A stretch of 64,000 bases of DNA from Nannocystis bainbridge. Lineage in GTDB: Bacteria; Myxococcota_A; Polyangia; Nannocystales; Nannocystaceae. This document shows, piece by piece, positions 1-64,000 of the stretch. The stretch lies in assembly GCF_028368995.1 (NCBI RefSeq), contig NZ_JAQNDL010000005.1, forward strand, positions 416,001-480,000, in the 5' to 3' direction. Made by a program: the position numbers and the translations under genes. The number at the start of each line of letters is the position of its first letter. Within the stretch, counting starts at the first letter, position 1. The notes under the pieces are model-generated. The model saw nothing but the letters and a program-made list of their open reading frames with translations, searched no databases and was not told the origin of the DNA.

Positions 1-2
1 CG

Positions 3-710
3 GGCAAGCGGGCGCTCGAGCCGATGACCGAGGAGGACATCGCCGACACGATCGCGGCGTTCGGTCGCTCGGCCCGGGCGGCCCGCGAGCTCGGCTTCGA
101 CGCGGTCGAGATCCACGGAGCGCACGGTTACCTGATCGATCAGTTCTTCTGGGGCGGCCTCAACGAGCGCACCGATCGCTGGGGCGGCGCGACCATCGGC
201 GAGCGCGCGGCGTTCGGCGCGGAGGTGGTTCGGGCGGTGCGCGCCGGCGTCGGCGAGGACATCCCGGTGATCCTCCGGCTGTCGCAGTGGAAGGCCCAGG
301 ACTTCGAGGTGAAGAACGCCGCGAACCCGCGCGAGCTCGAAGCGTGGTTGACGCCGCTGTCCGAGGCCGGGGTCGACGTGTTCCATTGCTCGCAGCGGCG
401 GTTCTGGGAGCCGGAGTTCGCCGACTCGGAGCTCAACTTCGCCGGCTGGGCCAAGAAGGTCACGGGCAAGCCGACGATCACCGTCGGCTCGGTCGGGCTC
501 GACGGCGAGTTCATCGCCGCGTTCGGCGGCGCGTCGTCGCGGCCGGCGTCCCTCGACGGATTGGTCCGCCGGCTCGAGGCCGAGGAGTTCGACCTCGTCG
601 CCGTCGGCCGCGCGCTGCTGGCCGATCCGCAGTGGGTCCCGAAGATCCGCGAAGGCCGCCACGACGAGCTCGGCGTATTCGAGCGCTCGGCCCTGGCGAC
701 GCTGTCCTGA
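3..710 (+). CDS. NADH:flavin oxidoreductase (Old Yellow Enzyme family), 5'-truncated by the window edge
   Basis: GFDAVEIHGAHGYLIDQF, NERTDRWGG and DLVAVGRALLADP motifs; the frame is open back to base 3. Confidence 0.9.
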   Translation, partial: GKRALEPMTEEDIADTIAAFGRSARAARELGFDAVEIHGAHGYLIDQFFWGGLNERTDRWGGATIGERAAFGAEVVRAVRAGVGEDIPVILRLSQWKAQDFEVKNAANPRELEAWLTPLSEAGVDVFHCSQRRFWEPEFADSELNFAGWAKKVTGKPTITVGSVGLDGEFIAAFGGASSRPASLDGLVRRLEAEEFDLVAVGRALLADPQWVPKIREGRHDELGVFERSALATLS

Positions 711-740
711 AATTGGGGCGAGCCGCAGCGCGGCCACGAC

Positions 741-1871
741 TCATGCTCGCAGTTGGACCGCGGCCTCGCCCAGCACCTGGCCGTTGATGCGGAGGTCCAC
801 GATGTGCGCGCCGGGATAATAACGGCGCGTCGTCACCGGCTTGAACGAGTGGCGGCGCTCCAGCGCGCGCTCCTCTCGTGGGCCGAGCTCGATCGCCCAG
901 CCCTTGAACACCTTGGGCGAGGTGCTGCCATTGGCCTTCACGTGGTGCACGGCATAGTCGATCACGAGGCGCTGGGGCTTGGCCGCGGTCGAGCGCAGCA
1001 CCAGGCGCAGCGTGATCTCACCGCCGATGGCGACCCGGGTCGGGGTCACGCTCCACTCCGCCTCGCCGCGAAACGCCTGCCCCAGGCCCCAGGCGGCCAG
1101 CACCGCCGGATCTCCCTGCTTGATCAGCGTGCGGCTGGCGTGTCGCAGCAGCGCGCGACGCTCGGGCGACGCACCCGGCAAGTGGCGCCCCAGCCACTCG
1201 GCCACGAGCGCGGGGTGGTCCTTGGCGATGTCGTTCAGGTGATTGGCGACGCTGCGCCGCACGTACTCGCTGGGGTCGTCCTGCAGCGCGGCGAGCCACG
1301 GCAGCGTCGGCGTGGGGTCGAGCACCAGCGCTTGCAGCCGCAGGCCCCAGGGCAGGCGCGGACGGCTGCCCTCGCTGACCAGCCGTCGCACGTGCGCGCT
1401 CGGGTCCCTGACCCAGCCCGCGAGGGTCGCGTAGGACACCGCGGGGTGGCGCACGAGGAACGGCCGGATCGCAAACTCGGCGGTCAATCGCTGCGTCATC
1501 GCGTGGAGCGCCGCCAGACCACGCTCGGGCGTATCGATCGCCAGGCGGGCGATCGCCTCGGACAAGGGCCACACCGCCCAGCCGGCCAGGCCGCGCTCGC
1601 TGGTCCGTAGCGCGCTCAGGTCGTCACCCGCGCCCGGCGGCCCGAGGCTAGCCTCCAGCAGCCCGGCCGCGCGGTCGACGTCGGCCGGCAGCGTGGCCAC
1701 CAGAGCATCGGCCAATTGCAGCACGCGGGCCTTGAGCTCCAGCGTGTCCAGGCGCGCCAGCGCCCGGGCCGCGAAACCACGGCGATCGAAGCCTGGATCG
1801 ACGCGCGTCAGGTGGTGGCCGATGGCCTGCACGACTTCGGCGTTGATCAGGTTCTTGAACGGCTCGGCCAT
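741..1871 (-). CDS. DNA alkylation repair protein (AlkC/AlkD-like HEAT-repeat glycosylase with C-terminal Ig-like domain)
   Basis: Start MAEPFKNLIN at ATG 1871; TAEFAIRPFL, HVRRLVSEGSRPRLPW, YVRRSVANHLNDIAKDHP, TTRRYYPG. Confidence 0.88.
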   Translation of the reverse strand: MAEPFKNLINAEVVQAIGHHLTRVDPGFDRRGFAARALARLDTLELKARVLQLADALVATLPADVDRAAGLLEASLGPPGAGDDLSALRTSERGLAGWAVWPLSEAIARLAIDTPERGLAALHAMTQRLTAEFAIRPFLVRHPAVSYATLAGWVRDPSAHVRRLVSEGSRPRLPWGLRLQALVLDPTPTLPWLAALQDDPSEYVRRSVANHLNDIAKDHPALVAEWLGRHLPGASPERRALLRHASRTLIKQGDPAVLAAWGLGQAFRGEAEWSVTPTRVAIGGEITLRLVLRSTAAKPQRLVIDYAVHHVKANGSTSPKVFKGWAIELGPREERALERRHSFKPVTTRRYYPGAHIVDLRINGQVLGEAAVQLRA

Positions 1872-2125
1872 GGCGCGGCAGCATAAGCCGACTCGGGATG
1901 GTTTCGCGCCTCCTCGGTGGCGCGGCTCGGGGCGCGCGGCGAGCGGCATTCGCGGTCGCTGCCGCGAAGCCCGGCGGCACGGCCCCGTCGTCGCAGGCGA
2001 GCGCATCGTGTTCGCAGAACGACGCACGTCGATGCAGCGCCGCGTGCACACGCTGCTCGGCCTCGACCTTTGGCGGCTCGCGGCCCGCCGTCAGATGGCC
2101 CGCCCGCGCGTGCTAGACGCAGCGC

Positions 2126-2980
2126 ATGAAGATCGCCATCCTCGGTCCCGGAGGGATCGGCAGCACCTTCGCCTTCCAGCTCGCGCGCGCCGGCCACGAC
2201 GTCACCGTCATCGCCCGCGGCGCTCGCCTCGCGCACCTCGAGCGCGAGGGAGCGATCCGCAAGAACACGGGAGAGCGCGCCGTCGTCGACGTCCAGGCTG
2301 CCCTCGATCCCGAGACCGCGTGGGACCTGGTGCTCGTCTCGGTGCTCGCCTCGCAGGTCGACGCCGTGCTGCCGGCCCTCGCCGCCAGCGCCGCGCGCAC
2401 GATCCTCTTCATGTTCAACACGTTCGAGCCGCTCGATCGCCTGCGCGACGCCGTCGGGCGCGAGCGCGCAGCCTTCGGCTTCCCGGCGATCCTCGCCTGG
2501 CTCGACGACGGCGTGTTGACGACCAGCATCGTCACCCGCGGCCCGTTGCTCACCCCCGTCTCCGATCCCGCCTGGGCCCCGGTCTTCACCGCCGCCGGCA
2601 TCCCCACCGTCGTCGAGCCCGACATGCAGAGCTGGCTGCGCACCCACGCCGCCTTCGTCGTGCCCGGGATGATCGCCAGCATCCGCGCTTACGACCGCCG
2701 CGCCGGCCTGTCCTGGACCGAGGCGAAGCAGCTCGCTCGCGCCTCCGACGAGGGCTTCCGCCTGGTGCGCCGGCTCGGCGACGCCATCGTGCCCGCCGCG
2801 ATGGTCACCTACGGCCGCCTGCCCACCGTCGCCACCACGGCCATCCTGTGGGCGATGAGCCGGGTCCCGTCGATCCGCCGCACCGGCGCCGCCGGCCCCG
2901 GCGAGTCGCGCACGCTGATCGACATGATGACCGCCGCGGCCCCGGGCGACACGCAGACCCTGCTCGCCGTGCGCCCGTGA
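2126..2980 (+). CDS. Ketopantoate reductase (ApbA/PanE) family protein
   Basis: MKIAILGPGGIG Rossmann start, GHDVTVIARG, DLVLVSVLASQVD. Confidence 0.8.
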   Translation: MKIAILGPGGIGSTFAFQLARAGHDVTVIARGARLAHLEREGAIRKNTGERAVVDVQAALDPETAWDLVLVSVLASQVDAVLPALAASAARTILFMFNTFEPLDRLRDAVGRERAAFGFPAILAWLDDGVLTTSIVTRGPLLTPVSDPAWAPVFTAAGIPTVVEPDMQSWLRTHAAFVVPGMIASIRAYDRRAGLSWTEAKQLARASDEGFRLVRRLGDAIVPAAMVTYGRLPTVATTAILWAMSRVPSIRRTGAAGPGESRTLIDMMTAAAPGDTQTLLAVRP

Positions 2981-3029
2981 TCGACGGCCGCCGCGAGCGC
3001 GCGACGGCTTCAGCTCCACCCCGGGCGAG

Positions 3030-3095
3030 CACGCCGCCGGCCTCGTCTACCGCGACCTGCATGCCGGCAACGTCCTGATCGACTTCGACCAGGCG
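3030..3095 (+). pseudogene. Remnant of a Ser/Thr protein kinase catalytic loop
   Basis: Reads HAAGLVYRDLHAGNVLIDFDQA, a catalytic loop joined directly to a DFx motif; no start codon or N-lobe recognised. Confidence 0.45.
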
Positions 3096-3424
3096 GCTCT
3101 GCTCGTGGTGGCGATCACCATCGCCGCGGCGGTGATGATCCGGCTCACGGTTGCGTCGCGACGAACGTTCGTTCGCCCCGACGATCGAAAGCAAAGAATT
3201 AAAGCCCATGGCCTCCCCATTGGGCGAAGCGACGTCGCCCCACGGTGCATCCACGCCTGCGCTTGACGTTGCCCCGGTCGTGGAGCATCCAACCGCCGCG
3301 AAATCCGAACGTCCCGTCCGACTCGCCGCCCGCGCGGTGTATCCGCGACGCACTCGCCAGCCACCACATCCATACCGAGACCCCCAGCCGCCTCGTCTTC
3401 TTTGGTGCTACGTAAGAGCCGGCC

Positions 3425-4312
3425 ATGCTGATGCGCCTCACGCTCGCCCTGAAGATGCTCGCGCCGCCCTCACAGGAGGCCGCCGACGCGGCCTTCAACA
3501 CCGGAGATTTCCGCGAGGCGCTCGACCTTTTCCTCGAGCGGGCCGCCGACTCGAGCGTCCACCGCCCGGACGCACTTCACGGTGCGCACGACAGCCTGAT
3601 CGCCCTGCACGGAGCGACCGGCGAGGGCGAGCACCTCTGCCACGCTCTCGAGCTGACCCGCGCGCTGTTGGCGAGCGGGCCGTTCGCGGACGCCGAGGAG
3701 CGCGCGGCATGGGCAGAGATCGAGGCCCGGGACCTCGACAGGGTCAAGCGGGCAGGTGTCACCTGTGCCGCCGCGACGTCGGATACGGCGCGCGTCGGAA
3801 CCTCTGTCGCAACGGCAGATTCCCCTGCCAGCGAGTCCCTCGTCGGGTCACTCGCCGCAACGATCCAGCCGCCAGGGCCGCGGGCGGGTGAACCGGACCT
3901 CGATGCGCTGCTGCCGGTGACGGGGCGCCCCCCTGCAACCCGGTCGACCACGCCGCGGCGGGGCCGCGAGCTGATGATCGCCGGAGGCGTGACGCTCGGC
4001 GTCGGTCTCGGTCTCGCCACCGCCGCCGGCGTCCTGGGCGGCCGTATGCTCGACACCTGGCGTGAAGCCGACGCCCTGTATGAAGCGTATGGCCCCGTTG
4101 GTCCCGGCGCGGTGGCCGACCAGAGCGCCGCTCTCGCCCGTGACTATCATCGGCTGCAGGCGCCGATGCTCGCGACCGCTGTCATCGGCGGGAGCGCCCT
4201 CGTCGTCGGTGCCGTGCTGACGGGCGTCGGTGCAAAGCGCCTCTCGCGTGCCACGTCCTACGCCGCTCTCCTGCCCGCGCCCGGGGGCCTCGTCCTCCAC
4301 ACTCGCTTCTGA
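3425..4312 (+). CDS. Hypothetical membrane protein (TPR-like N-terminus, two C-terminal hydrophobic segments, GGLVLHTRF end)
   Basis: Coding-like GC3 bias; architecture typical of Nannocystis paralogue families. Confidence 0.65.
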   Translation: MLMRLTLALKMLAPPSQEAADAAFNTGDFREALDLFLERAADSSVHRPDALHGAHDSLIALHGATGEGEHLCHALELTRALLASGPFADAEERAAWAEIEARDLDRVKRAGVTCAAATSDTARVGTSVATADSPASESLVGSLAATIQPPGPRAGEPDLDALLPVTGRPPATRSTTPRRGRELMIAGGVTLGVGLGLATAAGVLGGRMLDTWREADALYEAYGPVGPGAVADQSAALARDYHRLQAPMLATAVIGGSALVVGAVLTGVGAKRLSRATSYAALLPAPGGLVLHTRF

Positions 4313-4332
4313 CGTGCTCTGCCGAGGCCCCG

Positions 4333-5946
4333 ATGTCCACGCTCTCCCGCTTCCTGACGCTGCTCGCCCCGTTCTGCCTCGCTGGTTGCCCGATCCCGGA
4401 GGTCGCGCACTGCGCCGACTACGACCTGTGCCCTACTTCGTCCGGCGCGGCCGCCGCGAGCACCGGCGGCGATCCGATGCTGCCCACCGGCGAGGTCCTG
4501 ACCGTCACCAGCGCCGGCGAGGTGACGACCACGAGCACGACCACGGCAGCGCCCGGCACGACGGGCCAGCCCGCGGTGCCGGCCGTGGTGTCGGTGATGT
4601 TCACGCCCGATCCGCTCGAGCAGGTCGGGATCATCGAAGTCGAGGTCGTCGCCGAGGACGCGGACCACGTCCGCATGGACCGCCCCGGCTTCGAGTCGCT
4701 CGAGCTGTCCAAGGGGCCAGACGAGCGCTTCCACGGCGCGATCGAGATCCTCAGCGGCCTGTCCAATGGGACACATGAGGCGAGCTTCGTGCCGCGGCAG
4801 GAAGGAGTCGAGGGCGCGACCGAGATCGGCTACTACACCGTGGCGCTCCCGGAGGCCGGCTCCGAGGTGCTGTGGGACGTGATCCCGGACGACGGCCTCG
4901 GCCAGGTCGACGCGCTCGCCGTCCTCGGTGACGAGGCCATCGTCGGCCTCGGCACGCTGTACGACGGCGACACCCCGCGCTGCTACGTGCACCGCCGCGA
5001 CCTCGACGGCAGCTACAGCGGCGCCGACGTGCAGGTGTTGTTCCCGGAGTATCCCTGCACCGCGGTCGACCTCGAGACCGACGGGGAGACGATCGACCTG
5101 CTCGTCACGGTGACGGGCGGCGACGGGCCGCGCTGGCGCGTGGCGACGATGGCGTGGGGGCAGGCGCCAACCGTCCTCCGCACGGGCGAGAAAGACGAGG
5201 TCGCCCACGCGCTCGCCCGCGACGGAAACGGTAAGCGGGCCGTCTGCGGCACGGCCCCGTCGCCGGGGCTGATGGACACGATCGACGGGCGGGTCTGGAC
5301 GCTCAACGGGCCGACGAGTGAGCTCGACTACCAGCCGAAGGTAGTCGAGCACCAGTTCGACGAGAACGTGATGGACTGCAAGTTCAGCGGCGACCAACTT
5401 GTCCTCGTCGGCGAGGTGTATGGGAAGCACGAGAACAGCGGGCTCGATCCGAAGCGCAAGCGGCCGTTCTTGCTCGAGCTTGACGACCAAGGCGAGGCGC
5501 ACTGGACCGTGCCGGGGCTCGGACCCGGCAACACGACACAGGGAGGTGCGAGCACGCTGGCGATCGACGATCAGGGCCGCGCCGTCGTCGGGCTCTACAC
5601 CTGCGAGGACATGTGTGACCGGGAGCCGGAGCTGTGGATCTACGAGCCCGGTGGCGACCTCGCGTTTCCGCCAGTGACGCTCCCCGCGGAGGTCTCGGTT
5701 CCGTTCGGCCTGACGTGGAGCCCGGCGGGGTACGCCGTCATCGCCGGGGCCCTCGGCACCGGCAACACGACGCAGTTTCTCATGCAGGGCTACGTGCCCG
5801 GCGCCTACGCGCCCGCGTGGACCTTCGCGAAGGGCAAGCAAGCCGGCCTGCACATCGCGTTCGCGGTCGTGGCCGCCCCGGGCGTCGTGGTCGGCGCCGG
5901 AACTGGCGCGGGCGGGTATCCGGCGTTCGCGTTCGTCAACCCCTGA
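4333..5946 (+). CDS. Lipoprotein with Thr/Ser linker and probable beta-propeller
   Basis: Lipobox-like LAGC, T/S-rich linker, repeated ALAxDxxG-type blade motifs. Confidence 0.7.
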   Translation: MSTLSRFLTLLAPFCLAGCPIPEVAHCADYDLCPTSSGAAAASTGGDPMLPTGEVLTVTSAGEVTTTSTTTAAPGTTGQPAVPAVVSVMFTPDPLEQVGIIEVEVVAEDADHVRMDRPGFESLELSKGPDERFHGAIEILSGLSNGTHEASFVPRQEGVEGATEIGYYTVALPEAGSEVLWDVIPDDGLGQVDALAVLGDEAIVGLGTLYDGDTPRCYVHRRDLDGSYSGADVQVLFPEYPCTAVDLETDGETIDLLVTVTGGDGPRWRVATMAWGQAPTVLRTGEKDEVAHALARDGNGKRAVCGTAPSPGLMDTIDGRVWTLNGPTSELDYQPKVVEHQFDENVMDCKFSGDQLVLVGEVYGKHENSGLDPKRKRPFLLELDDQGEAHWTVPGLGPGNTTQGGASTLAIDDQGRAVVGLYTCEDMCDREPELWIYEPGGDLAFPPVTLPAEVSVPFGLTWSPAGYAVIAGALGTGNTTQFLMQGYVPGAYAPAWTFAKGKQAGLHIAFAVVAAPGVVVGAGTGAGGYPAFAFVNP

Positions 5947-5976
5947 GCGCGGCGACGATCGCCCGCAGTCGGGCTC

Positions 5977-7050
5977 CTACTGCGGGATGAACTTCGAGCA
6001 GGCGGCCTCGACGAGGTCGGTCGCCTCGTCGAACCCCGGCCCATAGTCCGGCTCATCCGCCCGAATGAAGTGTGTGTAGGGGAACAGGCTCACGAACTGA
6101 CAGACCCGGTCATACGCGAGGCACTTCTCGCCGTCCTGCACGCCGCCGATGCTGAACATGACCACGGACTCCTCGTCGTCCTTGGCGTCCACGATCGCCT
6201 GCGCCCAGTCGGCGGGTGTGCCCTCCGAGTCGTAGTCGGCGGTCCACGAGACGAGCGTGGCGACGAGCAGCGCGTCATCACGAAGAAAGTCCTCGTTGCA
6301 GCCGCCGGGGTCGTTCAGCTCCGGGCTCACCGCGTGGACCAGCGCCTCGCCGAGCAGGTCGCCGCCGTCCGTGCCGACCTTGGCGATGCAGGCGAAACTT
6401 TCGGACGGGCCAGGCGTGTCCCGCGTCAGGTAGCGGCGGCCGTCCGCGATCTCGCAGGGCTTGTTGGGGGTGAACGAGCCAGCGTTGAACACCGCGCCCG
6501 CGCCCCAGGTCGTGTCGCACTCGGCGAGCTTCCCGATCATCTCACACGGATAGGCATCGCCGGCTGGGCACTTCGCGGTGAAGGGGCCGGGACACTCCTC
6601 GTCACACTTCGGGAGGCCCCACAGCGGATCGCCCTTGACGACCATGATGTGGTAGTCGAAGTCGGCGAACTTGCTCTGGATCGTCTCGAGGAACTTCGGG
6701 ACCGCGTCGGCGAGCTGGGCCTGGACGGCGTCCATGTACTCGTGGCGCGAGATCATGAATAGGAAGTCGATCTTCCCCTTGCAGCCCTCGGGCTGGAGCG
6801 GACCGAGGTCGTCGCTGCTGCCAACATCGAGGATGAGCGTCGTCTCGCCGGTGCTCGCGCTACCACTGCCCGAGCCGGTCGACAGCTCGCCGCCCGTCGT
6901 CGAAGTCGAGCCGCCACTCGAGGAGCTGGTGCTCGGATCGGAGGTGGCCAGGTTCGGCGGCGCCGTGGTGAACGGCGTCGTGTCGGTCTGCGACGGCTGG
7001 CAGGCGAGCGCGAGACCGAGGGCGAGGACAGGCCGGGACCGTGGCCGCAT
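5977..7050 (-). CDS. Lipoprotein with vWA-like domain (Nannocystaceae CKGKIDFLF family)
   Basis: ATG 7050 MRPRSRPVLALGLALAC lipobox; S/T/G linker; KIDFLF, FDYHIMVV, FLRDDALLV. Confidence 0.75.
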   Translation of the reverse strand: MRPRSRPVLALGLALACQPSQTDTTPFTTAPPNLATSDPSTSSSSGGSTSTTGGELSTGSGSGSASTGETTLILDVGSSDDLGPLQPEGCKGKIDFLFMISRHEYMDAVQAQLADAVPKFLETIQSKFADFDYHIMVVKGDPLWGLPKCDEECPGPFTAKCPAGDAYPCEMIGKLAECDTTWGAGAVFNAGSFTPNKPCEIADGRRYLTRDTPGPSESFACIAKVGTDGGDLLGEALVHAVSPELNDPGGCNEDFLRDDALLVATLVSWTADYDSEGTPADWAQAIVDAKDDEESVVMFSIGGVQDGEKCLAYDRVCQFVSLFPYTHFIRADEPDYGPGFDEATDLVEAACSKFIPQ

Positions 7051-7443
7051 GCCCCAAAAGGTAGCCCATGGCGCGCGGAGCGTCCACGAACCGGCAACGC
7101 AGTTCCAACCACCAACATAATGGTCACTCCGGCTCAACTTGCGATACCAGCGCCCACCGATCCCTTGTCCCTCCGCGAGCAGGCCGTCCCAACGCTACCG
7201 GCCACCAGGTCCGCGCCAGTCCGAGCCCCTCAGCGACGCCCTCGCCCGCCCACGACAGACTCACCCATGCCTCGCGGGCGGCCTCACCTGGCGCTGGTGT
7301 TCGTCGGCGCCGTGTCGCAGGAGCGGCCGGACCTCTCGCGCGCTCTCGATGAGCGCCCGCACCACCGGCAGGCACGCGTCCTTCGCCCACCAGGTGACGA
7401 CGTCGGACAGCTTGAGATCGAGGTCGACGACCGAGCTCTCCGG

Positions 7444-8817
7444 CTATGTTCCCAGTCCGCGATTCACCGCCCGCAGCACCGCCCGCGCGCAGGCGTTCCC
7501 GCCGCGGACCGCCCCCTCTTGCGAGCCGAAGAACTCCTGCTGGGTCCAGTCGCCGGCCAGGAACAGGTTCTCGATCGGCGTGACCTGCGAGGGCCGTCGC
7601 GTCATCGCCCCCGGCAGCGGGCGGATCAGGTGGTGCTCGTGCTTCAGCACCACCCGCTTGACCACCTTCGCCGCCGCGATCTTCGGGTTCGCGGCGCCGA
7701 GGTCGGCGAGCACGTGCGCGACGATCGCCGCGTCGTCCCAGCCCATGAGCGGGTCCGCCGGGCTGACGATCACCGACAGCCGGCTGCCCAGCGCGTAGGG
7801 GTACGTGTAGCGCGACTGGTCCTGATACACCGGGCAGTTGCTGCCGGCCACCAGCGTGAAGCCGTCGCGCCGGGTCACCACGCGGTCGAACCACAGCTGC
7901 ACCGAGATCGCCGGCGCTGTCGGCAGATCGAGGATGTCGGCGAAGAACGGGCGGCTGCGCAGCGGCTGCGGGATCTTCGGCGCGAACACCCACGCCGGCA
8001 GGGCGACCACATAGATGTCGGCCGCGAGCTGCTCGCCGCCGACGAGCTTGAAGCCGGTGATCGTATCGGTCTTCGCGTCGTATTCGATCTCGTCGAGCTT
8101 CACCTTGGTGCGGATCTCGACGCCGCGCTGCTTCAGGTGCGCCGCGAGCGGGGCGAAGATCTCCGAATCACGCGCGCCGCGGTAGCCGCCGAGCCGCGCC
8201 CGCAGCGGCCGGATGAGCGTCTGATGGGCCCAGCCGAGCAGGTTGTAGGCCGAGAACTGCTCGGCGTCGGTGAACTGGATCGCGCGACAGAACGGCCGCA
8301 GGGCCCGCTCCAGCGCCTGCTGTGAGCCGCTCGCGCGCCGCCACCAGTCGACCACCGTGAGCCGATCGAAGCGACGCAGCAGCGCCTCCGGCAGCGCGGC
8401 CGGGGCCAGCAGCGGGAGCAGCGACAGCTTGGCCAGCGGTCCCAGGTAATCGTTGTTGCCCAGCGCGCCGAGCAGCGTGCGCAGCGGCGCGTAAAGCGGG
8501 TTGGTGCCGAACAGCGCCGACGGGCCCGAGGGCGTCTCGAACCGCAGATCGTCGGTCCAGTACAGCACCTCGCGCGGCGGTCGGCCGATGTCGCGGAGCA
8601 GCGCCCGGAACTGCGAATAGGCCCCGGGGAACAGGTGGAGCCCCTGCTCGATCCACTCGCCGTCCTGGTCGAGGAAGGTCCCCGCGCGCCCGCCGAGATA
8701 CGGCTGGCTCTCGAGCACCGTGACCGGCAGCCCGGCCTCGGCGAGCCGCTTGGCGCAGGCGAGACCGGCGAGGCCGCCGCCGGCGATGACGACGCGGGGA
8801 TTGGAGCGCGGGCGCAT
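7444..8817 (-). CDS. FAD-dependent oxidoreductase, zeta-carotene desaturase/HpnE-like
   Basis: ATG 8817; VVIAGGGLAGL, LESQPYLGGRA, IEQGLHLFPGAY, ENLFLAGDWT, SQEGAVRGG. Confidence 0.82.
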   Translation of the reverse strand: MRPRSNPRVVIAGGGLAGLACAKRLAEAGLPVTVLESQPYLGGRAGTFLDQDGEWIEQGLHLFPGAYSQFRALLRDIGRPPREVLYWTDDLRFETPSGPSALFGTNPLYAPLRTLLGALGNNDYLGPLAKLSLLPLLAPAALPEALLRRFDRLTVVDWWRRASGSQQALERALRPFCRAIQFTDAEQFSAYNLLGWAHQTLIRPLRARLGGYRGARDSEIFAPLAAHLKQRGVEIRTKVKLDEIEYDAKTDTITGFKLVGGEQLAADIYVVALPAWVFAPKIPQPLRSRPFFADILDLPTAPAISVQLWFDRVVTRRDGFTLVAGSNCPVYQDQSRYTYPYALGSRLSVIVSPADPLMGWDDAAIVAHVLADLGAANPKIAAAKVVKRVVLKHEHHLIRPLPGAMTRRPSQVTPIENLFLAGDWTQQEFFGSQEGAVRGGNACARAVLRAVNRGLGT

Positions 8818-9032
8818 GCCCTGTGGGTGTGCCCGAAGACGACGACGCGACAAGCCGCGGGCCGGTGAGCGGCGCGGACGCGGCGAGGTCGTCACAGTCG
8901 GCGCGCGGTCCTGCGGCGAGTCCCCGTTCGCGCCTCGCGGCCGCGCATCGCCACGCCGTCCGCGCCGCGCCTCGAAGACCACGCGCGCGCGGTCCGACGA
9001 ATCCGCGATCGGCGATCCGCCCGCCCGCCGAA

Positions 9033-10520
9033 TCAGGCGAGCAGCGCGGACATGTCGAAGCGCTCGGGGAACTCGATGTCCATCGCCTGGGCGATCGCCG
9101 AGTAGATGTGGCCCTCGGAGCACTCGAGCTTCGGGTCGGCGTCGCCCGTGCTGCCGTCGAAGCCGTAGGTCTCACAGGTCGTGGGCTCGATGCCGCCGAA
9201 CACCCGGTTGCCCTTGAGCAGCGGCGAGACGATGAGCGTGCCGTTGTTGAGCGAGTGGCCGGTGCCCCACGACTCCGCGCCGGCCGGGCGCGTCTTGTCG
9301 CGGCCGAAATCGGTGGCGACGTAGATCATCGACCGGTCCCACATCTTGCCGAGCGCCGGATCGCCGAGGTAATCGAGCTGCTGCAGCAGGTCGACCAGCG
9401 CGTCGATGGTCCGGAGCACGTGGCCCCACATCAGGTACTGCGCGATCCGGTGATCCGAGTGCGAGAAGTCGAACGCGATCGGCGTGGTGATCAGCTTCTC
9501 GTTGCCGAACGTCGGCTCCTGGCGCAGGCCGATGGTGCTGACGCAGGACAGGCCGTAGTACGCCAGCAGCACGGACAGCGCCGCCTGCGACTCCCACGGG
9601 TCGACCAGCATGTTGGAGAACTTGCTGGCCAGCGTCGGCAGCAGCGGGCTCGACATGACGCCGTACTTGGGGTCGAGCAGCTCGGGCGGCAGCAGGGTCA
9701 GCCGGTCCATCAGGTTGGCGGACTCGAGGCGCGGCTGGACCTCGCGGCGGTTGGCGAGGAAGCGCTGGCGCCTGGGGCTGTCGGCGAACGTGCGGCCGAA
9801 CGTCGAGGCGTCGTCGAGCTGCTCGCGGACGCCGCGAGCGCGCTCCACCAGCCCGCGGCCGGGGGCCCCGACCACCCCCTTCACGCCGTCCATCGCCGCC
9901 GCGAAGCCGAGCGGCGAGGCGATGATCTCGGCCCGCGCGAACGCGGGCATCGAGGGGTCGACGCCGGGCTGGATGTACCCGTCGTTGGCCATGTTGCAGT
10001 TGGGGATGATCAGGTCCTCGCCGTGGCGGACCGCCATCGCCTCCATGATCGTGCGGCCGCGGTTGATCCCGGCGCCGGTCACCGATCGGTGCTGCCCGAC
10101 GCTGTGATTGACGCTGGAGCACTCCTGCGTCAGCACCGTCGTCCACGGGTGGTGCTTCTTGAGGAAGCCGTCGAGCGAGTAGGTCGTCTCGTAGAGCCCC
10201 GCGAGCAGGCCGACCGACTCGAAGTAGCCGGGGCAGCGCAGGTTGCTCCCGGTCGGGGTGATCACCTTGTCGTCCTCGTAGGCGTTCAAGGTGTCGGCGC
10301 GCGCGTCGTCGCCGACCTCGCTGCGGGTCACCGGCAGGAAGCTGTCGACGATGCTCGCCCCGCCCGTCGCGCACAGCACGAACAGCAGCTTGCGATCCTT
10401 GTCGGCGTTGCTGCCCGCGCGCTCTCCGGCGGCTCGCCCGAGGGCCGAGCCGAGCGCGGTCGTGCCCATCGCCCCGGCCATCGCCAGGAGCATGTTTCGT
10501 CGCCCGATTTTGCTGGTCAT
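9033..10520 (-). CDS. DUF1501-family Tat-exported protein
   Basis: ATG 10520 MTSKIGRRNMLL twin-arginine signal; GGASIVDSF, SVNH, FDFSH, IYVATDFGRD, GNRVFGG. Confidence 0.72.
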   Translation of the reverse strand: MTSKIGRRNMLLAMAGAMGTTALGSALGRAAGERAGSNADKDRKLLFVLCATGGASIVDSFLPVTRSEVGDDARADTLNAYEDDKVITPTGSNLRCPGYFESVGLLAGLYETTYSLDGFLKKHHPWTTVLTQECSSVNHSVGQHRSVTGAGINRGRTIMEAMAVRHGEDLIIPNCNMANDGYIQPGVDPSMPAFARAEIIASPLGFAAAMDGVKGVVGAPGRGLVERARGVREQLDDASTFGRTFADSPRRQRFLANRREVQPRLESANLMDRLTLLPPELLDPKYGVMSSPLLPTLASKFSNMLVDPWESQAALSVLLAYYGLSCVSTIGLRQEPTFGNEKLITTPIAFDFSHSDHRIAQYLMWGHVLRTIDALVDLLQQLDYLGDPALGKMWDRSMIYVATDFGRDKTRPAGAESWGTGHSLNNGTLIVSPLLKGNRVFGGIEPTTCETYGFDGSTGDADPKLECSEGHIYSAIAQAMDIEFPERFDMSALLA

Positions 10521-10539
10521 CGTCGCAGGCTCCCGTGGC

Positions 10540-11169
10540 TCAGAAGAACAAGAACTCGGTCGAGGTGCCGATCGCAAAGCAGGCGAGCAGCGCGAAGTCA
10601 TGGGCCGACACCGGCTTGCCGTCGTCGTCGACGGTGAGCTCGCCGAGCGTCGTCAGCTCGTGCGGCTCCGGGTCGCGCGACAACAGGCGGCGATACAGCG
10701 CCGTGACCGTCGCGGTGAACTCCTTGTCGTCGGGGGACGGCGCCGCCGCGGCGGCGAGGTCGAGGTCGACGAACACGGCCGGCGAGCCGCCGCGATCGAG
10801 CTCGGCCCGGTTGGCGCAGGCGCTCATGACCACGCGCTCGAGCACGATCGGCGTCGACACCAGAGTGTCGGGCAACGGCTCGTAGAGCCCGATGCGCAGC
10901 GGGTCGGCGCCGCCGAGCGAGATGTGGTGGATCTCGCGGGTGCACGAGCCGCGGCCCAGCTCGTTGCACACCCGGTCCTCGGGCAGCTCGAGCGCGCGCA
11001 TGAGGTCCTGCTGGAGCGCCGCGTTGCGCTTCCATTGCAGCTCGCCGCGCTGGGCGCGTTGCATCTCTTCGGCGCCGGTGTCCTCGGAGCCGCCGCCGCC
11101 GCCGTCGCGGCAACCCGCCACGAGCAGCAGCGCCGGCACGAGCGAATGAACGAGTTTATGCATGATCAT
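10540..11169 (-). CDS. Hypothetical lipoprotein (partner in the DUF1501 cluster)
   Basis: LLLVAGC lipobox; LYRRLLSRDP and CFAIGTSTEFLFF ends typical of these triads. Confidence 0.7.
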   Translation of the reverse strand: MIMHKLVHSLVPALLLVAGCRDGGGGGSEDTGAEEMQRAQRGELQWKRNAALQQDLMRALELPEDRVCNELGRGSCTREIHHISLGGADPLRIGLYEPLPDTLVSTPIVLERVVMSACANRAELDRGGSPAVFVDLDLAAAAAPSPDDKEFTATVTALYRRLLSRDPEPHELTTLGELTVDDDGKPVSAHDFALLACFAIGTSTEFLFF

Positions 11170-11182
11170 CGTCGTGCTCCTC

Positions 11183-12622
11183 TCACGGCATGCCGAAGGC
11201 GTCGGTGTCGACGAGGCGGTGAAGCAGGCGGTTGGCCGAGTAGCCGTCGGCCGGCATCGCGGTCCAGACCGCGTCGAACTCGTCGAGCTCGTCCGGGCGC
11301 GGCTCGTGCCCCACCGCGTAGATGAAGAACATGTGGGCCAGGTTGCGCTGGAACTCGCGCGACTGCGACATCACGGCCGCGAGGTCGACGAGGCTCTCGA
11401 CCGGCCGGTCGAGCACGACGAACCCCGGGTCCGCCTCGTCCCATCCGGGGATCCGCTCGGTCGGGCGCGTGGCCCGGTACTGCCCGGTGCGGTTGAGGTT
11501 CTTGAGGTCGATGCCCTCGTAGTACGAGAACGCGTACGACAGCGGGTCGAGCGTCGAGTGGCACTGCGCGCACGCCTGGGCGGCGACGCCCTTGTCGTCG
11601 ATGTCGAGGGGCTCGCCCTCGACCGGCCGGATGCCCTCGTTCTGCGACAAGTCGAGCCCGAGGTACTCGCGGTAGGCGTGCCCGGCCGCGACGCGCGGGA
11701 CGGCGGCGAACATGATGTTGATGAACAGGTTCCACTGGGTCGTCAGCATGCCCGCGCGGTGCTCCGGCGCGAGCAGCTGGCCCCCGCCGAACGCGCCCGA
11801 CGGGTTGGCGATCGTCCCGTCGACCTTGCGGAACGCGCCGGCGTCGTCGAGGCCGACGTGGTACTGCGCGGTCAGCAGCTCACGCGCGTCGCGGTCGCCG
11901 GACAGCACGTACTGCCACAGCCGGTAGTCCCACTCGTAGTCGGACAGCGTGATCTTGTAGCCGTTGATCGAGATGTCGGTGTCGACGCCGAAGGCCTGGA
12001 CCGGGCGGATCTTCGGGTGCGCCAGCGAGGCCAGCGCCTCGTCGATCCAGAACCTGGTCTCGAGGCACTCGGCGAGCGCGTCGTGGATCGCCTCGATCTG
12101 GGCCTCGCCGCCGAGCTCGGCGAACTCCGTGACCTCGTCGTACGACGGCGAGGCGCCGCAGAACAGCAGGCGGACCCGCTTGAAGGCGTAGCGCGGATCG
12201 TACTCGCCGATCGCGTAGCTCGGGTTGTCCAGCCCTTCGGGGGTCGGCCGCGGCATCCACTGCGACAGCGGATCGCCCGGGTCGGTCCCGAGCTCGATCT
12301 CCTCGCGGTTGCTCAGGCCGTCGCCGTCGCTGTCGTCGTCCTCGATGGCCGCGAGCGCCGACGCGAGGTTGTCGTCGAACGCCGCGCCCTTCAGCGCGCC
12401 GAGCACCGCCCCGCCGTACGCGTTCCAGTTGACCGGCTGGGTCGACAGGTGACACTTGCTGCACGTGATGCTGCGGCCCATGCACTCCGGCGCGTCGGCG
12501 TAGACGTCGCAGAAGGCGCGCGGGCCGGTCGGCCTGGCCTGGCTCTCGGGCGCGAACGAGGCGACCGCGAGGCCGCAACCGACGAGCGCCAGGTACCGCA
12601 GGACGCCGTATCGAGGGATCAT
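11183..12622 (-). CDS. Secreted c-type cytochrome-like protein (two CxxCH) with Ca-binding DxDxDG repeat
   Basis: ATG 12622 after a GGGGAGGGG RBS; signal peptide; CSKCH and CAQCH; DSDGDGLSNREEIELGTDPGDP. Confidence 0.72.
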   Translation of the reverse strand: MIPRYGVLRYLALVGCGLAVASFAPESQARPTGPRAFCDVYADAPECMGRSITCSKCHLSTQPVNWNAYGGAVLGALKGAAFDDNLASALAAIEDDDSDGDGLSNREEIELGTDPGDPLSQWMPRPTPEGLDNPSYAIGEYDPRYAFKRVRLLFCGASPSYDEVTEFAELGGEAQIEAIHDALAECLETRFWIDEALASLAHPKIRPVQAFGVDTDISINGYKITLSDYEWDYRLWQYVLSGDRDARELLTAQYHVGLDDAGAFRKVDGTIANPSGAFGGGQLLAPEHRAGMLTTQWNLFINIMFAAVPRVAAGHAYREYLGLDLSQNEGIRPVEGEPLDIDDKGVAAQACAQCHSTLDPLSYAFSYYEGIDLKNLNRTGQYRATRPTERIPGWDEADPGFVVLDRPVESLVDLAAVMSQSREFQRNLAHMFFIYAVGHEPRPDELDEFDAVWTAMPADGYSANRLLHRLVDTDAFGMP

Positions 12623-12831
12623 CGGTCCCCCTCCCCGAGCCGCGACGGCTCGGCGGGCGAACTCGGTCCAGGGCGGGGAGGCCGGGCCGTCTGCAGACGA
12701 ACGGGCGCGACGGCGAGCGACATGGCGGTCATTGGCGGCTCCTGTATCCTCGAAGGTAGAATGTTCCGCTGCAGCATACGAGCCCCACCGGCGCACCTGA
12801 CTGGTGCGTCCACGCAACAAGGACCTCGGCC

Positions 12832-13737
12832 ATGGAATCACTGCTCGCCAACCTCCCCACCCTGATGGCGCTCGTACGGCACGGCTCCGTGACCGCGGCC
12901 GCGGCAGAGCTCGGTGTCCCCCGCAGCACGGTGAGCCGCCGACTCGCCCGTCTCGAGCAGGAACTGGGGGTCGTGCTGGCGGAAAGGACCACCCGGACGC
13001 TCAAGCTGACCGACGCCGCGCGCGAGCTGGGCGGGGAATCGGCCGCGCTGCTGACGAAGCTCCGGACCACCGCCGAGGCCATCGTCGCCGAGGCCGGCAA
13101 GGTGAAGGGGCGGCTGCGCATCGCCCTCGCGCCGGGGTTGGGCGGGCCGTTCATCACGCCGCTCATCGCCAGCTTTCAGCGGCGGCACCCGGACGTCGTG
13201 GTCGAGCTGCTCGTCACCGAGCGGCAGCCGCACCTGCTCGACGACCAGATCGACGCGCTGGCCGTGACGACGCTCGACCCCGCGTTGCCGTGGAGCCGCC
13301 GGTCCCTCGGCAAGACCCCGGCGATCGCGGTCGCCAGCCCTCGCTATCTCCGCGATCGCCCGGCGCCGACCGACGCCGCGGCCCTCGAGGATCACGTCGT
13401 GCTCTGGTACGGCCTCAACCGCGGCGGCACGTTCACCTGGCCGCGGCTGCGGGGCGCGCCGCTCCCGGTGCGCCCGGCGTTCGTGACCAACGACCTGCCC
13501 ACGCTGCGAGAGATGGCGCTCGAGGGCGTGGGCGTCGCGGTGCTGCCCATGCACCTCATCGTCGACGAGCTGGCCCGGGGAGCGCTCGTCCACGTGCTGC
13601 CGAAGCAGATCGGCGCCACCATCGAGTTCTTCGCGCTGTTCGTCCCCGAGCGCGGCAAGAGCCCGGTTCTGCGCGCCCTCTTCGACGAGGTCTCGCGCTT
13701 CTCGGCCAAGCTCGCGGCCAGCCGCAGCAAGGCGTGA
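12832..13737 (+). CDS. LysR family transcriptional regulator
   Basis: GSVTAAAAELGVPRSTVSRRLARLEQELGVVLAERTTRTLKLT helix-turn-helix; divergent from the upstream operon. Confidence 0.95.
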   Translation: MESLLANLPTLMALVRHGSVTAAAAELGVPRSTVSRRLARLEQELGVVLAERTTRTLKLTDAARELGGESAALLTKLRTTAEAIVAEAGKVKGRLRIALAPGLGGPFITPLIASFQRRHPDVVVELLVTERQPHLLDDQIDALAVTTLDPALPWSRRSLGKTPAIAVASPRYLRDRPAPTDAAALEDHVVLWYGLNRGGTFTWPRLRGAPLPVRPAFVTNDLPTLREMALEGVGVAVLPMHLIVDELARGALVHVLPKQIGATIEFFALFVPERGKSPVLRALFDEVSRFSAKLAASRSKA

Positions 13738-13785
13738 CGCGGGAGCTGATCACGAAGGCGCGGCGCTCGCCGGCCGCGTCGATGA

Positions 13786-14403
13786 CTACATGTCTCTTGG
13801 GACATGTACGAACGTCGACCCCGGTAGTCGGCCCTGCACGCCTTCCGGCAGTCGCGGAAGGATTTCCACCACATCCGCCATCACCCGGCCGCTCTTCTCC
13901 AGCAACTGGTTGCACCTGCCGAAGAGCGGCTGCCGGAACTCCACCGCCAGGGCCTCGCTCATCAGCGCGTCTGACCAGGTCTGAAAGAAGATTGCAGGCC
14001 GGCTGGTGGAGGCTACCTGCATGTCCGCCAGCAGCCGCCCCAGCGGTACGTGCCCCTGCACCAGCAGCTCCCGCCCCCGACTCTCGAAGCAGTTCAGGTG
14101 GATGCGGATGGCCGCCAGCTCCGCGGGGCGCAGGTCCACCGCGCCCACCAGCAGCACCTGGCGCCGCAGCTCGTCCTTGCCCAGGCTGGTGTGGAGCACC
14201 TTCAGCGTCAGCCGCTGGTCGAAGAAGTCTTCCAGCGTCGGCGTCATCGTGCCCTCATGCACCAGCAGCTGTCGGTACGGTTGCGGCATGTCCTCCGGCT
14301 CGATGAAGGACAGGCGCGGCAAAGGCAGCCCCCGAGCGGCGTAGAGCACCTCCAGCGGCTCGAACGCGCTGGGATGTGAATCGGTGAACTTTCTGCCAGA
14401 CAT
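13786..14403 (-). CDS. Chorismate pyruvate-lyase (UbiC/UTRA-fold)-like protein
   Basis: ATG 14403; LLVHEGTMTPTLE, RRQVLL, PLGRLL, FGRCNQ, VVEILP pattern; same operon as a DAHP synthase. Confidence 0.65.
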   Translation of the reverse strand: MSGRKFTDSHPSAFEPLEVLYAARGLPLPRLSFIEPEDMPQPYRQLLVHEGTMTPTLEDFFDQRLTLKVLHTSLGKDELRRQVLLVGAVDLRPAELAAIRIHLNCFESRGRELLVQGHVPLGRLLADMQVASTSRPAIFFQTWSDALMSEALAVEFRQPLFGRCNQLLEKSGRVMADVVEILPRLPEGVQGRLPGSTFVHVPRDM

Positions 14404-14426
14404 GTGGATCTCCCTCGCGCTTGGGG

Positions 14427-15229
14427 TCACCGGCCGCATCGCTCAGTCTCCGTGGGCTCGAGCGCCGCTCGAGTCGCGCTTCGTTGCGCGAATCGCCACG
14501 AGACGAGTCGGCGCCCGATCTCGTGCAGAAGCTCGGAGCGAGCGCTGTCCAAGAAGAAGTGCCTCCCCGGAAACACCTGCAGGTCGAACGGTCCGGACGT
14601 GTACTGCCGCCATGCCTTGAGCCCCTCATCCGTCACCTCCGGATCCTCGATGCCGCTGAACACGGTGAGGGGCGCTGCCAGGCCGCCTCTCACCGGTCCA
14701 CGCGCCCGCGTATCGACGAGCGCGAAGTCGGCACGCAAAATGGGAATGAACAGCTCGATAATCGCGTTGTTCGCGAGCACCTCCTCCGGCACGCCGTTCC
14801 ATCGCCGGAGCTCCACCAGGAGCTCCTCTCGCGAGACGTGCTGGAGCGAGCGGCGCTCGATATGTGGCGCCTGCGCTCCAGAGACGAAGACATGGACCGG
14901 GGAACGCTCGGCGACGGTTGCGAGCCGCGACGCCAGCTCGATGGCGATGCTGGCGCCCATGCTGTGGCCGAAGATCGCAAATGGGCGGTCGATGGCGGCG
15001 GCGCACGCCCCCGCCATCACGTCCACGAGCGACGACATGCGCCGGCAAGGCTCCTCTGCCATGCGCTGCCCGTGGCCCGGCAGCTCGATTGCCACCACCT
15101 CGATGTTATCGGGGAGCGCGGCTCCCCATTCGCGGAAGGCACTCGCATCTCCCCCTGCGTAGGGCAGGCAGAGCAGCCGCAGGTCACAGTCGGGACTTGG
15201 ACGACGTTTGGAAACCAGGAGGAGCTCAT
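14427..15229 (-). CDS. Type II thioesterase (GrsT-like), with an apparent 1-nt frameshift near 15210
   Basis: LRLLCLPYAGG, FGHSMGA, LRADF, FPGRHFF; ATG 15229 (MSSSWF) is out of frame with the body. Confidence 0.85.
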
Positions 15230-15253
15230 GGGACTCTCGCTCACGGGTGATGG

Positions 15254-18200
15254 CTATCGCTTCCGGTTCTTGACGTCCGCGAGCGCCCTGAGCGCCTGGT
15301 CCACCTCTGCGGTAGTGTTAGCGGCCGTGATCGAGAAGCGGAGGACCCCCTTGTTGTAGGGAACGAGCGGATAGACGGCGGGGGTAATCAGAACGTCGTG
15401 CTCCCACAGGATGCGGCACGCCTCGACCACGTCGGCGTTGGAGCCGACCTCGACCGCGACGAGGGGAAAGTAGTTGTTCTCATTGACTGCGAAGCCGAGA
15501 GCCCGCGCTCCGCTCACCAGCTTGCGCGTCAGCTCGAGCAGCTGCGCACGCCATCGACCGCCCTCATCCCGATTCAAACGAACGCCCGCGATGGCGCTCG
15601 CCAGGCTTGCCACGCAGGTCGGTCCCGAGTACCCAAAAGTAGTGGTCTCGTTGGAGAGCCGCGCCTTCGTCGCCCTGTCCGGAACGGTCATGAACGCGCC
15701 ATAGGACGAGAACGCCTTCGACAGTCCAGCGACGTAGGTGATGTTGTCCTCGGCGTAGCGCAGCCCGTGGAACCTGACGAGCCCGTTTCCCTTTTGCCCG
15801 TATGGCATCCCGGGATTCGGATTCTCACCGATGACACCGAAACCGTGCGCGTCGTCGATGTAGATATGCGCGTTGTAGGTCTTGGCCAGCCGCACATACG
15901 CCGGGAGATCGGAGAACGTGCCTGACATCGAGTACACGCCGTCGATGACGATCAGCTTCGTCCGGGAGTGCGGGAACCGGACCAGCTGTCGCTCCAACGC
16001 TTGGAGGTCGTTGTGCGTGTAGTCCACGAGCTCGGCGCCGTCGACGGTGGCCCGGCAGCAGGCCTCGTACATGGTGTTGTGCGCAGCCACGTCCTTGAAG
16101 ATGACCCCATCCCTGCCGACCAGCTTGGGGATGATGCCGAGGTGCAGGAGCGAGAGAGACGGGAAGACGAGCACCTCGGGCGAACCAACGAGCTGCGGCA
16201 GCTCGGACTCCAGCTCCTCGTAAATCCTCGGGGTCGCGACCTGCCGGCTCCAGCTCGGGTGCACGCCCCACTTAGCGACCGCCGGCGCGATCGCTTCCAT
16301 GACCTTCGGGTGCAGATCCAGTCCCAGGTAGTTGCAGGACGCGAAGTCAGACCTCCACCGCCCCCCGGCGAGCACCTGCCGGCCGCGCTGTTCCTCGACG
16401 AGCACCAGTCGCTGAGGGACCAGGGGCGTGATGTCCTCGACCAGGTCGGGTCCCGGCACTCCGTCCGCGAGATGGCGCGCCAACTCAGCGGGGGTCGGGT
16501 GGGCCCAGGCAACGACCGGCGAAACCTCCCTCGCCAGGAGCCGCCGCAGGTCCTGGGCAAGGCCGACGGCGAGCAGCGAAGTCATCCCGTAGTCGGAGAA
16601 GCGCCGCTGAGCGTCCACCGGCTGGCCGTCGAGCTCGAGGTTTCGCGCGAGCCAACCGGCGATCCAGCCCTCGTGCTCTTCGACCGACTGCGGCTGCTTT
16701 GCGAATACCTCCTCATCCGAGGTGGCCGGGACCTTCGCACTCTGCCGGCGGTCGAGGGCTCGCTGATTCTGGATTGCTGCGATGGATTGCAGCTTCTTGT
16801 CGCGAAGCACGCGCTTGAGAAGCTTTCCGCTGCCGCTCTTGGGCAGCGCGTCGACGAACTCGACGTCGCTCGGAACCTTGAAGTCGGCCATGTTCTTGCG
16901 ACAAAACGCGAGGATGTCGTTCACCGTGGCCCTGGAGTCGGGACGCAGCACGATCGCGGCGCATACCTTCTCCTCCGAGATCGAATCTGGGATGCCGTAG
17001 ACCGCGACCTCCGCGATGTCTCGATTCTGATACAGGATGTTCTCGACTTCGGAAGGGAAGACCTTCATCCCCGCGACGTTGACCATGTCCTTGATGCGGT
17101 CGACGATGTACAAGCAGCCGTCGTCATCCATGCGGCCGATATCGCCCGAGAGGAACCAGCCATCGTGCAGCTTCTCGGCGGTCTCTGCGGGACGATTCCA
17201 GTAGCCCAGCATGACGCTCGGTCCGCGGATCGCAATCTCACCCAGGTCGCCCGGCTTGCCCGCTTCGCCGTCTGAGCCGACCACGCGCACTTCGACCCGG
17301 GCGATCGTGCGTCCCACCGACCCGGGCTTGCTCCGGGGGTCATGGTTGAAGCACGCCATGCAGGTTTCGGTGAGACCATAGCCTTCGTTGATGGCGAAAC
17401 CGTACTTCTCGAGCCACTTGCTTCCGAGCTCGACCGGGAGCTTCGCGCCCGCGGAGACGGCGCGCCGAATCGAGATCAGTTGCTTGGGCGCGGACTGTTC
17501 GAAGAGCATCAAGTACAGCGTCGGCACGCCGAAGAAGAGCGTGATCGCGTGTTCTTCGATGGACCGAAGCACGGACTCGGGCTCGAACTGACGATGCAGC
17601 ACCAGCGTAGCTCCGGCCTCGAAGCATGGGTTGAGCACCGCGGTCTGAGGGAAGCTGAAGAACAGGGGCAGACAAAGGAGGACGCGGTCCTCGTGCTGCA
17701 CGGACAGCGTGCCGACCGCCGTTTGACTGCTGACGATGACATTGTGGTGCGAGAGGAGCGCGCCCTTGGGAAAGCCGGTCGTCCCGGATGTGTAGTGAAT
17801 GACGGCCGGGTGGTCGGCTGTCACTTCGGCGGCGATCGCCTCAGGCGACTCGGCGAGCGACAGGGCGGCGAACGTGTCTGTGCTGGCTGGAGCACCGTCG
17901 ACGAGAACAACGCGGTCCAGGTGGGGCAGGGCGGACCGCATGGCATCCGCGGCCGGAAGGACGCCTCGCAACGTGCCCGAGGTGATCAGAACCTTGCTGC
18001 CGCTATCCTTGAGGATAAACTGCGTCTCCTCCGACTTCAGCGCGGCGTTGATGGTCACCGCGATGGCGCCGAGCTTCAGTGTTCCGAGGAATGCAAACAC
18101 GAACTCGGGCTGGTTGGGGAGCCACAGTGCCACGCGGTCGCCGCGGTGGATGCCGAGCCTGGCCAGAGCGTTCGCTGCGCGATTGCTCAGCTCGTTGAGC

Positions 18201-18292
18201 TGCCGGTAGGAAAACTTCGCACCTTCGAAGATCAGAGCGTCGTGGTCTGAGTAGAGCTTTGCGGCGCGTTCCACATGTTGTACGAGATTCAT
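15254..18292 (-). CDS. Tri-domain acyl/aryl adenylation enzyme - ACP - PLP alpha-oxoamine synthase (SxtA4-like)
   Basis: YTSGTTGFPKG, GYGLTE, SGDIG, KSGSGK (ANL family); YGMTSLL (ACP Ser); DFASCNYLGL, DGVYSMSG, DDAHGFG, GLSKAF (AOS with PLP Lys). Confidence 0.92.
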   Translation of the reverse strand: MNLVQHVERAAKLYSDHDALIFEGAKFSYRQLNELSNRAANALARLGIHRGDRVALWLPNQPEFVFAFLGTLKLGAIAVTINAALKSEETQFILKDSGSKVLITSGTLRGVLPAADAMRSALPHLDRVVLVDGAPASTDTFAALSLAESPEAIAAEVTADHPAVIHYTSGTTGFPKGALLSHHNVIVSSQTAVGTLSVQHEDRVLLCLPLFFSFPQTAVLNPCFEAGATLVLHRQFEPESVLRSIEEHAITLFFGVPTLYLMLFEQSAPKQLISIRRAVSAGAKLPVELGSKWLEKYGFAINEGYGLTETCMACFNHDPRSKPGSVGRTIARVEVRVVGSDGEAGKPGDLGEIAIRGPSVMLGYWNRPAETAEKLHDGWFLSGDIGRMDDDGCLYIVDRIKDMVNVAGMKVFPSEVENILYQNRDIAEVAVYGIPDSISEEKVCAAIVLRPDSRATVNDILAFCRKNMADFKVPSDVEFVDALPKSGSGKLLKRVLRDKKLQSIAAIQNQRALDRRQSAKVPATSDEEVFAKQPQSVEEHEGWIAGWLARNLELDGQPVDAQRRFSDYGMTSLLAVGLAQDLRRLLAREVSPVVAWAHPTPAELARHLADGVPGPDLVEDITPLVPQRLVLVEEQRGRQVLAGGRWRSDFASCNYLGLDLHPKVMEAIAPAVAKWGVHPSWSRQVATPRIYEELESELPQLVGSPEVLVFPSLSLLHLGIIPKLVGRDGVIFKDVAAHNTMYEACCRATVDGAELVDYTHNDLQALERQLVRFPHSRTKLIVIDGVYSMSGTFSDLPAYVRLAKTYNAHIYIDDAHGFGVIGENPNPGMPYGQKGNGLVRFHGLRYAEDNITYVAGLSKAFSSYGAFMTVPDRATKARLSNETTTFGYSGPTCVASLASAIAGVRLNRDEGGRWRAQLLELTRKLVSGARALGFAVNENNYFPLVAVEVGSNADVVEACRILWEHDVLITPAVYPLVPYNKGVLRFSITAANTTAEVDQALRALADVKNRKR

Positions 18293-18353
18293 TTTCGATA
18301 TTCCTTTCGATTCGAGCGTTGTTCAGCGCGCGTGAGGCGCGGGCGCTGAAGGA

Positions 18354-19136
18354 TCAGAGCTGAGCAACGAATTCGAGCTCGGTCTGTTGCTTCGTGTTGA
18401 TGACCTTCGTGTGGACCGAACCGTCGTGAACATTAGCGACGGGTGCCGCGTAGGTCAGCACGTATCCGGCAGCCTCGCCTGCCCAAATTGACAGGTCTGC
18501 ATGAAGTCGAGCGACCTTGGCTGGGCTGTCCACGCGAAGCGCGAGGTGCCATATGCTGTCGCCGCGGAAGGCCTGCGCAGTCATCTCACCCCCAGGCACG
18601 AAAGCTCGGCTCCGGGCGGCGTCCATGGGGCAGTTTGAGGCGGAACGGTGAATGTCGAAGAACTCCAGCATCAGATCCCGTTCACCCCGGCGGATCCAGA
18701 CGCGCATGATCTCCGCATACGCGGCCACCCGCTGCTGAAACGAGTCGGACGCCGGGAAACGGTGCAACTTGCTCAGTCGGAGCACATCGCCGCCCCTGCG
18801 GCGCTCCGCCGCGTTGAGCGCCGCGAGCCACAGCGGAATGCTCGTCATCAGCATATCCAGCGGCTGGGAGACCTCGAATCCGACGTGACCGACATCGGTC
18901 GCGCTCGTCGCCTCGAGGGCCGCGCGCGCCATCGCTACACTGCCGTCAAAAAATTCACCAATCACCCGGTCAGCACGCAGGTGCTGCGTCGCCGACAGCG
19001 CAGACGTGAATTTTGCCCAGTCTTTTTGGAGGAGAAGCAGAAGGTCTCGCGTGGTCGAGACGCTCTTGCAGGCCAAGATCGCCTCGTGGAGCGAGAGCAT
19101 GTGCTCCCCATGCGCATGGCATTCATGAAGATGCAT
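18354..19136 (-). CDS. Hypothetical protein, probable VOC/glyoxalase-fold metalloenzyme
   Basis: Paired motifs GHVGFEV...LEFF and WHLALRV...ELEFV give an H/E/H/E ligand pattern; start uncertain. Confidence 0.5.
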   Translation of the reverse strand: MHLHECHAHGEHMLSLHEAILACKSVSTTRDLLLLLQKDWAKFTSALSATQHLRADRVIGEFFDGSVAMARAALEATSATDVGHVGFEVSQPLDMLMTSIPLWLAALNAAERRRGGDVLRLSKLHRFPASDSFQQRVAAYAEIMRVWIRRGERDLMLEFFDIHRSASNCPMDAARSRAFVPGGEMTAQAFRGDSIWHLALRVDSPAKVARLHADLSIWAGEAAGYVLTYAAPVANVHDGSVHTKVINTKQQTELEFVAQL

Positions 19137-19221
19137 CGTTTACGTCCGTGGAGAATGTTATTGCCTTCGTCGCCGGCATCCCGCTCGGGGCTGCCCGGCA
19201 CTTCGGCTGGCTCCCTCAGGG

Positions 19222-20235
<1,014 letters not shown>

Positions 20236-20463
20236 GGTTCCGACCAGGTGTTACGTGCGAGTTGAAAGTTCGGGAAGACTAGGAGAGACGCGATAGGAGA
20301 CAAGGGGTAGAGACGGATGAGCAACGTCACTGTCGCGCCGGGAGGCTCCGCAGATTCACGGCGGGGAATGCCTCGCAGGCCCGCAGAACGACCTCTGCGT
20401 CGAAGCAAACTGCGGACGTGTACCCACGCCCGCGGAACTTCTGGCAAAGAGCCGCAATAGGAT

Positions 20464-20598
<135 letters not shown>

Positions 20599-21149
20599 CA
20601 GATGAAGCGTTTGGTCTCCGGGAGGCCGAGCAAGATGCAACCGGGAGGCCGAACGCGACTTTTACTGAAGTCATCTGGACGTTCTGGCACTGCCGCCGCC
20701 GAATCCGCGCAGCATGACAAAGGTTCAGAGACCCCTGTCTGTCACCACGACGGCGCTATCAGGAGTTTGTCCTCGTCGGCGTTGGGCGCTCGTCGGTACG
20801 GTGGGGGGCAGACGATTGGATGCGAATCAGCGCTGAGCACGACATGGTCATCTCCGCAGCGCGACCGATCCGTCATCGAAATCGGCGTCCCCGTTCGCCC
20901 GTCGACCAGGCACCCGCCCCTGGCAACCAGTCTTCGTAAGAAGAGGCCCCCTCCGAGCGGTTCGCGCAACGTCCCACGACCCGGGACCGACGCCGTCCCT
21001 GGATCTCCGGAAGATCCCCGTCTGTCCGCCGGTCGGATGGTCCGAGGGGAGGCCGGCGATCTGGAAGCCGCGATGTGCGTTGCCCGCGTTGTCCAGCCCG
21101 CCGACGGGGCGAAGATTGTCGGTAGGTGGCGCCGAGGGCGAGCGCCTCG

Positions 21150-21317
21150 TCAGTCGCAGGAGTCGCAGACGCCGTCGACGTGGCAGCCGCATTGCGTGGC
21201 GCCGGTCTCCGGGGCCATTCCGCCCTTCACCTGGCACAGCTCGTCCGCGCCGAGCGTGCGAAACTCGAACTTGGGCAGCTTCTCCTCGTCGTCTCTCTGC
21301 TTCGTTGTCTTAAGCAT
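21150..21317 (-). CDS. Double-glycine-leader peptide precursor (bacteriocin/RiPP-like), 55 aa
   Basis: Translates MLKTTKQRDDEEKLPKFEFRTLGADELCQVKGG|MAPETGATQCGCHVDGVCDSCD*; leader matches LxxxELxxVxGG; alternative in-frame ATG at 21329; too short for the ORF track. Confidence 0.75.
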   Translation of the reverse strand: MLKTTKQRDDEEKLPKFEFRTLGADELCQVKGGMAPETGATQCGCHVDGVCDSCD

Positions 21318-22142
21318 GGTCCAATCCATTGAGTTCAGTTCAGTTCAATTTAATGTAAGTCGGTGCGAGGGCTCGTTCGCCCGGTCCCGCGCACGATCGC
21401 CGCTACCCGGAGGCGCGGCGGCCGTGGCGGGGCCGCTTGCGACGGTGTGCCTCTGACTCGGCACCGTCGCCGCGGGTTTCGCGGACGCCACCGAAATGAT
21501 TCACCAGCACATCACCGCCGAACCCGCGACCGTAGCGACGCACCATGACGCACACGTCATGGCGAACCGCCACGGAGCACCACCGCACCGCGGTGCACGA
21601 GGGCGACGGGATGTCGGCTGGAAGGCGCATCAATAAGCTCTCTCAGGCGAAAGCAAGTGAGTAAGGAAGTCAAGAATGCCCCGGAAGGACGCGCCGGCCC
21701 GAGCGTCTACAGTGACGACCAGGCCGGTCGAACTCTTGTAGCAGCGGCACCTGACCTTGCCAATAGTTTCGCCAGGATTTTTCGCGTGATCGCAGTGAAC
21801 GGGTCCGCGCAGACCCGTGAATTGCGTTCATGCGACGGCGCTTTTGAAAAGACGCCAATCGACGTCCGCCAGCGGTCCTATGCATGGAGAAACTCCGGCC
21901 GCGCCCGAACTATGCCCAATCATTTTTGCCCGTCCTCCTTACATTCGCCGCGCGACACGGTGCGCGCGTTCATCGGAGCCGCTCAGGTGTGACCACCTCG
22001 ACCGCCGACTTCGCCGCGCTGGCTCACTCGCCGAACCTCCCTGCCGCTGAAACCCGCCGGACGACCCCGGCGACGGGCGGCCTCGATCGCTCGTAGAAGC
22101 GCGCCAGGGTCGGTCTGCGGCCCGCCCGAGCGACCACGACGC

Positions 22143-22606
22143 TTGAACTCAGCTTCGCCGGCCTGGCTGCCGCGAGCGAGGCCGACGGCGAACGCGCGAG
22201 TGCGCAGCCGCGGGGCTCGTGCACCTGCGCGCGGCACGGCTGGAGGAGGCGCGGGCCGACATCTCGCGTGCACACGAGCTGTGGCCGACCCGGCCGGACG
22301 TCGCGCTGCTCGCGGCCGAAATGGCCGAGCGCGACGGCGACCTCCGCCGCGCCGAGCAGATCCTCGCGCGCGCGATCGTGAAGGAGGGCGCGTGGGCACG
22401 GGCGTGCCAGGACCGGTTGCTCGAGCTCATGCGCGCACGCGGCGGGAAAAAGGTCGATCTCGATCGCACGATCGCGCGCTCGACCGCGAGTGGAAGGACG
22501 AACGGATTACAGAGGTGCTCGCCGCGCGGGCCGCTGCGCCGAAGCCCCTCGCGCCGTTCGAGCTCGACCTGCGCGGCGGCGGCCGAATCACGAGCGACTC
22601 GCTGCG
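22143..22606 (+). pseudogene. Fragment of a TPR + TlpA/redoxin-type protein, frameshifted and truncated
   Basis: TPR-like helices (LAAEMAERDGDLRRAEQILARA) continue in another frame as ALDREWK...APFELDLRGGGRITSDSLR, then similarity stops before any CxxC. Confidence 0.45.
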
Positions 22607-22813
22607 TCGTGCGGTCCGCCTACCGGCCGATTTTCCCCTGCGGTACCGGGGCAATGCAATCCGGCAGATTATACCGGAGCATTACCTTCCGGTGGGGCGA
22701 TGCCCCAACTCCACACGAGCGCGCCCAGATCGGCGAGATACCGAACCTCACGGCGTCATTCGTCCGCGATGAGCACCGGGACGAACAGCGCCCGCACGCG
22801 CGTCACAAGTCGG

Positions 22814-23056
22814 TCATGGTCCGCGTCGCGCGAAGGCCGGTCCCCCGAAGTGCTCGACCGCCGCGAACCGCTGCGACGAAGATAACGAGAACGACGGCGG
22901 GGTCCCGTCGCGCGAGAGGAAGCCGTGGACCGCGCGCGAGGCGTCGTTCCGGTGGTCCCCGCCCTCGCACACGAGCACGCTGCGGACGCTGCGTCCGAGT
23001 ACGAGCGCCGCGCTGAGCCCCGCAGGCCCGCCGCCGATCACGATTACGTCGTACAT
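22814..23056 (-). pseudogene. Truncated NAD(P)/FAD-dependent oxidoreductase (TrxB-like)
   Basis: MYDVIVIGGGPAGLSAALVLGRSVRSVLV...RN...VHGFLSRDGTPP, then similarity is lost and the frame stops early. Confidence 0.7.
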
Positions 23057-23425
23057 GCCATTCGAGGATGGTCGCAGACCGTTGCATCGGCAAGGACCGC
23101 CGGGCCTCTGGCGCCCGACCTGACAATCGACATTCAGCCGCGTTCGGTGCCAATCACGCGTCCAAGGTATTTCCCCGTCCGAGATCCGACAGCGTGACGC
23201 ATGTCCTTTCATCATGAATCCTCCCGAGGAAATCCGGGGCGAGTCCGCCGGGCTCGCGGCGGTTCGAGCCGACGACCCTCGATCGGCCCCTGGATGCGCG
23301 CATCACGGCCGCGCATCACGGCCGCCCGCGCGCTCTCCCCCACGCGCGGACGGCCGTGAGCCAGGCGCCTCGGGCTTGCGGGGGGCCTGCCCGCTGGGCT
23401 AGGGTGCGCGCCGCCTCGGCGGAGC

Positions 23426-24837
<1,412 letters not shown>

Positions 24838-24841
<4 letters not shown>

Positions 24842-25080
24842 CGACGACCCCCAAGCCCAAAGATCCGCTGCACGGCATCACCCTCGAGGCCATGGTCAAC
24901 GACCTGGTGGCCTTCTTCGGCTGGGAAGAGCTCGGCCAGCAAATCTCGATCCGCTGCTTCACCAGCGAGCCGAGCGTGCCGTCGAGCCTCAAGTTCCTGC
25001 GCAAGACCCCCTGGGCCCGCGAGAAGGTCGAGAGCCTTTACCTCTTCGTCCAGCGCGAGCGCCGGCGGCAGGGGCTGTAG
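24838..25080 (+). CDS. VF530/DUF2132 family small nucleic-acid-binding protein
   Basis: GTG overlaps the dbpA stop; DPLHGITLE...GWEEL...CF...PSVPSSLKFLRKTPWAREKVESLY. Confidence 0.9.
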
Positions 25081-25173
25081 GCGCGCCTGGCCGCGGCCTT
25101 CGCCGGCGTCTCGACCGCCGCTGCACGGCGCAAGCCGGTGGGCAGGTGGACGCCGCAGGGCTCGCGGGTGGGC

Positions 25174-25761
25174 TCAGGAGGTGGGCGGCCCCTCGGGGGG
25201 GGTCAGCAGGTTCCCGGGCAGGAAGCCCGGGCACCGGTTCTGCACGCGCTGGCACGCCTCACCGAGCTCGGGCTCCGGGCTCGGCATCTTGCCCTGGTAG
25301 TTCTTGATGTTGCCGCAATCGAGCTCTTTGTAGAGCGCCTCGAGCTCGGTGACGACCTCCTCCATGCACGCATCGAGCTCGCCGATCGTCGTCGCGCAGG
25401 TGTCCCAGGCCAGCTCACAGCCTTTTCCGCCCGCCTCGACCGCGCCGGGCTCCTCGGGCGAGCCGAGGCACTCGTCGCGCGCGGTGACGCAGGCGTCGAC
25501 GCTGCCGTCGCCCAGCGTGCCCGCGATCAGGATGCCCTGCAGCGAACACAGCGCGCGTCGCACGTCGTCTGGCGTGATCTCTCGCGCGACGAAGGCAGCG
25601 GCGCCCTCGCAGAGCTGCTGTTGCTCGGCCGCGGTCAGGTCGGAGACCTTCTTGTTCACGGGCAGCTCGGAGATGGCGGAGTTGGCGGTCGCGCCGTCCT
25701 CCTTGCAACCTGACAGACTGAGCAGACCGACGAGCAGCAGCGGAGAAATCCTGGCGATCAT
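25174..25761 (-). CDS. Cys-rich hypothetical lipoprotein
   Basis: LSLSGC lipobox; regularly spaced Cys residues. Confidence 0.7.
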   Translation of the reverse strand: MIARISPLLLVGLLSLSGCKEDGATANSAISELPVNKKVSDLTAAEQQQLCEGAAAFVAREITPDDVRRALCSLQGILIAGTLGDGSVDACVTARDECLGSPEEPGAVEAGGKGCELAWDTCATTIGELDACMEEVVTELEALYKELDCGNIKNYQGKMPSPEPELGEACQRVQNRCPGFLPGNLLTPPEGPPTS

Positions 25762-26430
25762 GGTCCGCGACTATGCGCAGCTTCGCCGAGGGTGCAACCA
25801 CGCGAAGCATGCGTCCGGGCGAGCCGCTGGACGCTGCGATGCACAGGCGTCGGGAGCGCCGCGAAGCGCGGGACCTCTGCTCGTTGTCCCGTCGAGGGTG
25901 TCGAGCACGAGACGCGTCGAATGCATCGAGTGCATCGAGACGGCTCGTTGAGCTCGGCGCCGGGGCCGATGCCCGAGCACGGGACGCGCGAGGGATCGGG
26001 CGCCCAGCAGCACGGCTTCCGCGAGGCCAGCGCAGAGCGCAGCAACTTCGTGGCGGGCTCGAGGTCCCGCGCACTCGGCCCCTGGTGCGCGGTCGTACAG
26101 GGCCCAGCGCAGGCGGACCCGTCGCGTCGCTCGGTCCAGCCCCTCGGCCGCGGCAGAGCGCGAGCGCGAGCGGACGGGCGGTGGACGTGCTCGCCAGTCA
26201 CCGCGATCCACAGGACCAGCGATTTGCGGCGCGGCCGGGGCCCGTGCGTCGAGCTCGTGCGGGCGAACGACGGTCGTCCCTCGTTCGCTCTCCGACGACT
26301 GCTCCCATCGCGCGAATACACCGTTTTTATCGACAATGAGCATTAACGCGATATCCCGGGGCGCTGGATCGTGGACACGCCATTGTCAGGTCGCCGGGTC
26401 CTGGTGTACCGTCCCCGGCGAAAAGAGGTG

Positions 26431-29331
26431 ATGATGCCCGCGCCCGGTGAATTCAGCCCTCCTGCGCCTCCCTGCGACTGTGACAACGATCCGATCGGCG
26501 GCCTCGAGCGAATGTTCGTGCGATTCGCCCAAAATCGGGCCCTCGCCACCGGCCGCGATCCCGCGACGCGCCCGGTCTTCCTGCGGCTGCACGGCGTCGC
26601 GTTCGGGCGCTTCGAGATCAGCCCGGACTTGCCGGAGGAGCTACGGGTCGGCCTATTCGTGCCGGGCGCGTCCCACCGCGCGTGGGTCCGCTTCTCGAGC
26701 GACCTCCAGCCGGGGCGGCCGGATCTCGGCGGCACTCTGGGCATCGGTATCAAGCTGTTCGATGTCGAAGGTCCGAAGCTGCTCGAGCCCGACACCGAGG
26801 CGCGGACGCACGACTTCATCCTGCAGAATCACCCGGTCTTCTTCGTCGATGACGCCGCCAAGATGTGCGCGTTCACCTGCGCCTCGCTGAACGGTCAGCT
26901 CGACGCGTGGCTGGCCGACAACCCGGTGACCGCCCAGATCCTGAAGGACATGGAGAAGAAGGTCGATTCGGCGCTGGACTCGCCGTATTGGAGCGTCCTG
27001 CCGTACAGCTTCGGCCAGCGGCACGTCAAGTACAAGCTGGTGCCCGAGGCTGCCGGCGAGGGTCCGCCGGTCGACGTCGCGGATCCGACCTACCTGCGCG
27101 CCGACCTCCACCGGCGTATGGCCGCCGGCGAGGCCCGCTTCGGGTTCTACGTGCAATTGAAGCAGGCGGACATGCCGCTCGATCGCGCGACCGTGGAATG
27201 GTCGGAGCGCGAGAGCCCGCCGGTGCGCGTCGGCACCCTGGTGCTCCCGCAGCAGGACCTCGACGCCCGCGGACAATCGGCGTACGGCGAGAACCTGGCC
27301 TACAACCCATGGCACGCCCTGCCCGCCCACGCGCCGGCCGGCAGCATCTCCGACGCGCGCCGGGTCGTCTACCGCGCCTCTGCCGACAATCGCCGCGACG
27401 TCAATGGCCAGCCGCGCGGCGAGCCGACCGCGCCGCGGCCCGACACCTGGGACGGCGGTCGTCCGTACCCCACCGCCGTCGATCGCCGGATCGTGCGCGC
27501 GGCCATCCACCCTGCGATCGGCATCGCCCGCGTCGGCAACAGCGAGCATGAATTCCTCTACGGCCCCGAGGTCGTCGACGCACCGCCCGCGCCCGTGGGG
27601 GCCTGGCGCGACTCGACCGGGGCGTTCAAGCGGCAGGCCGCGCGCTTCCGGATCTACGGCTACAACGCCGCCGGCGACGTCGTCGGCGAGATCACCGCCA
27701 ACACCGCCGACATCACGTGGCGGGTCCACGTCGCCAATCACAAGGCCGCCTGGTACCAGTGGCAGATGGCGCTCGACATCCCCGAGGCGGAGGCCCTGGC
27801 GCTGCCGCTGCGGAACGCCGGCGTGAAGCCGGCCGATCGCGCGGAGCTCGTGATCGACGGCGGTCCGGTCGAGGTCCGCGGCGTGTCCACCGTCGGCTCG
27901 ACGATCGACGGCGAATTCCAGGGCACCCCGGTTCGCCTCGGCCAGCTCCGCACCGACGAGGTCGGCCGCCTGGTGTTCCTCGGGGGCCATGGCACTTCCG
28001 CCTCGCCGACCAACCAACCGATCTACAATGACAAGATCCCGACGACCTTCATCAACGCCGACGGTTGGTATGACGACACCTCCGACGGCCCCGTCACCGC
28101 GACCGTCCGCATCGAGGGCGCCGAGATCCCCGTCGAGGGCGCCTGGGTCGTCACCGCGCCGCCGGACTACGGTCCCGGGGTCCTCGGCGTCCGCACGCTG
28201 CACGATCTGCTCGTCGATATGTACGTGCAAGCGGGCTGGCAGGCGGCGCCGCGCGACATCACCTTCAAGCACGACGTGTGGCCGCTGCTGCGCCGCCTGA
28301 CCGGCTTACAGTGGAACAATCGCGGCTTCGCGGTCGCGTACGGGGCCGGCTCGCGGCTCGACTTCGACGATCGGGCCTTCGCCGCCGAGCTCGCGTGGAG
28401 GCCGGCGCCAGACGGCTACGATCGCAACCAGGAGCTCCGGCGGCAGATCGCCAATTGCTTCCGCCCGTCGAGCCCGACGGACGGCAATCAGCTGCCCTGG
28501 CCGTGGCTCTACGGCGACGCGATGGAGTCGGTGGCGATCGACAACCCGCGGCAGAACGCCACGATCACGCGGACGCAGGAGCAGGTCCTGGCGAAATGGG
28601 TCGCGGGGGAGTTCGTCGATGATTTCGCGGCCGCGCTGCCGACGTACGCCGCGATCGAGCAGGTGCCGCTGGCCGAACAGCCGGCGATGCTCGACCGTGC
28701 GTCGCTCGAGCACGCGCTCGCCGACGCCTTCCACCCCGGCTGCGAGGTGACCTGGCCGGTCCGCCACCTGACGATGTTCGCCCGGCCGTTCCGGATCCGT
28801 CAGCGCCCGGCGGGCACCCCGGCGCCGGATTACGGCCCGAAGCTGACGCAGCCGGTGGCGCTCGGCCCGGACGGCCCGCTGTACGAGCAAGGTCCGGGCG
28901 ACCTCACGCGCTGGATGGGGCTGCCATGGCAAGCCGACACTGCGTTCTGCCGCGCCGGCTACGACGAGCACTACGACCCCTTCATCCCCAGCTTCTGGCC
29001 GGCGCGGGTGCCCAACCAGGTGCTCACGCTCGAGCAATACCGCGTGCTCATGGACAGCTCGCAACCACTCGAGACCCGGCGCGACGCCTTCGCCGCGCGC
29101 ACCGACTGGAACGCGCGCCTCAGCGGCGACGCGCCGGCGCAGATGAAACAGATGGTCCATGAATTCCAGGAGATGGGGCTGCTCGAGGTGCAGCCGGGTC
29201 CGAGCGACATCCCGGGCGTGCCGGCTCAGCTCCGCGTCGCCACGGGCGGCCGCCCCGCCCCGCTGAAGGGCGTGGCCGAGAAGCTCCAGCCGCACGAATG
29301 GCCGGTGCCCGTCCACAAGCCGGCGCGGTGA
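26431..29331 (+). CDS. Catalase-like domain fused to a LodA/GoxA-family CTQ-dependent amino acid oxidase
   Basis: N-terminal RLHG, VRFSS, DFILQNHPVFF, NPWH...ARRVVY; then IHPAIGIARVGNS, FKRQAARFRIY, WYDDTSDGPV, FHPGCE, PGDLTRWMGLPWQADTAFC, FWPARVP; start chosen after the AAGAGG RBS. Confidence 0.9.
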   Translation: MMPAPGEFSPPAPPCDCDNDPIGGLERMFVRFAQNRALATGRDPATRPVFLRLHGVAFGRFEISPDLPEELRVGLFVPGASHRAWVRFSSDLQPGRPDLGGTLGIGIKLFDVEGPKLLEPDTEARTHDFILQNHPVFFVDDAAKMCAFTCASLNGQLDAWLADNPVTAQILKDMEKKVDSALDSPYWSVLPYSFGQRHVKYKLVPEAAGEGPPVDVADPTYLRADLHRRMAAGEARFGFYVQLKQADMPLDRATVEWSERESPPVRVGTLVLPQQDLDARGQSAYGENLAYNPWHALPAHAPAGSISDARRVVYRASADNRRDVNGQPRGEPTAPRPDTWDGGRPYPTAVDRRIVRAAIHPAIGIARVGNSEHEFLYGPEVVDAPPAPVGAWRDSTGAFKRQAARFRIYGYNAAGDVVGEITANTADITWRVHVANHKAAWYQWQMALDIPEAEALALPLRNAGVKPADRAELVIDGGPVEVRGVSTVGSTIDGEFQGTPVRLGQLRTDEVGRLVFLGGHGTSASPTNQPIYNDKIPTTFINADGWYDDTSDGPVTATVRIEGAEIPVEGAWVVTAPPDYGPGVLGVRTLHDLLVDMYVQAGWQAAPRDITFKHDVWPLLRRLTGLQWNNRGFAVAYGAGSRLDFDDRAFAAELAWRPAPDGYDRNQELRRQIANCFRPSSPTDGNQLPWPWLYGDAMESVAIDNPRQNATITRTQEQVLAKWVAGEFVDDFAAALPTYAAIEQVPLAEQPAMLDRASLEHALADAFHPGCEVTWPVRHLTMFARPFRIRQRPAGTPAPDYGPKLTQPVALGPDGPLYEQGPGDLTRWMGLPWQADTAFCRAGYDEHYDPFIPSFWPARVPNQVLTLEQYRVLMDSSQPLETRRDAFAARTDWNARLSGDAPAQMKQMVHEFQEMGLLEVQPGPSDIPGVPAQLRVATGGRPAPLKGVAEKLQPHEWPVPVHKPAR

Positions 29332-30392
29332 TGAGCGAAGTCGCCGTCATCGGCGCGGGGCCGGCCGGCGCGCTCGCGGCAGGGCTGCTCGCGCGCGCCG
29401 GGCTCGCCGTGACGCTGATCGATCCGCGGCCCGAGGGCTTCCGGATCGGTGAAGGGCTCCCCCCGGCCGCCCGGCCCCTGCTGCAGGCGCTCGGGCTCCT
29501 GCCGCTGGGCGGCACCCTGCCCGGCCACGGGACCCTCTCCGCGTGGGGTAGCGATGACCTCGGCGTGTACGATCATATCGGCGGGCCGTACGGGCCCGGG
29601 TGGATCCTCGACCGCGCACGATTCGACGACGGCCTGCGCCGCTGGGCCTGCGAGGGCGGCGCGGTGCTGCGAATCGCCCGCCTCGTCGGCGCCGCCCCGC
29701 GCGGCGACGAGGCCCTCGAATTGCGCCTCGACGACGGCACCCTCCTGGTGCCCGCATTCGCGATCGACGCCTCGGGTCGGCCGGCCGTGCTCGCCCATCG
29801 GCTCGGCGCGACGCGGACCTGCATCGATGCGCTCGTGGCGACCTACATCCGCTGCCGCCCCGGCGTCCCCGGCGACCGCGACACCCGCGTGCTCGTCGAG
29901 GCCGCGGCGTACGGCTGGTGGTACACGGTGCGGGTGCCCTCGGGCGAGCGGGTCGTCGCCCTGCTCCGCGATCACGCGCCGGGCAGCAGCTCGGCGCGCG
30001 CCGAGTTCGAGTCGCAACTGAGGAGCACGCGCTTCGTCGCCGCCACTCTGGCGGCGCACGCCTACCAGCCGCTCGAGGCCCCTCGCGGCGCGGACGCGCG
30101 GACCGGCCGGCTATCTCATGTCTTTGGGGACAGGTGGCTCGCGGTCGGTGACGCGGCCTTCTCGGTCGATCCGCTGTCGTCGCAGGGCCTCGTCGATGCC
30201 CTGCTCACCGCCGATGCCGCCGCGAAGGCCGTCGTCGCGGCCCTCGACGGCGACCGCGGCAGGCTGCCGGCGTATGGCGAGCACGCCTGCCGGCTCTACG
30301 AGCGCTACCTCGAGCACCGCTCGGCCACTTACGCCCGCGAGCGTCGGTGGCCCGACGCACCCTTCTGGCAGCGCCGTCACGGACCGCCTTGA
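29331..30392 (+). CDS. LodB/GoxB-like flavoprotein (CTQ cofactor biogenesis)
   Basis: ATG overlaps the upstream stop; IGAGPAG, IGEGLPP, LDRARFD, IDASGR, GWWY, AVGDAAFSVDPLSSQG, ERRWPDAPFW. Confidence 0.88.
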   Translation: MSEVAVIGAGPAGALAAGLLARAGLAVTLIDPRPEGFRIGEGLPPAARPLLQALGLLPLGGTLPGHGTLSAWGSDDLGVYDHIGGPYGPGWILDRARFDDGLRRWACEGGAVLRIARLVGAAPRGDEALELRLDDGTLLVPAFAIDASGRPAVLAHRLGATRTCIDALVATYIRCRPGVPGDRDTRVLVEAAAYGWWYTVRVPSGERVVALLRDHAPGSSSARAEFESQLRSTRFVAATLAAHAYQPLEAPRGADARTGRLSHVFGDRWLAVGDAAFSVDPLSSQGLVDALLTADAAAKAVVAALDGDRGRLPAYGEHACRLYERYLEHRSATYARERRWPDAPFWQRRHGPP

Positions 30393-30417
30393 CGGCAGCG
30401 GCCCCGACGGCGCCCTG

Positions 30418-32697
<2,280 letters not shown>

Positions 32698-32789
32698 CGA
32701 GGGCCTCCCCGGGCGTGCAGGTCATGCGTCCGAGCCCGCTCGACCCCATCGATCGACGCGCCACCGGAATATCCCGCAAGGTAGAGGGT

Positions 32790-32895
32790 CGATTATTTTT
32801 TTACAACACATTAAAAAATTCGACGAGATGTGGCCTTCATGACCCAATGAACCAAAGACGCCTCGAAATTTTGAACAGGTTTTAAAAATTTTTCC
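32790..32895. promoter_or_regulatory. AT-rich divergent promoter region between two dihaem genes
   Basis: TTATTTTTTTACAAC...TTAAAAAATT and AAATTTTGAACAGGTTTTAAAAATTTTT stand out from the GC-rich background. Confidence 0.45.
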
Positions 32896-33319
32896 CCGAG
32901 CCTGTGCGAGCCGACCAGGCACGGCGGAGCCCGCTCGACAGCGTCGACCGCCGAGCTGCGAGGCCATGACGACCGCTTCGGGCTCGGGACCCGGGCGTCT
33001 CGTGCACCCCGAGCCGTCGGCGCGTCCTCGCCGGCGCGACGGGCCATGAGTCAGCGTTCGATGGCACGACGGGCGCGGCCCCCGAAGCTCGCAGGCCGGT
33101 GCCAGCGGGCGCCGCGGCGGCCTCACGAGCCGCGCTCTGCCCCGCGGCCTCGGGGTCGGGCGTGGCGCCGACGCTGCTCGGCGTCACCGACATCCGAGCG
33201 CGGCCGGATACTTCCACGCGCGCGGACGACGGCGTGTGGCCGCGCCCACGTTCGTGCGGGGCGCCAGGTTGCCGGTCTGGAAGGACCGTACACCCTCCCA
33301 GGATTCGGGAGGTGTGTTC

Positions 33320-34636
33320 ATGCGAGTGGCGAGGCGAGCGCTGATCATCGCGGCAATCATGGGAGCGTGCGGCGACGACCGCTCCGCGCGTGAATCCATG
33401 GAGCTGCGCAGCTGGGACGCGGAGATCGAGGTTCACCGCAGCGATTTGTTCGTGCGCGGCCAGGCGATCTTCCGCGACGACACGATGGGCAGCGAGAGCT
33501 TCTGGGGCGGCAAGCTGCGGCTCCACCACGCGATCGCGGGCGAGCTCCACGGCGGCGTCGGCCCGGGGCTGACGGCGGCGCTGGCGGTCAAGAGCGGCCT
33601 GAAGGTCGACCGCGACCGACTCTGGCCGATGATCGTCCAGGGCATCCAGGACGATGCGCTCGACCTCGAAAGCGTCGACACCACCCTCGATCTACTGCGG
33701 CGAGACGCGATCGTCGGCCTGCGCGCGACCTTCGCCGGCGAACAGCTGACATCGCTCGGCATCACCTGCGCGCTGTGCCATTCGACGGTCGACGACTCGC
33801 TGGCCGAGGGCATCGGCCGCCGCCTCGACGGCTGGCCCAACCGCGACCTCGACGTCGGCGCGATCGTGGCGATGGCCCCCGACCTGGGGCCCCTGGTCGA
33901 CATCCTCGGGCTCGACGCCGCGGCGATCCGCAGCGTGCTGCGCAGCTGGGGCCCCGGCAAGTACGACGCCGAGCTCCTACTCGACGGCAAGGCCTTCCGC
34001 CCCGACAAGCGCTCGGCCGCGACGCTGATCCCTGCCGCCTACGGGCTCGCGGGGCAGAACCTCCACACGTACACGGGCTGGGGCTCGGTGCCGTACTGGA
34101 ACGCGTACGTCGCCAACACCCAGATGCACGGCCAGGGCACGTTCCGCGACCCTCGCCTGGCCGACCCCGCCAAGTTCCCCCTGGTGGCCAAGACCGGCTG
34201 GGACGACAAGCGCGACGCGGTCGACAAGATCACGCCGACGCTCGAGGCGCTGCATTATTATCAACTGTCGATCCCGCCGCCGACCCCGCCCGAAGGCTCG
34301 TACTCGGCCGAGGCGGCGGAGCGCGGCGCTGCGCTGTTCGCAGGCAAGGCGAATTGCGCAAGGTGCCACGTGCCGCCGCTGTTCTCGGAGCCGGGCTGGG
34401 CGATGCACACCGGCGCGGAGATCGGGATCGACGAGTTCCAGGCGCTGCGCTCGCCGGACGAGCGCTACCGGACGACCCCGCTGCGCGGCCTGTGGGCGCG
34501 CATGAAGGGCGGCTTCTACCACGATGGCCGATTCGCGGACCTCGGCGCGGTCATCGATCATTACGAACCAGTGCTCGGGTTCGTCTTGACGCTCGACGAG
34601 CGGGCCGATCTGATCGAGTACCTGAAGTCGATCTAG
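33320..34636 (+). CDS. Dihaem cytochrome c peroxidase-like lipoprotein
   Basis: ATG 33320 after GGAGG; MGAC lipobox; CALCH, CARCH; YRTTPLRGL, FYHDGRF, LIEYLKSI. Confidence 0.85.
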   Translation: MRVARRALIIAAIMGACGDDRSARESMELRSWDAEIEVHRSDLFVRGQAIFRDDTMGSESFWGGKLRLHHAIAGELHGGVGPGLTAALAVKSGLKVDRDRLWPMIVQGIQDDALDLESVDTTLDLLRRDAIVGLRATFAGEQLTSLGITCALCHSTVDDSLAEGIGRRLDGWPNRDLDVGAIVAMAPDLGPLVDILGLDAAAIRSVLRSWGPGKYDAELLLDGKAFRPDKRSAATLIPAAYGLAGQNLHTYTGWGSVPYWNAYVANTQMHGQGTFRDPRLADPAKFPLVAKTGWDDKRDAVDKITPTLEALHYYQLSIPPPTPPEGSYSAEAAERGAALFAGKANCARCHVPPLFSEPGWAMHTGAEIGIDEFQALRSPDERYRTTPLRGLWARMKGGFYHDGRFADLGAVIDHYEPVLGFVLTLDERADLIEYLKSI

Positions 34637-34739
34637 CGCGAGCGCCGGCGGCAAGGGATAAAGACGCGCCGACGACGGCGCGAATGTCGACGGCCTACCG
34701 TTTGAGAAGCGGCATACCGTGACGCTTCTTCACATTCCA

Positions 34740-36863
34740 TCATTCGCCATTGCCGTCGTCGCTGTTGAACATATCGAAGAAACCGACCCCGCCGTCCTCC
34801 CGCTCTCTCTGCGCGTTCTCTCTCGCGCGCCGCTCTCTCGCTCGAATCCTCTCCCTGACGGCTTCCTCGTTCTCCTCGATCCGCTGGTAGTACTGCTTGA
34901 CGAATTTGCTCTGCTTGAAGAAGATCGGAAACTTCGCGGGAGAATCCTTGAAGAGGTGTTCGTAGTACGGCTGGATCTCGCCGATGAACCAGAGCATCAT
35001 CGTGAACAGCGCCGCTTCCGAATCGCTCAGCCCGCTGACGATTGCGAACTTGTTCTGCTCGAGCTCCATCCAGTGCAGAAAGTTCTTGATCTTGAGGTGC
35101 CCGGTGAAGTCGTTGAACTCCTCGCGGCTGATCTTCGCGCGCGCGAGCAGGACGTTGCTCCTCTTCTCCTCCCGGGAGTTCGGGAACATCGCGTACTTAA
35201 GGGCGCCGGTGTCCGTGTTCTCGATGTGGAAGAAGAGGGGGTACCCGCCCGACAGCGGCTCCTTGTCGCTGACCCTCTTGATAACGTCCACGCAGTAGTC
35301 GAGGAGCTGCGGCGTAGACCTCTTCTTGAAGCTGCAGAGGTCGAGGATCCGCGAGTCGCCCACCGGGTTCATCAACCCCTCGACGATCTCCGTCCGGTCG
35401 AAATAGATCGTGGGCACCCCGAGGTACATGAGCCGCTCCATCGAGCCACTCCGCATGCCCACCTGGATGACCTTGTAATTCAAGGCGAACTGCAGCAGGA
35501 AGTTGATCTGCGCGCCCATCGGCTTGTCCTTGAAGGTCGTGCGACGGAAGAAATTGATCAGGTTGTTCTCCTTCGACCCCTTCACGTAGCCATACTCTGT
35601 GGAGTCGATCGCTAGATCTTTGAGCTCATCGCCGATCGGCACGAAGAGGTAGGGCCGTCCCGTCGCCTCGGCGGTCCGGCGCACGAGCTCGCGCACGTAC
35701 TTGTAAAGACCCACGTTGGTGTGGTGCTGCGGTTTACCGACGTTGGTACCTTCGACCTTGAAGATCGCGTCACGTTCGCTGTCCTTGGCGCCACGGATCC
35801 AAAAGAGCACGACGATGAAGTCCTCCTTCGGGGCCTCGATCTTTGGCACCGAGCCTTGCTGGAGTCTCTGCTTCTTCACGAGGTACTTGCCGAAGACCTC
35901 CCCCATGAAATCCCCGAGGAACACCTCGTTCTCCCTGGTGTACTCGCGGGTCGCCCCCAGGATCGCCCCTCGCAGGTGGCCCGCGACCTTGACGGCCCCG
36001 ACCTCATTGACGCACCGCAGGACGTAGCTCGTCGAATAGCTGATGTAGCCGAATCTCACGATCGGCCTCAGAAGCCTCCGCTCCCCGATGAGCGCGGGGC
36101 GCAGGCACTCGATGAACGCGGACCGCGCCTGCTGCTGTGCCTCCTTCGCGTCCTCCGCGATGAGCCCGAGGATCTTGTCGCTGTCCCGTTGCCCCTTCTT
36201 TCCCGGGTCGTTTTCGACACCTGTGAGGAAGATCGACACCTTGCGCGTGTTCTTGCCGAAGATCTGGCTGTTCGCAAAGATGACGACGCCGTCCCTGTCG
36301 GGCTCGAACTTCATGACCTTGACTTTGTCGGTAAAGACGCACTTGGCGAGCTTGATCAGACCTCGTTCGCGCAGGCGGAACGAATCGAAATACCCCATTC
36401 TTCGGTCGATCTTGCCCTGGTAGCCGTCCCTGTTCGCGCTGTAATCGTCGTCGTCGACGAAGAAGAGCCCGCACAGATTGATGTCGCTCACATGGAAGGC
36501 CTCGTTCACGAGAAGGGAATAGATGAGGCCGTAGGTGTCGCCCTCCTGGATCAGGTGGTGGGTGATGCATACGAACTCCTCGATCTCCTCGGGCCTCGGC
36601 TTCAGTTTCAGCTTCAGCTTGGGTTCCTCGAGGATGAGGGGGAATTCGTGGATCTCGGGGAAATCCGTCCGCAGGACCAGCCTGCCCCCGCCGCACAGGC
36701 ACTGCATGCCTGAGACGATGTCTACCTCGGTGTATCTGGAGCCGCACCCCTGCCCCACACATTCGTACTTGAACCTGCGCCCTGGCTTACAGCCGCACAG
36801 ACCTCCACCTCGAGGAATCCCTGAATTGTAAGAGCACTTCCCCCTGCACACGTATCTTGCCAT
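34740..36863 (-). CDS. Hypothetical protein, candidate T6SS effector with Cys-rich N-terminus and GT-B-like motif
   Basis: 707 aa, Lys/Phe-rich and visibly lower GC; nine Cys in the first 60 aa; QVGMRSGSMERLMYLGVPTIYFD. Confidence 0.7.
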   Translation of the reverse strand: MARYVCRGKCSYNSGIPRGGGLCGCKPGRRFKYECVGQGCGSRYTEVDIVSGMQCLCGGGRLVLRTDFPEIHEFPLILEEPKLKLKLKPRPEEIEEFVCITHHLIQEGDTYGLIYSLLVNEAFHVSDINLCGLFFVDDDDYSANRDGYQGKIDRRMGYFDSFRLRERGLIKLAKCVFTDKVKVMKFEPDRDGVVIFANSQIFGKNTRKVSIFLTGVENDPGKKGQRDSDKILGLIAEDAKEAQQQARSAFIECLRPALIGERRLLRPIVRFGYISYSTSYVLRCVNEVGAVKVAGHLRGAILGATREYTRENEVFLGDFMGEVFGKYLVKKQRLQQGSVPKIEAPKEDFIVVLFWIRGAKDSERDAIFKVEGTNVGKPQHHTNVGLYKYVRELVRRTAEATGRPYLFVPIGDELKDLAIDSTEYGYVKGSKENNLINFFRRTTFKDKPMGAQINFLLQFALNYKVIQVGMRSGSMERLMYLGVPTIYFDRTEIVEGLMNPVGDSRILDLCSFKKRSTPQLLDYCVDVIKRVSDKEPLSGGYPLFFHIENTDTGALKYAMFPNSREEKRSNVLLARAKISREEFNDFTGHLKIKNFLHWMELEQNKFAIVSGLSDSEAALFTMMLWFIGEIQPYYEHLFKDSPAKFPIFFKQSKFVKQYYQRIEENEEAVRERIRARERRARENAQREREDGGVGFFDMFNSDDGNGE

Positions 36864-37162
36864 GGCGCTTATGATTAAAAGAGCATGGGCCGATCGGCCC
36901 TGTCAAGGATATGGACCGGCTGCTCCAAACCACGGAACTGCTGTATCCGCGTCAGGCCCTCCCAGGCGATGCAGACGAATAGCCGGTGCCCACGTCGCTC
37001 GCTCCGGCGTCGGGCATCGATGTTCACGCCCCGCGCGGGAGGTAGGATCACCATGGGCAGCAAGCTGCGTCAGCAATTACGCCGTCAGGCTCCGCAATAT
37101 GGCGATGGTGCTGGTACGTGGTGTTCGAAACCTCCACCCGCGTGTTCCTGGGCCACGTCGCT

Positions 37163-37648
37163 CTAATTTCTCGCTTTCGAAATATCGCGCACCCGCACAT
37201 CGGACCGCTCGAAGGCCGACTCGCCGGTGATGACCGCAATCGCCGCCGGCCGCTCGGCGAGCAGCTTCCACGACTCGCCCTTGCTGCTGCTGAACAGCCC
37301 GTACACCGCGATCGCCTCCGGAGCTTTGGCGAACGTCAGCGGGATCACCGATTCCTGGCCGGGCAGCACCACCAGCGTCTGGACCACCGTCTCGTCGGGC
37401 TGGACCACCAGGCGGGCCACCGTCGAGTAATCATCCTCGACGAAGCTCTTGCGCGTCGCCGTGCGCACGACCACCTGCAGGGGTCGGCCGTTGTTGCTGT
37501 TCTTCGCGGCGCGAACCGTCAGCGTCACCGTCGGTTCCTTCGGCGTCTTCGGCGGCGCCTCGGCCTTGCAGCCCGGGAGCGCCGACGCGAGCGCCACCAG
37601 CATCGCGGCCAGCAGCGATCGGCGGGTCATGGTCGTTCGCGCCATCAT
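37163..37648 (-). CDS. tssJ: T6SS outer-membrane lipoprotein TssJ/IglE-like
   Basis: ATG overlaps the tssM stop; LPGC lipobox; NSNNGRPLQVVVR, LVVLPGQE, IAVYGLF. Confidence 0.7.
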   Translation of the reverse strand: MMARTTMTRRSLLAAMLVALASALPGCKAEAPPKTPKEPTVTLTVRAAKNSNNGRPLQVVVRTATRKSFVEDDYSTVARLVVQPDETVVQTLVVLPGQESVIPLTFAKAPEAIAVYGLFSSSKGESWKLLAERPAAIAVITGESAFERSDVRVRDISKARN

Positions 37649-40600
37649 CCGCCGCAGTCCCTGACGGCGAAGGGGAGCCAGGGGTCGCTCTCGAGGACCA
37701 CGCTGACATCGCGGGTCGTCGGCGCCACCTCGCCGACGGTCACGCGCCAGCGCACGGGCAGCCGCTTGCCGGCGCTGGCCTGGGTCTGGCTGCATCGCGT
37801 CGCGCGGCCGATGGCCGCCGCCGTCAGCGTGAGGCGCCGCTCGGAGGTCCGCTCGTTCTCGCCGCGATCGAGCAGCCGATAGAAGCTGAACGGACCGTCC
37901 TCCTCGATCGTGTAGGTACGCGGGCCCGCGCCCGGGACCGCGGAGCGCATCTCCAGCGAGACCACCGAGCTGCCCTGATTCCACCACTGGAGCGCCAGGG
38001 TCTGCGGCTCCGGCCGCTGATTGAAGCCATACACCGCCGCGCCGCCGCTGCGCACGTAAGACATCGCGGCGAATCGCTCCTCGTGCGGCTCCTTGGGCAG
38101 CAGCTTCGGCTTCAGCACCACCTTGAGCGGCACGGGATTGCCGTCGGCGTCCCACAGCTTCCGGCTCGTCCGCTCGAGGTCGCTCGTCATCGCCAGCATG
38201 CCGGTCGGTCCCTGCAGATCGGCGAGCATCGTGCGCTGGCCCGAATCGAGCTTCGTCGCCGGCGCGAGCAGCCGGTCGAAGGCCGCCCAGAACGAGCCGC
38301 GCTCCTTCCCCTGGGCCCGCACCACCGCCTCGAGCTCGGCGACGTCGACGTCGACCTCGGCCGAGGGGCTGAAGGGATAGGCCTGGAGGAGCGGGCGCAC
38401 CAGCGGCCGGACCTCGTCCTTCCAGGCCCGCCGCACCTCGGATTCGATGTCGTCGATCCCGAGCGCGCGCACCTCCTGCACCGGCGCGAGGAAGGGCGCG
38501 TGCCAATCGTCGCTCAGCCCGGCGCCGTTCAACCATTCGGCGACCTGCTCCGCGGGGTCGTCCCCGGGGCTCTGCAGCGCGTGCAGGGTGAAGAGCCCCA
38601 GCGGCGTGAGACGCTCGTGGAGCTGGAGCCCGTCGCGCGCCGCGGGAGCGCCGCCCAGGGCGGGCTCCAGCCCGGCCAGGAGCTTTTGATAGGGACCGAG
38701 CCCGGGGTTCGTGCCGTCCTTGGTGGCGAGCAGCGCGACGAGCGGCTCGAACACCTCGAGGGCCGTGGCGAGCGGCTGGACATACGGGTCGTCCTCACTC
38801 AGCTCGAGCGACGCGTTTGCGGTGACCACCGAGAGGTACTCGACGAACCATCCCGACGGCCGCGAGAACCCCTGCAGGACGAAGGGCAGCGTCATCTCGG
38901 TCGCCGGGTCCAGCTCCATGCTCCAATAGTAATCGAGCAGCTCGCGCTTGTAGGTGACCGCATACCGCTGCGTGCACTCCCGGATCGCGCGATCGAGGCG
39001 CTGCGCCTCGGCGATCGTCATGCCGAGGGCCGCCAGCGCGGCGCCCTCGGGCTCGCGGATCGCCGGGCCGAGACGCTCGGCCGCGAACTCCAGCACGGGC
39101 TCGATCCGCTGCTGATACGCGGCCTTGGTGTAGGTCCCGCGGATGAATCGGCTCGGCCCGCCGCCGTAGCCGCTGACGATGCCGACACGGGGCCGCTCCT
39201 CGGTCTCGTCGAAGAACGCGGTCCCATCGTTCATCCGCGACTCCGGGATGTCCGCCAGGACCTGCTGAATGAGCACTTTGGACATGCTGCGCTTGAACAG
39301 GGCCGCCAGCGCCGAACCCTTCAATTCCACCGTCTTGCCGTCGAACGCGATCGTGAAATCACGGGGGATCGCAGGCGGCCTTCGCTCGAGCGCGGAGACC
39401 AGCGTCCCGAGCCCCCAGCCCTCCGTCCGGCTCGCGTCCGTGGCACCTCCCTCGCGCGGCAGGTGCGTCCGCAGGGCCTCCGCGAGCGCCGTCAGGGTCG
39501 CGTACTGCTCCTCGGTCCACAGGTCGATCGGCTCGTCCACCAACAACCGGCGGAACCGACCCTCGAGCAGATCGGGGCGGTCGAAGGCCTTCCGGATCGC
39601 CGCCAGCACCTTGTAATCGGACGGGCTGAGCAGGGCGGGGATCTTCGCCAGCGCCTCGGCCTCCTCCAGATCGATCGTCGGTTGGCCGACCTTCTCCTGC
39701 AGCGCCACGAGGTACCGCGACCACTCGCGCCCGACGTTGTCATACTTCTCGCGCGCCGCGGGATCCGCGGGCTCCGGCGGCTCCGGCGGCTTGACGCTCC
39801 CCATCTCCGGAGAGCTCGCCTCGACGTAGTGCTTGATGACCTCGCCCGAGAGACCGAGCGCGTGCTCCCACAGCGAGCGATGCTCGCGGATGATCGCCCC
39901 GAGCTCGTTGGCGTGACTCGAGTAGATCAGCGCCATGAGGTAGTGCAGCTGCAGTCGATCGCTGCAGGGGATCTTCGGGTAGAGGTAGCCCTTGCGGAAC
40001 GTCTCCTCGAACCGCTCCTCGATGTCGCGCTTGCGGGCGACGAAGGTGCGCGCGAACCACAGCCGCTCCGATTGCTTGACGGCTTGGAGCGCCGCGGCCT
40101 CTGCTTTGGGCGGTTCCATCTTCGCCCCCGCGCCCTGGTGTTTGCAAACCTCCGGATCCTTCACAGGGCCGACGTCGCGCTCGAACTTGTCGATCCGCGC
40201 CTCGGCCTCCACGATCGACGCCCGGTGCCAGCCCATGAGCGACGCGATCAACGCGGCGCCACCCACCCCGACGGCCAGCGCGCCTCGCAGCCCGCGCTGG
40301 TGATGGCGGCCGAGGCTCGTCGAGATCAGATCGCGGGAGATCTGGAATGGCAGGCCCACGTGGGTGCGGGGCGCCAGCGAGCCGAGGTAGAGGCCGCCGA
40401 CGCTCAGCGGCATCGCGTGGGGCTCGTGCCGCCCCTGCAGCGTCTCCAGGAGCGGCCGCAGGCCGTCCAGCAGCGCCCGCAACGACTTGTAGAAGCGGAC
40501 CAGGCGGTCGAACTCCTCGCCGCTGCGGCTCGTCAGCGCGTACGCCAGGTGCCCGTCGAAGGTGGCGACCAGGCGCGCGGCCTGGTTCGGCTCGGTGAGG

Positions 40601-41316
40601 GACTCGAGCTCGAGAGGTTCGTGATCGGGCCCGACCACCGCGGCGAACGCCTCGAAGCCGTCGACCTGATCGAGGTGGCTGAGCAGCACGCGGACCTCGA
40701 GCGACGCCCGGCATCGCCGCGGGAACAGGCCGATCTTGCCGCGGACGAGCTGCGCCAGCTCGTGCAGCGCCGCCGGCGGCGTGGTCAGCAGCGAGCGCGC
40801 GTCGAGCACGAGGACCACCGTCGCGCTCGGGCCCATGTGCCACCACATGCGCCATAGGGCCTGGCGGGCGCCGCGGCTGACGTCGCGCAACAGCGGCGCC
40901 GACAGCTCGTGGACGACGACGTCGGGGCCGAGGTAGAGCTGCAACGCGGCGTCGTGGGCGACGCTACCGCGGAACTGATTGGCCTGACCGCGCCAGTCGA
41001 CGTGGCTCGAGATCGCGTGCGTCTTGCCGACCCCCGCGGCGCCCATCACGACGACCGTCGGAAAGTGGAGCGCGCGGGTCGGGATCCGGCGGTAGAACGG
41101 GCGCCACAGCCCGGCCAGGCGCGACGCGAGCAGCGGCCCGGCCGGCCTCGGCGGCGCCGCGGCCGCTCGCTTGCGCCGCCACACGACGACCGCCCACACC
41201 ACGGCCGCCAGGACTACTACCAGTAACAGGCCGAGGAGCGCCCACTGCCACCAGGAGAACATCTCCGGCGCCATGGCGCTCGCTCCTTCGGCTTCGTCCG
41301 TCGTCATCGTCAACAT
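37645..41316 (-). CDS. tssM: T6SS membrane complex protein TssM/IcmF (PdpB-like)
   Basis: N-terminal TM, Walker A GAAGVGKT, LSHLDQVDGFEAF, second TM, C-terminal YPF...FW region; follows dotU. Confidence 0.85.
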   Translation of the reverse strand: MLTMTTDEAEGASAMAPEMFSWWQWALLGLLLVVVLAAVVWAVVVWRRKRAAAAPPRPAGPLLASRLAGLWRPFYRRIPTRALHFPTVVVMGAAGVGKTHAISSHVDWRGQANQFRGSVAHDAALQLYLGPDVVVHELSAPLLRDVSRGARQALWRMWWHMGPSATVVLVLDARSLLTTPPAALHELAQLVRGKIGLFPRRCRASLEVRVLLSHLDQVDGFEAFAAVVGPDHEPLELESLTEPNQAARLVATFDGHLAYALTSRSGEEFDRLVRFYKSLRALLDGLRPLLETLQGRHEPHAMPLSVGGLYLGSLAPRTHVGLPFQISRDLISTSLGRHHQRGLRGALAVGVGGAALIASLMGWHRASIVEAEARIDKFERDVGPVKDPEVCKHQGAGAKMEPPKAEAAALQAVKQSERLWFARTFVARKRDIEERFEETFRKGYLYPKIPCSDRLQLHYLMALIYSSHANELGAIIREHRSLWEHALGLSGEVIKHYVEASSPEMGSVKPPEPPEPADPAAREKYDNVGREWSRYLVALQEKVGQPTIDLEEAEALAKIPALLSPSDYKVLAAIRKAFDRPDLLEGRFRRLLVDEPIDLWTEEQYATLTALAEALRTHLPREGGATDASRTEGWGLGTLVSALERRPPAIPRDFTIAFDGKTVELKGSALAALFKRSMSKVLIQQVLADIPESRMNDGTAFFDETEERPRVGIVSGYGGGPSRFIRGTYTKAAYQQRIEPVLEFAAERLGPAIREPEGAALAALGMTIAEAQRLDRAIRECTQRYAVTYKRELLDYYWSMELDPATEMTLPFVLQGFSRPSGWFVEYLSVVTANASLELSEDDPYVQPLATALEVFEPLVALLATKDGTNPGLGPYQKLLAGLEPALGGAPAARDGLQLHERLTPLGLFTLHALQSPGDDPAEQVAEWLNGAGLSDDWHAPFLAPVQEVRALGIDDIESEVRRAWKDEVRPLVRPLLQAYPFSPSAEVDVDVAELEAVVRAQGKERGSFWAAFDRLLAPATKLDSGQRTMLADLQGPTGMLAMTSDLERTSRKLWDADGNPVPLKVVLKPKLLPKEPHEERFAAMSYVRSGGAAVYGFNQRPEPQTLALQWWNQGSSVVSLEMRSAVPGAGPRTYTIEEDGPFSFYRLLDRGENERTSERRLTLTAAAIGRATRCSQTQASAGKRLPVRWRVTVGEVAPTTRDVSVVLESDPWLPFAVRDCGG

Positions 41317-41328
41317 CGTCGCGCCTCG

Positions 41329-41553
41329 TCATCTGCCGACAGCGGGCCAACCTCGGGTCCGCAGGCGGGCCTCGAGCAGATCCTCGAGCAGGTCGAGCCG
41401 CGGCCCGACATCGACCGGAGCGTCGCCCGTCGCCGCGAGCATTCGCCGCAGCTCGTCCAGCGGTCCGGCCAGCGCAGAGAACGCCTCTCCATCGGCCGGG
41501 AACAACCGCTCGACCTCTCGCACGAGCGCCTCCAGGGCCGCGAGCAGGGTCAC
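41329..41553 (-). CDS. Small helical hypothetical protein (74 aa) between dotU and tssM
   Basis: GTG overlaps the dotU stop; amphipathic TLLAALEALVREVERLF...LDLLEDLLEARL. Confidence 0.6.
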   Translation of the reverse strand: MTLLAALEALVREVERLFPADGEAFSALAGPLDELRRMLAATGDAPVDVGPRLDLLEDLLEARLRTRGWPAVGR

Positions 41554-42305
41554 AACATCCCTCCCACCGGATGATTCGAGAGCGCGGTCAGCAGCCACGC
41601 GCTCGCCACGACCACCAGCAGCCCCAGCGCATAATATCGCCAGGTGGGCCACGGCTGCGGCAACTCCCCGGGCTCCGGATCGAGCGGCTCCGATACGGCC
41701 GAAGGATGGGGGATGCGCTCGGCGAGCCGCTGCTTGTAGAAGTGAATCTGCCCCGAGTCGGTGGCGAACATGCCCACGAAGCCGTGGCTCAGACAATAAT
41801 AGTAGACCTCGAGCACCAGCGCCGGCGTCCGCGGGTCGTGGAGCGCGTCGTCGATCGCGGTGAAGAACTCGCTGCCGCCGGTGGTCGTGCGCGTGAACTC
41901 CGTCTGCATCAGCGGCCAGCTGAGCCGCAGGTAGTCGGGGAGCAGACGCATGATCCGCTCGTCGAAATGGACCAACAGGGCCCGGCGGATCCGCTCGAAT
42001 CCTGGCTCGCCGGCGAACGCGGCCCACAGCGTCTCCAGGCGCCTGCGAACCGCCTCGCGGAGGCCCCCGAGGCGCTCGTGGTCGCGCTCGTCGAGCCCGT
42101 CGGTCCGCATGGGAGCCGGCACCTCGATGGCGCCCGTCCCGGCGCGAACGTCTCGCCACGCGGTCTCGCGCAGCGGCGTCGCCACGCGCGGCGGCGCCGT
42201 CGTGAGCGGACGGCGGCCAGGGAGGTCCGCGGCCTCGGCCGCCACGAGGGCGTCGATCTCCGCGGAGAGATCGAGGAGCACCGTCCACAGCGCCTGTCGC
42301 GTCAT
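41550..42305 (-). CDS. tssL: T6SS TssL/DotU
   Basis: ALLVHFDERI, WPLMQTEF, GGSEFF, LEVYYYCLSHGFVGMF, C-terminal TM. Confidence 0.9.
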   Translation of the reverse strand: MTRQALWTVLLDLSAEIDALVAAEAADLPGRRPLTTAPPRVATPLRETAWRDVRAGTGAIEVPAPMRTDGLDERDHERLGGLREAVRRRLETLWAAFAGEPGFERIRRALLVHFDERIMRLLPDYLRLSWPLMQTEFTRTTTGGSEFFTAIDDALHDPRTPALVLEVYYYCLSHGFVGMFATDSGQIHFYKQRLAERIPHPSAVSEPLDPEPGELPQPWPTWRYYALGLLVVVASAWLLTALSNHPVGGML

Positions 42306-43927
42306 CGGCTCGGCCTCGCCTTCTCGCCGCGTCGGCGCGCGCCGGCCTCATGCGTGCGGATCTCGGCCGGGTTGTTGCTCCACGCGTTGATGAGCGCCCC
42401 CAGACAATGCAAGTAGTCCGCGACCAGCCCACGGCGCTCCGCCGCGACGTCGCCGAGGGTCACGTCGTACACGTGCTGCACCCCGCCGCGATTGCCCGCC
42501 GGTTCATCGCGGACATCGACGTGCCGGATCTCGTCCGCGACATCGCCGTGGGGGCCGTGTGCATCGGCGCCGAGCGTCGTCATCAGCATGACGATGTCGC
42601 TGCGGCTCAGGACCCGCTTGGCGCGGCGCGACATCACGTGCAGCATCGCCGTCGAATCGCGCCACAGCGGGCTGCGGCGGTGCGGCGTCATCCGGCCCAG
42701 CACGCGGAACCCGACGCCCTCGAAGTGGCGGTGCTGCAGCGAGGCATCGAGCGCGCCGACGGCCACGGCGTCGAAGCTCGGCTGGAACCAGCGGGCCCGC
42801 ACCAGCACGCTGCGCGGGTGCATCAGGGCGTCGGGCAGCCGCAGCAGCAGGTGCGCCGCGTCCGGTTCGCCGGTGTGGTCGAGCTCCCAGCTCTCCGCCC
42901 CGCCGGCCAGGTGGCCGGGCAGCAGCGGATCGAGGCCGTCGCGGGTCTCCTGCTGGACCTCGACGATCGAGTGGAACGCGACCTCGTGGTCGACGCGCCA
43001 CGGGCGGATCGCGTGGCGGGAGCGCGTCCCGTCGGCCTTGATCGGCTCGGCCAGCTCGGTGAACAGGTTCTCGATCGGCACCACGAACAGGCGGAACATC
43101 TCCGAATTGACGACCTGTCCTTCGGGCCATGCGTCGAAATCGAGGCACAGCCACGCCTGCCGCCACGGCCGCGACGGCCGCGCGAGATCGACGGCGAGCG
43201 TCAGATCCTTGGCCGGGAAGTGGAAGAACTCGCGGATCCGCGCGACCGCGCTGCGCGTCTCGCCAGGCGGCGCGGCCTCGTCGGACTCGCCTGGCGCGCC
43301 GAGCCAGAACCGGCACTCGGCCCCGGGCTCGGTCGGCGACGGCGGCTCGCCGTACACGACCGCGACCCGGCTCAGGTGGAGGCGCAACCACTCGAAGAAT
43401 TCGCGCGACACCGGGTAGTCGCCGAGGTGATCGATCTGGAGGGACAGCGGCTCGGGCACGCCGGCGACCGGGACCCGCGAGCGCAGCCGGAGCAGCACCC
43501 GGTGGCCTGAGCCGCCGAGCAATTGCAGCTCGGCGCGGTCGAGGTCGAGCGGGCGGATCGTCACGTCGCGCATGGTCGAGAAGAACCCCACCTCGCCGTC
43601 GGCGGTCTCGAGGCGGACCCGGCTCCCGCGGGGAATGTGGGCAGGCTCGGCCAGGCGCGGGCTCGGCAGCCCGCGGAGCAGCACGCGGGCCGGCTGCGGC
43701 AGCGCGAACTCGTCGAGCAGCCCGTGCGTGAGCCGGGCGATCGCCCCGCGCAGCTCCGCCGCCGCCGCCTCGTGCGTGCGCGCGGCGAAGAACGCCAGCG
43801 ACTCCATCAAGCGGCGGACATCGGGGTCCTCGGGCTGGATGAAGCCCTCCCCGCCGCGGCGGCGGAGCAGGAACTCGTCGAGGGCCTCCAGCTCGCCGAG
43901 AAAGTCGCGATAAAAGCCCTGGTTCAC
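42302..43927 (-). CDS. tssF: T6SS baseplate TssF (IglH-like)
   Basis: FLGELEAL, EDPDVRRLMESLAFFAAR, IREFFHFP, FVVPIENLF. Confidence 0.85.
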   Translation of the reverse strand: MNQGFYRDFLGELEALDEFLLRRRGGEGFIQPEDPDVRRLMESLAFFAARTHEAAAAELRGAIARLTHGLLDEFALPQPARVLLRGLPSPRLAEPAHIPRGSRVRLETADGEVGFFSTMRDVTIRPLDLDRAELQLLGGSGHRVLLRLRSRVPVAGVPEPLSLQIDHLGDYPVSREFFEWLRLHLSRVAVVYGEPPSPTEPGAECRFWLGAPGESDEAAPPGETRSAVARIREFFHFPAKDLTLAVDLARPSRPWRQAWLCLDFDAWPEGQVVNSEMFRLFVVPIENLFTELAEPIKADGTRSRHAIRPWRVDHEVAFHSIVEVQQETRDGLDPLLPGHLAGGAESWELDHTGEPDAAHLLLRLPDALMHPRSVLVRARWFQPSFDAVAVGALDASLQHRHFEGVGFRVLGRMTPHRRSPLWRDSTAMLHVMSRRAKRVLSRSDIVMLMTTLGADAHGPHGDVADEIRHVDVRDEPAGNRGGVQHVYDVTLGDVAAERRGLVADYLHCLGALINAWSNNPAEIRTHEAGARRRGEKARPSR

Positions 43928-43930
43928 GCC

Positions 43931-44485
43931 TCAGCCCGCCTTGATCAGCGACCCGCCGATCGTCGTCATGCTGCCCTTGAGCGCCGCCATGCCCGAGGAC
44001 TCCAGCGACAGCTGCGCGTCGGCCTTGACCGCCACCTGCATGCCCGCGAGCTCCGCCTGCGTGTTGCCCTTGAGCTTGATCGACTGCGTGCCCGACGCCT
44101 CCACCGTGGCGCCCTCGATCTTGGCCGCGCTCTGGGCCTTGATCGCGACGTTGGCCCCGGAGACCTTGAAGTCGTTCTGGGCCTGCTGCACCACGTCGGC
44201 GCCCGACTTCACGGTCGTATTGCCCTCCTTGGACTCATAGGTGGCCGTCTTCGTGGCCGTGCAGGTGATCGACTCGCGCGCGACCACCTCGAATTGCTTG
44301 CACGAGATCGTCACCTTCTCGGTCGTCTGCGTCAGGGACGTCTCCTCTTGCTCGCCTTTGACCTTCGCCACCAGCGTCGTCCCGTTCATGGTGATCGTCT
44401 GCACGATCTTCCCCTCGGCGTCTTCGACGGTGATCGTCACGCCGCGCTCCTTGCTCATCTCCAGGGTGCAGATCAGCTTCGTCAT
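43931..44485 (-). CDS. Short VgrG-like spike protein (beta-strand repeats only)
   Basis: 184 aa of alternating beta-strand repeats (ITISC, VAIKA, IKLKG, LSLES) ending TTIGGSLIKAG; directly after the hub gene. Confidence 0.7.
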   Translation of the reverse strand: MTKLICTLEMSKERGVTITVEDAEGKIVQTITMNGTTLVAKVKGEQEETSLTQTTEKVTISCKQFEVVARESITCTATKTATYESKEGNTTVKSGADVVQQAQNDFKVSGANVAIKAQSAAKIEGATVEASGTQSIKLKGNTQAELAGMQVAVKADAQLSLESSGMAALKGSMTTIGGSLIKAG

Positions 44486-44491
44486 CGCGCG

Positions 44492-46138
44492 TTATCCCTT
44501 CATCTCCTCCACGCGCAGCACCAGGGTGCCCTCGCTGATGCGGATGAGCCCCGTGTCCTTGTCGCTCGTGCGCGCGACGTTGAGGACCGGCTTGTCGTCC
44601 TCGTAGACGTGGTTGATCGACGTGCTGCTCTTCGGCGACTTGCCGAGCAGGATGTGCTCGCCCTGAACGTCCATCGACAGCGCCGCGCCCTCCCGCCATT
44701 CGAGCAATCGGGCCACCCGGGCGTGATGCAGGTCGAGCGCCAGCAGCACGCGCTCGCCCCGGTACGCCGGCACGTAGACGTTGCCCGACCCGAGGTACGG
44801 GATGAACGGCGCCGTCACCTTCTGCTGGCTCCACGCCGGCACCTCGACCGTGTACTCGTCGAGCGAGCTGTCGTCGTTGCGGTACACCTGGTAGGTCTTG
44901 TCGCTGTCCTCGCCCTTCTCGGACACGACCTTGCCCTCGACATAGCCGGGGTAACGCGGTCGCCGATACTCGGGGTGACAGGCCCGCGTGTCCTCGCCGT
45001 CGACGAGGCGCGCGCGCAGCGAGACCTCGTATTCGGTGCTGGCGAGCTGGAGGTCGTGATCGAGGGACCCGTCGGAAGCGAGCGCGCGCAGCGAGACCTG
45101 CCGCACCCGCCAGATCTTGCCGACCAGCGCGCTGGTCTTGTTCCACCGGTTCGCCGCCGCCATCTGCACGCGATCGCCGGGCAGCAGCCGGATCACCGGC
45201 ATGCGGCCGAACGTCAGCTCCACCTCCAGCTTCGGCAGCCGCAGGCGCTGCTTCTCGAGCGCGACCCGATCGTCGACTTCCTGCGAGATCGAGGTGTGCA
45301 TCAGATGGTCGTGCCGGATCGCGCTCTCCGCGTAGGTCTGTGCGATCGCCTCCGTCCGCGGCCCGTTCGCGTAGGTGTTGCAGACCTCGACCGCGTGGGC
45401 CGGCGTCGGCGGCACGACCATCTCCACCCCGGCGATGTCGTCGCCGAACAGCCCGCGAGGCTCCCCGGCGGCCGGCCATTCGCTCAGCAAATCGAGCTCG
45501 CCGGTGACGTAGTCGTAGGTGAAGAGGCCGCCCCGGTGATCGGCGTACCAGATCAGAAAATCATAGAAGCTGGCCCCGTGTTCGACCGGCAGGTGGAGGA
45601 AGATCAATGGCCGCTCCTGCGCGAGCTCGGCCCAGCCGAATTTCACCTTGATCTTGTCCCCGATCTGGGCCCGGATCACGTCCTCGAGCTTTTGGTGAGT
45701 GTGCAGCCGGCACGGGAAATGCTGCGTCCACAACGCCCGCGCCGGGTCGGTGAACGCGATGCGATAGCGACGAACCAGCAGCGGCCTGTCGGGCAGGCGC
45801 CAGCCCGGCAGCTCGACCACCGAGCGGCGGGTCACCAGCCCCGAGAGCACCAGCGCCTCCGGGCTCTCGGCCGATTCCGCCTGGTCGTACACCACCGCCA
45901 GCGCGACGCGGACATCGAGGGGCTCCTGCGAGAGGAAGCCCTCCCGCAGCTCGTCGGTGAACCCCCCGCCGTGCGCGGCGTCGTCCTGCAGCACGAACTC
46001 GAGCTCCCCCGAGAAGCCGAACGGCTCGAGCTCGAGCTCGACCCGCTTGACCGCGCCGCCGGCGATCTCGTGCTCCTTCCCCGCGATCTTCAGGGTGACG
46101 CCGATCGCCAGTCGCTCGGTGAACGAACCCTCGCGCAT
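44492..46138 (-). CDS. VgrG gp27-like hub / PdpA-like protein
   Basis: ATG 46138 overlaps the tssE stop; FTDPARALWTQHFP, SFYDFLIW, OB-fold-like YVEGKVV...VPAYRGERVLLAL. Confidence 0.65.
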   Translation of the reverse strand: MREGSFTERLAIGVTLKIAGKEHEIAGGAVKRVELELEPFGFSGELEFVLQDDAAHGGGFTDELREGFLSQEPLDVRVALAVVYDQAESAESPEALVLSGLVTRRSVVELPGWRLPDRPLLVRRYRIAFTDPARALWTQHFPCRLHTHQKLEDVIRAQIGDKIKVKFGWAELAQERPLIFLHLPVEHGASFYDFLIWYADHRGGLFTYDYVTGELDLLSEWPAAGEPRGLFGDDIAGVEMVVPPTPAHAVEVCNTYANGPRTEAIAQTYAESAIRHDHLMHTSISQEVDDRVALEKQRLRLPKLEVELTFGRMPVIRLLPGDRVQMAAANRWNKTSALVGKIWRVRQVSLRALASDGSLDHDLQLASTEYEVSLRARLVDGEDTRACHPEYRRPRYPGYVEGKVVSEKGEDSDKTYQVYRNDDSSLDEYTVEVPAWSQQKVTAPFIPYLGSGNVYVPAYRGERVLLALDLHHARVARLLEWREGAALSMDVQGEHILLGKSPKSSTSINHVYEDDKPVLNVARTSDKDTGLIRISEGTLVLRVEEMKG

Positions 46139-46521
46139 CACGACTCCCCCACGGTGACGTGGACCTGCCGCGTCGTCGTGTCGATATCGATCCAGAGCAC
46201 CAGCGCCTCGCCGCGGACCTGTCCGCGGACCTCGTAGCGGATCCCGCGATAGCCGTACCCGCCGAGCAGCCGCACCACCGGCGAGCCGAGCCGCGGCTCG
46301 TAGCGCTCGATCGCCGCCTCGAGCTCGTTCCGCAGCAGGATGACGGCCTCGTGGGTCGTCGGCGCGGCCTCGTAATCTCCCAGCCCGAACTCCGCGATCA
46401 CGCTGCCGCAGCCCTTGCGGGTGTTGAGCAGGTGCTCGAGGTTCCGAACGATCACCGCCGGGGTCGCCTCCGCGGGCCCCTGCGCGAGCCGGTGGATGAA
46501 TGAGCCGAACCGACCAGCCAT
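46138..46521 (-). CDS. tssE: T6SS baseplate TssE (gp25-like)
   Basis: NLEHLLNTR, FGLGD, IERYEPRL. Confidence 0.9.
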   Translation of the reverse strand: MAGRFGSFIHRLAQGPAEATPAVIVRNLEHLLNTRKGCGSVIAEFGLGDYEAAPTTHEAVILLRNELEAAIERYEPRLGSPVVRLLGGYGYRGIRYEVRGQVRGEALVLWIDIDTTTRQVHVTVGES

Positions 46522-46524
46522 CGC

Positions 46525-47793
46525 TCACCCCCACACCAGGACGGCCTGGATCCCTTCGAGCGCGTGCCAGGCCGGGAAGCAGAGATCGCGGTCGCGGACG
46601 GCCTGGGCCCACTCCGGGTCGCCCTCGATCTGCAGCTTGTAGAAGGTCGCGTCGTGACCGTAGACGTACGCGAACGAGCTCGACTGGAAGACCGCCAGCG
46701 AGACCCCCGCCAGCGCCCGGGTATGGACCTCCTCGATCCGCCGCGGGCTCGCCAGCTTGACCCCGGCGAAGTCGACCGGCTTGCCAGAGCTCGACTTCAG
46801 GACCAGGTAGACCTCGCGGGACCGGCAGAGATCGTCGGGGAACGGACCCGCGACGAACCAGCTGGCCCGCCGCTCGAAGCCGAGTCGCTTCGCGCTCAGC
46901 GAGCTCGAGCTCAGGCAAGACTCGGTCCGCAGCCGCAGCTCCTCGAAGCAGCCCGCGAGGTCGCCGTGGCGATACCGCAATTGCAGGACGTCGTGCTGGT
47001 CGTCCTCGAGGATCGCCGCCTCCATGTAGAACTCGCGCAATGCGCTGAATAGCAGATACGGGTGCAGCGAGACCTTCTGCTGCGATTCGCCCGCGCCGAG
47101 CCCGTGGTCCGCGAGCACGGCGAGCGCCCGGTGGGCCGCCGAGCGTACGCGACGGAGCTCGGCGCCCTGCTCCGAGCCGAGGAACGAGTCGCGGATCCTG
47201 CGGCTGAGCTGGGCCTCGACCGCGTGCACCGCCCGGACGATCGCCTCGAGCGTGTCGCGCAGCAGCGGCGCCACCTCGACGCCGACTCGCAGCAGCGGCG
47301 GCGCGTAGCGCTCCAGCGACCAGCAGGCGTCGCGGCGCACCAGCCCGAGCAGCTTGACCGACTCGCGCGCGTCGTCCTGGCGAGCCGCGAGCGACAGCTC
47401 GGCGCGATAGATCACCCGGGTGACGCGCCGCGGGTCGTCGCGGTAGCCCTTGAGGTCCGTCGCGTCGGTGACTTCATGACCGATATGGAGATAGATCGCG
47501 GCCACGTTCTCGGCGACGTCGTCGAGGCTGATATTGCCGATCACGGCGTTGCCGGGCACGTCGATCAGCAGACCCGAGGCGAACACGTAGGTCAGCCGCT
47601 CGACGCGCACTGCGCCGGCGGCGAGCAGCGCCTCGTCCACGGCCAGGCGAGCGAGCCCGTGCGCCGGCAGACCCGAGAGGCCGGCGCCGACCCGGTCGTG
47701 AGCGAGCAGCGCCTCCTGCAGCGCGACGAACTGCTCCGGGAGCAGGACCTGCCCCATGCGCCACTCCGGGAGAGCTAATCGGACGCCGCTCAT
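46525..47793 (-). CDS. tssK: T6SS baseplate TssK (IglD)
   Basis: WRMGQVLLPEQF, SGLLIDVPGNA, YAPPLL, HPYLLF, YRHGDLAGCF. Confidence 0.88.
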   Translation of the reverse strand: MSGVRLALPEWRMGQVLLPEQFVALQEALLAHDRVGAGLSGLPAHGLARLAVDEALLAAGAVRVERLTYVFASGLLIDVPGNAVIGNISLDDVAENVAAIYLHIGHEVTDATDLKGYRDDPRRVTRVIYRAELSLAARQDDARESVKLLGLVRRDACWSLERYAPPLLRVGVEVAPLLRDTLEAIVRAVHAVEAQLSRRIRDSFLGSEQGAELRRVRSAAHRALAVLADHGLGAGESQQKVSLHPYLLFSALREFYMEAAILEDDQHDVLQLRYRHGDLAGCFEELRLRTESCLSSSSLSAKRLGFERRASWFVAGPFPDDLCRSREVYLVLKSSSGKPVDFAGVKLASPRRIEEVHTRALAGVSLAVFQSSSFAYVYGHDATFYKLQIEGDPEWAQAVRDRDLCFPAWHALEGIQAVLVWG

Positions 47794-47797
47794 CGCG

Positions 47798-48373
47798 TCA
47801 CTTCTCGACCTTGAGACCCCACGCCTTGACGATCTTGACCGAGAACGAGGTGGCGACCGTGATCGTCTGAGCCAACGGCTGCGGCTTGACGCCGATCTGG
47901 AACGCGTAGTTCTCGGGGGACTGCACCTCGGTCGAGGCGTCGTCGGAGGTGTCGATGTTCAGGTCGCCGCCTCGCTTCTCCAGCAGCCCGTCGAGCGCCT
48001 TGTCGGTCGGCAGCAGGCACTTGAAGTACTTCTTCTCGAGCGGGTCGTACTCGTAGATGCTGAAGTTGTAGGAGACATCGACCTTGGACAGGTCCTTGTA
48101 GGCGAGCTGCTTGATCTGCTGCTTGTTGAACACCGAGATCTGGCCGGAGAAGTAGAGCCCGTCGGTGACCCCGAGCTCCCACAACACCCCGCTGAGGACG
48201 GTGACGACCGCGAGATCGGTCTCGGGCGCCATGGGGTCCTTGCAGGTCTGGTCGGCCTTGAGCGTGACGTCGCCGATCTTGAGCTCGGTCAGGAATCCGA
48301 CCGGGGTCTGGACGTCCTTCTTGAAGTTGTAACCCTGGTAAATGTCGCAGTGCTTCTGGAATGTGGCAGGCAT
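47798..48373 (-). CDS. Probable T6SS inner tube protein (IglC/Hcp analogue)
   Basis: Lies between the sheath gene and tssK, as iglC does in the iglABCD order; 191 aa, beta-rich, strong codon bias; FLTELKIGDVTLKAD weakly recalls IglC. Confidence 0.6.
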   Translation of the reverse strand: MPATFQKHCDIYQGYNFKKDVQTPVGFLTELKIGDVTLKADQTCKDPMAPETDLAVVTVLSGVLWELGVTDGLYFSGQISVFNKQQIKQLAYKDLSKVDVSYNFSIYEYDPLEKKYFKCLLPTDKALDGLLEKRGGDLNIDTSDDASTEVQSPENYAFQIGVKPQPLAQTITVATSFSVKIVKAWGLKVEK

Positions 48374-48397
48374 CGCTTGTCTCCTCGCTGTTTGCTA

Positions 48398-50851
48398 TCA
48401 GGCCCCGCCGAGCGCCGCTTCCAGCCGCAGCTCGACGTCCATGCCCTGGAACTGGATGTGCGGCAGCACCGCGACCTTGCAGCTGTACCAGCCGAACGGC
48501 CCCGGCTTCGGCTCGACGCTGACCGACATGGCCTTGAACGGGTAGTAGAGCAGCGTCAAATCGTCCGGGTTGACCGCCGTCGTCACGTACTCGACCAGCC
48601 AGGCCTCGAGCATCGACTGGATGTATGGCGCGTCGGCCGTCGAGCCGATGTAATCCCGCACCATCCGCTTGACGTAGTGGGCGATGCGCGTGATCGACAG
48701 CGTATACGCCAGGTTGCAGATCAGGTCGGCGTTCTTGGTGTCGAGGTCGTCCTCGAACTCGATCGCCCGCTTGACCGCGCGCGCGCTGAAGAACGTCACG
48801 TCCGCCGTGCCCTTGCAATGGACCAGAGGGATGAAGCCGGCGTTGGCCAGCTGCAGCTCGCGATAGTCCGGGATCGCCACCTCGACCGGCGGCTGCAGCT
48901 CCTCCTGCCCGTGGTGGAGCACCATGTGCACCGGCAGGCCCTTGATCAGCCCGCCGCCGAGCGGCCCCGCGATGTGCTGACACCAACCCGACGCCTGGAA
49001 CGAGCGCACCATGTTGCGGGCGAACAGCACCGCCGCGTTGCCCCACAAGTAGTCGCCCGGCCCGCCGATCTTCTCCTCGAAATCGACCGCCTGCTGCTTG
49101 CCGGCCTGGCGCACGTAGGGCGCGCGCAGCATGTAGCGCGGCATGGTCAGGCCGATGTAGGCCGCCCCGTGCGTCTCGCGGAAGGCCGCCCACCGCCCGT
49201 ACTGCGGCAGCGCCATCAGCTCCTCGATGTCCGGCTTGCGATCGAGCTCCTCCCAGGTCTCGCTGGAGAAGAAGCGCGGGCTGACCGCCGCGACGAACGG
49301 GCAGTGCGCCGCGGCGCTGATCTTCGACACTGTCTGCAGCCAGTCGATGTCCTCGTCGCTGTTGTCGAACTCGTAGAGCCCGATCATCACGCCGATCGGC
49401 CGCCCGCCGTAGCGATCGTACTCGTCGATGTAGACCTTGCGGAACAGCGCGCTGTTGAGGATGTAGCTCGAGTGGTCCTCGAAGTCCGCGCGCAGCACCT
49501 CCTTGTCCGCGTCGAGGAAATCGATGATGACCTCGTTCGAGTTCACCTCGCGGCACAGATCGTCGAGCGACCGCCAGCTCGTCTCGAGCGCGCGCAGGCT
49601 CGGGCTCTGGACCACCCCGGCCAGCCGCTTCTGCACCAGCCCGTCGAGCTCGTGCAGCAGCGTGTCGATGGCGATCATCATGGTGCGGATCGAGTCGACC
49701 CGGCGCCCCTCGAGGAACGGGTCGATGTTGACCAGCAGCACCGCCAGGATGTTGGCGAAGCGGTCCGCGAGGGTGAAGCTCGTGTCGCGGTCGTGGAACG
49801 CCAGGTTGGCGCTGCCCGGTCGTTCGACCAGCGCGCGCTGCTTGTTCTCGGACGGGTTCATGCCCGCGCTGCTGATCAGCCGCTCGAGCAGCGCCTTGGC
49901 GTCGGGCTCGGGCTCGTCCGGCGCCGCATCCACGGGGGCCGCAGCGGCGTCCGGGCGGGCCTCTGCCACCAGCAGCGGATACCTCCGGCGGAAGTACCCG
50001 CGCAGCTGCCCGAACGCCGACTTCTCGCCCTCGGCGACCGGCACCTCGCGCAGCTGCACGAGCTCGGCCTTGAGCGCCTCCCGCAGCTCCGGGAAGCTCG
50101 AGATGTGATTGCGCGCCTCGAGCACCAGCCGATGCAGCAGCACGATCCGCCGGATCTCCGGCACGCTCATCGCCACGTGCAACGGCTTGAAGTCGTTGAT
50201 CGAGCGCAGCGGGATCGTCAGATCGACCGGCACCTTCTCGGCGCTGACCTGGCTCTTGAGCCCGCCCGTCAGCTCCGTCGCGGCGCTGTCGTTGGGGCCG
50301 ACCGTGACCTCGAATTCCCCGTGGACATCGCCCGTGAGCCCGATCTCGGCGCCCGGCGGCGGCTCGACCTTGCCGTGAACCGAGAGCTTCACCGGGGTGC
50401 CACCATCGGGGATCGCCAGCTCTCCGTTCGCGAACGGCAGCATCGCCTCTCCGCTGATCTCGACCTCGCCGGCGAAGCTCCCGAGCCGGTTGGCCCGGAA
50501 GTCGCCCTTCACCGTGGCCGTGCCGCGGATCTTGACCTTGGCCTCCGTCGCCCCGGCGGCGGGCTCACCGACCAATGTTCCGGTGACCGACCCGGCGAGC
50601 GCCCCGGCCAGCACCTCGCGCAGCTCGGCGTCTTCGATCGGCGCCGTCACCTTCATCTCGTCCATGAAGCTGGCCAGCTTCATGCCCGGCAAGATCGAGT
50701 GGATCGGACGCTCCCCAAGCAGGCGCCGGTTGGCCCCCGTGAAGTCTCCGAGCACCAAGAAACGCATCGGCAACTTGGCCTTCTTCGGTTTGCCGTCGAT
50801 CTTGGTCCGATAGCTGATGTTGAGACGCGAACGAGGGACTGGCTTACTCAT
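48398..50851 (-). CDS. Fused T6SS sheath TssB-TssC (IglA-IglB-like)
   Basis: ATG 50851; VPRSRLNISYRT...KLPMRFLVLGDFT and INDFKP...VPEIR (TssB), continuing without a stop into EYDRYGGRP, YLWGNAA, RIAHYVK, YPF, PHIQFQGM (TssC). Confidence 0.92.
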   Translation of the reverse strand: MSKPVPRSRLNISYRTKIDGKPKKAKLPMRFLVLGDFTGANRRLLGERPIHSILPGMKLASFMDEMKVTAPIEDAELREVLAGALAGSVTGTLVGEPAAGATEAKVKIRGTATVKGDFRANRLGSFAGEVEISGEAMLPFANGELAIPDGGTPVKLSVHGKVEPPPGAEIGLTGDVHGEFEVTVGPNDSAATELTGGLKSQVSAEKVPVDLTIPLRSINDFKPLHVAMSVPEIRRIVLLHRLVLEARNHISSFPELREALKAELVQLREVPVAEGEKSAFGQLRGYFRRRYPLLVAEARPDAAAAPVDAAPDEPEPDAKALLERLISSAGMNPSENKQRALVERPGSANLAFHDRDTSFTLADRFANILAVLLVNIDPFLEGRRVDSIRTMMIAIDTLLHELDGLVQKRLAGVVQSPSLRALETSWRSLDDLCREVNSNEVIIDFLDADKEVLRADFEDHSSYILNSALFRKVYIDEYDRYGGRPIGVMIGLYEFDNSDEDIDWLQTVSKISAAAHCPFVAAVSPRFFSSETWEELDRKPDIEELMALPQYGRWAAFRETHGAAYIGLTMPRYMLRAPYVRQAGKQQAVDFEEKIGGPGDYLWGNAAVLFARNMVRSFQASGWCQHIAGPLGGGLIKGLPVHMVLHHGQEELQPPVEVAIPDYRELQLANAGFIPLVHCKGTADVTFFSARAVKRAIEFEDDLDTKNADLICNLAYTLSITRIAHYVKRMVRDYIGSTADAPYIQSMLEAWLVEYVTTAVNPDDLTLLYYPFKAMSVSVEPKPGPFGWYSCKVAVLPHIQFQGMDVELRLEAALGGA

Positions 50852-50945
50852 GTGATCTTCCCGTACACAGCGACTAATCATGGGAACAGCGGTGGCACCA
50901 AAAAAGGTGCGAGCTGTGTTTTTCGGCGCTGAAAAGCCGGCACAT

Positions 50946-50961
50946 GTTTCCGATCGGAAAC
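50946..50961. promoter_or_regulatory. Perfect 16-bp palindrome GTTTCCGATCGGAAAC in the divergent T6SS promoter region
   Basis: Read directly; a second inverted repeat GCACC-A6-GGTGC lies at 50895-50910. Confidence 0.55.
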
Positions 50962-51067
50962 GACGAAGCGCAAGGCCGCGCATCGGCCAGATCGGCGCAT
51001 GGCGACGGCGTCTGGCAGATATCGTATGCGCTTTACTGGATCGCGCGTCCGTGTATCATGCCCTCCT

Positions 51068-51787
51068 ATGTTGGAGTTATTGCCGCCGACCTCCCCCTGT
51101 CCCCCCCACGCCGACCCCCGGCTCGAGCGGACCACGACGAGGATCCGGGACCTGGTGGCCGGGACGCACCTCCAGATGGCGCTCTCCATCGGTCGAATCG
51201 TGGTCGAGGAGATTTATGACGGAGACCTCAAGAGCTGGCGCCGCCGCGGCCCGAAGGACCCTTCTCTGCGCCGGCTAGCCGCCGATCCCCGGCTCACGAT
51301 CAGCGCCTCTGCGTTATATCGCGCGCTCGGAATCTTCGAGCTCAAGGTGCGGTTCGCGGATCATCCGATGTGGGATATGCTCACGGCCTGCCACCTTCGG
51401 GCGGTGCTGGGGCTGCCGGAGTCGGAGCAATGCCGCCTGCTCGATCTGGCGACCACCAGCGCCTGGACCTCCCAGACCCTCGAGCACGCGGCGGCCATCA
51501 GCCGCGACAACCACAAGACCTCGCGCGGCGGCCGTTCGCGCAAGTCCCCGGTCGTGCGTGCGATCGAGACCGCCGAGCGAGCGCTGGCCGGCGACCAGGA
51601 CGTGGACGTGGCGTCCCCCGCCGTGCTCGTCGAATTGCCGGCGGAGCAGCGCGACGACCTCCTGCGCCGCCTCAGCCTGATCCGCGAGCGCTGCGCCTCG
51701 CTCGCCACGGCGCTGGAGGGCCAGCTCCCCGAGTCGCACGCGCGATCGGAGTCGAAGCCCGGCGTCTCCTCGTACGCCCCCCATTGA
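51068..51787 (+). CDS. Hypothetical helical protein, possibly DNA-binding
   Basis: ALSIGRIVVEEIYDG, DPSLRRLAADPRLTISASALYR, HLRAVLGLP; start uncertain. Confidence 0.6.
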   Translation: MLELLPPTSPCPPHADPRLERTTTRIRDLVAGTHLQMALSIGRIVVEEIYDGDLKSWRRRGPKDPSLRRLAADPRLTISASALYRALGIFELKVRFADHPMWDMLTACHLRAVLGLPESEQCRLLDLATTSAWTSQTLEHAAAISRDNHKTSRGGRSRKSPVVRAIETAERALAGDQDVDVASPAVLVELPAEQRDDLLRRLSLIRERCASLATALEGQLPESHARSESKPGVSSYAPH

Positions 51788-51867
51788 GCGCGATCGCCCG
51801 GCCCCATTTCGCGAATGGTTATTCGCGAGCAACGTAAAATTTGGACCCCCTCTCGCCAGGCCCCAAG

Positions 51868-53622
51868 ATGGCAGACGAGCTCGGGACAGTGTTCGCGGAT
51901 CACATCATCGCCGCATGCTCGCTCATCGCCCCTTCCTCGGGCCGGACCGGCGATCTGGACTGGCTGCGCGCCACCCACCGAATGCCGGGGGCGTTCTGGG
52001 AATCGCTGTTCCGCGTGCTCGACGACGGCAGGGGCCCGCCGCTCAAGAGCCGGCCCAGCGAGGGCTTCGACCCCTATCACGATATGGTGGTCCGGCATCT
52101 CGGTGCCGATCGAACTGCGCTCCAGATCCACGATCCACGGCTCCCTGAGGGACACCGCTGGCAGTCGTTCTCATTCGACGACCTCCACGCTCGGTGCACG
52201 CTTCGCGCCGCCTCATGGGCCGCCCAGGGCGTCGAACCCGGAGCGATTGTCTGCGTCGTGCTGCCATTCGGTGTCGAATGTGCGATATCGCTGCTGACCG
52301 CGTTGCGCATCGGCGCCCTCGTATCACTGCTCGAGCCCGGGGGCCCCGACCTCCTCGGACGGCGCCTCGAAGCGCTCGCACCCCGGCACATCGCCACCGA
52401 CGCCTTCTATCGACCGTTGCTCGGCCTATTCGCCGATCTGACCCTCGAGCCAGCCGCGAGTCCCCCGCTGTTCGGCGCGCCATCGCGCTGGTATCGCCCC
52501 GGTGAGCCCTGCGCCGCGCTGTTCTCCCCGCTGCGCCGGCCGCCCCACCTGCCGGTCCCGCTCCGCTGCGACGAGCTGTACCTCGGCGCGCTCCGGGACG
52601 GCGCCATGACCTTCGCGTTGCGCCCCGGCGACCGCCTCGCCGCGCCCGGCTTCGATGCGCTGCAGCACCAACCCGCCCTGCTGTTCGCGGCGCTGCTGGC
52701 GGGTGCCACCTATGTGCATATCGAGGCCGAGGAGGCGCTCCGCGACCCCCGGCTTTTGGACGCCTTTCCGCTGCGCAGCCTCGGGCTCGGCGCGCGCATA
52801 TGCGAGCACCTGTTGGGCACGCGCGCCATCGCTCGTCCGCAGTGGTCGCACGTGTTTCGCAACCCCGAGGAGCCGACCGACTGGGAGTCCTGGCGCGAGC
52901 TGATCGACGCGCTGGGCCTGCACGAGACCGCCATGTCCAATGTCGTGCTCGAAGCGGCCGCCGGCGGCTCTCTGCTCGGTTCGCCGCGCCGGCCGGGCAA
53001 GGCCCACCTGGGCGCCCTCATGAACCTCGTCCCCGCCGCCGGTCGGCCGTGGAAGCTGCTGGACTTCACCGGCAGCGGCCAGCCGGCCGTCGGCGACGTC
53101 GGCGTCTTCGCCCCGCTCGCCACGATCGACGCCGACGCCGACACCGACCCGCTCGACCCCCACGTCGTGCTCGGCCTGAGACACGGCGGCGAGTTCCTGT
53201 ACGGCGGCGCCACCGAGCCCCGCCGCAGCGGCCGCGTCTACCCTGTCGACGAGGTGCTCGCAGCCCTCGACGATTGCCCGTTCCTTCACGGCGCCAGCCT
53301 CGTCGCCGTCCCTGCTGGCGGCCCGACCCTCGCGCATCGCTTCGTCCTGCTCGGCTTCACCGGCGACGAGCCGATCGCCAGCTTCGAGGCCCTCCGCACC
53401 GCCCGCATCGACGAGCTGAAGCGGGTGCTGAGCACGCGCCTCACCCCCGACTTCTTGCCCGACGCGATCGAGCTGTTCCCCTGCTTCGCCCGCCTCGCCG
53501 ACGGCGCGGTCGATCACCGGTGGTGCCAATTTCAATTCCATAGCGGGGCCCTGCACGCCAGAGTGCGGACCCCCGTATTTCAGCGGCTGACGGCCCTTCG
53601 CGGCGCACTCGGCCGCGCGTGA
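51868..53622 (+). CDS. Degenerate AMP-binding (ANL superfamily) protein associated with the T6SS
   Basis: SFSFDDLHARC...AAQGVEPGAIVCVVLP...LLTALRIGA is ANL-like, but no TSGTTG P-loop is present. Confidence 0.65.
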   Translation: MADELGTVFADHIIAACSLIAPSSGRTGDLDWLRATHRMPGAFWESLFRVLDDGRGPPLKSRPSEGFDPYHDMVVRHLGADRTALQIHDPRLPEGHRWQSFSFDDLHARCTLRAASWAAQGVEPGAIVCVVLPFGVECAISLLTALRIGALVSLLEPGGPDLLGRRLEALAPRHIATDAFYRPLLGLFADLTLEPAASPPLFGAPSRWYRPGEPCAALFSPLRRPPHLPVPLRCDELYLGALRDGAMTFALRPGDRLAAPGFDALQHQPALLFAALLAGATYVHIEAEEALRDPRLLDAFPLRSLGLGARICEHLLGTRAIARPQWSHVFRNPEEPTDWESWRELIDALGLHETAMSNVVLEAAAGGSLLGSPRRPGKAHLGALMNLVPAAGRPWKLLDFTGSGQPAVGDVGVFAPLATIDADADTDPLDPHVVLGLRHGGEFLYGGATEPRRSGRVYPVDEVLAALDDCPFLHGASLVAVPAGGPTLAHRFVLLGFTGDEPIASFEALRTARIDELKRVLSTRLTPDFLPDAIELFPCFARLADGAVDHRWCQFQFHSGALHARVRTPVFQRLTALRGALGRA

Positions 53623-53644
53623 GCGCGAGGAGGAGGAGGAGACC

Positions 53645-54034
53645 ATGGCCATCGCAGTGTGCATGGGAGCCACCATGATGTGCAGCTTCGGCGTCGCGCC
53701 GGCGAGCCTCGTCGTCCTGCCGACCGGCTCGATGGTGACGCCCGCCGTCCCCTCCGCCAACATCTCCGCCTTCGCCCCGGTCGCCAACGTCCCCCCGTTC
53801 GGCGCCTGCACCTCGATGGCCAACCCCACCGTCGCCGCCGCGACCGCGGCCGCCCTCGGCGTGCTCACGCCGATGCCCTGCGTGCCCATGACCACCTCGC
53901 CGTGGATCCCCGGCACGCCGACCACAATCAACGGGGCCATGCCTGCCGTCGACGCCAGCTGCAAGCTCATGTGCAACTGGGGCGGCTGCATCTCCGTCCT
54001 CAACCCCGGTCAGACGACCCTGATGGTCCAATGA
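53645..54034 (+). CDS. DUF4280 PAAR-like spike tip protein (IglG-like)
   Basis: GGAGGAG RBS; VCMGATMMCSFG, PFGACTSMANP, PMPCVP, W..G, CKLMCNWGG. Confidence 0.92.
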   Translation: MAIAVCMGATMMCSFGVAPASLVVLPTGSMVTPAVPSANISAFAPVANVPPFGACTSMANPTVAAATAAALGVLTPMPCVPMTTSPWIPGTPTTINGAMPAVDASCKLMCNWGGCISVLNPGQTTLMVQ

Positions 54035-55242
54035 TCGAGCCGCTGCCCTCCCCCGGCGAATTGCTGCGCGGCCGGCACTCCGGCGCCGCGACCGTCCGCA
54101 GCGACGCGAACGGCGTCGTCCACAAGCTGCTCGACCTGGCCGACCGCGGCAATTACCTCGAGGCCGCCGCGCAAGCCGCCGAGCTGCTGCAGGGCGCCTC
54201 CGACGACGTGCGCCTCGTCGCCGTCTACTTGGCCGGCCTGTTCGTCGAGCGCGGCGTCCCGGCGCTGCCCGAGCTCCTCGAGGTGGTGGAGAAACTGGGC
54301 GACGAGCCCTCGCGTCCCCTCGCCTCCGCCCTCGAGTGGCTGTTCCGCGCCGTCGTCGAGCGCGTCGCCTTTCACACCACGCAACGCGACGCCACCTGGG
54401 AGTCCTGGCTCCGTGAACTCGACCCCGCCCAGGTCGACGCGCTCGCTACCCGCTGCGATGCCCTCGCCGCCCGCTTCGCCACGGGAGCCGCCGCGCTGCA
54501 GAAGCTCGCGCGCTGGGCCCGCGAGAAGCTGATGCCGGCGGTCGCCCGCGCCAGGAAGAGAGCGCCCCCCGAGCCCGCTCCGGCCGCCCTGCAACCCGCC
54601 CTCGATCCCGAGCCCGAGCGAGGCCCTGCCTGGGACGCCGCCGAGCCCGAGCCCGCAGACGACGAATCCGAGGACGACGAGCACGACGACGCGCTCGAGC
54701 ACGACGAGCACGACGACGAGCACGAGCACGACGACGACGATCCGAGACGCGAGCACGACGAGCGAACCGTGGATCTCGACGAACCTCGCTTCGAGCGAAG
54801 GCGCGGCGAGCGGCCCGTGGCGTCGGACGAAGCTCGCTTCGCGCGGCGACGCGGCGAGCGAGCCATGGAGCTCGACGAGCACAGCCGCGAGCATCGACGC
54901 GGCGAGCGAATCACGGAGTTCGACGAGGCCCGGCGTCCCGAGCGAGCCGTCGTGCTCGACTCACCCGCCCTGCTCGAGCTGCGCGACAAGCTGCACGCGT
55001 TCGAGGTCGTCCTGGCCCGCGGCGAGCTCGACAAGGCCGCCGTGATCGCCCACGACGTCCAGTCGATCCTCGGCAACTTCGATCCCGTCTTCTACTTGCC
55101 CGCGCTGTTCGGCCGCTACTCCGAGCTCCTCCACCACGCCTTCCCCGAGCTCGAAGCGCGCTGGAGCGACACCGCCGACCCGCGGTGGCGGATCCTCGTC
55201 CAGTTCTACCGCACCAACCTCGCCGGCTTCGTCGGCGAGTGA
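54031..55242 (+). CDS. T6SS accessory protein, IglI/TssA-N-like, with acidic and repeat insert
   Basis: ATG overlaps the DUF4280 stop; DVRLVAVYLAGLFVERG (ImpA_N-like); C-terminal KLHAFE...KAAVIAHDV...FDPVFYLP. Confidence 0.6.
   Translation: MIEPLPSPGELLRGRHSGAATVRSDANGVVHKLLDLADRGNYLEAAAQAAELLQGASDDVRLVAVYLAGLFVERGVPALPELLEVVEKLGDEPSRPLASALEWLFRAVVERVAFHTTQRDATWESWLRELDPAQVDALATRCDALAARFATGAAALQKLARWAREKLMPAVARARKRAPPEPAPAALQPALDPEPERGPAWDAAEPEPADDESEDDEHDDALEHDEHDDEHEHDDDDPRREHDERTVDLDEPRFERRRGERPVASDEARFARRRGERAMELDEHSREHRRGERITEFDEARRPERAVVLDSPALLELRDKLHAFEVVLARGELDKAAVIAHDVQSILGNFDPVFYLPALFGRYSELLHHAFPELEARWSDTADPRWRILVQFYRTNLAGFVGE
54760..54939 (+). repeat. In-frame degenerate 48-bp (16-aa) tandem repeat, about 4 copies
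   Basis: ERTVDLDEPRFERRRG / ERPVASDEARFARRRG / ERAMELDEHSREHRRG / ERITEFDEARRP, starting at 54760, 54808, 54856 and 54904. Confidence 0.8.
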
Positions 55243-56474
55243 CGCCGGTTCGCATGCCGCCCGCCGCTCCGACCGCGACCGACCGACTCGCCGCCATCGA
55301 GCAGCGCGTGGTCGCCAGGATCCACGACTTCGAGGTCGGGGCGCTGCTCGATCTGCTGGCGTCGATCGGCTACGGCCCCGGCGAGCTCGAGTTCCGCGCC
55401 CACCCCTCGAACGGCCCCCAGCCCGCGCTGCTGCACGCGATCGCCTTCCCCGACCCGCACGCGCGCGCTCTCGGCCGCGCGCGCGTCGTCATCACCGTCA
55501 ACCTCGGCCTGCTCAGCTGTCGCTCGCCGCTGCCGACCTACTTCCGCCGCCTCTTGCAGGACATGGAAACGCGGGATCCCGTACTCGAGCTGATCGGCGT
55601 GCTCGATCGCTCGCTCCTGCACACCCGCCTCACCAGCGATCGACCGGAGCGCATGCTCGCCGGCTGGGACCGGGTCCGCCGCGACCTCGTGCAGGTCTTC
55701 GGCCTCGACTCCCCGATCGGCCTGACCTGGCTGTTTCGCCAGATCTTCCCGGAGCTCGCGCTGCACGTGCGACGGATCTTCGACGAGCACCCGATCCCCT
55801 ACGACGGCGCCGTGCTCGGCACCTCCGAGCTCGGCGAGTGCTCCTTCGGCGAGTACGCCCGCGTCGGCGTGCACGACATGGAGGTCACCCTGTTCTGCGA
55901 GGACGCGCTCTACCGCGAGCGCATCCCGTGGATCCACGAAGGCGACCGACGATTGCGCAGCTCGGTGTTTCCGCTGCTCGACGAGGTCTGCCTGACCCTG
56001 ACCGTCGTGTTCGTCCTGCTGCGCCACGGTGAGGGCGCCCGCCTCGGTCCCCCCGGCCGCGCCGGCCACAATCCCATGTGGCGCCCCGGCACCGCCCCCG
56101 CGCTGCCGCCCAGCCGCGTCGAGGTCTATCGCGGCACCCTCCCTCGCAACGAACCCGACACCGACCACCTCGAGCGCATCCTCGCCGACGAACTCCCCGC
56201 TTCGCTCACCGTCCTCCCCGCGCCGTCCCCCGCGCATGAAACTCTCGGTCATGCCATCGCCCTTTCGCTGGTCCACCGCGCCCCCGGCGAGCGCCCGCAC
56301 ACCTATCACGTGACTGTGCGCTGGGGCTCGCGCGCGTGGGACCTCGACGAACCGCACGCGATCGACCTGCGCTGCGACGACGTGCCCAAGACGCCCCTGT
56401 CCCGCATCGCTCACCCGCGCCTGTGGGCCAAGCTCCGCGACGCGGCCCGCGCCTCGATCCCCCGAGACATCTAG
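55239..56474 (+). CDS. T6SS baseplate TssG (IglJ-like) with C-terminal extension
   Basis: GTG overlaps the upstream stop; ITVNLGLLSCRSPLPTYF, SPIGLTWLFRQIFP, AVLGTSELG. Confidence 0.65.
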   Translation: MTPVRMPPAAPTATDRLAAIEQRVVARIHDFEVGALLDLLASIGYGPGELEFRAHPSNGPQPALLHAIAFPDPHARALGRARVVITVNLGLLSCRSPLPTYFRRLLQDMETRDPVLELIGVLDRSLLHTRLTSDRPERMLAGWDRVRRDLVQVFGLDSPIGLTWLFRQIFPELALHVRRIFDEHPIPYDGAVLGTSELGECSFGEYARVGVHDMEVTLFCEDALYRERIPWIHEGDRRLRSSVFPLLDEVCLTLTVVFVLLRHGEGARLGPPGRAGHNPMWRPGTAPALPPSRVEVYRGTLPRNEPDTDHLERILADELPASLTVLPAPSPAHETLGHAIALSLVHRAPGERPHTYHVTVRWGSRAWDLDEPHAIDLRCDDVPKTPLSRIAHPRLWAKLRDAARASIPRDI

Positions 56475-56475
56475 C

Positions 56476-57879
56476 ATGCGCAACTTTGCGACCTGGCTGC
56501 TGGCCAACGGCCTCTACCATCGGCGACTTCACGCCGCGGACAGGGTCCGCGAGGCGTGGAATCTTTATGTCCATTGGGCCACGGGCGGCGACAAAGCAGC
56601 GATCCAGGCGCTCTCGAAGCTCGCCGAGAGCTTGCTACGCGACTGCACCGACGACAATACAATTTCCACCGTCCACCAGCTCGACCTCGTGTCCTTGAGC
56701 TTCGCCAGCGGCCATCGCGACGTCAAGCCGAAGCACCCCATCGACCAGCTCACCCGAAACAAGGCACGAAAACCCACTCCCGGTACGTTCCAGCTGCAAT
56801 CGTTCAACCCATACGCCTTCAACCGGTGGAGTCCCAAGCGAACTTTCAACCTCGTGTTCGACGTCCGCCATGCGATCGCCGATCCCGATGACATGAAGAA
56901 GGTCATCGAGCTCACCGGAAAGGCCCAGTACGCCTCTCCGACATTGATCCTGCCTCAGAAGGTCGGAGACTGTTTTTCTCTGTGCAACATGATCCTCTCG
57001 CATCGTATGCGGAGCATCGTGTCCCGTGCACCGGTCTTCGGCCAGCTCGCCCTCGCACCATCCAAGCAGGCCCCGATTTACGTGGTCTCGTCCAACCGCT
57101 CGAAGTGGCTCACTGTCAACTTCAAGCCCAAGACCTTTTATGGCAAACTGATCGGCTCACGCCCGATCATCTTCGTCGTCGACGCCGACGAGGGCGAGAG
57201 CTACCTGGACATCCTGAAGGTCTCGGGCCAAGGTGTCGCCCAGAACGTCCACGTCCTGACCTGCGGCGGTGGTTTCGGCATGGGCTGGAACAGGCACTGT
57301 GCGCTGCTCCATGCCAAGCAACTTCGCTTCGAGAAGATCTGGATGTTGGACGACAACGTCGAGCAGATCAAGCAAGGCGGGAAGCCGATCGTCGATCTCG
57401 ATGATCGCTGGATCGGCGACGAGCTCGTCATGCCCCTGTATCCGGGCATCATGCAGCAGGCGCTCGGGTTCAACATCCCGCGCCTCGGGTCGCTCAACTT
57501 CTGCCCGCTCTTCGCCTACTCCAAAGAGGATCTCAGCATGTCTTTCCTGCTCGAGCAACTGCTCGACTGGGCCGCGTACATGAACCCGCCGACGAGCGTG
57601 ATCAAGCTGGACAAGACGCAGATCAAGCCCGACGTCCCGGGAACGCTCCCAAAGAGAATCACCCCGATGGGCATTGTCGCGGCGTTGGGAATGTGGCGAG
57701 ACAAGGACCAGCGGCCCCTCGACCTGAGCGCCAAGAACCTCGGCAGCTACCATATCATGAAGTTCCAGGAGCAAGTGCTCTACGACTGTCTCATATGCCT
57801 GCGCGAGGAGCCCCATGCACTACACGCCATCCTGAACACGTGGTTCGTCGATCTCACGGAGTGGCAGGATTTCCGGTGA
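56476..57879 (+). CDS. Hypothetical protein, candidate T6SS effector with GT-A (TAGT/GREB1-like) glycosyltransferase motifs
   Basis: 1 nt after the tssG-like stop; lower GC; PIYVVSSNR, IIFVVDADEGESY, GMGWNRH, IWMLDDNV, SKEDL. Confidence 0.65.
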   Translation: MRNFATWLLANGLYHRRLHAADRVREAWNLYVHWATGGDKAAIQALSKLAESLLRDCTDDNTISTVHQLDLVSLSFASGHRDVKPKHPIDQLTRNKARKPTPGTFQLQSFNPYAFNRWSPKRTFNLVFDVRHAIADPDDMKKVIELTGKAQYASPTLILPQKVGDCFSLCNMILSHRMRSIVSRAPVFGQLALAPSKQAPIYVVSSNRSKWLTVNFKPKTFYGKLIGSRPIIFVVDADEGESYLDILKVSGQGVAQNVHVLTCGGGFGMGWNRHCALLHAKQLRFEKIWMLDDNVEQIKQGGKPIVDLDDRWIGDELVMPLYPGIMQQALGFNIPRLGSLNFCPLFAYSKEDLSMSFLLEQLLDWAAYMNPPTSVIKLDKTQIKPDVPGTLPKRITPMGIVAALGMWRDKDQRPLDLSAKNLGSYHIMKFQEQVLYDCLICLREEPHALHAILNTWFVDLTEWQDFR

Positions 57880-58113
57880 TCTCCGGGTCAGGGGGCCAGC
57901 ACGTCCTTGCTGCGGCCCACCGACCTCGCGCTGCTGGTGGATCCGGGGCTGCCCTTTGCCCGCGCCGGCGAGGCAGCTCAGGCAGATCCGGACCCGAGCA
58001 GCCCGACGGATATGCGCGAAGCCGGGCGGCGGTACCCGGAATTTTTTTCTTCACCGATTCGTGTGATCGAGGCGGGCCAGCGCGACTCGACCTGCTATTA
58101 AAAGACGCGAACC

Positions 58114-58710
58114 ATGCATTCCAAGAATCTTCTTACCCTATTGACCTCCATCCTCGTGCTCGGCGTCCCTGCCGTCGTGTTGGCCGCCGTGAGCTGGACC
58201 GCGTACGTCTCCGAGGAGAACGGTGGGCCCTGGGCCTACTGCGGGCCCTCCAGCCAGGCCGCGAGCGGTTTTCAGTGCAGCGGCAGCTACTGCGACAACG
58301 TCCGGCTCCGCTGCGAGACGCTGCCCTTCGGCATCACCGTGACGGGGTACAACGTTTCGAACGCGTTCTCCGAGGAGGACGACGGTCTCGGCACCGTGAC
58401 CTCGGAGGGCTGGTACCGTTACGACGGCGACAATTACCACGTGTGTAATTTCTCGGGCGCGGCCGGCATCCTCACCGGCATCCGCTGCCAGGGGAGTTAC
58501 TGCAACAACATCACGCTCGAGTGCGCGACCCCGACCACGTCGCTCGGCCAGCCCGCCACGCTCACCAGCTGTGAATGGACCGACTACTACTCCGAGGAGG
58601 ACGGCGCGCTGTCGTATCCGGAGGGCGCCAACCGCTTCGTCACCGGGGTCCGCTGCCACGGGAGCTATTGCGACGACAAGAGCTTCTACGTGTGCAGCCT
58701 CGGCACATGA
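58114..58710 (+). CDS. Secreted Cys-rich protein with three GxxCxGSYCD/N repeats (beta-prism-like)
   Basis: Signal peptide; repeats SEE...GFQCSGSYCDN, SEE...GIRCQGSYCNN, SEE...GVRCHGSYCDD. Confidence 0.8.
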   Translation: MHSKNLLTLLTSILVLGVPAVVLAAVSWTAYVSEENGGPWAYCGPSSQAASGFQCSGSYCDNVRLRCETLPFGITVTGYNVSNAFSEEDDGLGTVTSEGWYRYDGDNYHVCNFSGAAGILTGIRCQGSYCNNITLECATPTTSLGQPATLTSCEWTDYYSEEDGALSYPEGANRFVTGVRCHGSYCDDKSFYVCSLGT

Positions 58711-59090
58711 GCAGGACCGCCGGGGTCCGCGCCCGCATCGAGGACGCGGACCTCGTTCGGCGAGCGCGACGGCGCGGCGGTGGCCTGCCTCAATGCGTCT
58801 CTTCCTCCGGAACTCCGGCTCTTGCGAGCCACTGGCAGCCGCGCGCTCCGGAGCGCCGCGCGAGGAACGTCGTCGCACAATCGATCTGCGCCCCGAACCG
58901 GGCGATCTCCCGCTCCGAAATGCTCCCGAAGCTGCGAGACACAGCCGGCTCGGGCGGGCGCTGCCCGACGACGTGGCAGCTCACGCGCTGAGCCGACAGC
59001 GCGGCCTCGGGGGGACTCGAAGGCACCTCTGGATCGGTCATACGCAGCCACGGATCCTCGCACGCTCCGGCCGCCGGAGAAAGCGCCCGG

Positions 59091-60689
59091 TCACGGGCCG
59101 ATCAGATACTTCGTCGCCACCCAGCCCGTGTGCCCGGGCACCTCGACCTCCGACCAGTCGAGCCCGTCGGCCGCCTGCGTGCGGCCCGTGACTCGCACCG
59201 TCGTTCCCGGGGCCAGGCGCTGCCGCTCGCTCGCGCGGGACGGCGCCGCCCGGAGGAACACCCCTCCGCCGCGCGTATTGCCGATCGTCGCCGAGGCCTC
59301 GCCTCTGACCACCGCCGGCACCTGCACCGGCGCCGCGGCCACCGGGCTCGCCGCGGGCGCCGCGGTGGCCAGCCACGCCGACGCCCCCGCGATCGCCAGC
59401 ACCGGCACCGCACCGAGAGCCACGCGCCTCCCCAGCCCGGCCCAGCGCGCCCCGGCGGCCGTCTCGGCGACGACCTGGCCCACGCGCGCGCGCCCGAAGC
59501 CCAGCGCCGCCCCCGTCTTCTCGAGCCACGCCCGCTCGGCCGGCGTCACCGCTCCTGCCACCAATCGCCCGCGCACGTGCCGGCGCAGCCATCGCAGCCG
59601 CAGCGCCTCCGGGCTGCTCTCTCCGGCGACCCCGGCGATCCCTCGCTGCCAGCCTTGACCGGCGACGAACAGATCGATCCCCGTCCGCGCCCGCCGCTCG
59701 CACCACGGGCAGCGCGCGAGCCCGGCGGCGAATGTGTGCACATGTCTCTCGGGACACCTCACCATCGCCCTGCACGCCCGCTCCAGCGCCCGCGCCCACT
59801 CGGCCGCGCTCGGCCGCTCGGACGGCCGCGCGTGCCCCGGCCCGAAGCAGCGGACCAGCAGCGCCCGCAATTCCTCCGGCAGCAATTCGAATGGCAGCGC
59901 CCCGCCGGCCGGCCGGATGCCTGCGACCCCCGGCACCCGCGGGCACATGCCGCGGCGGATCCGGCCCGGGATCCGCTCCACGCTGGCCCCGCCACGGCTC
60001 GATACCAGCTCGCCCTCGAACGGATGGGCGCCGCCGAGGAGCAGCTGGTGAATCAATACCGCCAGCGCGAACCCATCCGAGGCCTGGGTGCGATCGACAT
60101 GCGCGGGATCGCGGCCGAGCAGCTCCGGCGCCGTGTACTCCGGCGTGACGACCTGCGAGCGATGCGTCATGCCAACGCGCGGATCGTGGATCTGAAACGA
60201 ATCCGTATCGATCAGCGTGACCCGCCCCGAGGTCGGCCGTATCAAGATATTCTGCGGCTTGAGATCGCCGATGCAGTGCCCGGTGCGATGGACCCCGGCG
60301 ACGATCCTCGCCAGCCGCGCCGCGACGGCGCACAGATCGCGCTGCGTCAGCCAGCCGGCGACTTGCATCCGCTCGTCCGGCACGATCAGCTGGAACAGCT
60401 CGATCGCCCCGCGCTGCGCCGGCATCACGAACCCCGCGAACGCTCCGTCGCGCGTGTGGAGCGTCGTCACCGGCCACGCCAGCGCGCGGCAGACCAGCCA
60501 CGACGGACGGCCGGCCAGCATCGCTTGCACCTTCTGCGCGCGCGCGGCGGCCTTCTCGGGCCGGTAGATCTTCGCGCACAGCTGCGGACGATCGCGGATC
60601 GCAAACACCGACCCCTCCCCGCCGGCACCGAGCTCTTCACCGAGCTCGACCGGCTCGCCGCGCTCGTCGCAATAGACCGGCGAGGTCAT
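59091..60689 (-). CDS. YegI-like Ser/Thr kinase with zinc ribbon, TM segment and C-terminal SH3b domain
   Basis: GAGGEG, AKIY, LAWP, GDLKPQNIL, LIDTDS, TPEYTAPE, HPF, CPWC; VFLRAAPS...WSEV...GWVATKYL. Confidence 0.88.
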   Translation of the reverse strand: MTSPVYCDERGEPVELGEELGAGGEGSVFAIRDRPQLCAKIYRPEKAAARAQKVQAMLAGRPSWLVCRALAWPVTTLHTRDGAFAGFVMPAQRGAIELFQLIVPDERMQVAGWLTQRDLCAVAARLARIVAGVHRTGHCIGDLKPQNILIRPTSGRVTLIDTDSFQIHDPRVGMTHRSQVVTPEYTAPELLGRDPAHVDRTQASDGFALAVLIHQLLLGGAHPFEGELVSSRGGASVERIPGRIRRGMCPRVPGVAGIRPAGGALPFELLPEELRALLVRCFGPGHARPSERPSAAEWARALERACRAMVRCPERHVHTFAAGLARCPWCERRARTGIDLFVAGQGWQRGIAGVAGESSPEALRLRWLRRHVRGRLVAGAVTPAERAWLEKTGAALGFGRARVGQVVAETAAGARWAGLGRRVALGAVPVLAIAGASAWLATAAPAASPVAAAPVQVPAVVRGEASATIGNTRGGGVFLRAAPSRASERQRLAPGTTVRVTGRTQAADGLDWSEVEVPGHTGWVATKYLIGP

Positions 60690-61435
60690 GGCACCGGCCG
60701 CCAGGCCAGCGCCAGCGTCTTGTCATCGCCCGAGCTCTTGCGCATCGCCGCGCCGTCGAGCAATTGCACGACCTCCGCGCTGGCCGCCGCGCCGTCGGTG
60801 ACCTCGGCCGCGAATGCGAACAGCGGCGCGAAGAACGGCGAGTACGGCGAAACCTCCGCGCCGCGCACCAGCGCCGCCTCCTGACAGCCGTCGGTGAGCG
60901 CACAGACCCCCGCGATGCCCTCGTGCACCGCGATTCGCAGGCGGGCCTGCCACGCGTCCGACGTCACGAACCATGTCTCGTTGAAGTATTCGCCGCGATC
61001 GGGCGCGCTGAGCACAACGAGCTCACCGCTATCGGCGCGCCGGCCGACCGCCACCCCGTCGCCGAGATGCGCAATCGCCACCCGCTCATCCGAACACACC
61101 ACTGCCACCAGCGTGCACGCCAGCGCCGCCGGAGCGACCCCGATTTCGGCGGCCTCGCGCAGCAGCGCCGCTCGCCCGGCAGTGCACGCGCCCCGCAGCG
61201 CCTCGACCAGCGCCTCGGGTCCGCTCGCCGTCCCGGTCAATGCTGCGACCACCGCCTCCGCCACCACCCGCGCCCCGACCTCCGCATGCGACGCCGAGCC
61301 CGCGCCGTCGCACAGGCACAGGCACGCCCCGTGCGCCCCGAACGGCCCCTGCGCCCACGCGTCCTGGCCGGGCGAGCCCTCGCGTTCGTGCTCCGGGCCC
61401 CGCACCGACGCGCCGACCACCTGCCACGAGATCAC
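60686..61435 (-). CDS. PP2C-family phosphatase (YegK/PphC-like)
   Basis: GTG 61435 overlaps the vWA stop; ASVRGPEH, QDA, CDGAGSA, HLGDG, GEYFNET, LTDG, DDKT. Confidence 0.9.
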   Translation of the reverse strand: MISWQVVGASVRGPEHEREGSPGQDAWAQGPFGAHGACLCLCDGAGSASHAEVGARVVAEAVVAALTGTASGPEALVEALRGACTAGRAALLREAAEIGVAPAALACTLVAVVCSDERVAIAHLGDGVAVGRRADSGELVVLSAPDRGEYFNETWFVTSDAWQARLRIAVHEGIAGVCALTDGCQEAALVRGAEVSPYSPFFAPLFAFAAEVTDGAAASAEVVQLLDGAAMRKSSGDDKTLALAWRPVP

Positions 61436-62112
61436 GACGGCAGCGCTCCCCACCCGCGCGGCCCGGTCGGATCTTCGAGCGGCACCTCCTCGCCCGGCCG
61501 CGAGCGGCTGCGGGCCTGCAGGCTGCGGCTGAGCCACTGGAACATGGTCTCCCACTGCGCCTCCTTGAGCCGCAGCGGCACCCGATCGGGGCACAGCTCG
61601 CCGAGCCTGGCGAACCCTGCCGTCTGCGTCCCGACCGCCAGCAGCACCAGCTTGCGCTCGCGCTCGGCCTCGCGGACGCGGCGCACCGCCTCCGGCCAGC
61701 GCGACAGGTCGGTCGGCTCGCCGTCGGTCAGCAGGAACAGCAGCGGGCGGTAATAATCGAGCCCGCTGCGCCTGTACGCCTGCTTCTTGGCCTCGAGCAG
61801 ATCGAGCGCCTGCGTCAGCGCCGAGGCCATCGGCGTATCGCCGGACGCGCTCAGCGGCGGCGGCTCGAACAGCGCCGCCTCGCCGAAATCGCCGTGCACC
61901 GTGACCTGCCCGCCGAACGTGACGACCACCAGCTCGACCCGGTTGCGGGCCACCGGGTCGCGGGCCAGCGCGCCACGCAGCCCGTCGAGCCCGGCGGCCA
62001 CGTCGGCCAGGTCATCGGCCATCGAGCTGGAGGTGTCGACGAGCAACACGAGCGGCTGGCGCGGCTCGCGGTTGTTGTCGTTGACGCGGACACGGTCGAC
62101 CAGGGCGCTCAT
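61432..62112 (-). CDS. TerY/YegL-like vWA domain protein
   Basis: ATG 62112; NREPRQPLVLLVDTSSSM (MIDAS), SGDTPM, YYRPLLFLLTDGEPTD, FQWLSRS. Confidence 0.92.
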   Translation of the reverse strand: MSALVDRVRVNDNNREPRQPLVLLVDTSSSMADDLADVAAGLDGLRGALARDPVARNRVELVVVTFGGQVTVHGDFGEAALFEPPPLSASGDTPMASALTQALDLLEAKKQAYRRSGLDYYRPLLFLLTDGEPTDLSRWPEAVRRVREAERERKLVLLAVGTQTAGFARLGELCPDRVPLRLKEAQWETMFQWLSRSLQARSRSRPGEEVPLEDPTGPRGWGALPS

Positions 62113-62585
62113 GGCCAGGAGGGGACCACGGGACGCCGTGGCGAGCAAAAAACTCTCTGTGGGCGTCTGGCGCCGCGGCGAGGGGCCGGAGCAGGCAACC
62201 TCGGCGCCCGCGAACCGTCGGTCACGAACGCGCAAGAATGCGCAATCGCGCCTGACCGGCGCCCGTGAGCCCCGAAGCTGGCCCACTCGAACCAGTCCAG
62301 TCGTGGCTAGCGACGCCATCGCCGTCGTCTTGCTCGTGACTCTCGGCCGCCAGCGGAACCACCCGCCGCGCGAGACCCGGTGATTCTCGGCAGGCGCGGC
62401 GCCTCGTGACGGTCGGCCCTCGATCACCGCGTCGCGCGCGCGGCTCGGCAGCACCAAGGTCTGGCACGTGGTCTTGACCGAGGTCTCGCTCCGCCCGAAG
62501 CGATGAGAGCGCGGCGCCAGCGAACGCATGGTGCGATGGGAAGCGGTGGCACGCGCTGCCGGCGAGCCCCCGCGGCGCGCGACCG

Positions 62586-63713
62586 CTACAGCGACGTCAT
62601 CACGGCGTAGATGTCGGCCAGGCCGTCCTTCCAGATCTGATGGGCGAGGCCGGGGATCCGGCATGTGGCGACCTCGGCCCCGGCGTCGCAGCCCGTGAAG
62701 CCCAGGCAGGGCGCCGGCGCCACTGGCTCCTGGGCCCCGCTGCACCCCTGGCGCGCGGCGAAGCCGGCCAACGTCGCCTCCTCGTCGGCGTGGCGCGTGA
62801 CATCGTCCTCGCCCATGACGCTCATCACCATGACGGCGCCGTCGCACTGGTTCGCCACGTCGTTGTAGGGGTCGCAGACGCCGGGCCCGTAGGAGAAGCA
62901 GCGCCCGCCGAACGGGAACACCGCGCGCACGCGGTCGCTCCGCAAGCAGCCGAGGTGGAACGCCATCTGCCCGCCGTTGCTCATGCCGATCACGAACACG
63001 CGGTTGAGGTCGATGCAATAGTCCCCGGCGAGCTTGTCCAGCACCTGCTCGAACACCACGAGGCTCGCGTCGAGGTTGAATGGCACGAAGTGCTTCTGGT
63101 TCCACTCCGGGGCCGTCCACCCCTGCGGCGCCACGTTGATCGAAAAGCCCGCGTTCTCGGTGCTCAGGGTGTCGAGCTGGAACTGGTTGGTGTTCGCGGT
63201 CCCGTCCACGCCGTGGTAGCTGAAGATCAAAGCGTGCGGCTTGGCGGCGTCGTACGGGGTCGGCACGAACATGTCGTAGAAGCGCTCGACGCCGTCGACC
63301 GTCGTCTTCTGTTCGTCGAGGTGTCCGGTCGGCGCTCCGCCCAGTCCGCAGCCCGGGCTCGGGAGCACTGGCACATCGACCTCCATGTCGCCGGTGCTGG
63401 AGCTGCTGCCGGTGCTGGTGCTGCCGCTCGTCGTCTCGGGGGCCGCGCCCGTCGTCGTGCCGGTCACGGTCCCGCCGGTCGAGCTCGACGTGCTGGCCGT
63501 TCCAGTGGTCCCGTCGCTGCCCGTGATCGGCGCGTCGCTCGTCGGTGCACCCGTCGTCGGGCTCGCGCCGGTGCTCGTGCTCGTGACCGCCGTGGTGGCC
63601 TCGGAGCCGGTCGTCTGCGTGCTGCTGCTGCCGCCGCCCCCGCACGCGGCCGACCCCGTCGCCATGGCCAACAGGACGCCGGAGACGATACTTTGGCGCG
63701 GACTCAGGAGCAT
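62586..63713 (-). CDS. LpqC/PHB-depolymerase-family esterase lipoprotein
   Basis: AAC lipobox, S/T linker, SPGCG, YHG, IDLNRVFVIGMSNGG, HQIW. Confidence 0.85.
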   Translation of the reverse strand: MLLSPRQSIVSGVLLAMATGSAACGGGGSSSTQTTGSEATTAVTSTSTGASPTTGAPTSDAPITGSDGTTGTASTSSSTGGTVTGTTTGAAPETTSGSTSTGSSSSTGDMEVDVPVLPSPGCGLGGAPTGHLDEQKTTVDGVERFYDMFVPTPYDAAKPHALIFSYHGVDGTANTNQFQLDTLSTENAGFSINVAPQGWTAPEWNQKHFVPFNLDASLVVFEQVLDKLAGDYCIDLNRVFVIGMSNGGQMAFHLGCLRSDRVRAVFPFGGRCFSYGPGVCDPYNDVANQCDGAVMVMSVMGEDDVTRHADEEATLAGFAARQGCSGAQEPVAPAPCLGFTGCDAGAEVATCRIPGLAHQIWKDGLADIYAVMTSL

Positions 63714-63843
63714 CCGGTCAGGCTATCATCGGCGCCGACGAGGAGGCAATCCATCCCCGAAACTCCGCCCCGATCGGACATATCGACGACCATCGCGCAT
63801 ACCCTGTCCAAAGCCGCCTGACCCTGGGTTATCTTCGCTGTGG

Positions 63844-64000
63844 GTGTTTACCCTCACCAACCGGACGTCCTGCCAGGTCCACACGCAACTGCTGCTCGAC
63901 GCCAATGGCGAAGAGCGCCTGCTGGTCCTCGCCAAGGCGAGCTTCCGCATCGAGGCCGGGAAGCTCGTGAGCGCCGACGCCGAGCTGGTGCTCGCCGATC
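63844..64000 (+). CDS. DUF2169 family T6SS adaptor-like protein, 3'-truncated by the window edge
   Basis: GTG 63844: MFTLTNRTSCQVHTQLLLDANGEERLLVLAKASFRI...ELVLAD fits the DUF2169 N-terminal pattern; absent from the ORF track. Confidence 0.65.
   Translation, partial: MFTLTNRTSCQVHTQLLLDANGEERLLVLAKASFRIEAGKLVSADAELVLAD

Follow-up and report, generated by a model that had tools for sequence, protein, structure and literature searches.

The 64,000-nucleotide stretch of Nannocystis bainbridge DNA analysed here (the window) encodes a 1012-aa ANL-ACP-AOS tridomain synthase, P0001 (15254..18292, minus strand, from translation and Pfam), whose AOS (alpha-oxoamine synthase) domain is a member of a large carrier-protein-linked family that also holds SxtA4. 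Within this family the domain belongs to a PKS-associated subclade; it is no SxtA orthologue, and a saxitoxin pathway is not implied. P0001 may be viewed as a single-module, polyketide-like synthase in which the ANL domain would adenylate a carboxylic acid and then load it onto the in-cis carrier protein, after which the PLP-dependent AOS would join the acyl-S-carrier thioester to an amino acid by decarboxylative condensation (CO2 being lost) and so release an alpha-aminoketone. The explanation preferred here, an aryl-acid ANL-ACP-AOS synthase together with a five-gene accessory operon, is judged probable as a whole, and a 4-hydroxybenzoyl (aryl) alpha-aminoketone is what it would most likely yield.

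Pfam matches along P0001 comprise AMP-binding (residues 8-365), AMP-binding_C (415-490), PP-binding (544-608), and Aminotran_1_2 (650-1004). The ANL (adenylate-forming) domain (16823..18271, minus strand) possesses an ordinary AMP-binding_C and is of the acyl/aryl-CoA-ligase type, not the FAAL type. Enzymes of this kind share the core motifs TSGTTGxPKG, GYGxTE, and GDxG and a C-terminal catalytic Lys, and P0001 carries YTSGTTGFPKGA, GYGLTE, SGDIG, and PKSGSGK (Pfam E 6.5e-96). The carrier protein (PP-binding) domain (16469..16663, minus strand; Pfam PP-binding, 2.4e-11) has its Ser572 within GMTSLL, and T571-S572-L573 is invariant in P0001, P0002, and P0003, the second of which (1007 aa) is the closest relative of P0001, with identical architecture and 66% identity overall. 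In the AOS domain (15281..16345, minus strand), H738, D813, H816, K859 (codon 15716-15718), and R985 are conserved; upon alignment with ThAOS, the PLP lysine, stacking His, Asp/His pair, and carboxylate-binding Arg are all present and invariant, giving P0001 the catalytic residues of the AOS superfamily (PLP fold type I, class II aminotransferase).

Much of what the first-pass annotation had claimed for this gene from its letters was borne out. Translation places all ten of its motif blocks in the 1012-aa ORF, namely DFASCNYLGLDLHPKV (residues 649-664), KWGVHPSWSR (674-683), IYEELE (690-695), YEACC (742-746), DLPAYVRLAKTYNA (795-808), GENPNPGMPYGQKGNG (822-837), AEDNITYVAGLSKAFSSY (847-864), VASLASAIAG (894-903), LITPA (968-972), and LRFSITAANT (984-993). 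The proposed ACP-AOS fusion with a different loader is likewise seen with Pfam, which gives ANL and not the MT/GNAT of SxtA. The proposed co-linearity with SxtA is evident from BLASTP against P0037 of Microseira wollei (SxtA by its source's name), with 226/383 identities (59%), a single gap, and E 4e-156. The annotation had also set the domain much nearer to SxtA than to BioF or SPT, and this holds for them and for KBL: the genome's own three other AOS paralogues are 27-31% identical to it, and solved AOS/KBL/SPT/BioF structures match P0001 with best E values of 7.7e-36 to 1e-26. Finally, the annotation saw no other sxt-like genes in the window, and Pfam found no sxt-type family among the neighbours at 8.8-25 kb.

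The reading of these motifs as the signature of an SxtA4 clade did not survive. Among 8000 proteins scored, 1876 matched the AOS domain at E<=1e-3; identity to it is 59% for SxtA, 52-59% for FAAL-ACP-AOS proteins, and 45-59% for many short or standalone AOS forms, and PKS-AOS proteins (60-62%) match it as well as SxtA does, or better. Across all architectures, the blocks vary little or not at all among the 216 family members examined, and they therefore mark a large family rather than the SxtA4 clade; as SxtA-specific markers they were rejected. Specifically, D-F-A-S-x-N-Y-L-G-x-D, W-G-x-H-P-S-W-x-R, the G..P..P-Y-G..G-x-G insertion, and S-K-x-x-S-S all occur in P0001, and such family motifs are each at least 98% conserved among the 216 members and absent from the genome's three own AOS paralogues.

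Trees were built with FastTree (219 rows) and by maximum likelihood with IQ-TREE (69 rows). In the latter, P0001 groups with P0002 (support 100/97), then with P0003 (95/90), and then with the PKS proteins P0004 and P0005 (100/99), and the P0001 group is nested within a 34-row PKS/KR clade (99/95). SxtA falls elsewhere, together with cyanobacterial FAAL-ACP-AOS proteins in a clade of 12 rows (99/96), and an exclusive P0001+SxtA clade, when imposed as a constraint, is rejected by the AU test (p 2.15e-11, delta lnL 123). The domain stands apart from the genome's classical AOS paralogues, with 100/100 on the branch splitting 66 family rows from these three, a small and long-branched outgroup, and it also stands apart from the SxtA clade, in the PKS-type subclade.

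The five operon genes run in the order DAHP synthase, VOC-fold protein, ANL-ACP-AOS, type II thioesterase, and chorismate-lyase-fold protein, with tight intergenic gaps or overlaps between them. The first (19222..20235, minus strand) encodes a type I-beta DAHP (3-deoxy-7-phosphoheptulonate) synthase with an N-terminal ferredoxin-like domain, matching Pfam DAHP_synth_1 (8.6e-79) and DAHP_snth_FXD as well as NCBIfam PRK08673 (479.9 bits, above the cut-off of 335). The second (18354..19136, minus strand) encodes a 260-aa protein with an N-terminal helical bundle and a predicted VOC (glyoxalase/dioxygenase/epimerase) fold, a rare family with no Pfam or NCBIfam match and only 62 representatives at E<=1e-3 among 1.84 billion. 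Its AF2 model (pLDDT 92.3) is matched by Foldseek to L-DOPA dioxygenase, glyoxalase I, methylmalonyl-CoA epimerase, and HPPD (E 3e-5 to 1e-3; TM by target 0.5-0.58), the reference features of the fold being paired beta-alpha-beta-beta-beta modules and His/Glu ligands; an Atlas search also gave a VOC lead, and all of 33 sequences retain H84, E158, H197, and E255, the candidate metal ligands. The type II thioesterase gene (14427..15229, minus strand) matches Pfam Thioesterase (1.7e-33) over profile positions 30-223 only.

The last operon gene (13786..14439, minus strand) encodes a 217-aa protein with the chorismate-lyase (UbiC/Rv2949c-like, DUF98) fold. Pfam gives nothing for it at E<=10, and the sole match of a profile search is PDB 2nwi (E 5.5e-4). 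With its AF2 model (pLDDT 88.7), Foldseek recovers 2nwi (1e-7) and E. coli chorismate lyase (1fw9/1jd3; 3e-4, 20-21% identity), the Atlas gives features of 0.93-0.97 and TM of 0.63-0.81 to Chor_lyase/Rv2949c-like clusters, and homologues carry the JGI name 'chorismate-pyruvate lyase'. R93, R175, E70, and E192 are invariant alignment positions. The lyase is assigned from its fold and from remote homology; regulators of the GntR type use this fold to bind ligands, and GntR UTRA domains are also among the Foldseek matches. The protein is a probable 4-hydroxybenzoate synthase. Taken together, these neighbours suggest a pathway in which the DAHP synthase would increase shikimate flux, the lyase-fold protein would convert chorismate to 4-hydroxybenzoate, and the ANL domain would load 4-hydroxybenzoate or a close aryl acid, giving a 2-amino-1-(4-hydroxyphenyl)alkan-1-one that the VOC-fold protein might further modify.

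The choice of an aryl acid is drawn from the presence of a chorismate-lyase-fold neighbour and a DAHP synthase in the operon, and from the company kept by relatives of the ANL domain. A metagenome scan with an alignment of P0001, P0002, and P0003 used ANL patterns only and returned ANL relatives, with no AOS fusions. Two of the 80 ANL relatives retrieved (L010 and L012) are 48-49% identical genes in DAHPS-PAL/TAL-ANL-ThDP-KASIII operons, and another of the 80 (L007) is an ANL-ACP loader preceding a PKS. The best solved relatives include feruloyl-CoA synthetase and 4CL, together with oxalyl-CoA synthetase and MenE; the top structure, however, is FadD13, and the top NCBIfam models are those of 'long-chain-fatty-acid--CoA ligase' (NF004837, 456 bits against a cut-off of 476), which lends an aliphatic acid some probability. 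The benzoate-CoA ligase family, for its part, scores 284 bits (below its cut-off of 375). Were a medium- or long-chain acid loaded, a lipid-like aminoketone would be formed, as has been inferred for FAAL-ACP-AOS proteins, and the DAHP synthase and lyase-fold protein would be employed otherwise, for example in making an aromatic amino acid that the AOS would use as co-substrate. FAAL-type ANL-ACP-AOS tridomains are indeed common (34 of 120 matches listed, as sorted by Pfam columns), but the N-terminal 610 aa of P0001 (ANL plus ACP) share just 25% identity with the loader of a Nostoc FAAL-ACP-AOS, and the FAAL-type C-terminal Pfam is absent from the ANL part. With the nearest retrieved ANL relatives adjoining PAL/TAL and DAHP synthase genes, and with no fatty-acid genes in the operon by Pfam, aliphatic loading appears distinctly unlikely.

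The amino acid used by the AOS is a separate question. According to a review, the substrates of SxtA are Arg and propionyl-ACP (PMC12371840), and the annotation suggested arginine for P0001 as well. On this reading the AOS would share the specificity of SxtA4 and take L-arginine, so that with an aryl loader the guanidino alpha-aminoketone would be aryl-CO-CH(NH2)-(CH2)3-guanidine. In its favour are the 59% co-linear identity to SxtA; the loop corresponding to the side-chain gate of other AOS enzymes (the gate residue of ThAOS being given as V79 in PMC11906848), which reads H-P-S-W-(T/S)-R family-wide, with a conservative S in P0001 for T in SxtA; and D649 and D659, which are family-invariant, missing from classical AOS enzymes, and could serve a basic side chain. 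Set against it are the position of P0001 outside the SxtA clade (IQ-TREE and AU test) and the replacement of an SxtA-fixed residue at 682, 684, 717, 733, 739-741, 791-792, 843, 884, 887, and 893, with T and G in P0001 at the positions of two fixed acids of SxtA, D792 and D843. In this comparison by alignment position, the 13 differing sites are clade-variable and lie beside catalytic motifs, and these differences, the two acids included, leave arginine use unsupported. Moreover, no arginine-related or amidinotransferase gene adjoins P0001, and none (PF02274, amidinotransferase-type) was matched in the 90.5%-complete genome. The neighbours of five close PKS-AOS loci (methyltransferases, amine oxidase, NRPS, sulfotransferase, and P-type ATPases) give no pointer to the amino acid. 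A literature search found no characterised family member other than SxtA, no known substrate, and no SxtA specificity residues, nor any described product for PKS-AOS or FAAL-ACP-AOS proteins. The arginine reading is considered unlikely. Somewhat less likely still is that the whole SxtA-type family, P0001 included, could take L-arginine or another basic amino acid, as the H-P-S-W-(T/S)-R loop, D649, and D659 might suggest. If so, the operon product would be an unprecedented 4-hydroxyphenyl guanidino-aminoketone, and hundreds of PKS-AOS and FAAL-ACP-AOS genes would represent a hidden class of guanidino-ketones, of which the first intermediate of saxitoxin would be the sole known example.

The operon lies on a genomic island. 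Window positions 13746-21100 have no syntenic counterpart in five of five same-genus genomes, while 10000-13745 align at 86-92%; GC content on the island is 0.58-0.68 versus about 0.71, and multi-copy repeat sequences border its right side. Three genomes out of 73 in the order carry the AOS family, and none of ten from the same genus does. No tRNA gene was found at the island borders, promoter-like sites were not found, and terminator-like sites (six, versus 4.5 expected) are not above chance. No match was obtained in a genome-contig scan with the whole P0001 protein; with the AOS alignment, the scan gave 80 family loci other than those of P0002 and P0003, none with a lyase, VOC, DAHPS, or TE homologue within 10 kb, and hence no second example among them to corroborate the gene set. 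It might also be argued that the island is what is left of a transferred cluster, decaying and no longer functional, given that it is unique within the genus and flanked on the right by multi-copy repeats. The thioesterase frame raises this prospect in particular: by three-frame translation it has no ATG, GTG, or TTG before 15098, and hence no canonical start ahead of the oxyanion-region motif, while the ATG farther upstream, at 15229, belongs to another frame. A rare start codon, or one wrong base in the assembly, would account for this equally well, however, and the 1012-aa ORF and three other genes are intact with complete catalytic motifs, making decay a highly improbable account of the locus.

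Several implications follow for the wider family. The chain-releasing AOS family is very large and almost wholly uncharacterised, and since the motifs run throughout it, strong sxtA4 similarity is no marker of saxitoxin chemistry. The annotation had also foreseen a bearing on the specificity of sxtA4 markers and on the origin of SxtA. The first did not materialise for the one published dinoflagellate primer pair tested, which has no site in the window at <=3 mismatches, and the second is small because non-cyanobacterial SxtA4 relatives had already been described in 2009-2011, as reported in PMC2684587 and PMC3097229. The preferred aryl-acid system offers a compact, self-contained set of five genes with a plausible acid supply, convenient for learning the family's amino acid outside SxtA, and P0001 could provide a biocatalyst for aryl alpha-aminoketones.

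Among known systems, a parallel to the proposed loading step is seen in Mycobacterium tuberculosis, where the chorismate pyruvate-lyase Rv2949c makes p-hydroxybenzoate, which is loaded by the FadD22 ANL-ACP didomain. Both systems combine a protein of the UbiC/Rv2949c fold with an ANL-ACP loader, on fold evidence, the similarity of the window protein to Rv2949c being at the fold or Pfam-lead level only; in M. tuberculosis, however, the acid is extended by a PKS, whereas in P0001 the AOS would condense it with an amino acid. SxtA shares with P0001 the ACP-AOS cassette, all of the family motifs, and the catalytic residues, and the same chemistry (acyl-S-ACP plus amino acid to alpha-aminoketone plus CO2) is expected, but its loader is MT-GNAT in place of ANL, its subclade is separate, and it differs at the 13 clade-variable sites near the catalytic motifs. 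Classical enzymes (ThAOS/KBL/SPT/AONS) have the same fold and align equivalents of His738, Asp813, His816, Lys859, and Arg985, whereas the carrier-linked family has a 10-residue insertion (G822-G832), an H-P-S-W loop where they have G-S-G-x, and S790 where their SMDGD motif has Asp. The identity of BioF-type AOS enzymes to the P0001 domain is only about 30%. The natural BioW-BioF fusion BioWF (PMC9544090) likewise joins an acid activator to an aminoketone-making AOS, but it is without a carrier protein and its BioW is not an ANL enzyme. The PKS-AOS (KS-AT-(DH)-ACP-AOS) and FAAL-ACP-AOS proteins belong to the same AOS family (52-62% identity) and have the AOS as a chain-releasing terminal domain after the carrier protein. 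Their hosts include Myxococcota, methanotrophs, cyanobacteria, and actinomycetes. An ordinary acyl/aryl-CoA-ligase-type ANL was found in three of the 120 matches listed (P0001, P0002, and P0003).

The synthase occupies 15254-18292 on the minus strand as a single 1012-aa ORF (P0001, whose numbering is used below), in which Pfam finds an adenylate-forming (ANL) loader (AMP-binding, 8-365; AMP-binding_C, 415-490), a carrier protein (ACP; PP-binding, 544-608) and an alpha-oxoamine synthase domain (AOS; Aminotran_1_2, 650-1004), the ANL-loaded ACP-AOS fusion proposed in the first-pass annotation. Every motif block noted there was found, between residues 649 and 993, and the co-linearity with SxtA proposed there was borne out by BLASTP against the source-named SxtA of Microseira wollei (59% identity, 226/383 positions, one gap, E 4e-156). 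The domain is also, as claimed, closer to SxtA than to BioF or SPT, its best match among solved AOS structures (ThAOS, SPT, KBL, BioF) having an E of 7.7e-36 and the others being weaker; no SxtA was among the matching chains in that solved-structure search. Identity to the genome's three other AOS genes is 27-31%. The observation thus stands, and its interpretation is only partly supported.

The part that fell is membership in the clade of SxtA4, the AOS domain of SxtA. For phylogeny, 216 of 229 proteins covering the AOS from query position ≤75 to ≥415 were kept and 13 partial ones dropped; FastTree was run on these 216 family members plus the three paralogues, and IQ-TREE (LG+G4; support as ultrafast bootstrap/SH-aLRT) on 66 hand-picked rows covering every FastTree clade plus the paralogues, with results in agreement. 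In the IQ-TREE tree, the window's protein joins the ANL-ACP-AOS relatives P0002 (1007 aa; 100/97) and then P0003 (95/90), followed by the KS-AT-DH-ACP-AOS proteins P0004 and P0005 (100/99), and this group lies within a 34-row clade of polyketide synthase (PKS)-type AOS domains (99/95). Five rows of cyanobacterial SxtA form their own clade with the ACAD fusion P0040 (100/99), and its sister is a set of cyanobacterial FAAL-ACP-AOS proteins (99/96). Constraining the three ANL-ACP-AOS proteins to one clade with the five rows of SxtA costs 123 log-likelihood units (p-AU 2e-11), in a test done after the tree was seen on a grouping that had been hypothesized beforehand. The branch separating the family from the classical paralogues received 100/100 with a small, long-branched outgroup, which bears on the root and not on the comparison of this synthase with SxtA. 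The window synthase is not an SxtA orthologue.

Nor are the motifs specific to SxtA. They are 98-100% conserved across 216 members of any architecture and absent from the classical paralogues, and include D649-F-A-S-x-N-Y-L-G-x-D659, W675-G-x-H-P-S-W-x-R683, H738, D813-D-A-H-G, an inserted loop (G822..P825..P830-Y-G..G-x-G837), Y853, S858-K859, S862-S863, S889-G-P, R915, R985, T989 and N992.

An AOS-region search of 5.8 billion proteins, admitting lengths of 556-1771 residues, gave 386 matches at E≤1e-3 among 8000 scored. The best 120 of these, at 51-72% identity to the window's AOS domain, were sorted by Pfam into 35 KS-AT(-DH)-ACP-AOS polyketide synthases, 28 KR/ER-ACP-AOS portions of enzymes of this kind, 34 FAAL-type ANL-ACP-AOS proteins, 12 with SxtA-like N-terminal domains, one acyl-CoA-dehydrogenase-ACP-AOS protein, seven ACP-AOS fragments, and three with an ordinary ANL, namely the query, P0002 (72% identity over the AOS domain and 66% over the full length) and the partial P0003. 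Named SxtA proteins, at 59%, are neither top-ranking nor distinctive among these 120. A search of shorter proteins added 1876 matches at E≤1e-3 among 8000 scored (best 120, 45-59% identity), and a pattern scan of species-representative genomes returned at least 599 stretches (597/599 confirmed), with Streptomyces, Archangium, Crenothrix, cyanobacteria, CPR bacteria and others among the matches listed. A literature search found no characterized member besides SxtA; the AOS family that includes SxtA4 is widespread and, outside SxtA, uncharacterized. A second group with SxtA-like N-terminal Pfams falls inside the PKS clade, so loaders have been swapped on the AOS cassette more than once. Six proteins (P0015, P0024, P0032, P0049, P0050 and P0062) carry the N-terminal Pfams of SxtA itself (PF23526, PF23525 and PF23589) with ACP-AOS, and the SxtA-like architecture is not confined to the SxtA lineage, since in the trees their AOS domains branch in the PKS clade and not beside SxtA. 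In one fetched locus (L087:9850-12516), a KS-AT-DH-ACP-AOS gene (AOS 60% identical) overlaps at its end with the flavin amine oxidase gene that comes next, an arrangement consistent with the amine of the aminoketone being processed further.

The suggestion that the enzyme uses L-arginine is unsupported and has a low probability. Passages of PMC11906848 describe V79 of ThAOS, which comes from the partner subunit, as gating the side chain of the amino acid; its counterparts are S102 of SPT and a Thr of ALAS. Comparison of the wild-type and V79A ThAOS chains puts V79 directly N-terminal to the conserved Arg, a position held by S682 in the window and by Thr in 7/7 SxtA rows and 171/216 family rows. 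At clade-variable sites adjoining the catalytic motifs, the fixed SxtA residues and those of the window are L/F versus Q (684), Q versus H (717), G versus K (733), R-C-I versus N-T-M (739-741), A-D versus G-T (791-792), D versus G (843), W versus T (884), I versus G (887) and P versus C (893), such that the acidic D792 and D843 of SxtA are both replaced. The earlier statement that no sxt-like genes accompany the synthase agrees with its neighbours, and PF02274, the arginine-deiminase/amidinotransferase family, had no match in this genome (90.5% complete). Relatives of SxtA4 outside cyanobacteria were already published in 2009-2011: PMC2684587 and PMC3097229 contain passages that describe actinobacterial aminotransferases as such and liken the SxtA N-terminal part to a Myxococcus PKS. 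One pair of dinoflagellate sxtA4 primers had no site in the window at up to 3 mismatches.

The synthase lies in an island of GC 0.58-0.68 (about 13.5 to 22 kb, versus about 0.71 around it). In five same-genus genomes, 10000-13745 has a syntenic match (86-92%), 13746-21100 has short paralogue-level matches only, and 21101-22607 matches multi-copy repeats. This right flank, a repeat family bordering the island, recurs in several separate places per genome at 75-95% identity; in G035, G037 and G041, for instance, there are four or more tandem-like copies of 21163-21331. No tRNA gene was found at the borders. AOS-family members (E≤1e-80) occur in 3/73 genomes of the order and 0/10 of the genus. 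The island's lowest-GC stretch (0.58) holds a microsatellite at 20467-20596, (AGTGAGTA) x16 (96% matches), roughly 230 bases upstream of where the DAHP synthase gene begins.

Five minus-strand genes run head to tail, either overlapping or separated by 24-85 bases. Besides the synthase, they encode a DAHP synthase (19222-20235; NCBIfam 480 bits, cut-off 335), a 260-aa protein with a modelled VOC fold (18354-19136), a type II thioesterase (Pfam E 1.7e-33) and a 217-aa chorismate-lyase-fold protein (13786-14439). The 260-aa protein matched no Pfam or NCBIfam family and belongs to a rare one (62 representatives at E≤1e-3 among 1.84 billion) with invariant H84, E158, H197 and E255; its model (pLDDT 92.3) joins a helical N-terminal part to a VOC-fold domain resembling L-DOPA dioxygenase, glyoxalase I, methylmalonyl-CoA epimerase and HPPD, and a 715-aa relative (P0375) has the VOC-fold domain fused at its C-terminus. 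The 217-aa protein, also unmatched in Pfam, has relatives named chorismate-pyruvate lyase by JGI and a profile match to the DUF98 structure 2nwi; its model (pLDDT 88.7) matches 2nwi (E 1e-7), E. coli chorismate lyase (3e-4) and also GntR effector domains of the same fold. At 15090-15260 (minus strand), the thioesterase frame continues without a stop codon upstream into the tail of the AOS gene, but there is no ATG/GTG/TTG before GTG 15098, a start that would remove the LLCLPYAGG region, and ATG 15229, giving a plausible thioesterase N-terminus (MSSSWFPNVVQVP), lies in a different frame. The pattern suggests either a rare start codon or a one-base indel, the latter from an assembly error or in a pseudogene.

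Over its N-terminal 610 aa (ANL and ACP), the synthase shares 25% identity with the FAAL-type loader of a Nostoc FAAL-ACP-AOS protein whose AOS is 58% identical, so loader and AOS have separate histories. The top solved relatives of the ANL are FadD13, feruloyl-CoA synthetase, oxalyl-CoA synthetases, MenE and 4-coumarate-CoA ligases, and the fatty-acyl-CoA-ligase matches in NCBIfam were all sub-threshold. Among 80 metagenomic loci fetched via ANL patterns, two encode ANLs 48-49% identical to the window's and share the order DAHP synthase, aromatic amino-acid lyase, ANL ligase, ThDP enzyme and KAS III-like protein; L010:1711-13334 adds a bicupin and a flavin halogenase, L012:6996-19736 an NAD epimerase-type protein and a tyrosinase, and both look like an undescribed aryl-derived pathway. 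Three others (L007, L011 and L015) encode ANL-ACP didomains, followed in L007 by a KS-AT-DH synthase. From these contexts, the loader's nearest fetched relatives either start polyketides or handle aryl acids derived from shikimate. When the operon's own DAHP synthase and lyase-fold protein are also considered, the most parsimonious candidate for the acid that would be loaded is 4-hydroxybenzoate. The gene is a new architecture, a probable aryl-type ANL loader on ACP-AOS, within the family that also holds SxtA4, and its product is most likely an aryl alpha-aminoketone from a self-contained accessory operon. A known parallel for the loading step is mycobacterial FadD22/Rv2949c, in which p-hydroxybenzoate is loaded by an ANL-ACP protein beside a chorismate pyruvate-lyase.

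Follow-up and report, generated by a model that had tools for sequence, protein, structure and literature searches.

The Francisella pathogenicity island (FPI) encodes a type VI secretion system (T6SS) of subtype ii. This system consists of the IglA/B sheath, the IglC tube, the spike of PdpA and VgrG with the IglG tip, the baseplate proteins IglD, IglH, and IglJ, the membrane complex of IglE, DotU, and PdpB, as well as IglI and IglF. ClpB has been reported in place of ClpV for the Francisella T6SS. The canonical systems (T6SSi) include those of Myxococcus xanthus, Vibrio cholerae, and Pseudomonas aeruginosa H1, and solved sheaths are available under 5urw, 3j9g, and 5n8n. The IglC-fold tube, the PdpA-like hub, the short VgrG, and the IglI family are not known to belong to the 13-component core of T6SSi. 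In papers up to 2026, T6SSii is called unique to Francisella, and no description of systems like the one reported here was found in the literature.

The window is the whole stretch of 64,000 nucleotides of Nannocystis bainbridge that was analysed. The host genome is high in GC and 11 Mb in size, and the bacterium is free-living. Positions 37163-56474 of the window hold a complete T6SS cluster that is arranged in two divergent operons. The parts were called from open reading frames (ORFs) and from Pfam and NCBIfam profiles with their own cut-offs, and they are shown in Table 1. Each T6SS part that had been listed in the preliminary description was found in its place, and 14 of the 14 core ORFs are intact. 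The locus is very likely a complete and probably working T6SS from the lineage to which FPI (T6SSii) belongs, as a free-living and less diverged form. The 262-aa ORF has no family match in Pfam or NCBIfam and no tblastn match among 68 related loci.

Table 1. Genes of the T6SS cluster in the window, with the evidence that identifies them.
Feature	Length (aa)	Coordinates	Strand	Evidence or remark
Outer-membrane lipoprotein TssJ, IglE type, lipobox LPGC	161	37163..37648	-	Pfam, NCBIfam
TssM/IcmF (PdpB counterpart)	1223	37645..41316	-	Pfam IcmF-related_N 33.6, IcmF_C 30.3 bits
TssL/DotU	251	41550..42305	-	Pfam DotU 65.8 bits
TssF baseplate protein (IglH counterpart)	541	42302..43927	-	Pfam T6SS_TssF 102.8 bits
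Short beta-helical spike, Francisella VgrG type	184	43931..44485	-	Family profile
PdpA-like spike hub	548	44492..46138	-	Family profile, hhalign
TssE (gp25-like sheath initiator)	127	46138..46521	-	Pfam GPW_gp25 45.2 bits; TIGR03357
TssK baseplate protein (IglD counterpart)	422	46525..47793	-	TIGR03353 275.5 bits, cut-off 100
IglC-type tube protein	191	47798..48373	-	Predicted fold only
Sheath, TssB (IglA-like) fused to TssC (IglB-like)	817	48398..50851	-	Pfam, TIGR03355, PDB match
ORF, first gene of plus-strand operon	262	50999..51787	+	System membership uncertain
Conserved protein, degenerate adenylate-forming (ANL) fold	593	51841..53622	+	Pfam AMP-binding 30.1 bits
PAAR-like tip DUF4280 (IglG-like core)	129	53645..54034	+	Pfam DUF4280 105.5 bits
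IglI-family protein	403	54031..55242	+	NF041244 162.3 bits, cut-off 100
TssG-like baseplate protein (weak), IglJ position	406	55254..56474	+	Pfam T6SS_TssG E 0.0036, below cut-off

The Francisella reference was one F. philomiragia cluster of 15 proteins, which itself lacks PdpC, PdpD, and PdpE. The flanking ORFs of the window have no family match in Pfam or NCBIfam, and these three proteins were not found. When the family HMMs were compared with the 15 proteins, the expected counterpart came first for DotU, IglG, IglI, IglD, PdpA, VgrG, and IglE.

As a correction, the sheath is not made of two genes. One open frame of 817 codons joins TssB and TssC and carries an insert. The TssB segments are at residues ~1-75 and ~194-290, the inserted beta domain is at ~80-214 (~135 residues), the Ala/Pro-rich linker is at ~290-390, and TssC is at ~390-817. 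The Pfam scores are 52.7 bits for VipA, 323.5 bits for VipB, and 112.7 bits for VipB_2, and TIGR03355 is matched above its cut-off with 412.3 bits. This gene is the only one in the window that matches VipA/VipB. The best match among 14 PDB sequences is IglB (3j9o_B, 340.9 bits, with the runner-up at 282.4), and a search of 579 plasmid-collection records ranks one from Francisella first (323 bits, with the runner-up at 278). The TssC part scores 262-282 bits against T6SSi sheaths in contrast to 341 bits against IglB, and the sheath core fold is shared with T6SSi at TM 0.75-0.86, depending on the target. The sheath motifs that had been likened to those of IglA/IglB, including PRSRLNISY and WYSCKV.VLPHIQF, do align residue by residue with IglB. 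The AF2 model of the fused sheath has a pLDDT of 77.7 and the blocks of the insert have 83-92, and the inserted beta domain is predicted to fold confidently.

Such a fusion could also be a disabling accident in a decaying or silent relic, where the work is done by the separate canonical T6SS with Hcp and ClpV that the same genome carries on a different contig. We regard this as highly improbable. The fused sheath retains its N-terminal TssB strands and its C-terminal VipB_2 domain, and the retention of the two end segments through which sheath subunits interlock counts against a disabled relic. Among the 120 best database relatives, 44 are fused as well. They reach down to 37% identity, and their C-terminal region is invariant. 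The intact core ORFs and the predicted folding of the insert argue in the same direction, as do the genomes of Methylobacter and Syntrophus, where the only T6SS is of the window type. The linker is covered without gaps by a metagenome contig, which may come from the source sample. Suria et al. in 2022 reportedly described 'TssCL', a fused and truncated TssB-TssC paralogue that adjoins normal sheath genes. Paralogues of that type have TssB-like and TssC-like parts in one polypeptide, as in the sheath of the window. They occur in addition to a normal tssB-tssC pair and are described as being without the polymerising C-terminal part, whereas the fused sheath here is the only sheath gene of the cluster, is of full length as judged by VipB_2, and carries the inserted domain.

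The tube protein has no sequence match in Pfam, NCBIfam, or PDB. Sequence similarity to IglC is likewise absent in the comparison of the family HMM with F. philomiragia, in hhalign, and in the PDB search. Its AF2 model (pLDDT 88.5) is of the IglC fold. The sole Foldseek match at E<=0.001 is IglC (2qwu_A, TM 0.71/0.66), and VIA-align gives Z 15.7 for IglC (178 residues, rmsd 2.9) compared to Z 9.2 for the best Hcp. Both methods return an IglC-like fold for the protein that the preliminary description had placed as the tube. The tube family comprises 887 representative clusters, and the names among those listed are all "hypothetical protein".

The VgrG had been described as split into a hub and a short spike, and separate ORFs for a PdpA-like hub and a short VgrG of the Francisella type were indeed found. 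The hub has no Pfam or NCBIfam match. The one PDB match of its family profile is PdpA (6u9e_A, E 9.6e-5), and its HMM matches F. philomiragia PdpA with E 3.2e-11 (hhalign 91.8%). The spike has no Pfam match and scores 32.6 bits with NF041249 (T6SS_TssI_Fran), which is under the cut-off of 100. Its family profile matches VgrG 8gra_I (E 1.4e-6) and Francisella VgrG 6u9e_B (E 1.9e-5), the latter over residues 37-185 of 189, which is nearly full length. The spike HMM matches F. philomiragia VgrG with E 1.4e-6. The DUF4280 tip, also noted previously, scores 54 bits with NF041248 (cut-off 200), where only profile positions 54-168 are matched and the N-terminal extension of IglG (positions 1-53) is absent. 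Its HMM matches F. philomiragia IglG with E 1.8e-18.

The TssK family HMM matches F. philomiragia IglD with E 9.2e-13 (hhalign 96.7% over 372 columns). TssE was said to be retained in canonical form, and it scores 58 bits with TIGR03357 (cut-off 53.2). TssF scores 101.4 bits with TIGR03359, which is under the cut-off, and its match to IglH is weak (E 0.02). A gene is present at the position of iglJ as described, and its likeness to TssG is weak and below the cut-off. The PDB matches of its family profile at E<=1 are TssG chains alone (6n38_G and 6giy_C, E 0.057 and 0.071), and no match to F. philomiragia IglJ was found by family HMM or hhalign. An alternative GTG start at 55185 would give 429 aa.

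The dotU, icmF, and lipoprotein genes of the preliminary description are all present. The DotU HMM matches F. philomiragia DotU with E 9.8e-21. TssM carries the Walker A motif GAAGVGKT at residue 92, and F. philomiragia PdpB is without any G....GK[ST]. No sequence similarity between TssM and PdpB was detected by family HMM or hhalign. The lipoprotein scores 64.8 bits with Pfam IglE_N (cut-off 26) and 31 bits with T6SS-SciN. Among the NCBIfam models, it is under the cut-off for IglE (NF041245, 49.4 bits against 75) and over it for the general TssJ (TIGR03352, 39.6 bits against 31.6). Its HMM matches F. philomiragia IglE with E 1.2e-5.

The gene at the iglI position passes the IglI-family model, as expected from the preliminary description, and the family HMM matches the 398-aa F. 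philomiragia IglI with E 3.1e-16. ImpA_N scores 17.7 bits in this protein, under the cut-off of 26.9, and is found at E<=0.05 in three of 14 family members (best 1.1e-4). The IglI-family protein is possibly TssA-like. The 593-aa protein lies directly upstream of the DUF4280 gene, which is the place of iglF in FPI. Its family profile matches adenylation domains and acetyl-CoA synthetases with E 3.6e-10 and weaker, mainly at residues 67-175. It has no P-loop motif, and no similarity to F. philomiragia IglF was detected by family HMM or hhalign. It is kept beside the cluster in 21 of 68 related loci.

The likeness to FPI that had been claimed is supported by IglB as the best sheath match, the IglC-fold tube, the PdpA-like hub with the short VgrG, the DUF4280 tip, the IglI-family protein, the IglE_N lipoprotein, and the lack of ClpV in the cluster. 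Gene order is also similar. The order of sheath, tube, and tssK follows iglA-B-C-D as described, with the sheath as one fused gene, and the order of large protein, DUF4280, IglI, and TssG-like genes is comparable to iglF-iglG...iglI-iglJ of the F. philomiragia cluster. The locus differs from FPI in having TssE, in TssF and TssK that match the general T6SS models far better, in the Walker A of TssM, in the hub of 548 aa compared to 820 aa for PdpA, in the DUF4280 protein without the IglG extension, in the single-chain sheath with its inserted domain, in the lack of a match to PdpC, PdpD, and PdpE, and in its free-living, high-GC host. The sub-cut-off scores with the Francisella-specific models for IglE, TssI_Fran, and IglG weigh against the FPI reading, as does the missing sequence similarity of the tube, the 593-aa protein, the TssG-like protein, and TssM to IglC, IglF, IglJ, and PdpB.

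Neither ClpV nor Hcp (PF05638) was found in the window by profile search, in agreement with the preliminary description. Elsewhere, the genome has a single ClpV above the cut-off and two Hcp matches, which are located on contigs C1 and C2. This ClpV adjoins the canonical T6SS, which is part of C2, and C1 carries a ClpB-like gene.

The overall machine is the same as in T6SSi. TssB, C, E, F, K, J, L, and M of the cluster are recognisable, TssG is recognised weakly, and TssB and TssC form one chain. The general models for TssC (TIGR03355), TssK (TIGR03353), TssE (TIGR03357), and TssJ (TIGR03352) are over their cut-offs, and automated classification could therefore assign the locus to T6SSi. Alternatively, the locus could be a divergent T6SSi subtype that resembles Francisella because FPI is an extreme T6SSi offshoot, with no separate class needed. 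The passing of general models (412 bits for TssC and 275 bits for TssK) and the Walker A of TssM are in line with this explanation, as is F. philomiragia IglD, which itself scores over the TssK model (238.9 bits). We nevertheless consider it unlikely. An Hcp-family tube, a canonical VgrG (gp27 and gp5 in one chain), ClpV, and a clear TssA are missing from the cluster, which has the IglC-fold tube, PdpA-like hub, short VgrG, and IglI-family protein instead.

The trees of TssC also bear on this explanation. They were constructed from 60 rows (11 T6SSi) and 76 rows (42 T6SSi), and they are unrooted and without a T6SSiii outgroup, which leaves room for the T6SSi explanation. In both trees, a branch with 100% SH-aLRT separates the TssC clade of the window and Francisella IglB from all T6SSi, and the sheath is thus not placed inside ordinary T6SSi clades. 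The branch that parts the clade of the window from all 42 sampled T6SSi TssC has a length of about 0.95 in the 76-row tree, which speaks against a T6SSi subtype. The three groups (the clade of the window, Francisella, and T6SSi) join at one node in the unrooted tree, so it is branch lengths and shared parts, and not topology, that make the clade a sister of Francisella in this reading. The Francisella branch is long (1.5-1.6), and long-branch effects are flagged by the tree tool. The grouping of Francisella with the gammaproteobacterial members was not rejected by the AU test (p 0.48). The locus had been called intermediate between subtypes. This holds for gene content, where TssE, TssF, TssK, and the Walker A of TssM are recognisable, and does not extend to the phylogenetic position, which is not shown by an unrooted tree.

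Our preferred reading remains a T6SS of the lineage that includes FPI. While the identities of the parts and their conservation are observed, the following account of assembly, firing, recycling, and insert position is inferred from these parts. The envelope complex would consist of the IglE-type lipoprotein, DotU, and IcmF/TssM with its intact Walker A, and the baseplate would consist of TssK, TssE, TssF, and the TssG-like protein. The spike would be built as in Francisella, from the PdpA-like hub, the separate short VgrG beta-helix, and the DUF4280 (IglG-like) tip. The tube would be polymerised from the IglC-type protein and not from Hcp. The single-chain TssB-TssC would polymerise around the tube, and its contraction would expel the tube. 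The extra beta domain is presumed to be on the sheath surface. The IglI-family protein, possibly the equivalent of TssA, and the protein of degenerate adenylate-forming fold would be accessory parts. Fungi or protists were suggested as possible targets in the preliminary description. With ClpV missing from the cluster, recycling would depend on the housekeeping ClpB, in the manner reported for Francisella, or on the ClpV that belongs to the separate canonical T6SS of the genome.

Gene content and gene order are shared with loci from Myxococcaceae, Archangiaceae, Methylococcales, and Desulfobacterota. Until now, tube, spike, and helper proteins of this kind have been described only for Francisella, and here they are found in a soil myxobacterium. 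It is about as likely as not that these loci form a large class of T6SS that has gone unrecognised in free-living Myxococcota and Desulfobacterota and in methanotrophic Gammaproteobacteria, and that this class is the environmental stock from which FPI comes. A myxobacterial branch of the class would then have converted the two-protein sheath into a working single chain with an added surface domain, and the one-protein design of phage-tail sheaths would naturally have been regained.

Because the window is G+C-rich (about 0.70), genes were picked by third-position G+C and then subjected to family searches. The region 37163-56474 consists of two divergent operons, whose features are listed in the table. 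TssC, TssK, TssE, and TssJ were identified above the curated cut-offs of Pfam and NCBIfam, and TssF, TssL, and TssM were matched below or near those cut-offs. The 191-aa and 548-aa proteins had no family match in either collection, and the sole family match of the 184-aa protein was the NCBI Francisella VgrG model, at a sub-threshold score. Neither ClpV nor Hcp was found within the window. The ORF positions and family matches bear out the inventory of parts given in the preliminary description.

Features of the two divergent operons that form the T6SS locus of Nannocystis bainbridge (window positions)
Feature	Position	Strand	Remark
Sheath gene, 817 codons	48398-50851	minus	first in transcription order
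191-aa ORF (tube)	47798-48373	minus	second in transcription order
TssK	46525-47793	minus	
TssE	46138-46521	minus	
548-aa ORF (hub)	44492-46138	minus	
184-aa ORF (spike)	43931-44485	minus	
TssF	42302-43927	minus	
DotU/TssL	41550-42305	minus	
IcmF/TssM	37645-41316	minus	
Lipoprotein	37163-37648	minus	last in transcription order
262-aa ORF		plus	first of plus-strand operon
593-aa ORF	51841-53622	plus	
DUF4280	53645-54034	plus	
403-aa ORF	54031-55242	plus	
406-429-aa ORF	ends 56474	plus	

The locus had been proposed to encode an FPI-like T6SS that is intermediate between subtypes i and ii, and the Francisella-like reading is supported by an IglB-like sheath, an IglC-form tube, a PdpA-like hub, a short VgrG, and a member of the IglI family. 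The best match of the sheath against all solved structures was Francisella IglB (340.9 bits), compared with 282.4 bits for P. aeruginosa TssC1 and about 262 bits for M. xanthus, V. cholerae, and others. A Francisella record also topped the 579 sheath matches obtained from 72,556 plasmid-collection records (323 bits, with the next at 278 bits).

The AlphaFold2 model of the tube was built from a 25-sequence alignment (pLDDT 88.5, pTM 0.85). The IglC crystal structure 2qwu was its only Foldseek match at E<=0.001 (TM 0.71/0.66, 12% identity). VIA-align against 48,161 representative chains also placed IglC first (Z 15.7, 178 residues, rmsd 2.9), followed by Hcp proteins (Z 7-9.2) and then phage tube proteins (Z 5-6). 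From the Foldseek and VIA-align ranking of this model, the 191-aa protein is predicted to be a tube protein that belongs to the Hcp superfamily and has the IglC form. The tube sequence had no phmmer match in the PDB, and its profile retrieved only nanobody and antibody chains there, which were taken as spurious. The tube family did not match F. philomiragia IglC by HMM or by hhalign, for which the target was a single sequence. The hub profile (16 sequences) had one PDB match, which is PdpA (E 9.6e-5). The spike profile (13 sequences) matched VgrG beta-helices in the PDB, including that of the 189-aa Francisella VgrG over almost all of its length (E 1.9e-5). The 403-aa protein exceeded the cut-off of the NCBI IglI-family model (162.3 bits vs 100), and the lipoprotein carries Pfam IglE_N (64.8 bits, cut-off 26).

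The 15 proteins of the F. philomiragia T6SS cluster were searched with the HMMs of 13 families from the window. The expected counterpart was the top match (E <= about 1e-5) for seven of the 13 families, namely DotU, IglG, IglI, IglD, PdpA, VgrG, and IglE. The match between TssF and IglH was weak (E 0.02), and five families (the tube, the 593-aa protein, the TssG-like protein, TssE, and TssM) had no HMM match in that cluster. The pairs TssK-IglD (96.7%) and hub-PdpA (91.8%) were confirmed by hhalign, and no other pair was. The hhalign probabilities were <=2% for the 593-aa protein with IglF, TssG with IglJ, TssF with IglH, TssM with PdpB, and TssE with any Francisella protein, which is weak evidence of absence given the single-sequence targets. 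In the NCBI models, IglH already carries the name TssF and IglJ is called a baseplate protein. No match to PdpC, PdpD, or PdpE was found at the window locus. Unlike the FPI, the window's cluster retains TssE, and its TssK and TssF match general T6SS models well. Its TssM has a Walker A motif whereas F. philomiragia PdpB does not, and its DUF4280 protein lacks the N-terminal extension of IglG.

A sheath motif shared by the window's protein and IglB, searched as a degenerate DNA pattern, identified 68 loci in a one-genome-per-species collection. The carriers are three Francisella species, many Myxococcaceae and Archangiaceae, members of Methylococcales, and several Desulfobacterota. For tree construction, nine named T6SSi TssC genes from plasmids were added, together with canonical myxobacterial copies and 29 of the 30 TssC loci obtained from 201 sampled genomes of the class to which F. 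philomiragia belongs (38 genomes with a TssC match; the truncated ORF L107 omitted). The unrooted trees of 60 and 76 TssC rows were constructed with quick IQ-TREE under LG+C20. Both trees exhibit groups A, F, and T. Group A consists of the window's clade and the sequences from Myxococcaceae, Methylococcales, and Desulfobacterota. Group F consists of Francisella. Group T consists of every T6SSi row (11 in the 60-row tree and 42 in the 76-row tree). The SH-aLRT support in the 76-row tree was 100% for the split of A and F from T and 96% for the split of A from F and T, and because the tree is unrooted these splits establish no more than the distinctness of the three groups. Francisella, whose branch is long, meets the path between A and T about one quarter of the distance along from A (0.31 vs about 0.95), and a warning of long-branch effects was given by the tree tool. 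The placement of Francisella with the gammaproteobacterial Methylococcales inside A, a group named post hoc, was not rejected by the AU test (delta lnL 1.06, p 0.48). With an unrooted, long-branch TssC tree, the main grounds for treating A and F as a natural group are therefore the IglC-form tube, the PdpA-like hub with its short VgrG as a separate protein, and the IglI family that they share. To our knowledge, these parts are absent from the T6SSi core.

The gene set and gene order of the window were found by tblastn to be common to the loci of Myxococcaceae, Archangiaceae, Methylococcales, and Desulfobacterota. The order conserved in these four groups is the 593-aa protein, DUF4280, IglI, and TssG on one strand, and TssB, TssC, tube, TssK, TssE, hub, spike, TssF, TssL, and TssM on the other. 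No Hcp-like match was found in the 68 loci, and a ClpV-like match was found beside one of them (L049). Methylobacter psychrophilus and a Syntrophus genome have only the window's sheath type, with no Pfam Hcp and no ClpV above the cut-off. In each of these genomes, a second ClpB-like gene lies 7-14 kb away from TssC (genome, contig, and positions G002:C68:231044-233509 and G003:C1:1218978-1221452; 773-799 bits with the ClpV model, below its cut-off). It may be an ATPase dedicated to disassembly, which would be missing from the myxobacterial versions. No ClpB-like gene was found near the window-type cluster in Cystobacter fuscus, Myxococcus eversor, and the window's genome (G000), all of which have a canonical T6SS with ClpV elsewhere in the genome.

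G000 comprises 11.05 Mb in 5 contigs and has three VipB-family matches, namely that of the window and two on contig C2. A canonical T6SSi cluster with TssB, TssC, Hcp, and ClpV over the cut-off is located at G000:C2:1013245-1018442, and its ClpV is the genome's only one above the cut-off. A third, very divergent TssC-like gene is located at G000:C2:1080084-1098840 and forms a long branch in the TssC tree. TssF- and TssE-like matches lie about 17 kb from it, and no TssB match was found beside it. The 1122-codon frame of this third gene was rejected as a second fused sheath since it is mostly a wrong-frame artefact, in which an ordinary TssC-like protein of ~500 aa is preceded by an open wrong-frame stretch.

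A tube homologue (E<=1e-5) was found in 13 of the 401 genomes sampled from the window's phylum, including G000. In a search of 1.84 billion proteins with the tube profile, the representative clusters (50% identity) that matched numbered 887 at E<=0.001 and 277 at E<=1e-30. In the best 120 of 338 tube word-search matches, all source names shown read 'hypothetical protein', and no Pfam domain is present. The family to which the window's T6SS belongs is large and unannotated, and it spans at least three phyla. Three tube-family stretches occur in one chain in the database proteins P0241 (648 aa), P0255 (1105 aa), and P0341 (615 aa), which result from tandem fusion of tube proteins or else from the merging of gene calls. 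Contigs in an RNA-labelled wastewater run are 85-93% like the tube and the TssC part, and they do not show expression because they come from a relative and are possibly DNA.

The sheath is the sole VipA/VipB gene of its cluster, and its 817-aa frame contains TssB-like matches at residues 5-74 and 194-264 and a TssC-like match at residues 390-817. VipA and VipB are in one chain of 803-1315 aa in 44 of the 120 best database relatives, which come from Nannocystis, Sorangium, Polyangia, and metagenomes with identity down to 37%. One further long sheath entry (P0060) is without the TssB part. Unfused close relatives (514 aa, 77% identity) interleave with the fused ones, and at least six changes of state are needed on the 60-row tree, some of which may be gene-calling differences. 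The linker is covered, with no gaps, by a contig from a soil metagenome, which possibly derives from the source sample and so is not independent support.

TssB and TssC are encoded separately in the 68 loci, and tblastn with the insert (residues 76-193) found no match there. Of five other members of the phylum that were queried, three gave a match, with TssB frames of 208-305 codons, and in one of these (228 codons) the alignment extends to either side of the position of the insert. The AlphaFold2 model of the fused sheath (31 fused sequences; pLDDT 77.7, pTM 0.80) predicts long beta strands for the insert between residues 80 and 214 (block pLDDT 83-92). The linker around residue 305 and the two termini have low model confidence, which at the termini is expected of strands that form pairs between subunits only. 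All solved T6SS sheaths can be superposed on the TssC part, and IglB is the one with the highest identity to it (38%). No natural full-length TssB-TssC fusion was found in the titles and abstracts searched, and one with an inserted domain is, within the literature searched, unreported.

The 593-aa protein takes the place of iglF beside the DUF4280 gene and is kept with the window-type T6SS across phyla (e.g. loci L016, L018, L019, and L042). It is probably a pseudo-enzyme, since its likeness to adenylate-forming enzymes is confined to the N-terminal part and the P-loop motif is absent. The IglI-family protein showed a weak ImpA_N (TssA N-terminal) match in three of 14 family members. NCBI IglI_fam also matched below threshold in the E. 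coli control and at G000:C2:1078669-1079871, close to the third sheath locus. A 2018 review (PMC5924787) still gave the counterparts of TssA, TssE, TssF, and TssG in Francisella as unknown. Judging from sequence, IglI may be the FPI counterpart of TssA that had been recorded as missing.

A 707-aa ORF at 34740-36863 (minus strand) lies just downstream of the lipoprotein gene, with G+C below its surroundings. It has a Cys-rich N-terminus, no family match, no conservation in the 68 related loci, and only a weak GT-B glycosyltransferase likeness in the Atlas structure search (TM 0.3-0.45). It could be a cargo or an effector. The plus-strand operon ends with a low-G+C 467-aa ORF at 56476-57879, which matches the TET-associated glycosyltransferase family below threshold (Pfam TAGT, E 4.8e-4), with an Atlas feature score of 0.92, and is not conserved in the related loci. 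No similarity was found between the two ORFs, and these low-GC genes at both operon ends are only candidates for cargo. Lower G+C is also exhibited by 14001-22000 (0.61-0.66 vs about 0.71 around), which contains a 1023-codon frame at 15254-18322 (minus strand).

According to earlier reports, the TXSScan T6SSii model detected systems in Francisella genomes only (10.1101/031039), T6SSii was called 'a class by itself' and IglJ was shown to act as TssG (PMC9600919, 2022), and Francisella was said to 'uniquely possess T6SSii' (PMC12955703, 2026). No description of an FPI-type system outside Francisella was found in the literature searched, and supplements such as PMC3326028 Figure S1 could hold such sequences. 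The distribution found here agrees, for one protein only, with the closest F. tularensis DotU homologues, which are from Stigmatella, Desulfonatronospira, and Haliangium according to Bröms et al. 2012 (PMC3326028).

The findings in this work support the locus as a Francisella-lineage T6SS in a free-living bacterium, in which the baseplate and TssM are still recognised by general models. The single-chain sheath with its extra domain is a natural experiment on subunit construction and on recycling without ClpV. A widespread and less diverged sister family would offer bridging sequences for unassigned FPI parts (such as IglI, IglF, and a TssE equivalent), safe models of the IglC/PdpA-type machine in harmless, cultivable bacteria, and insight into the origin of a major virulence system.
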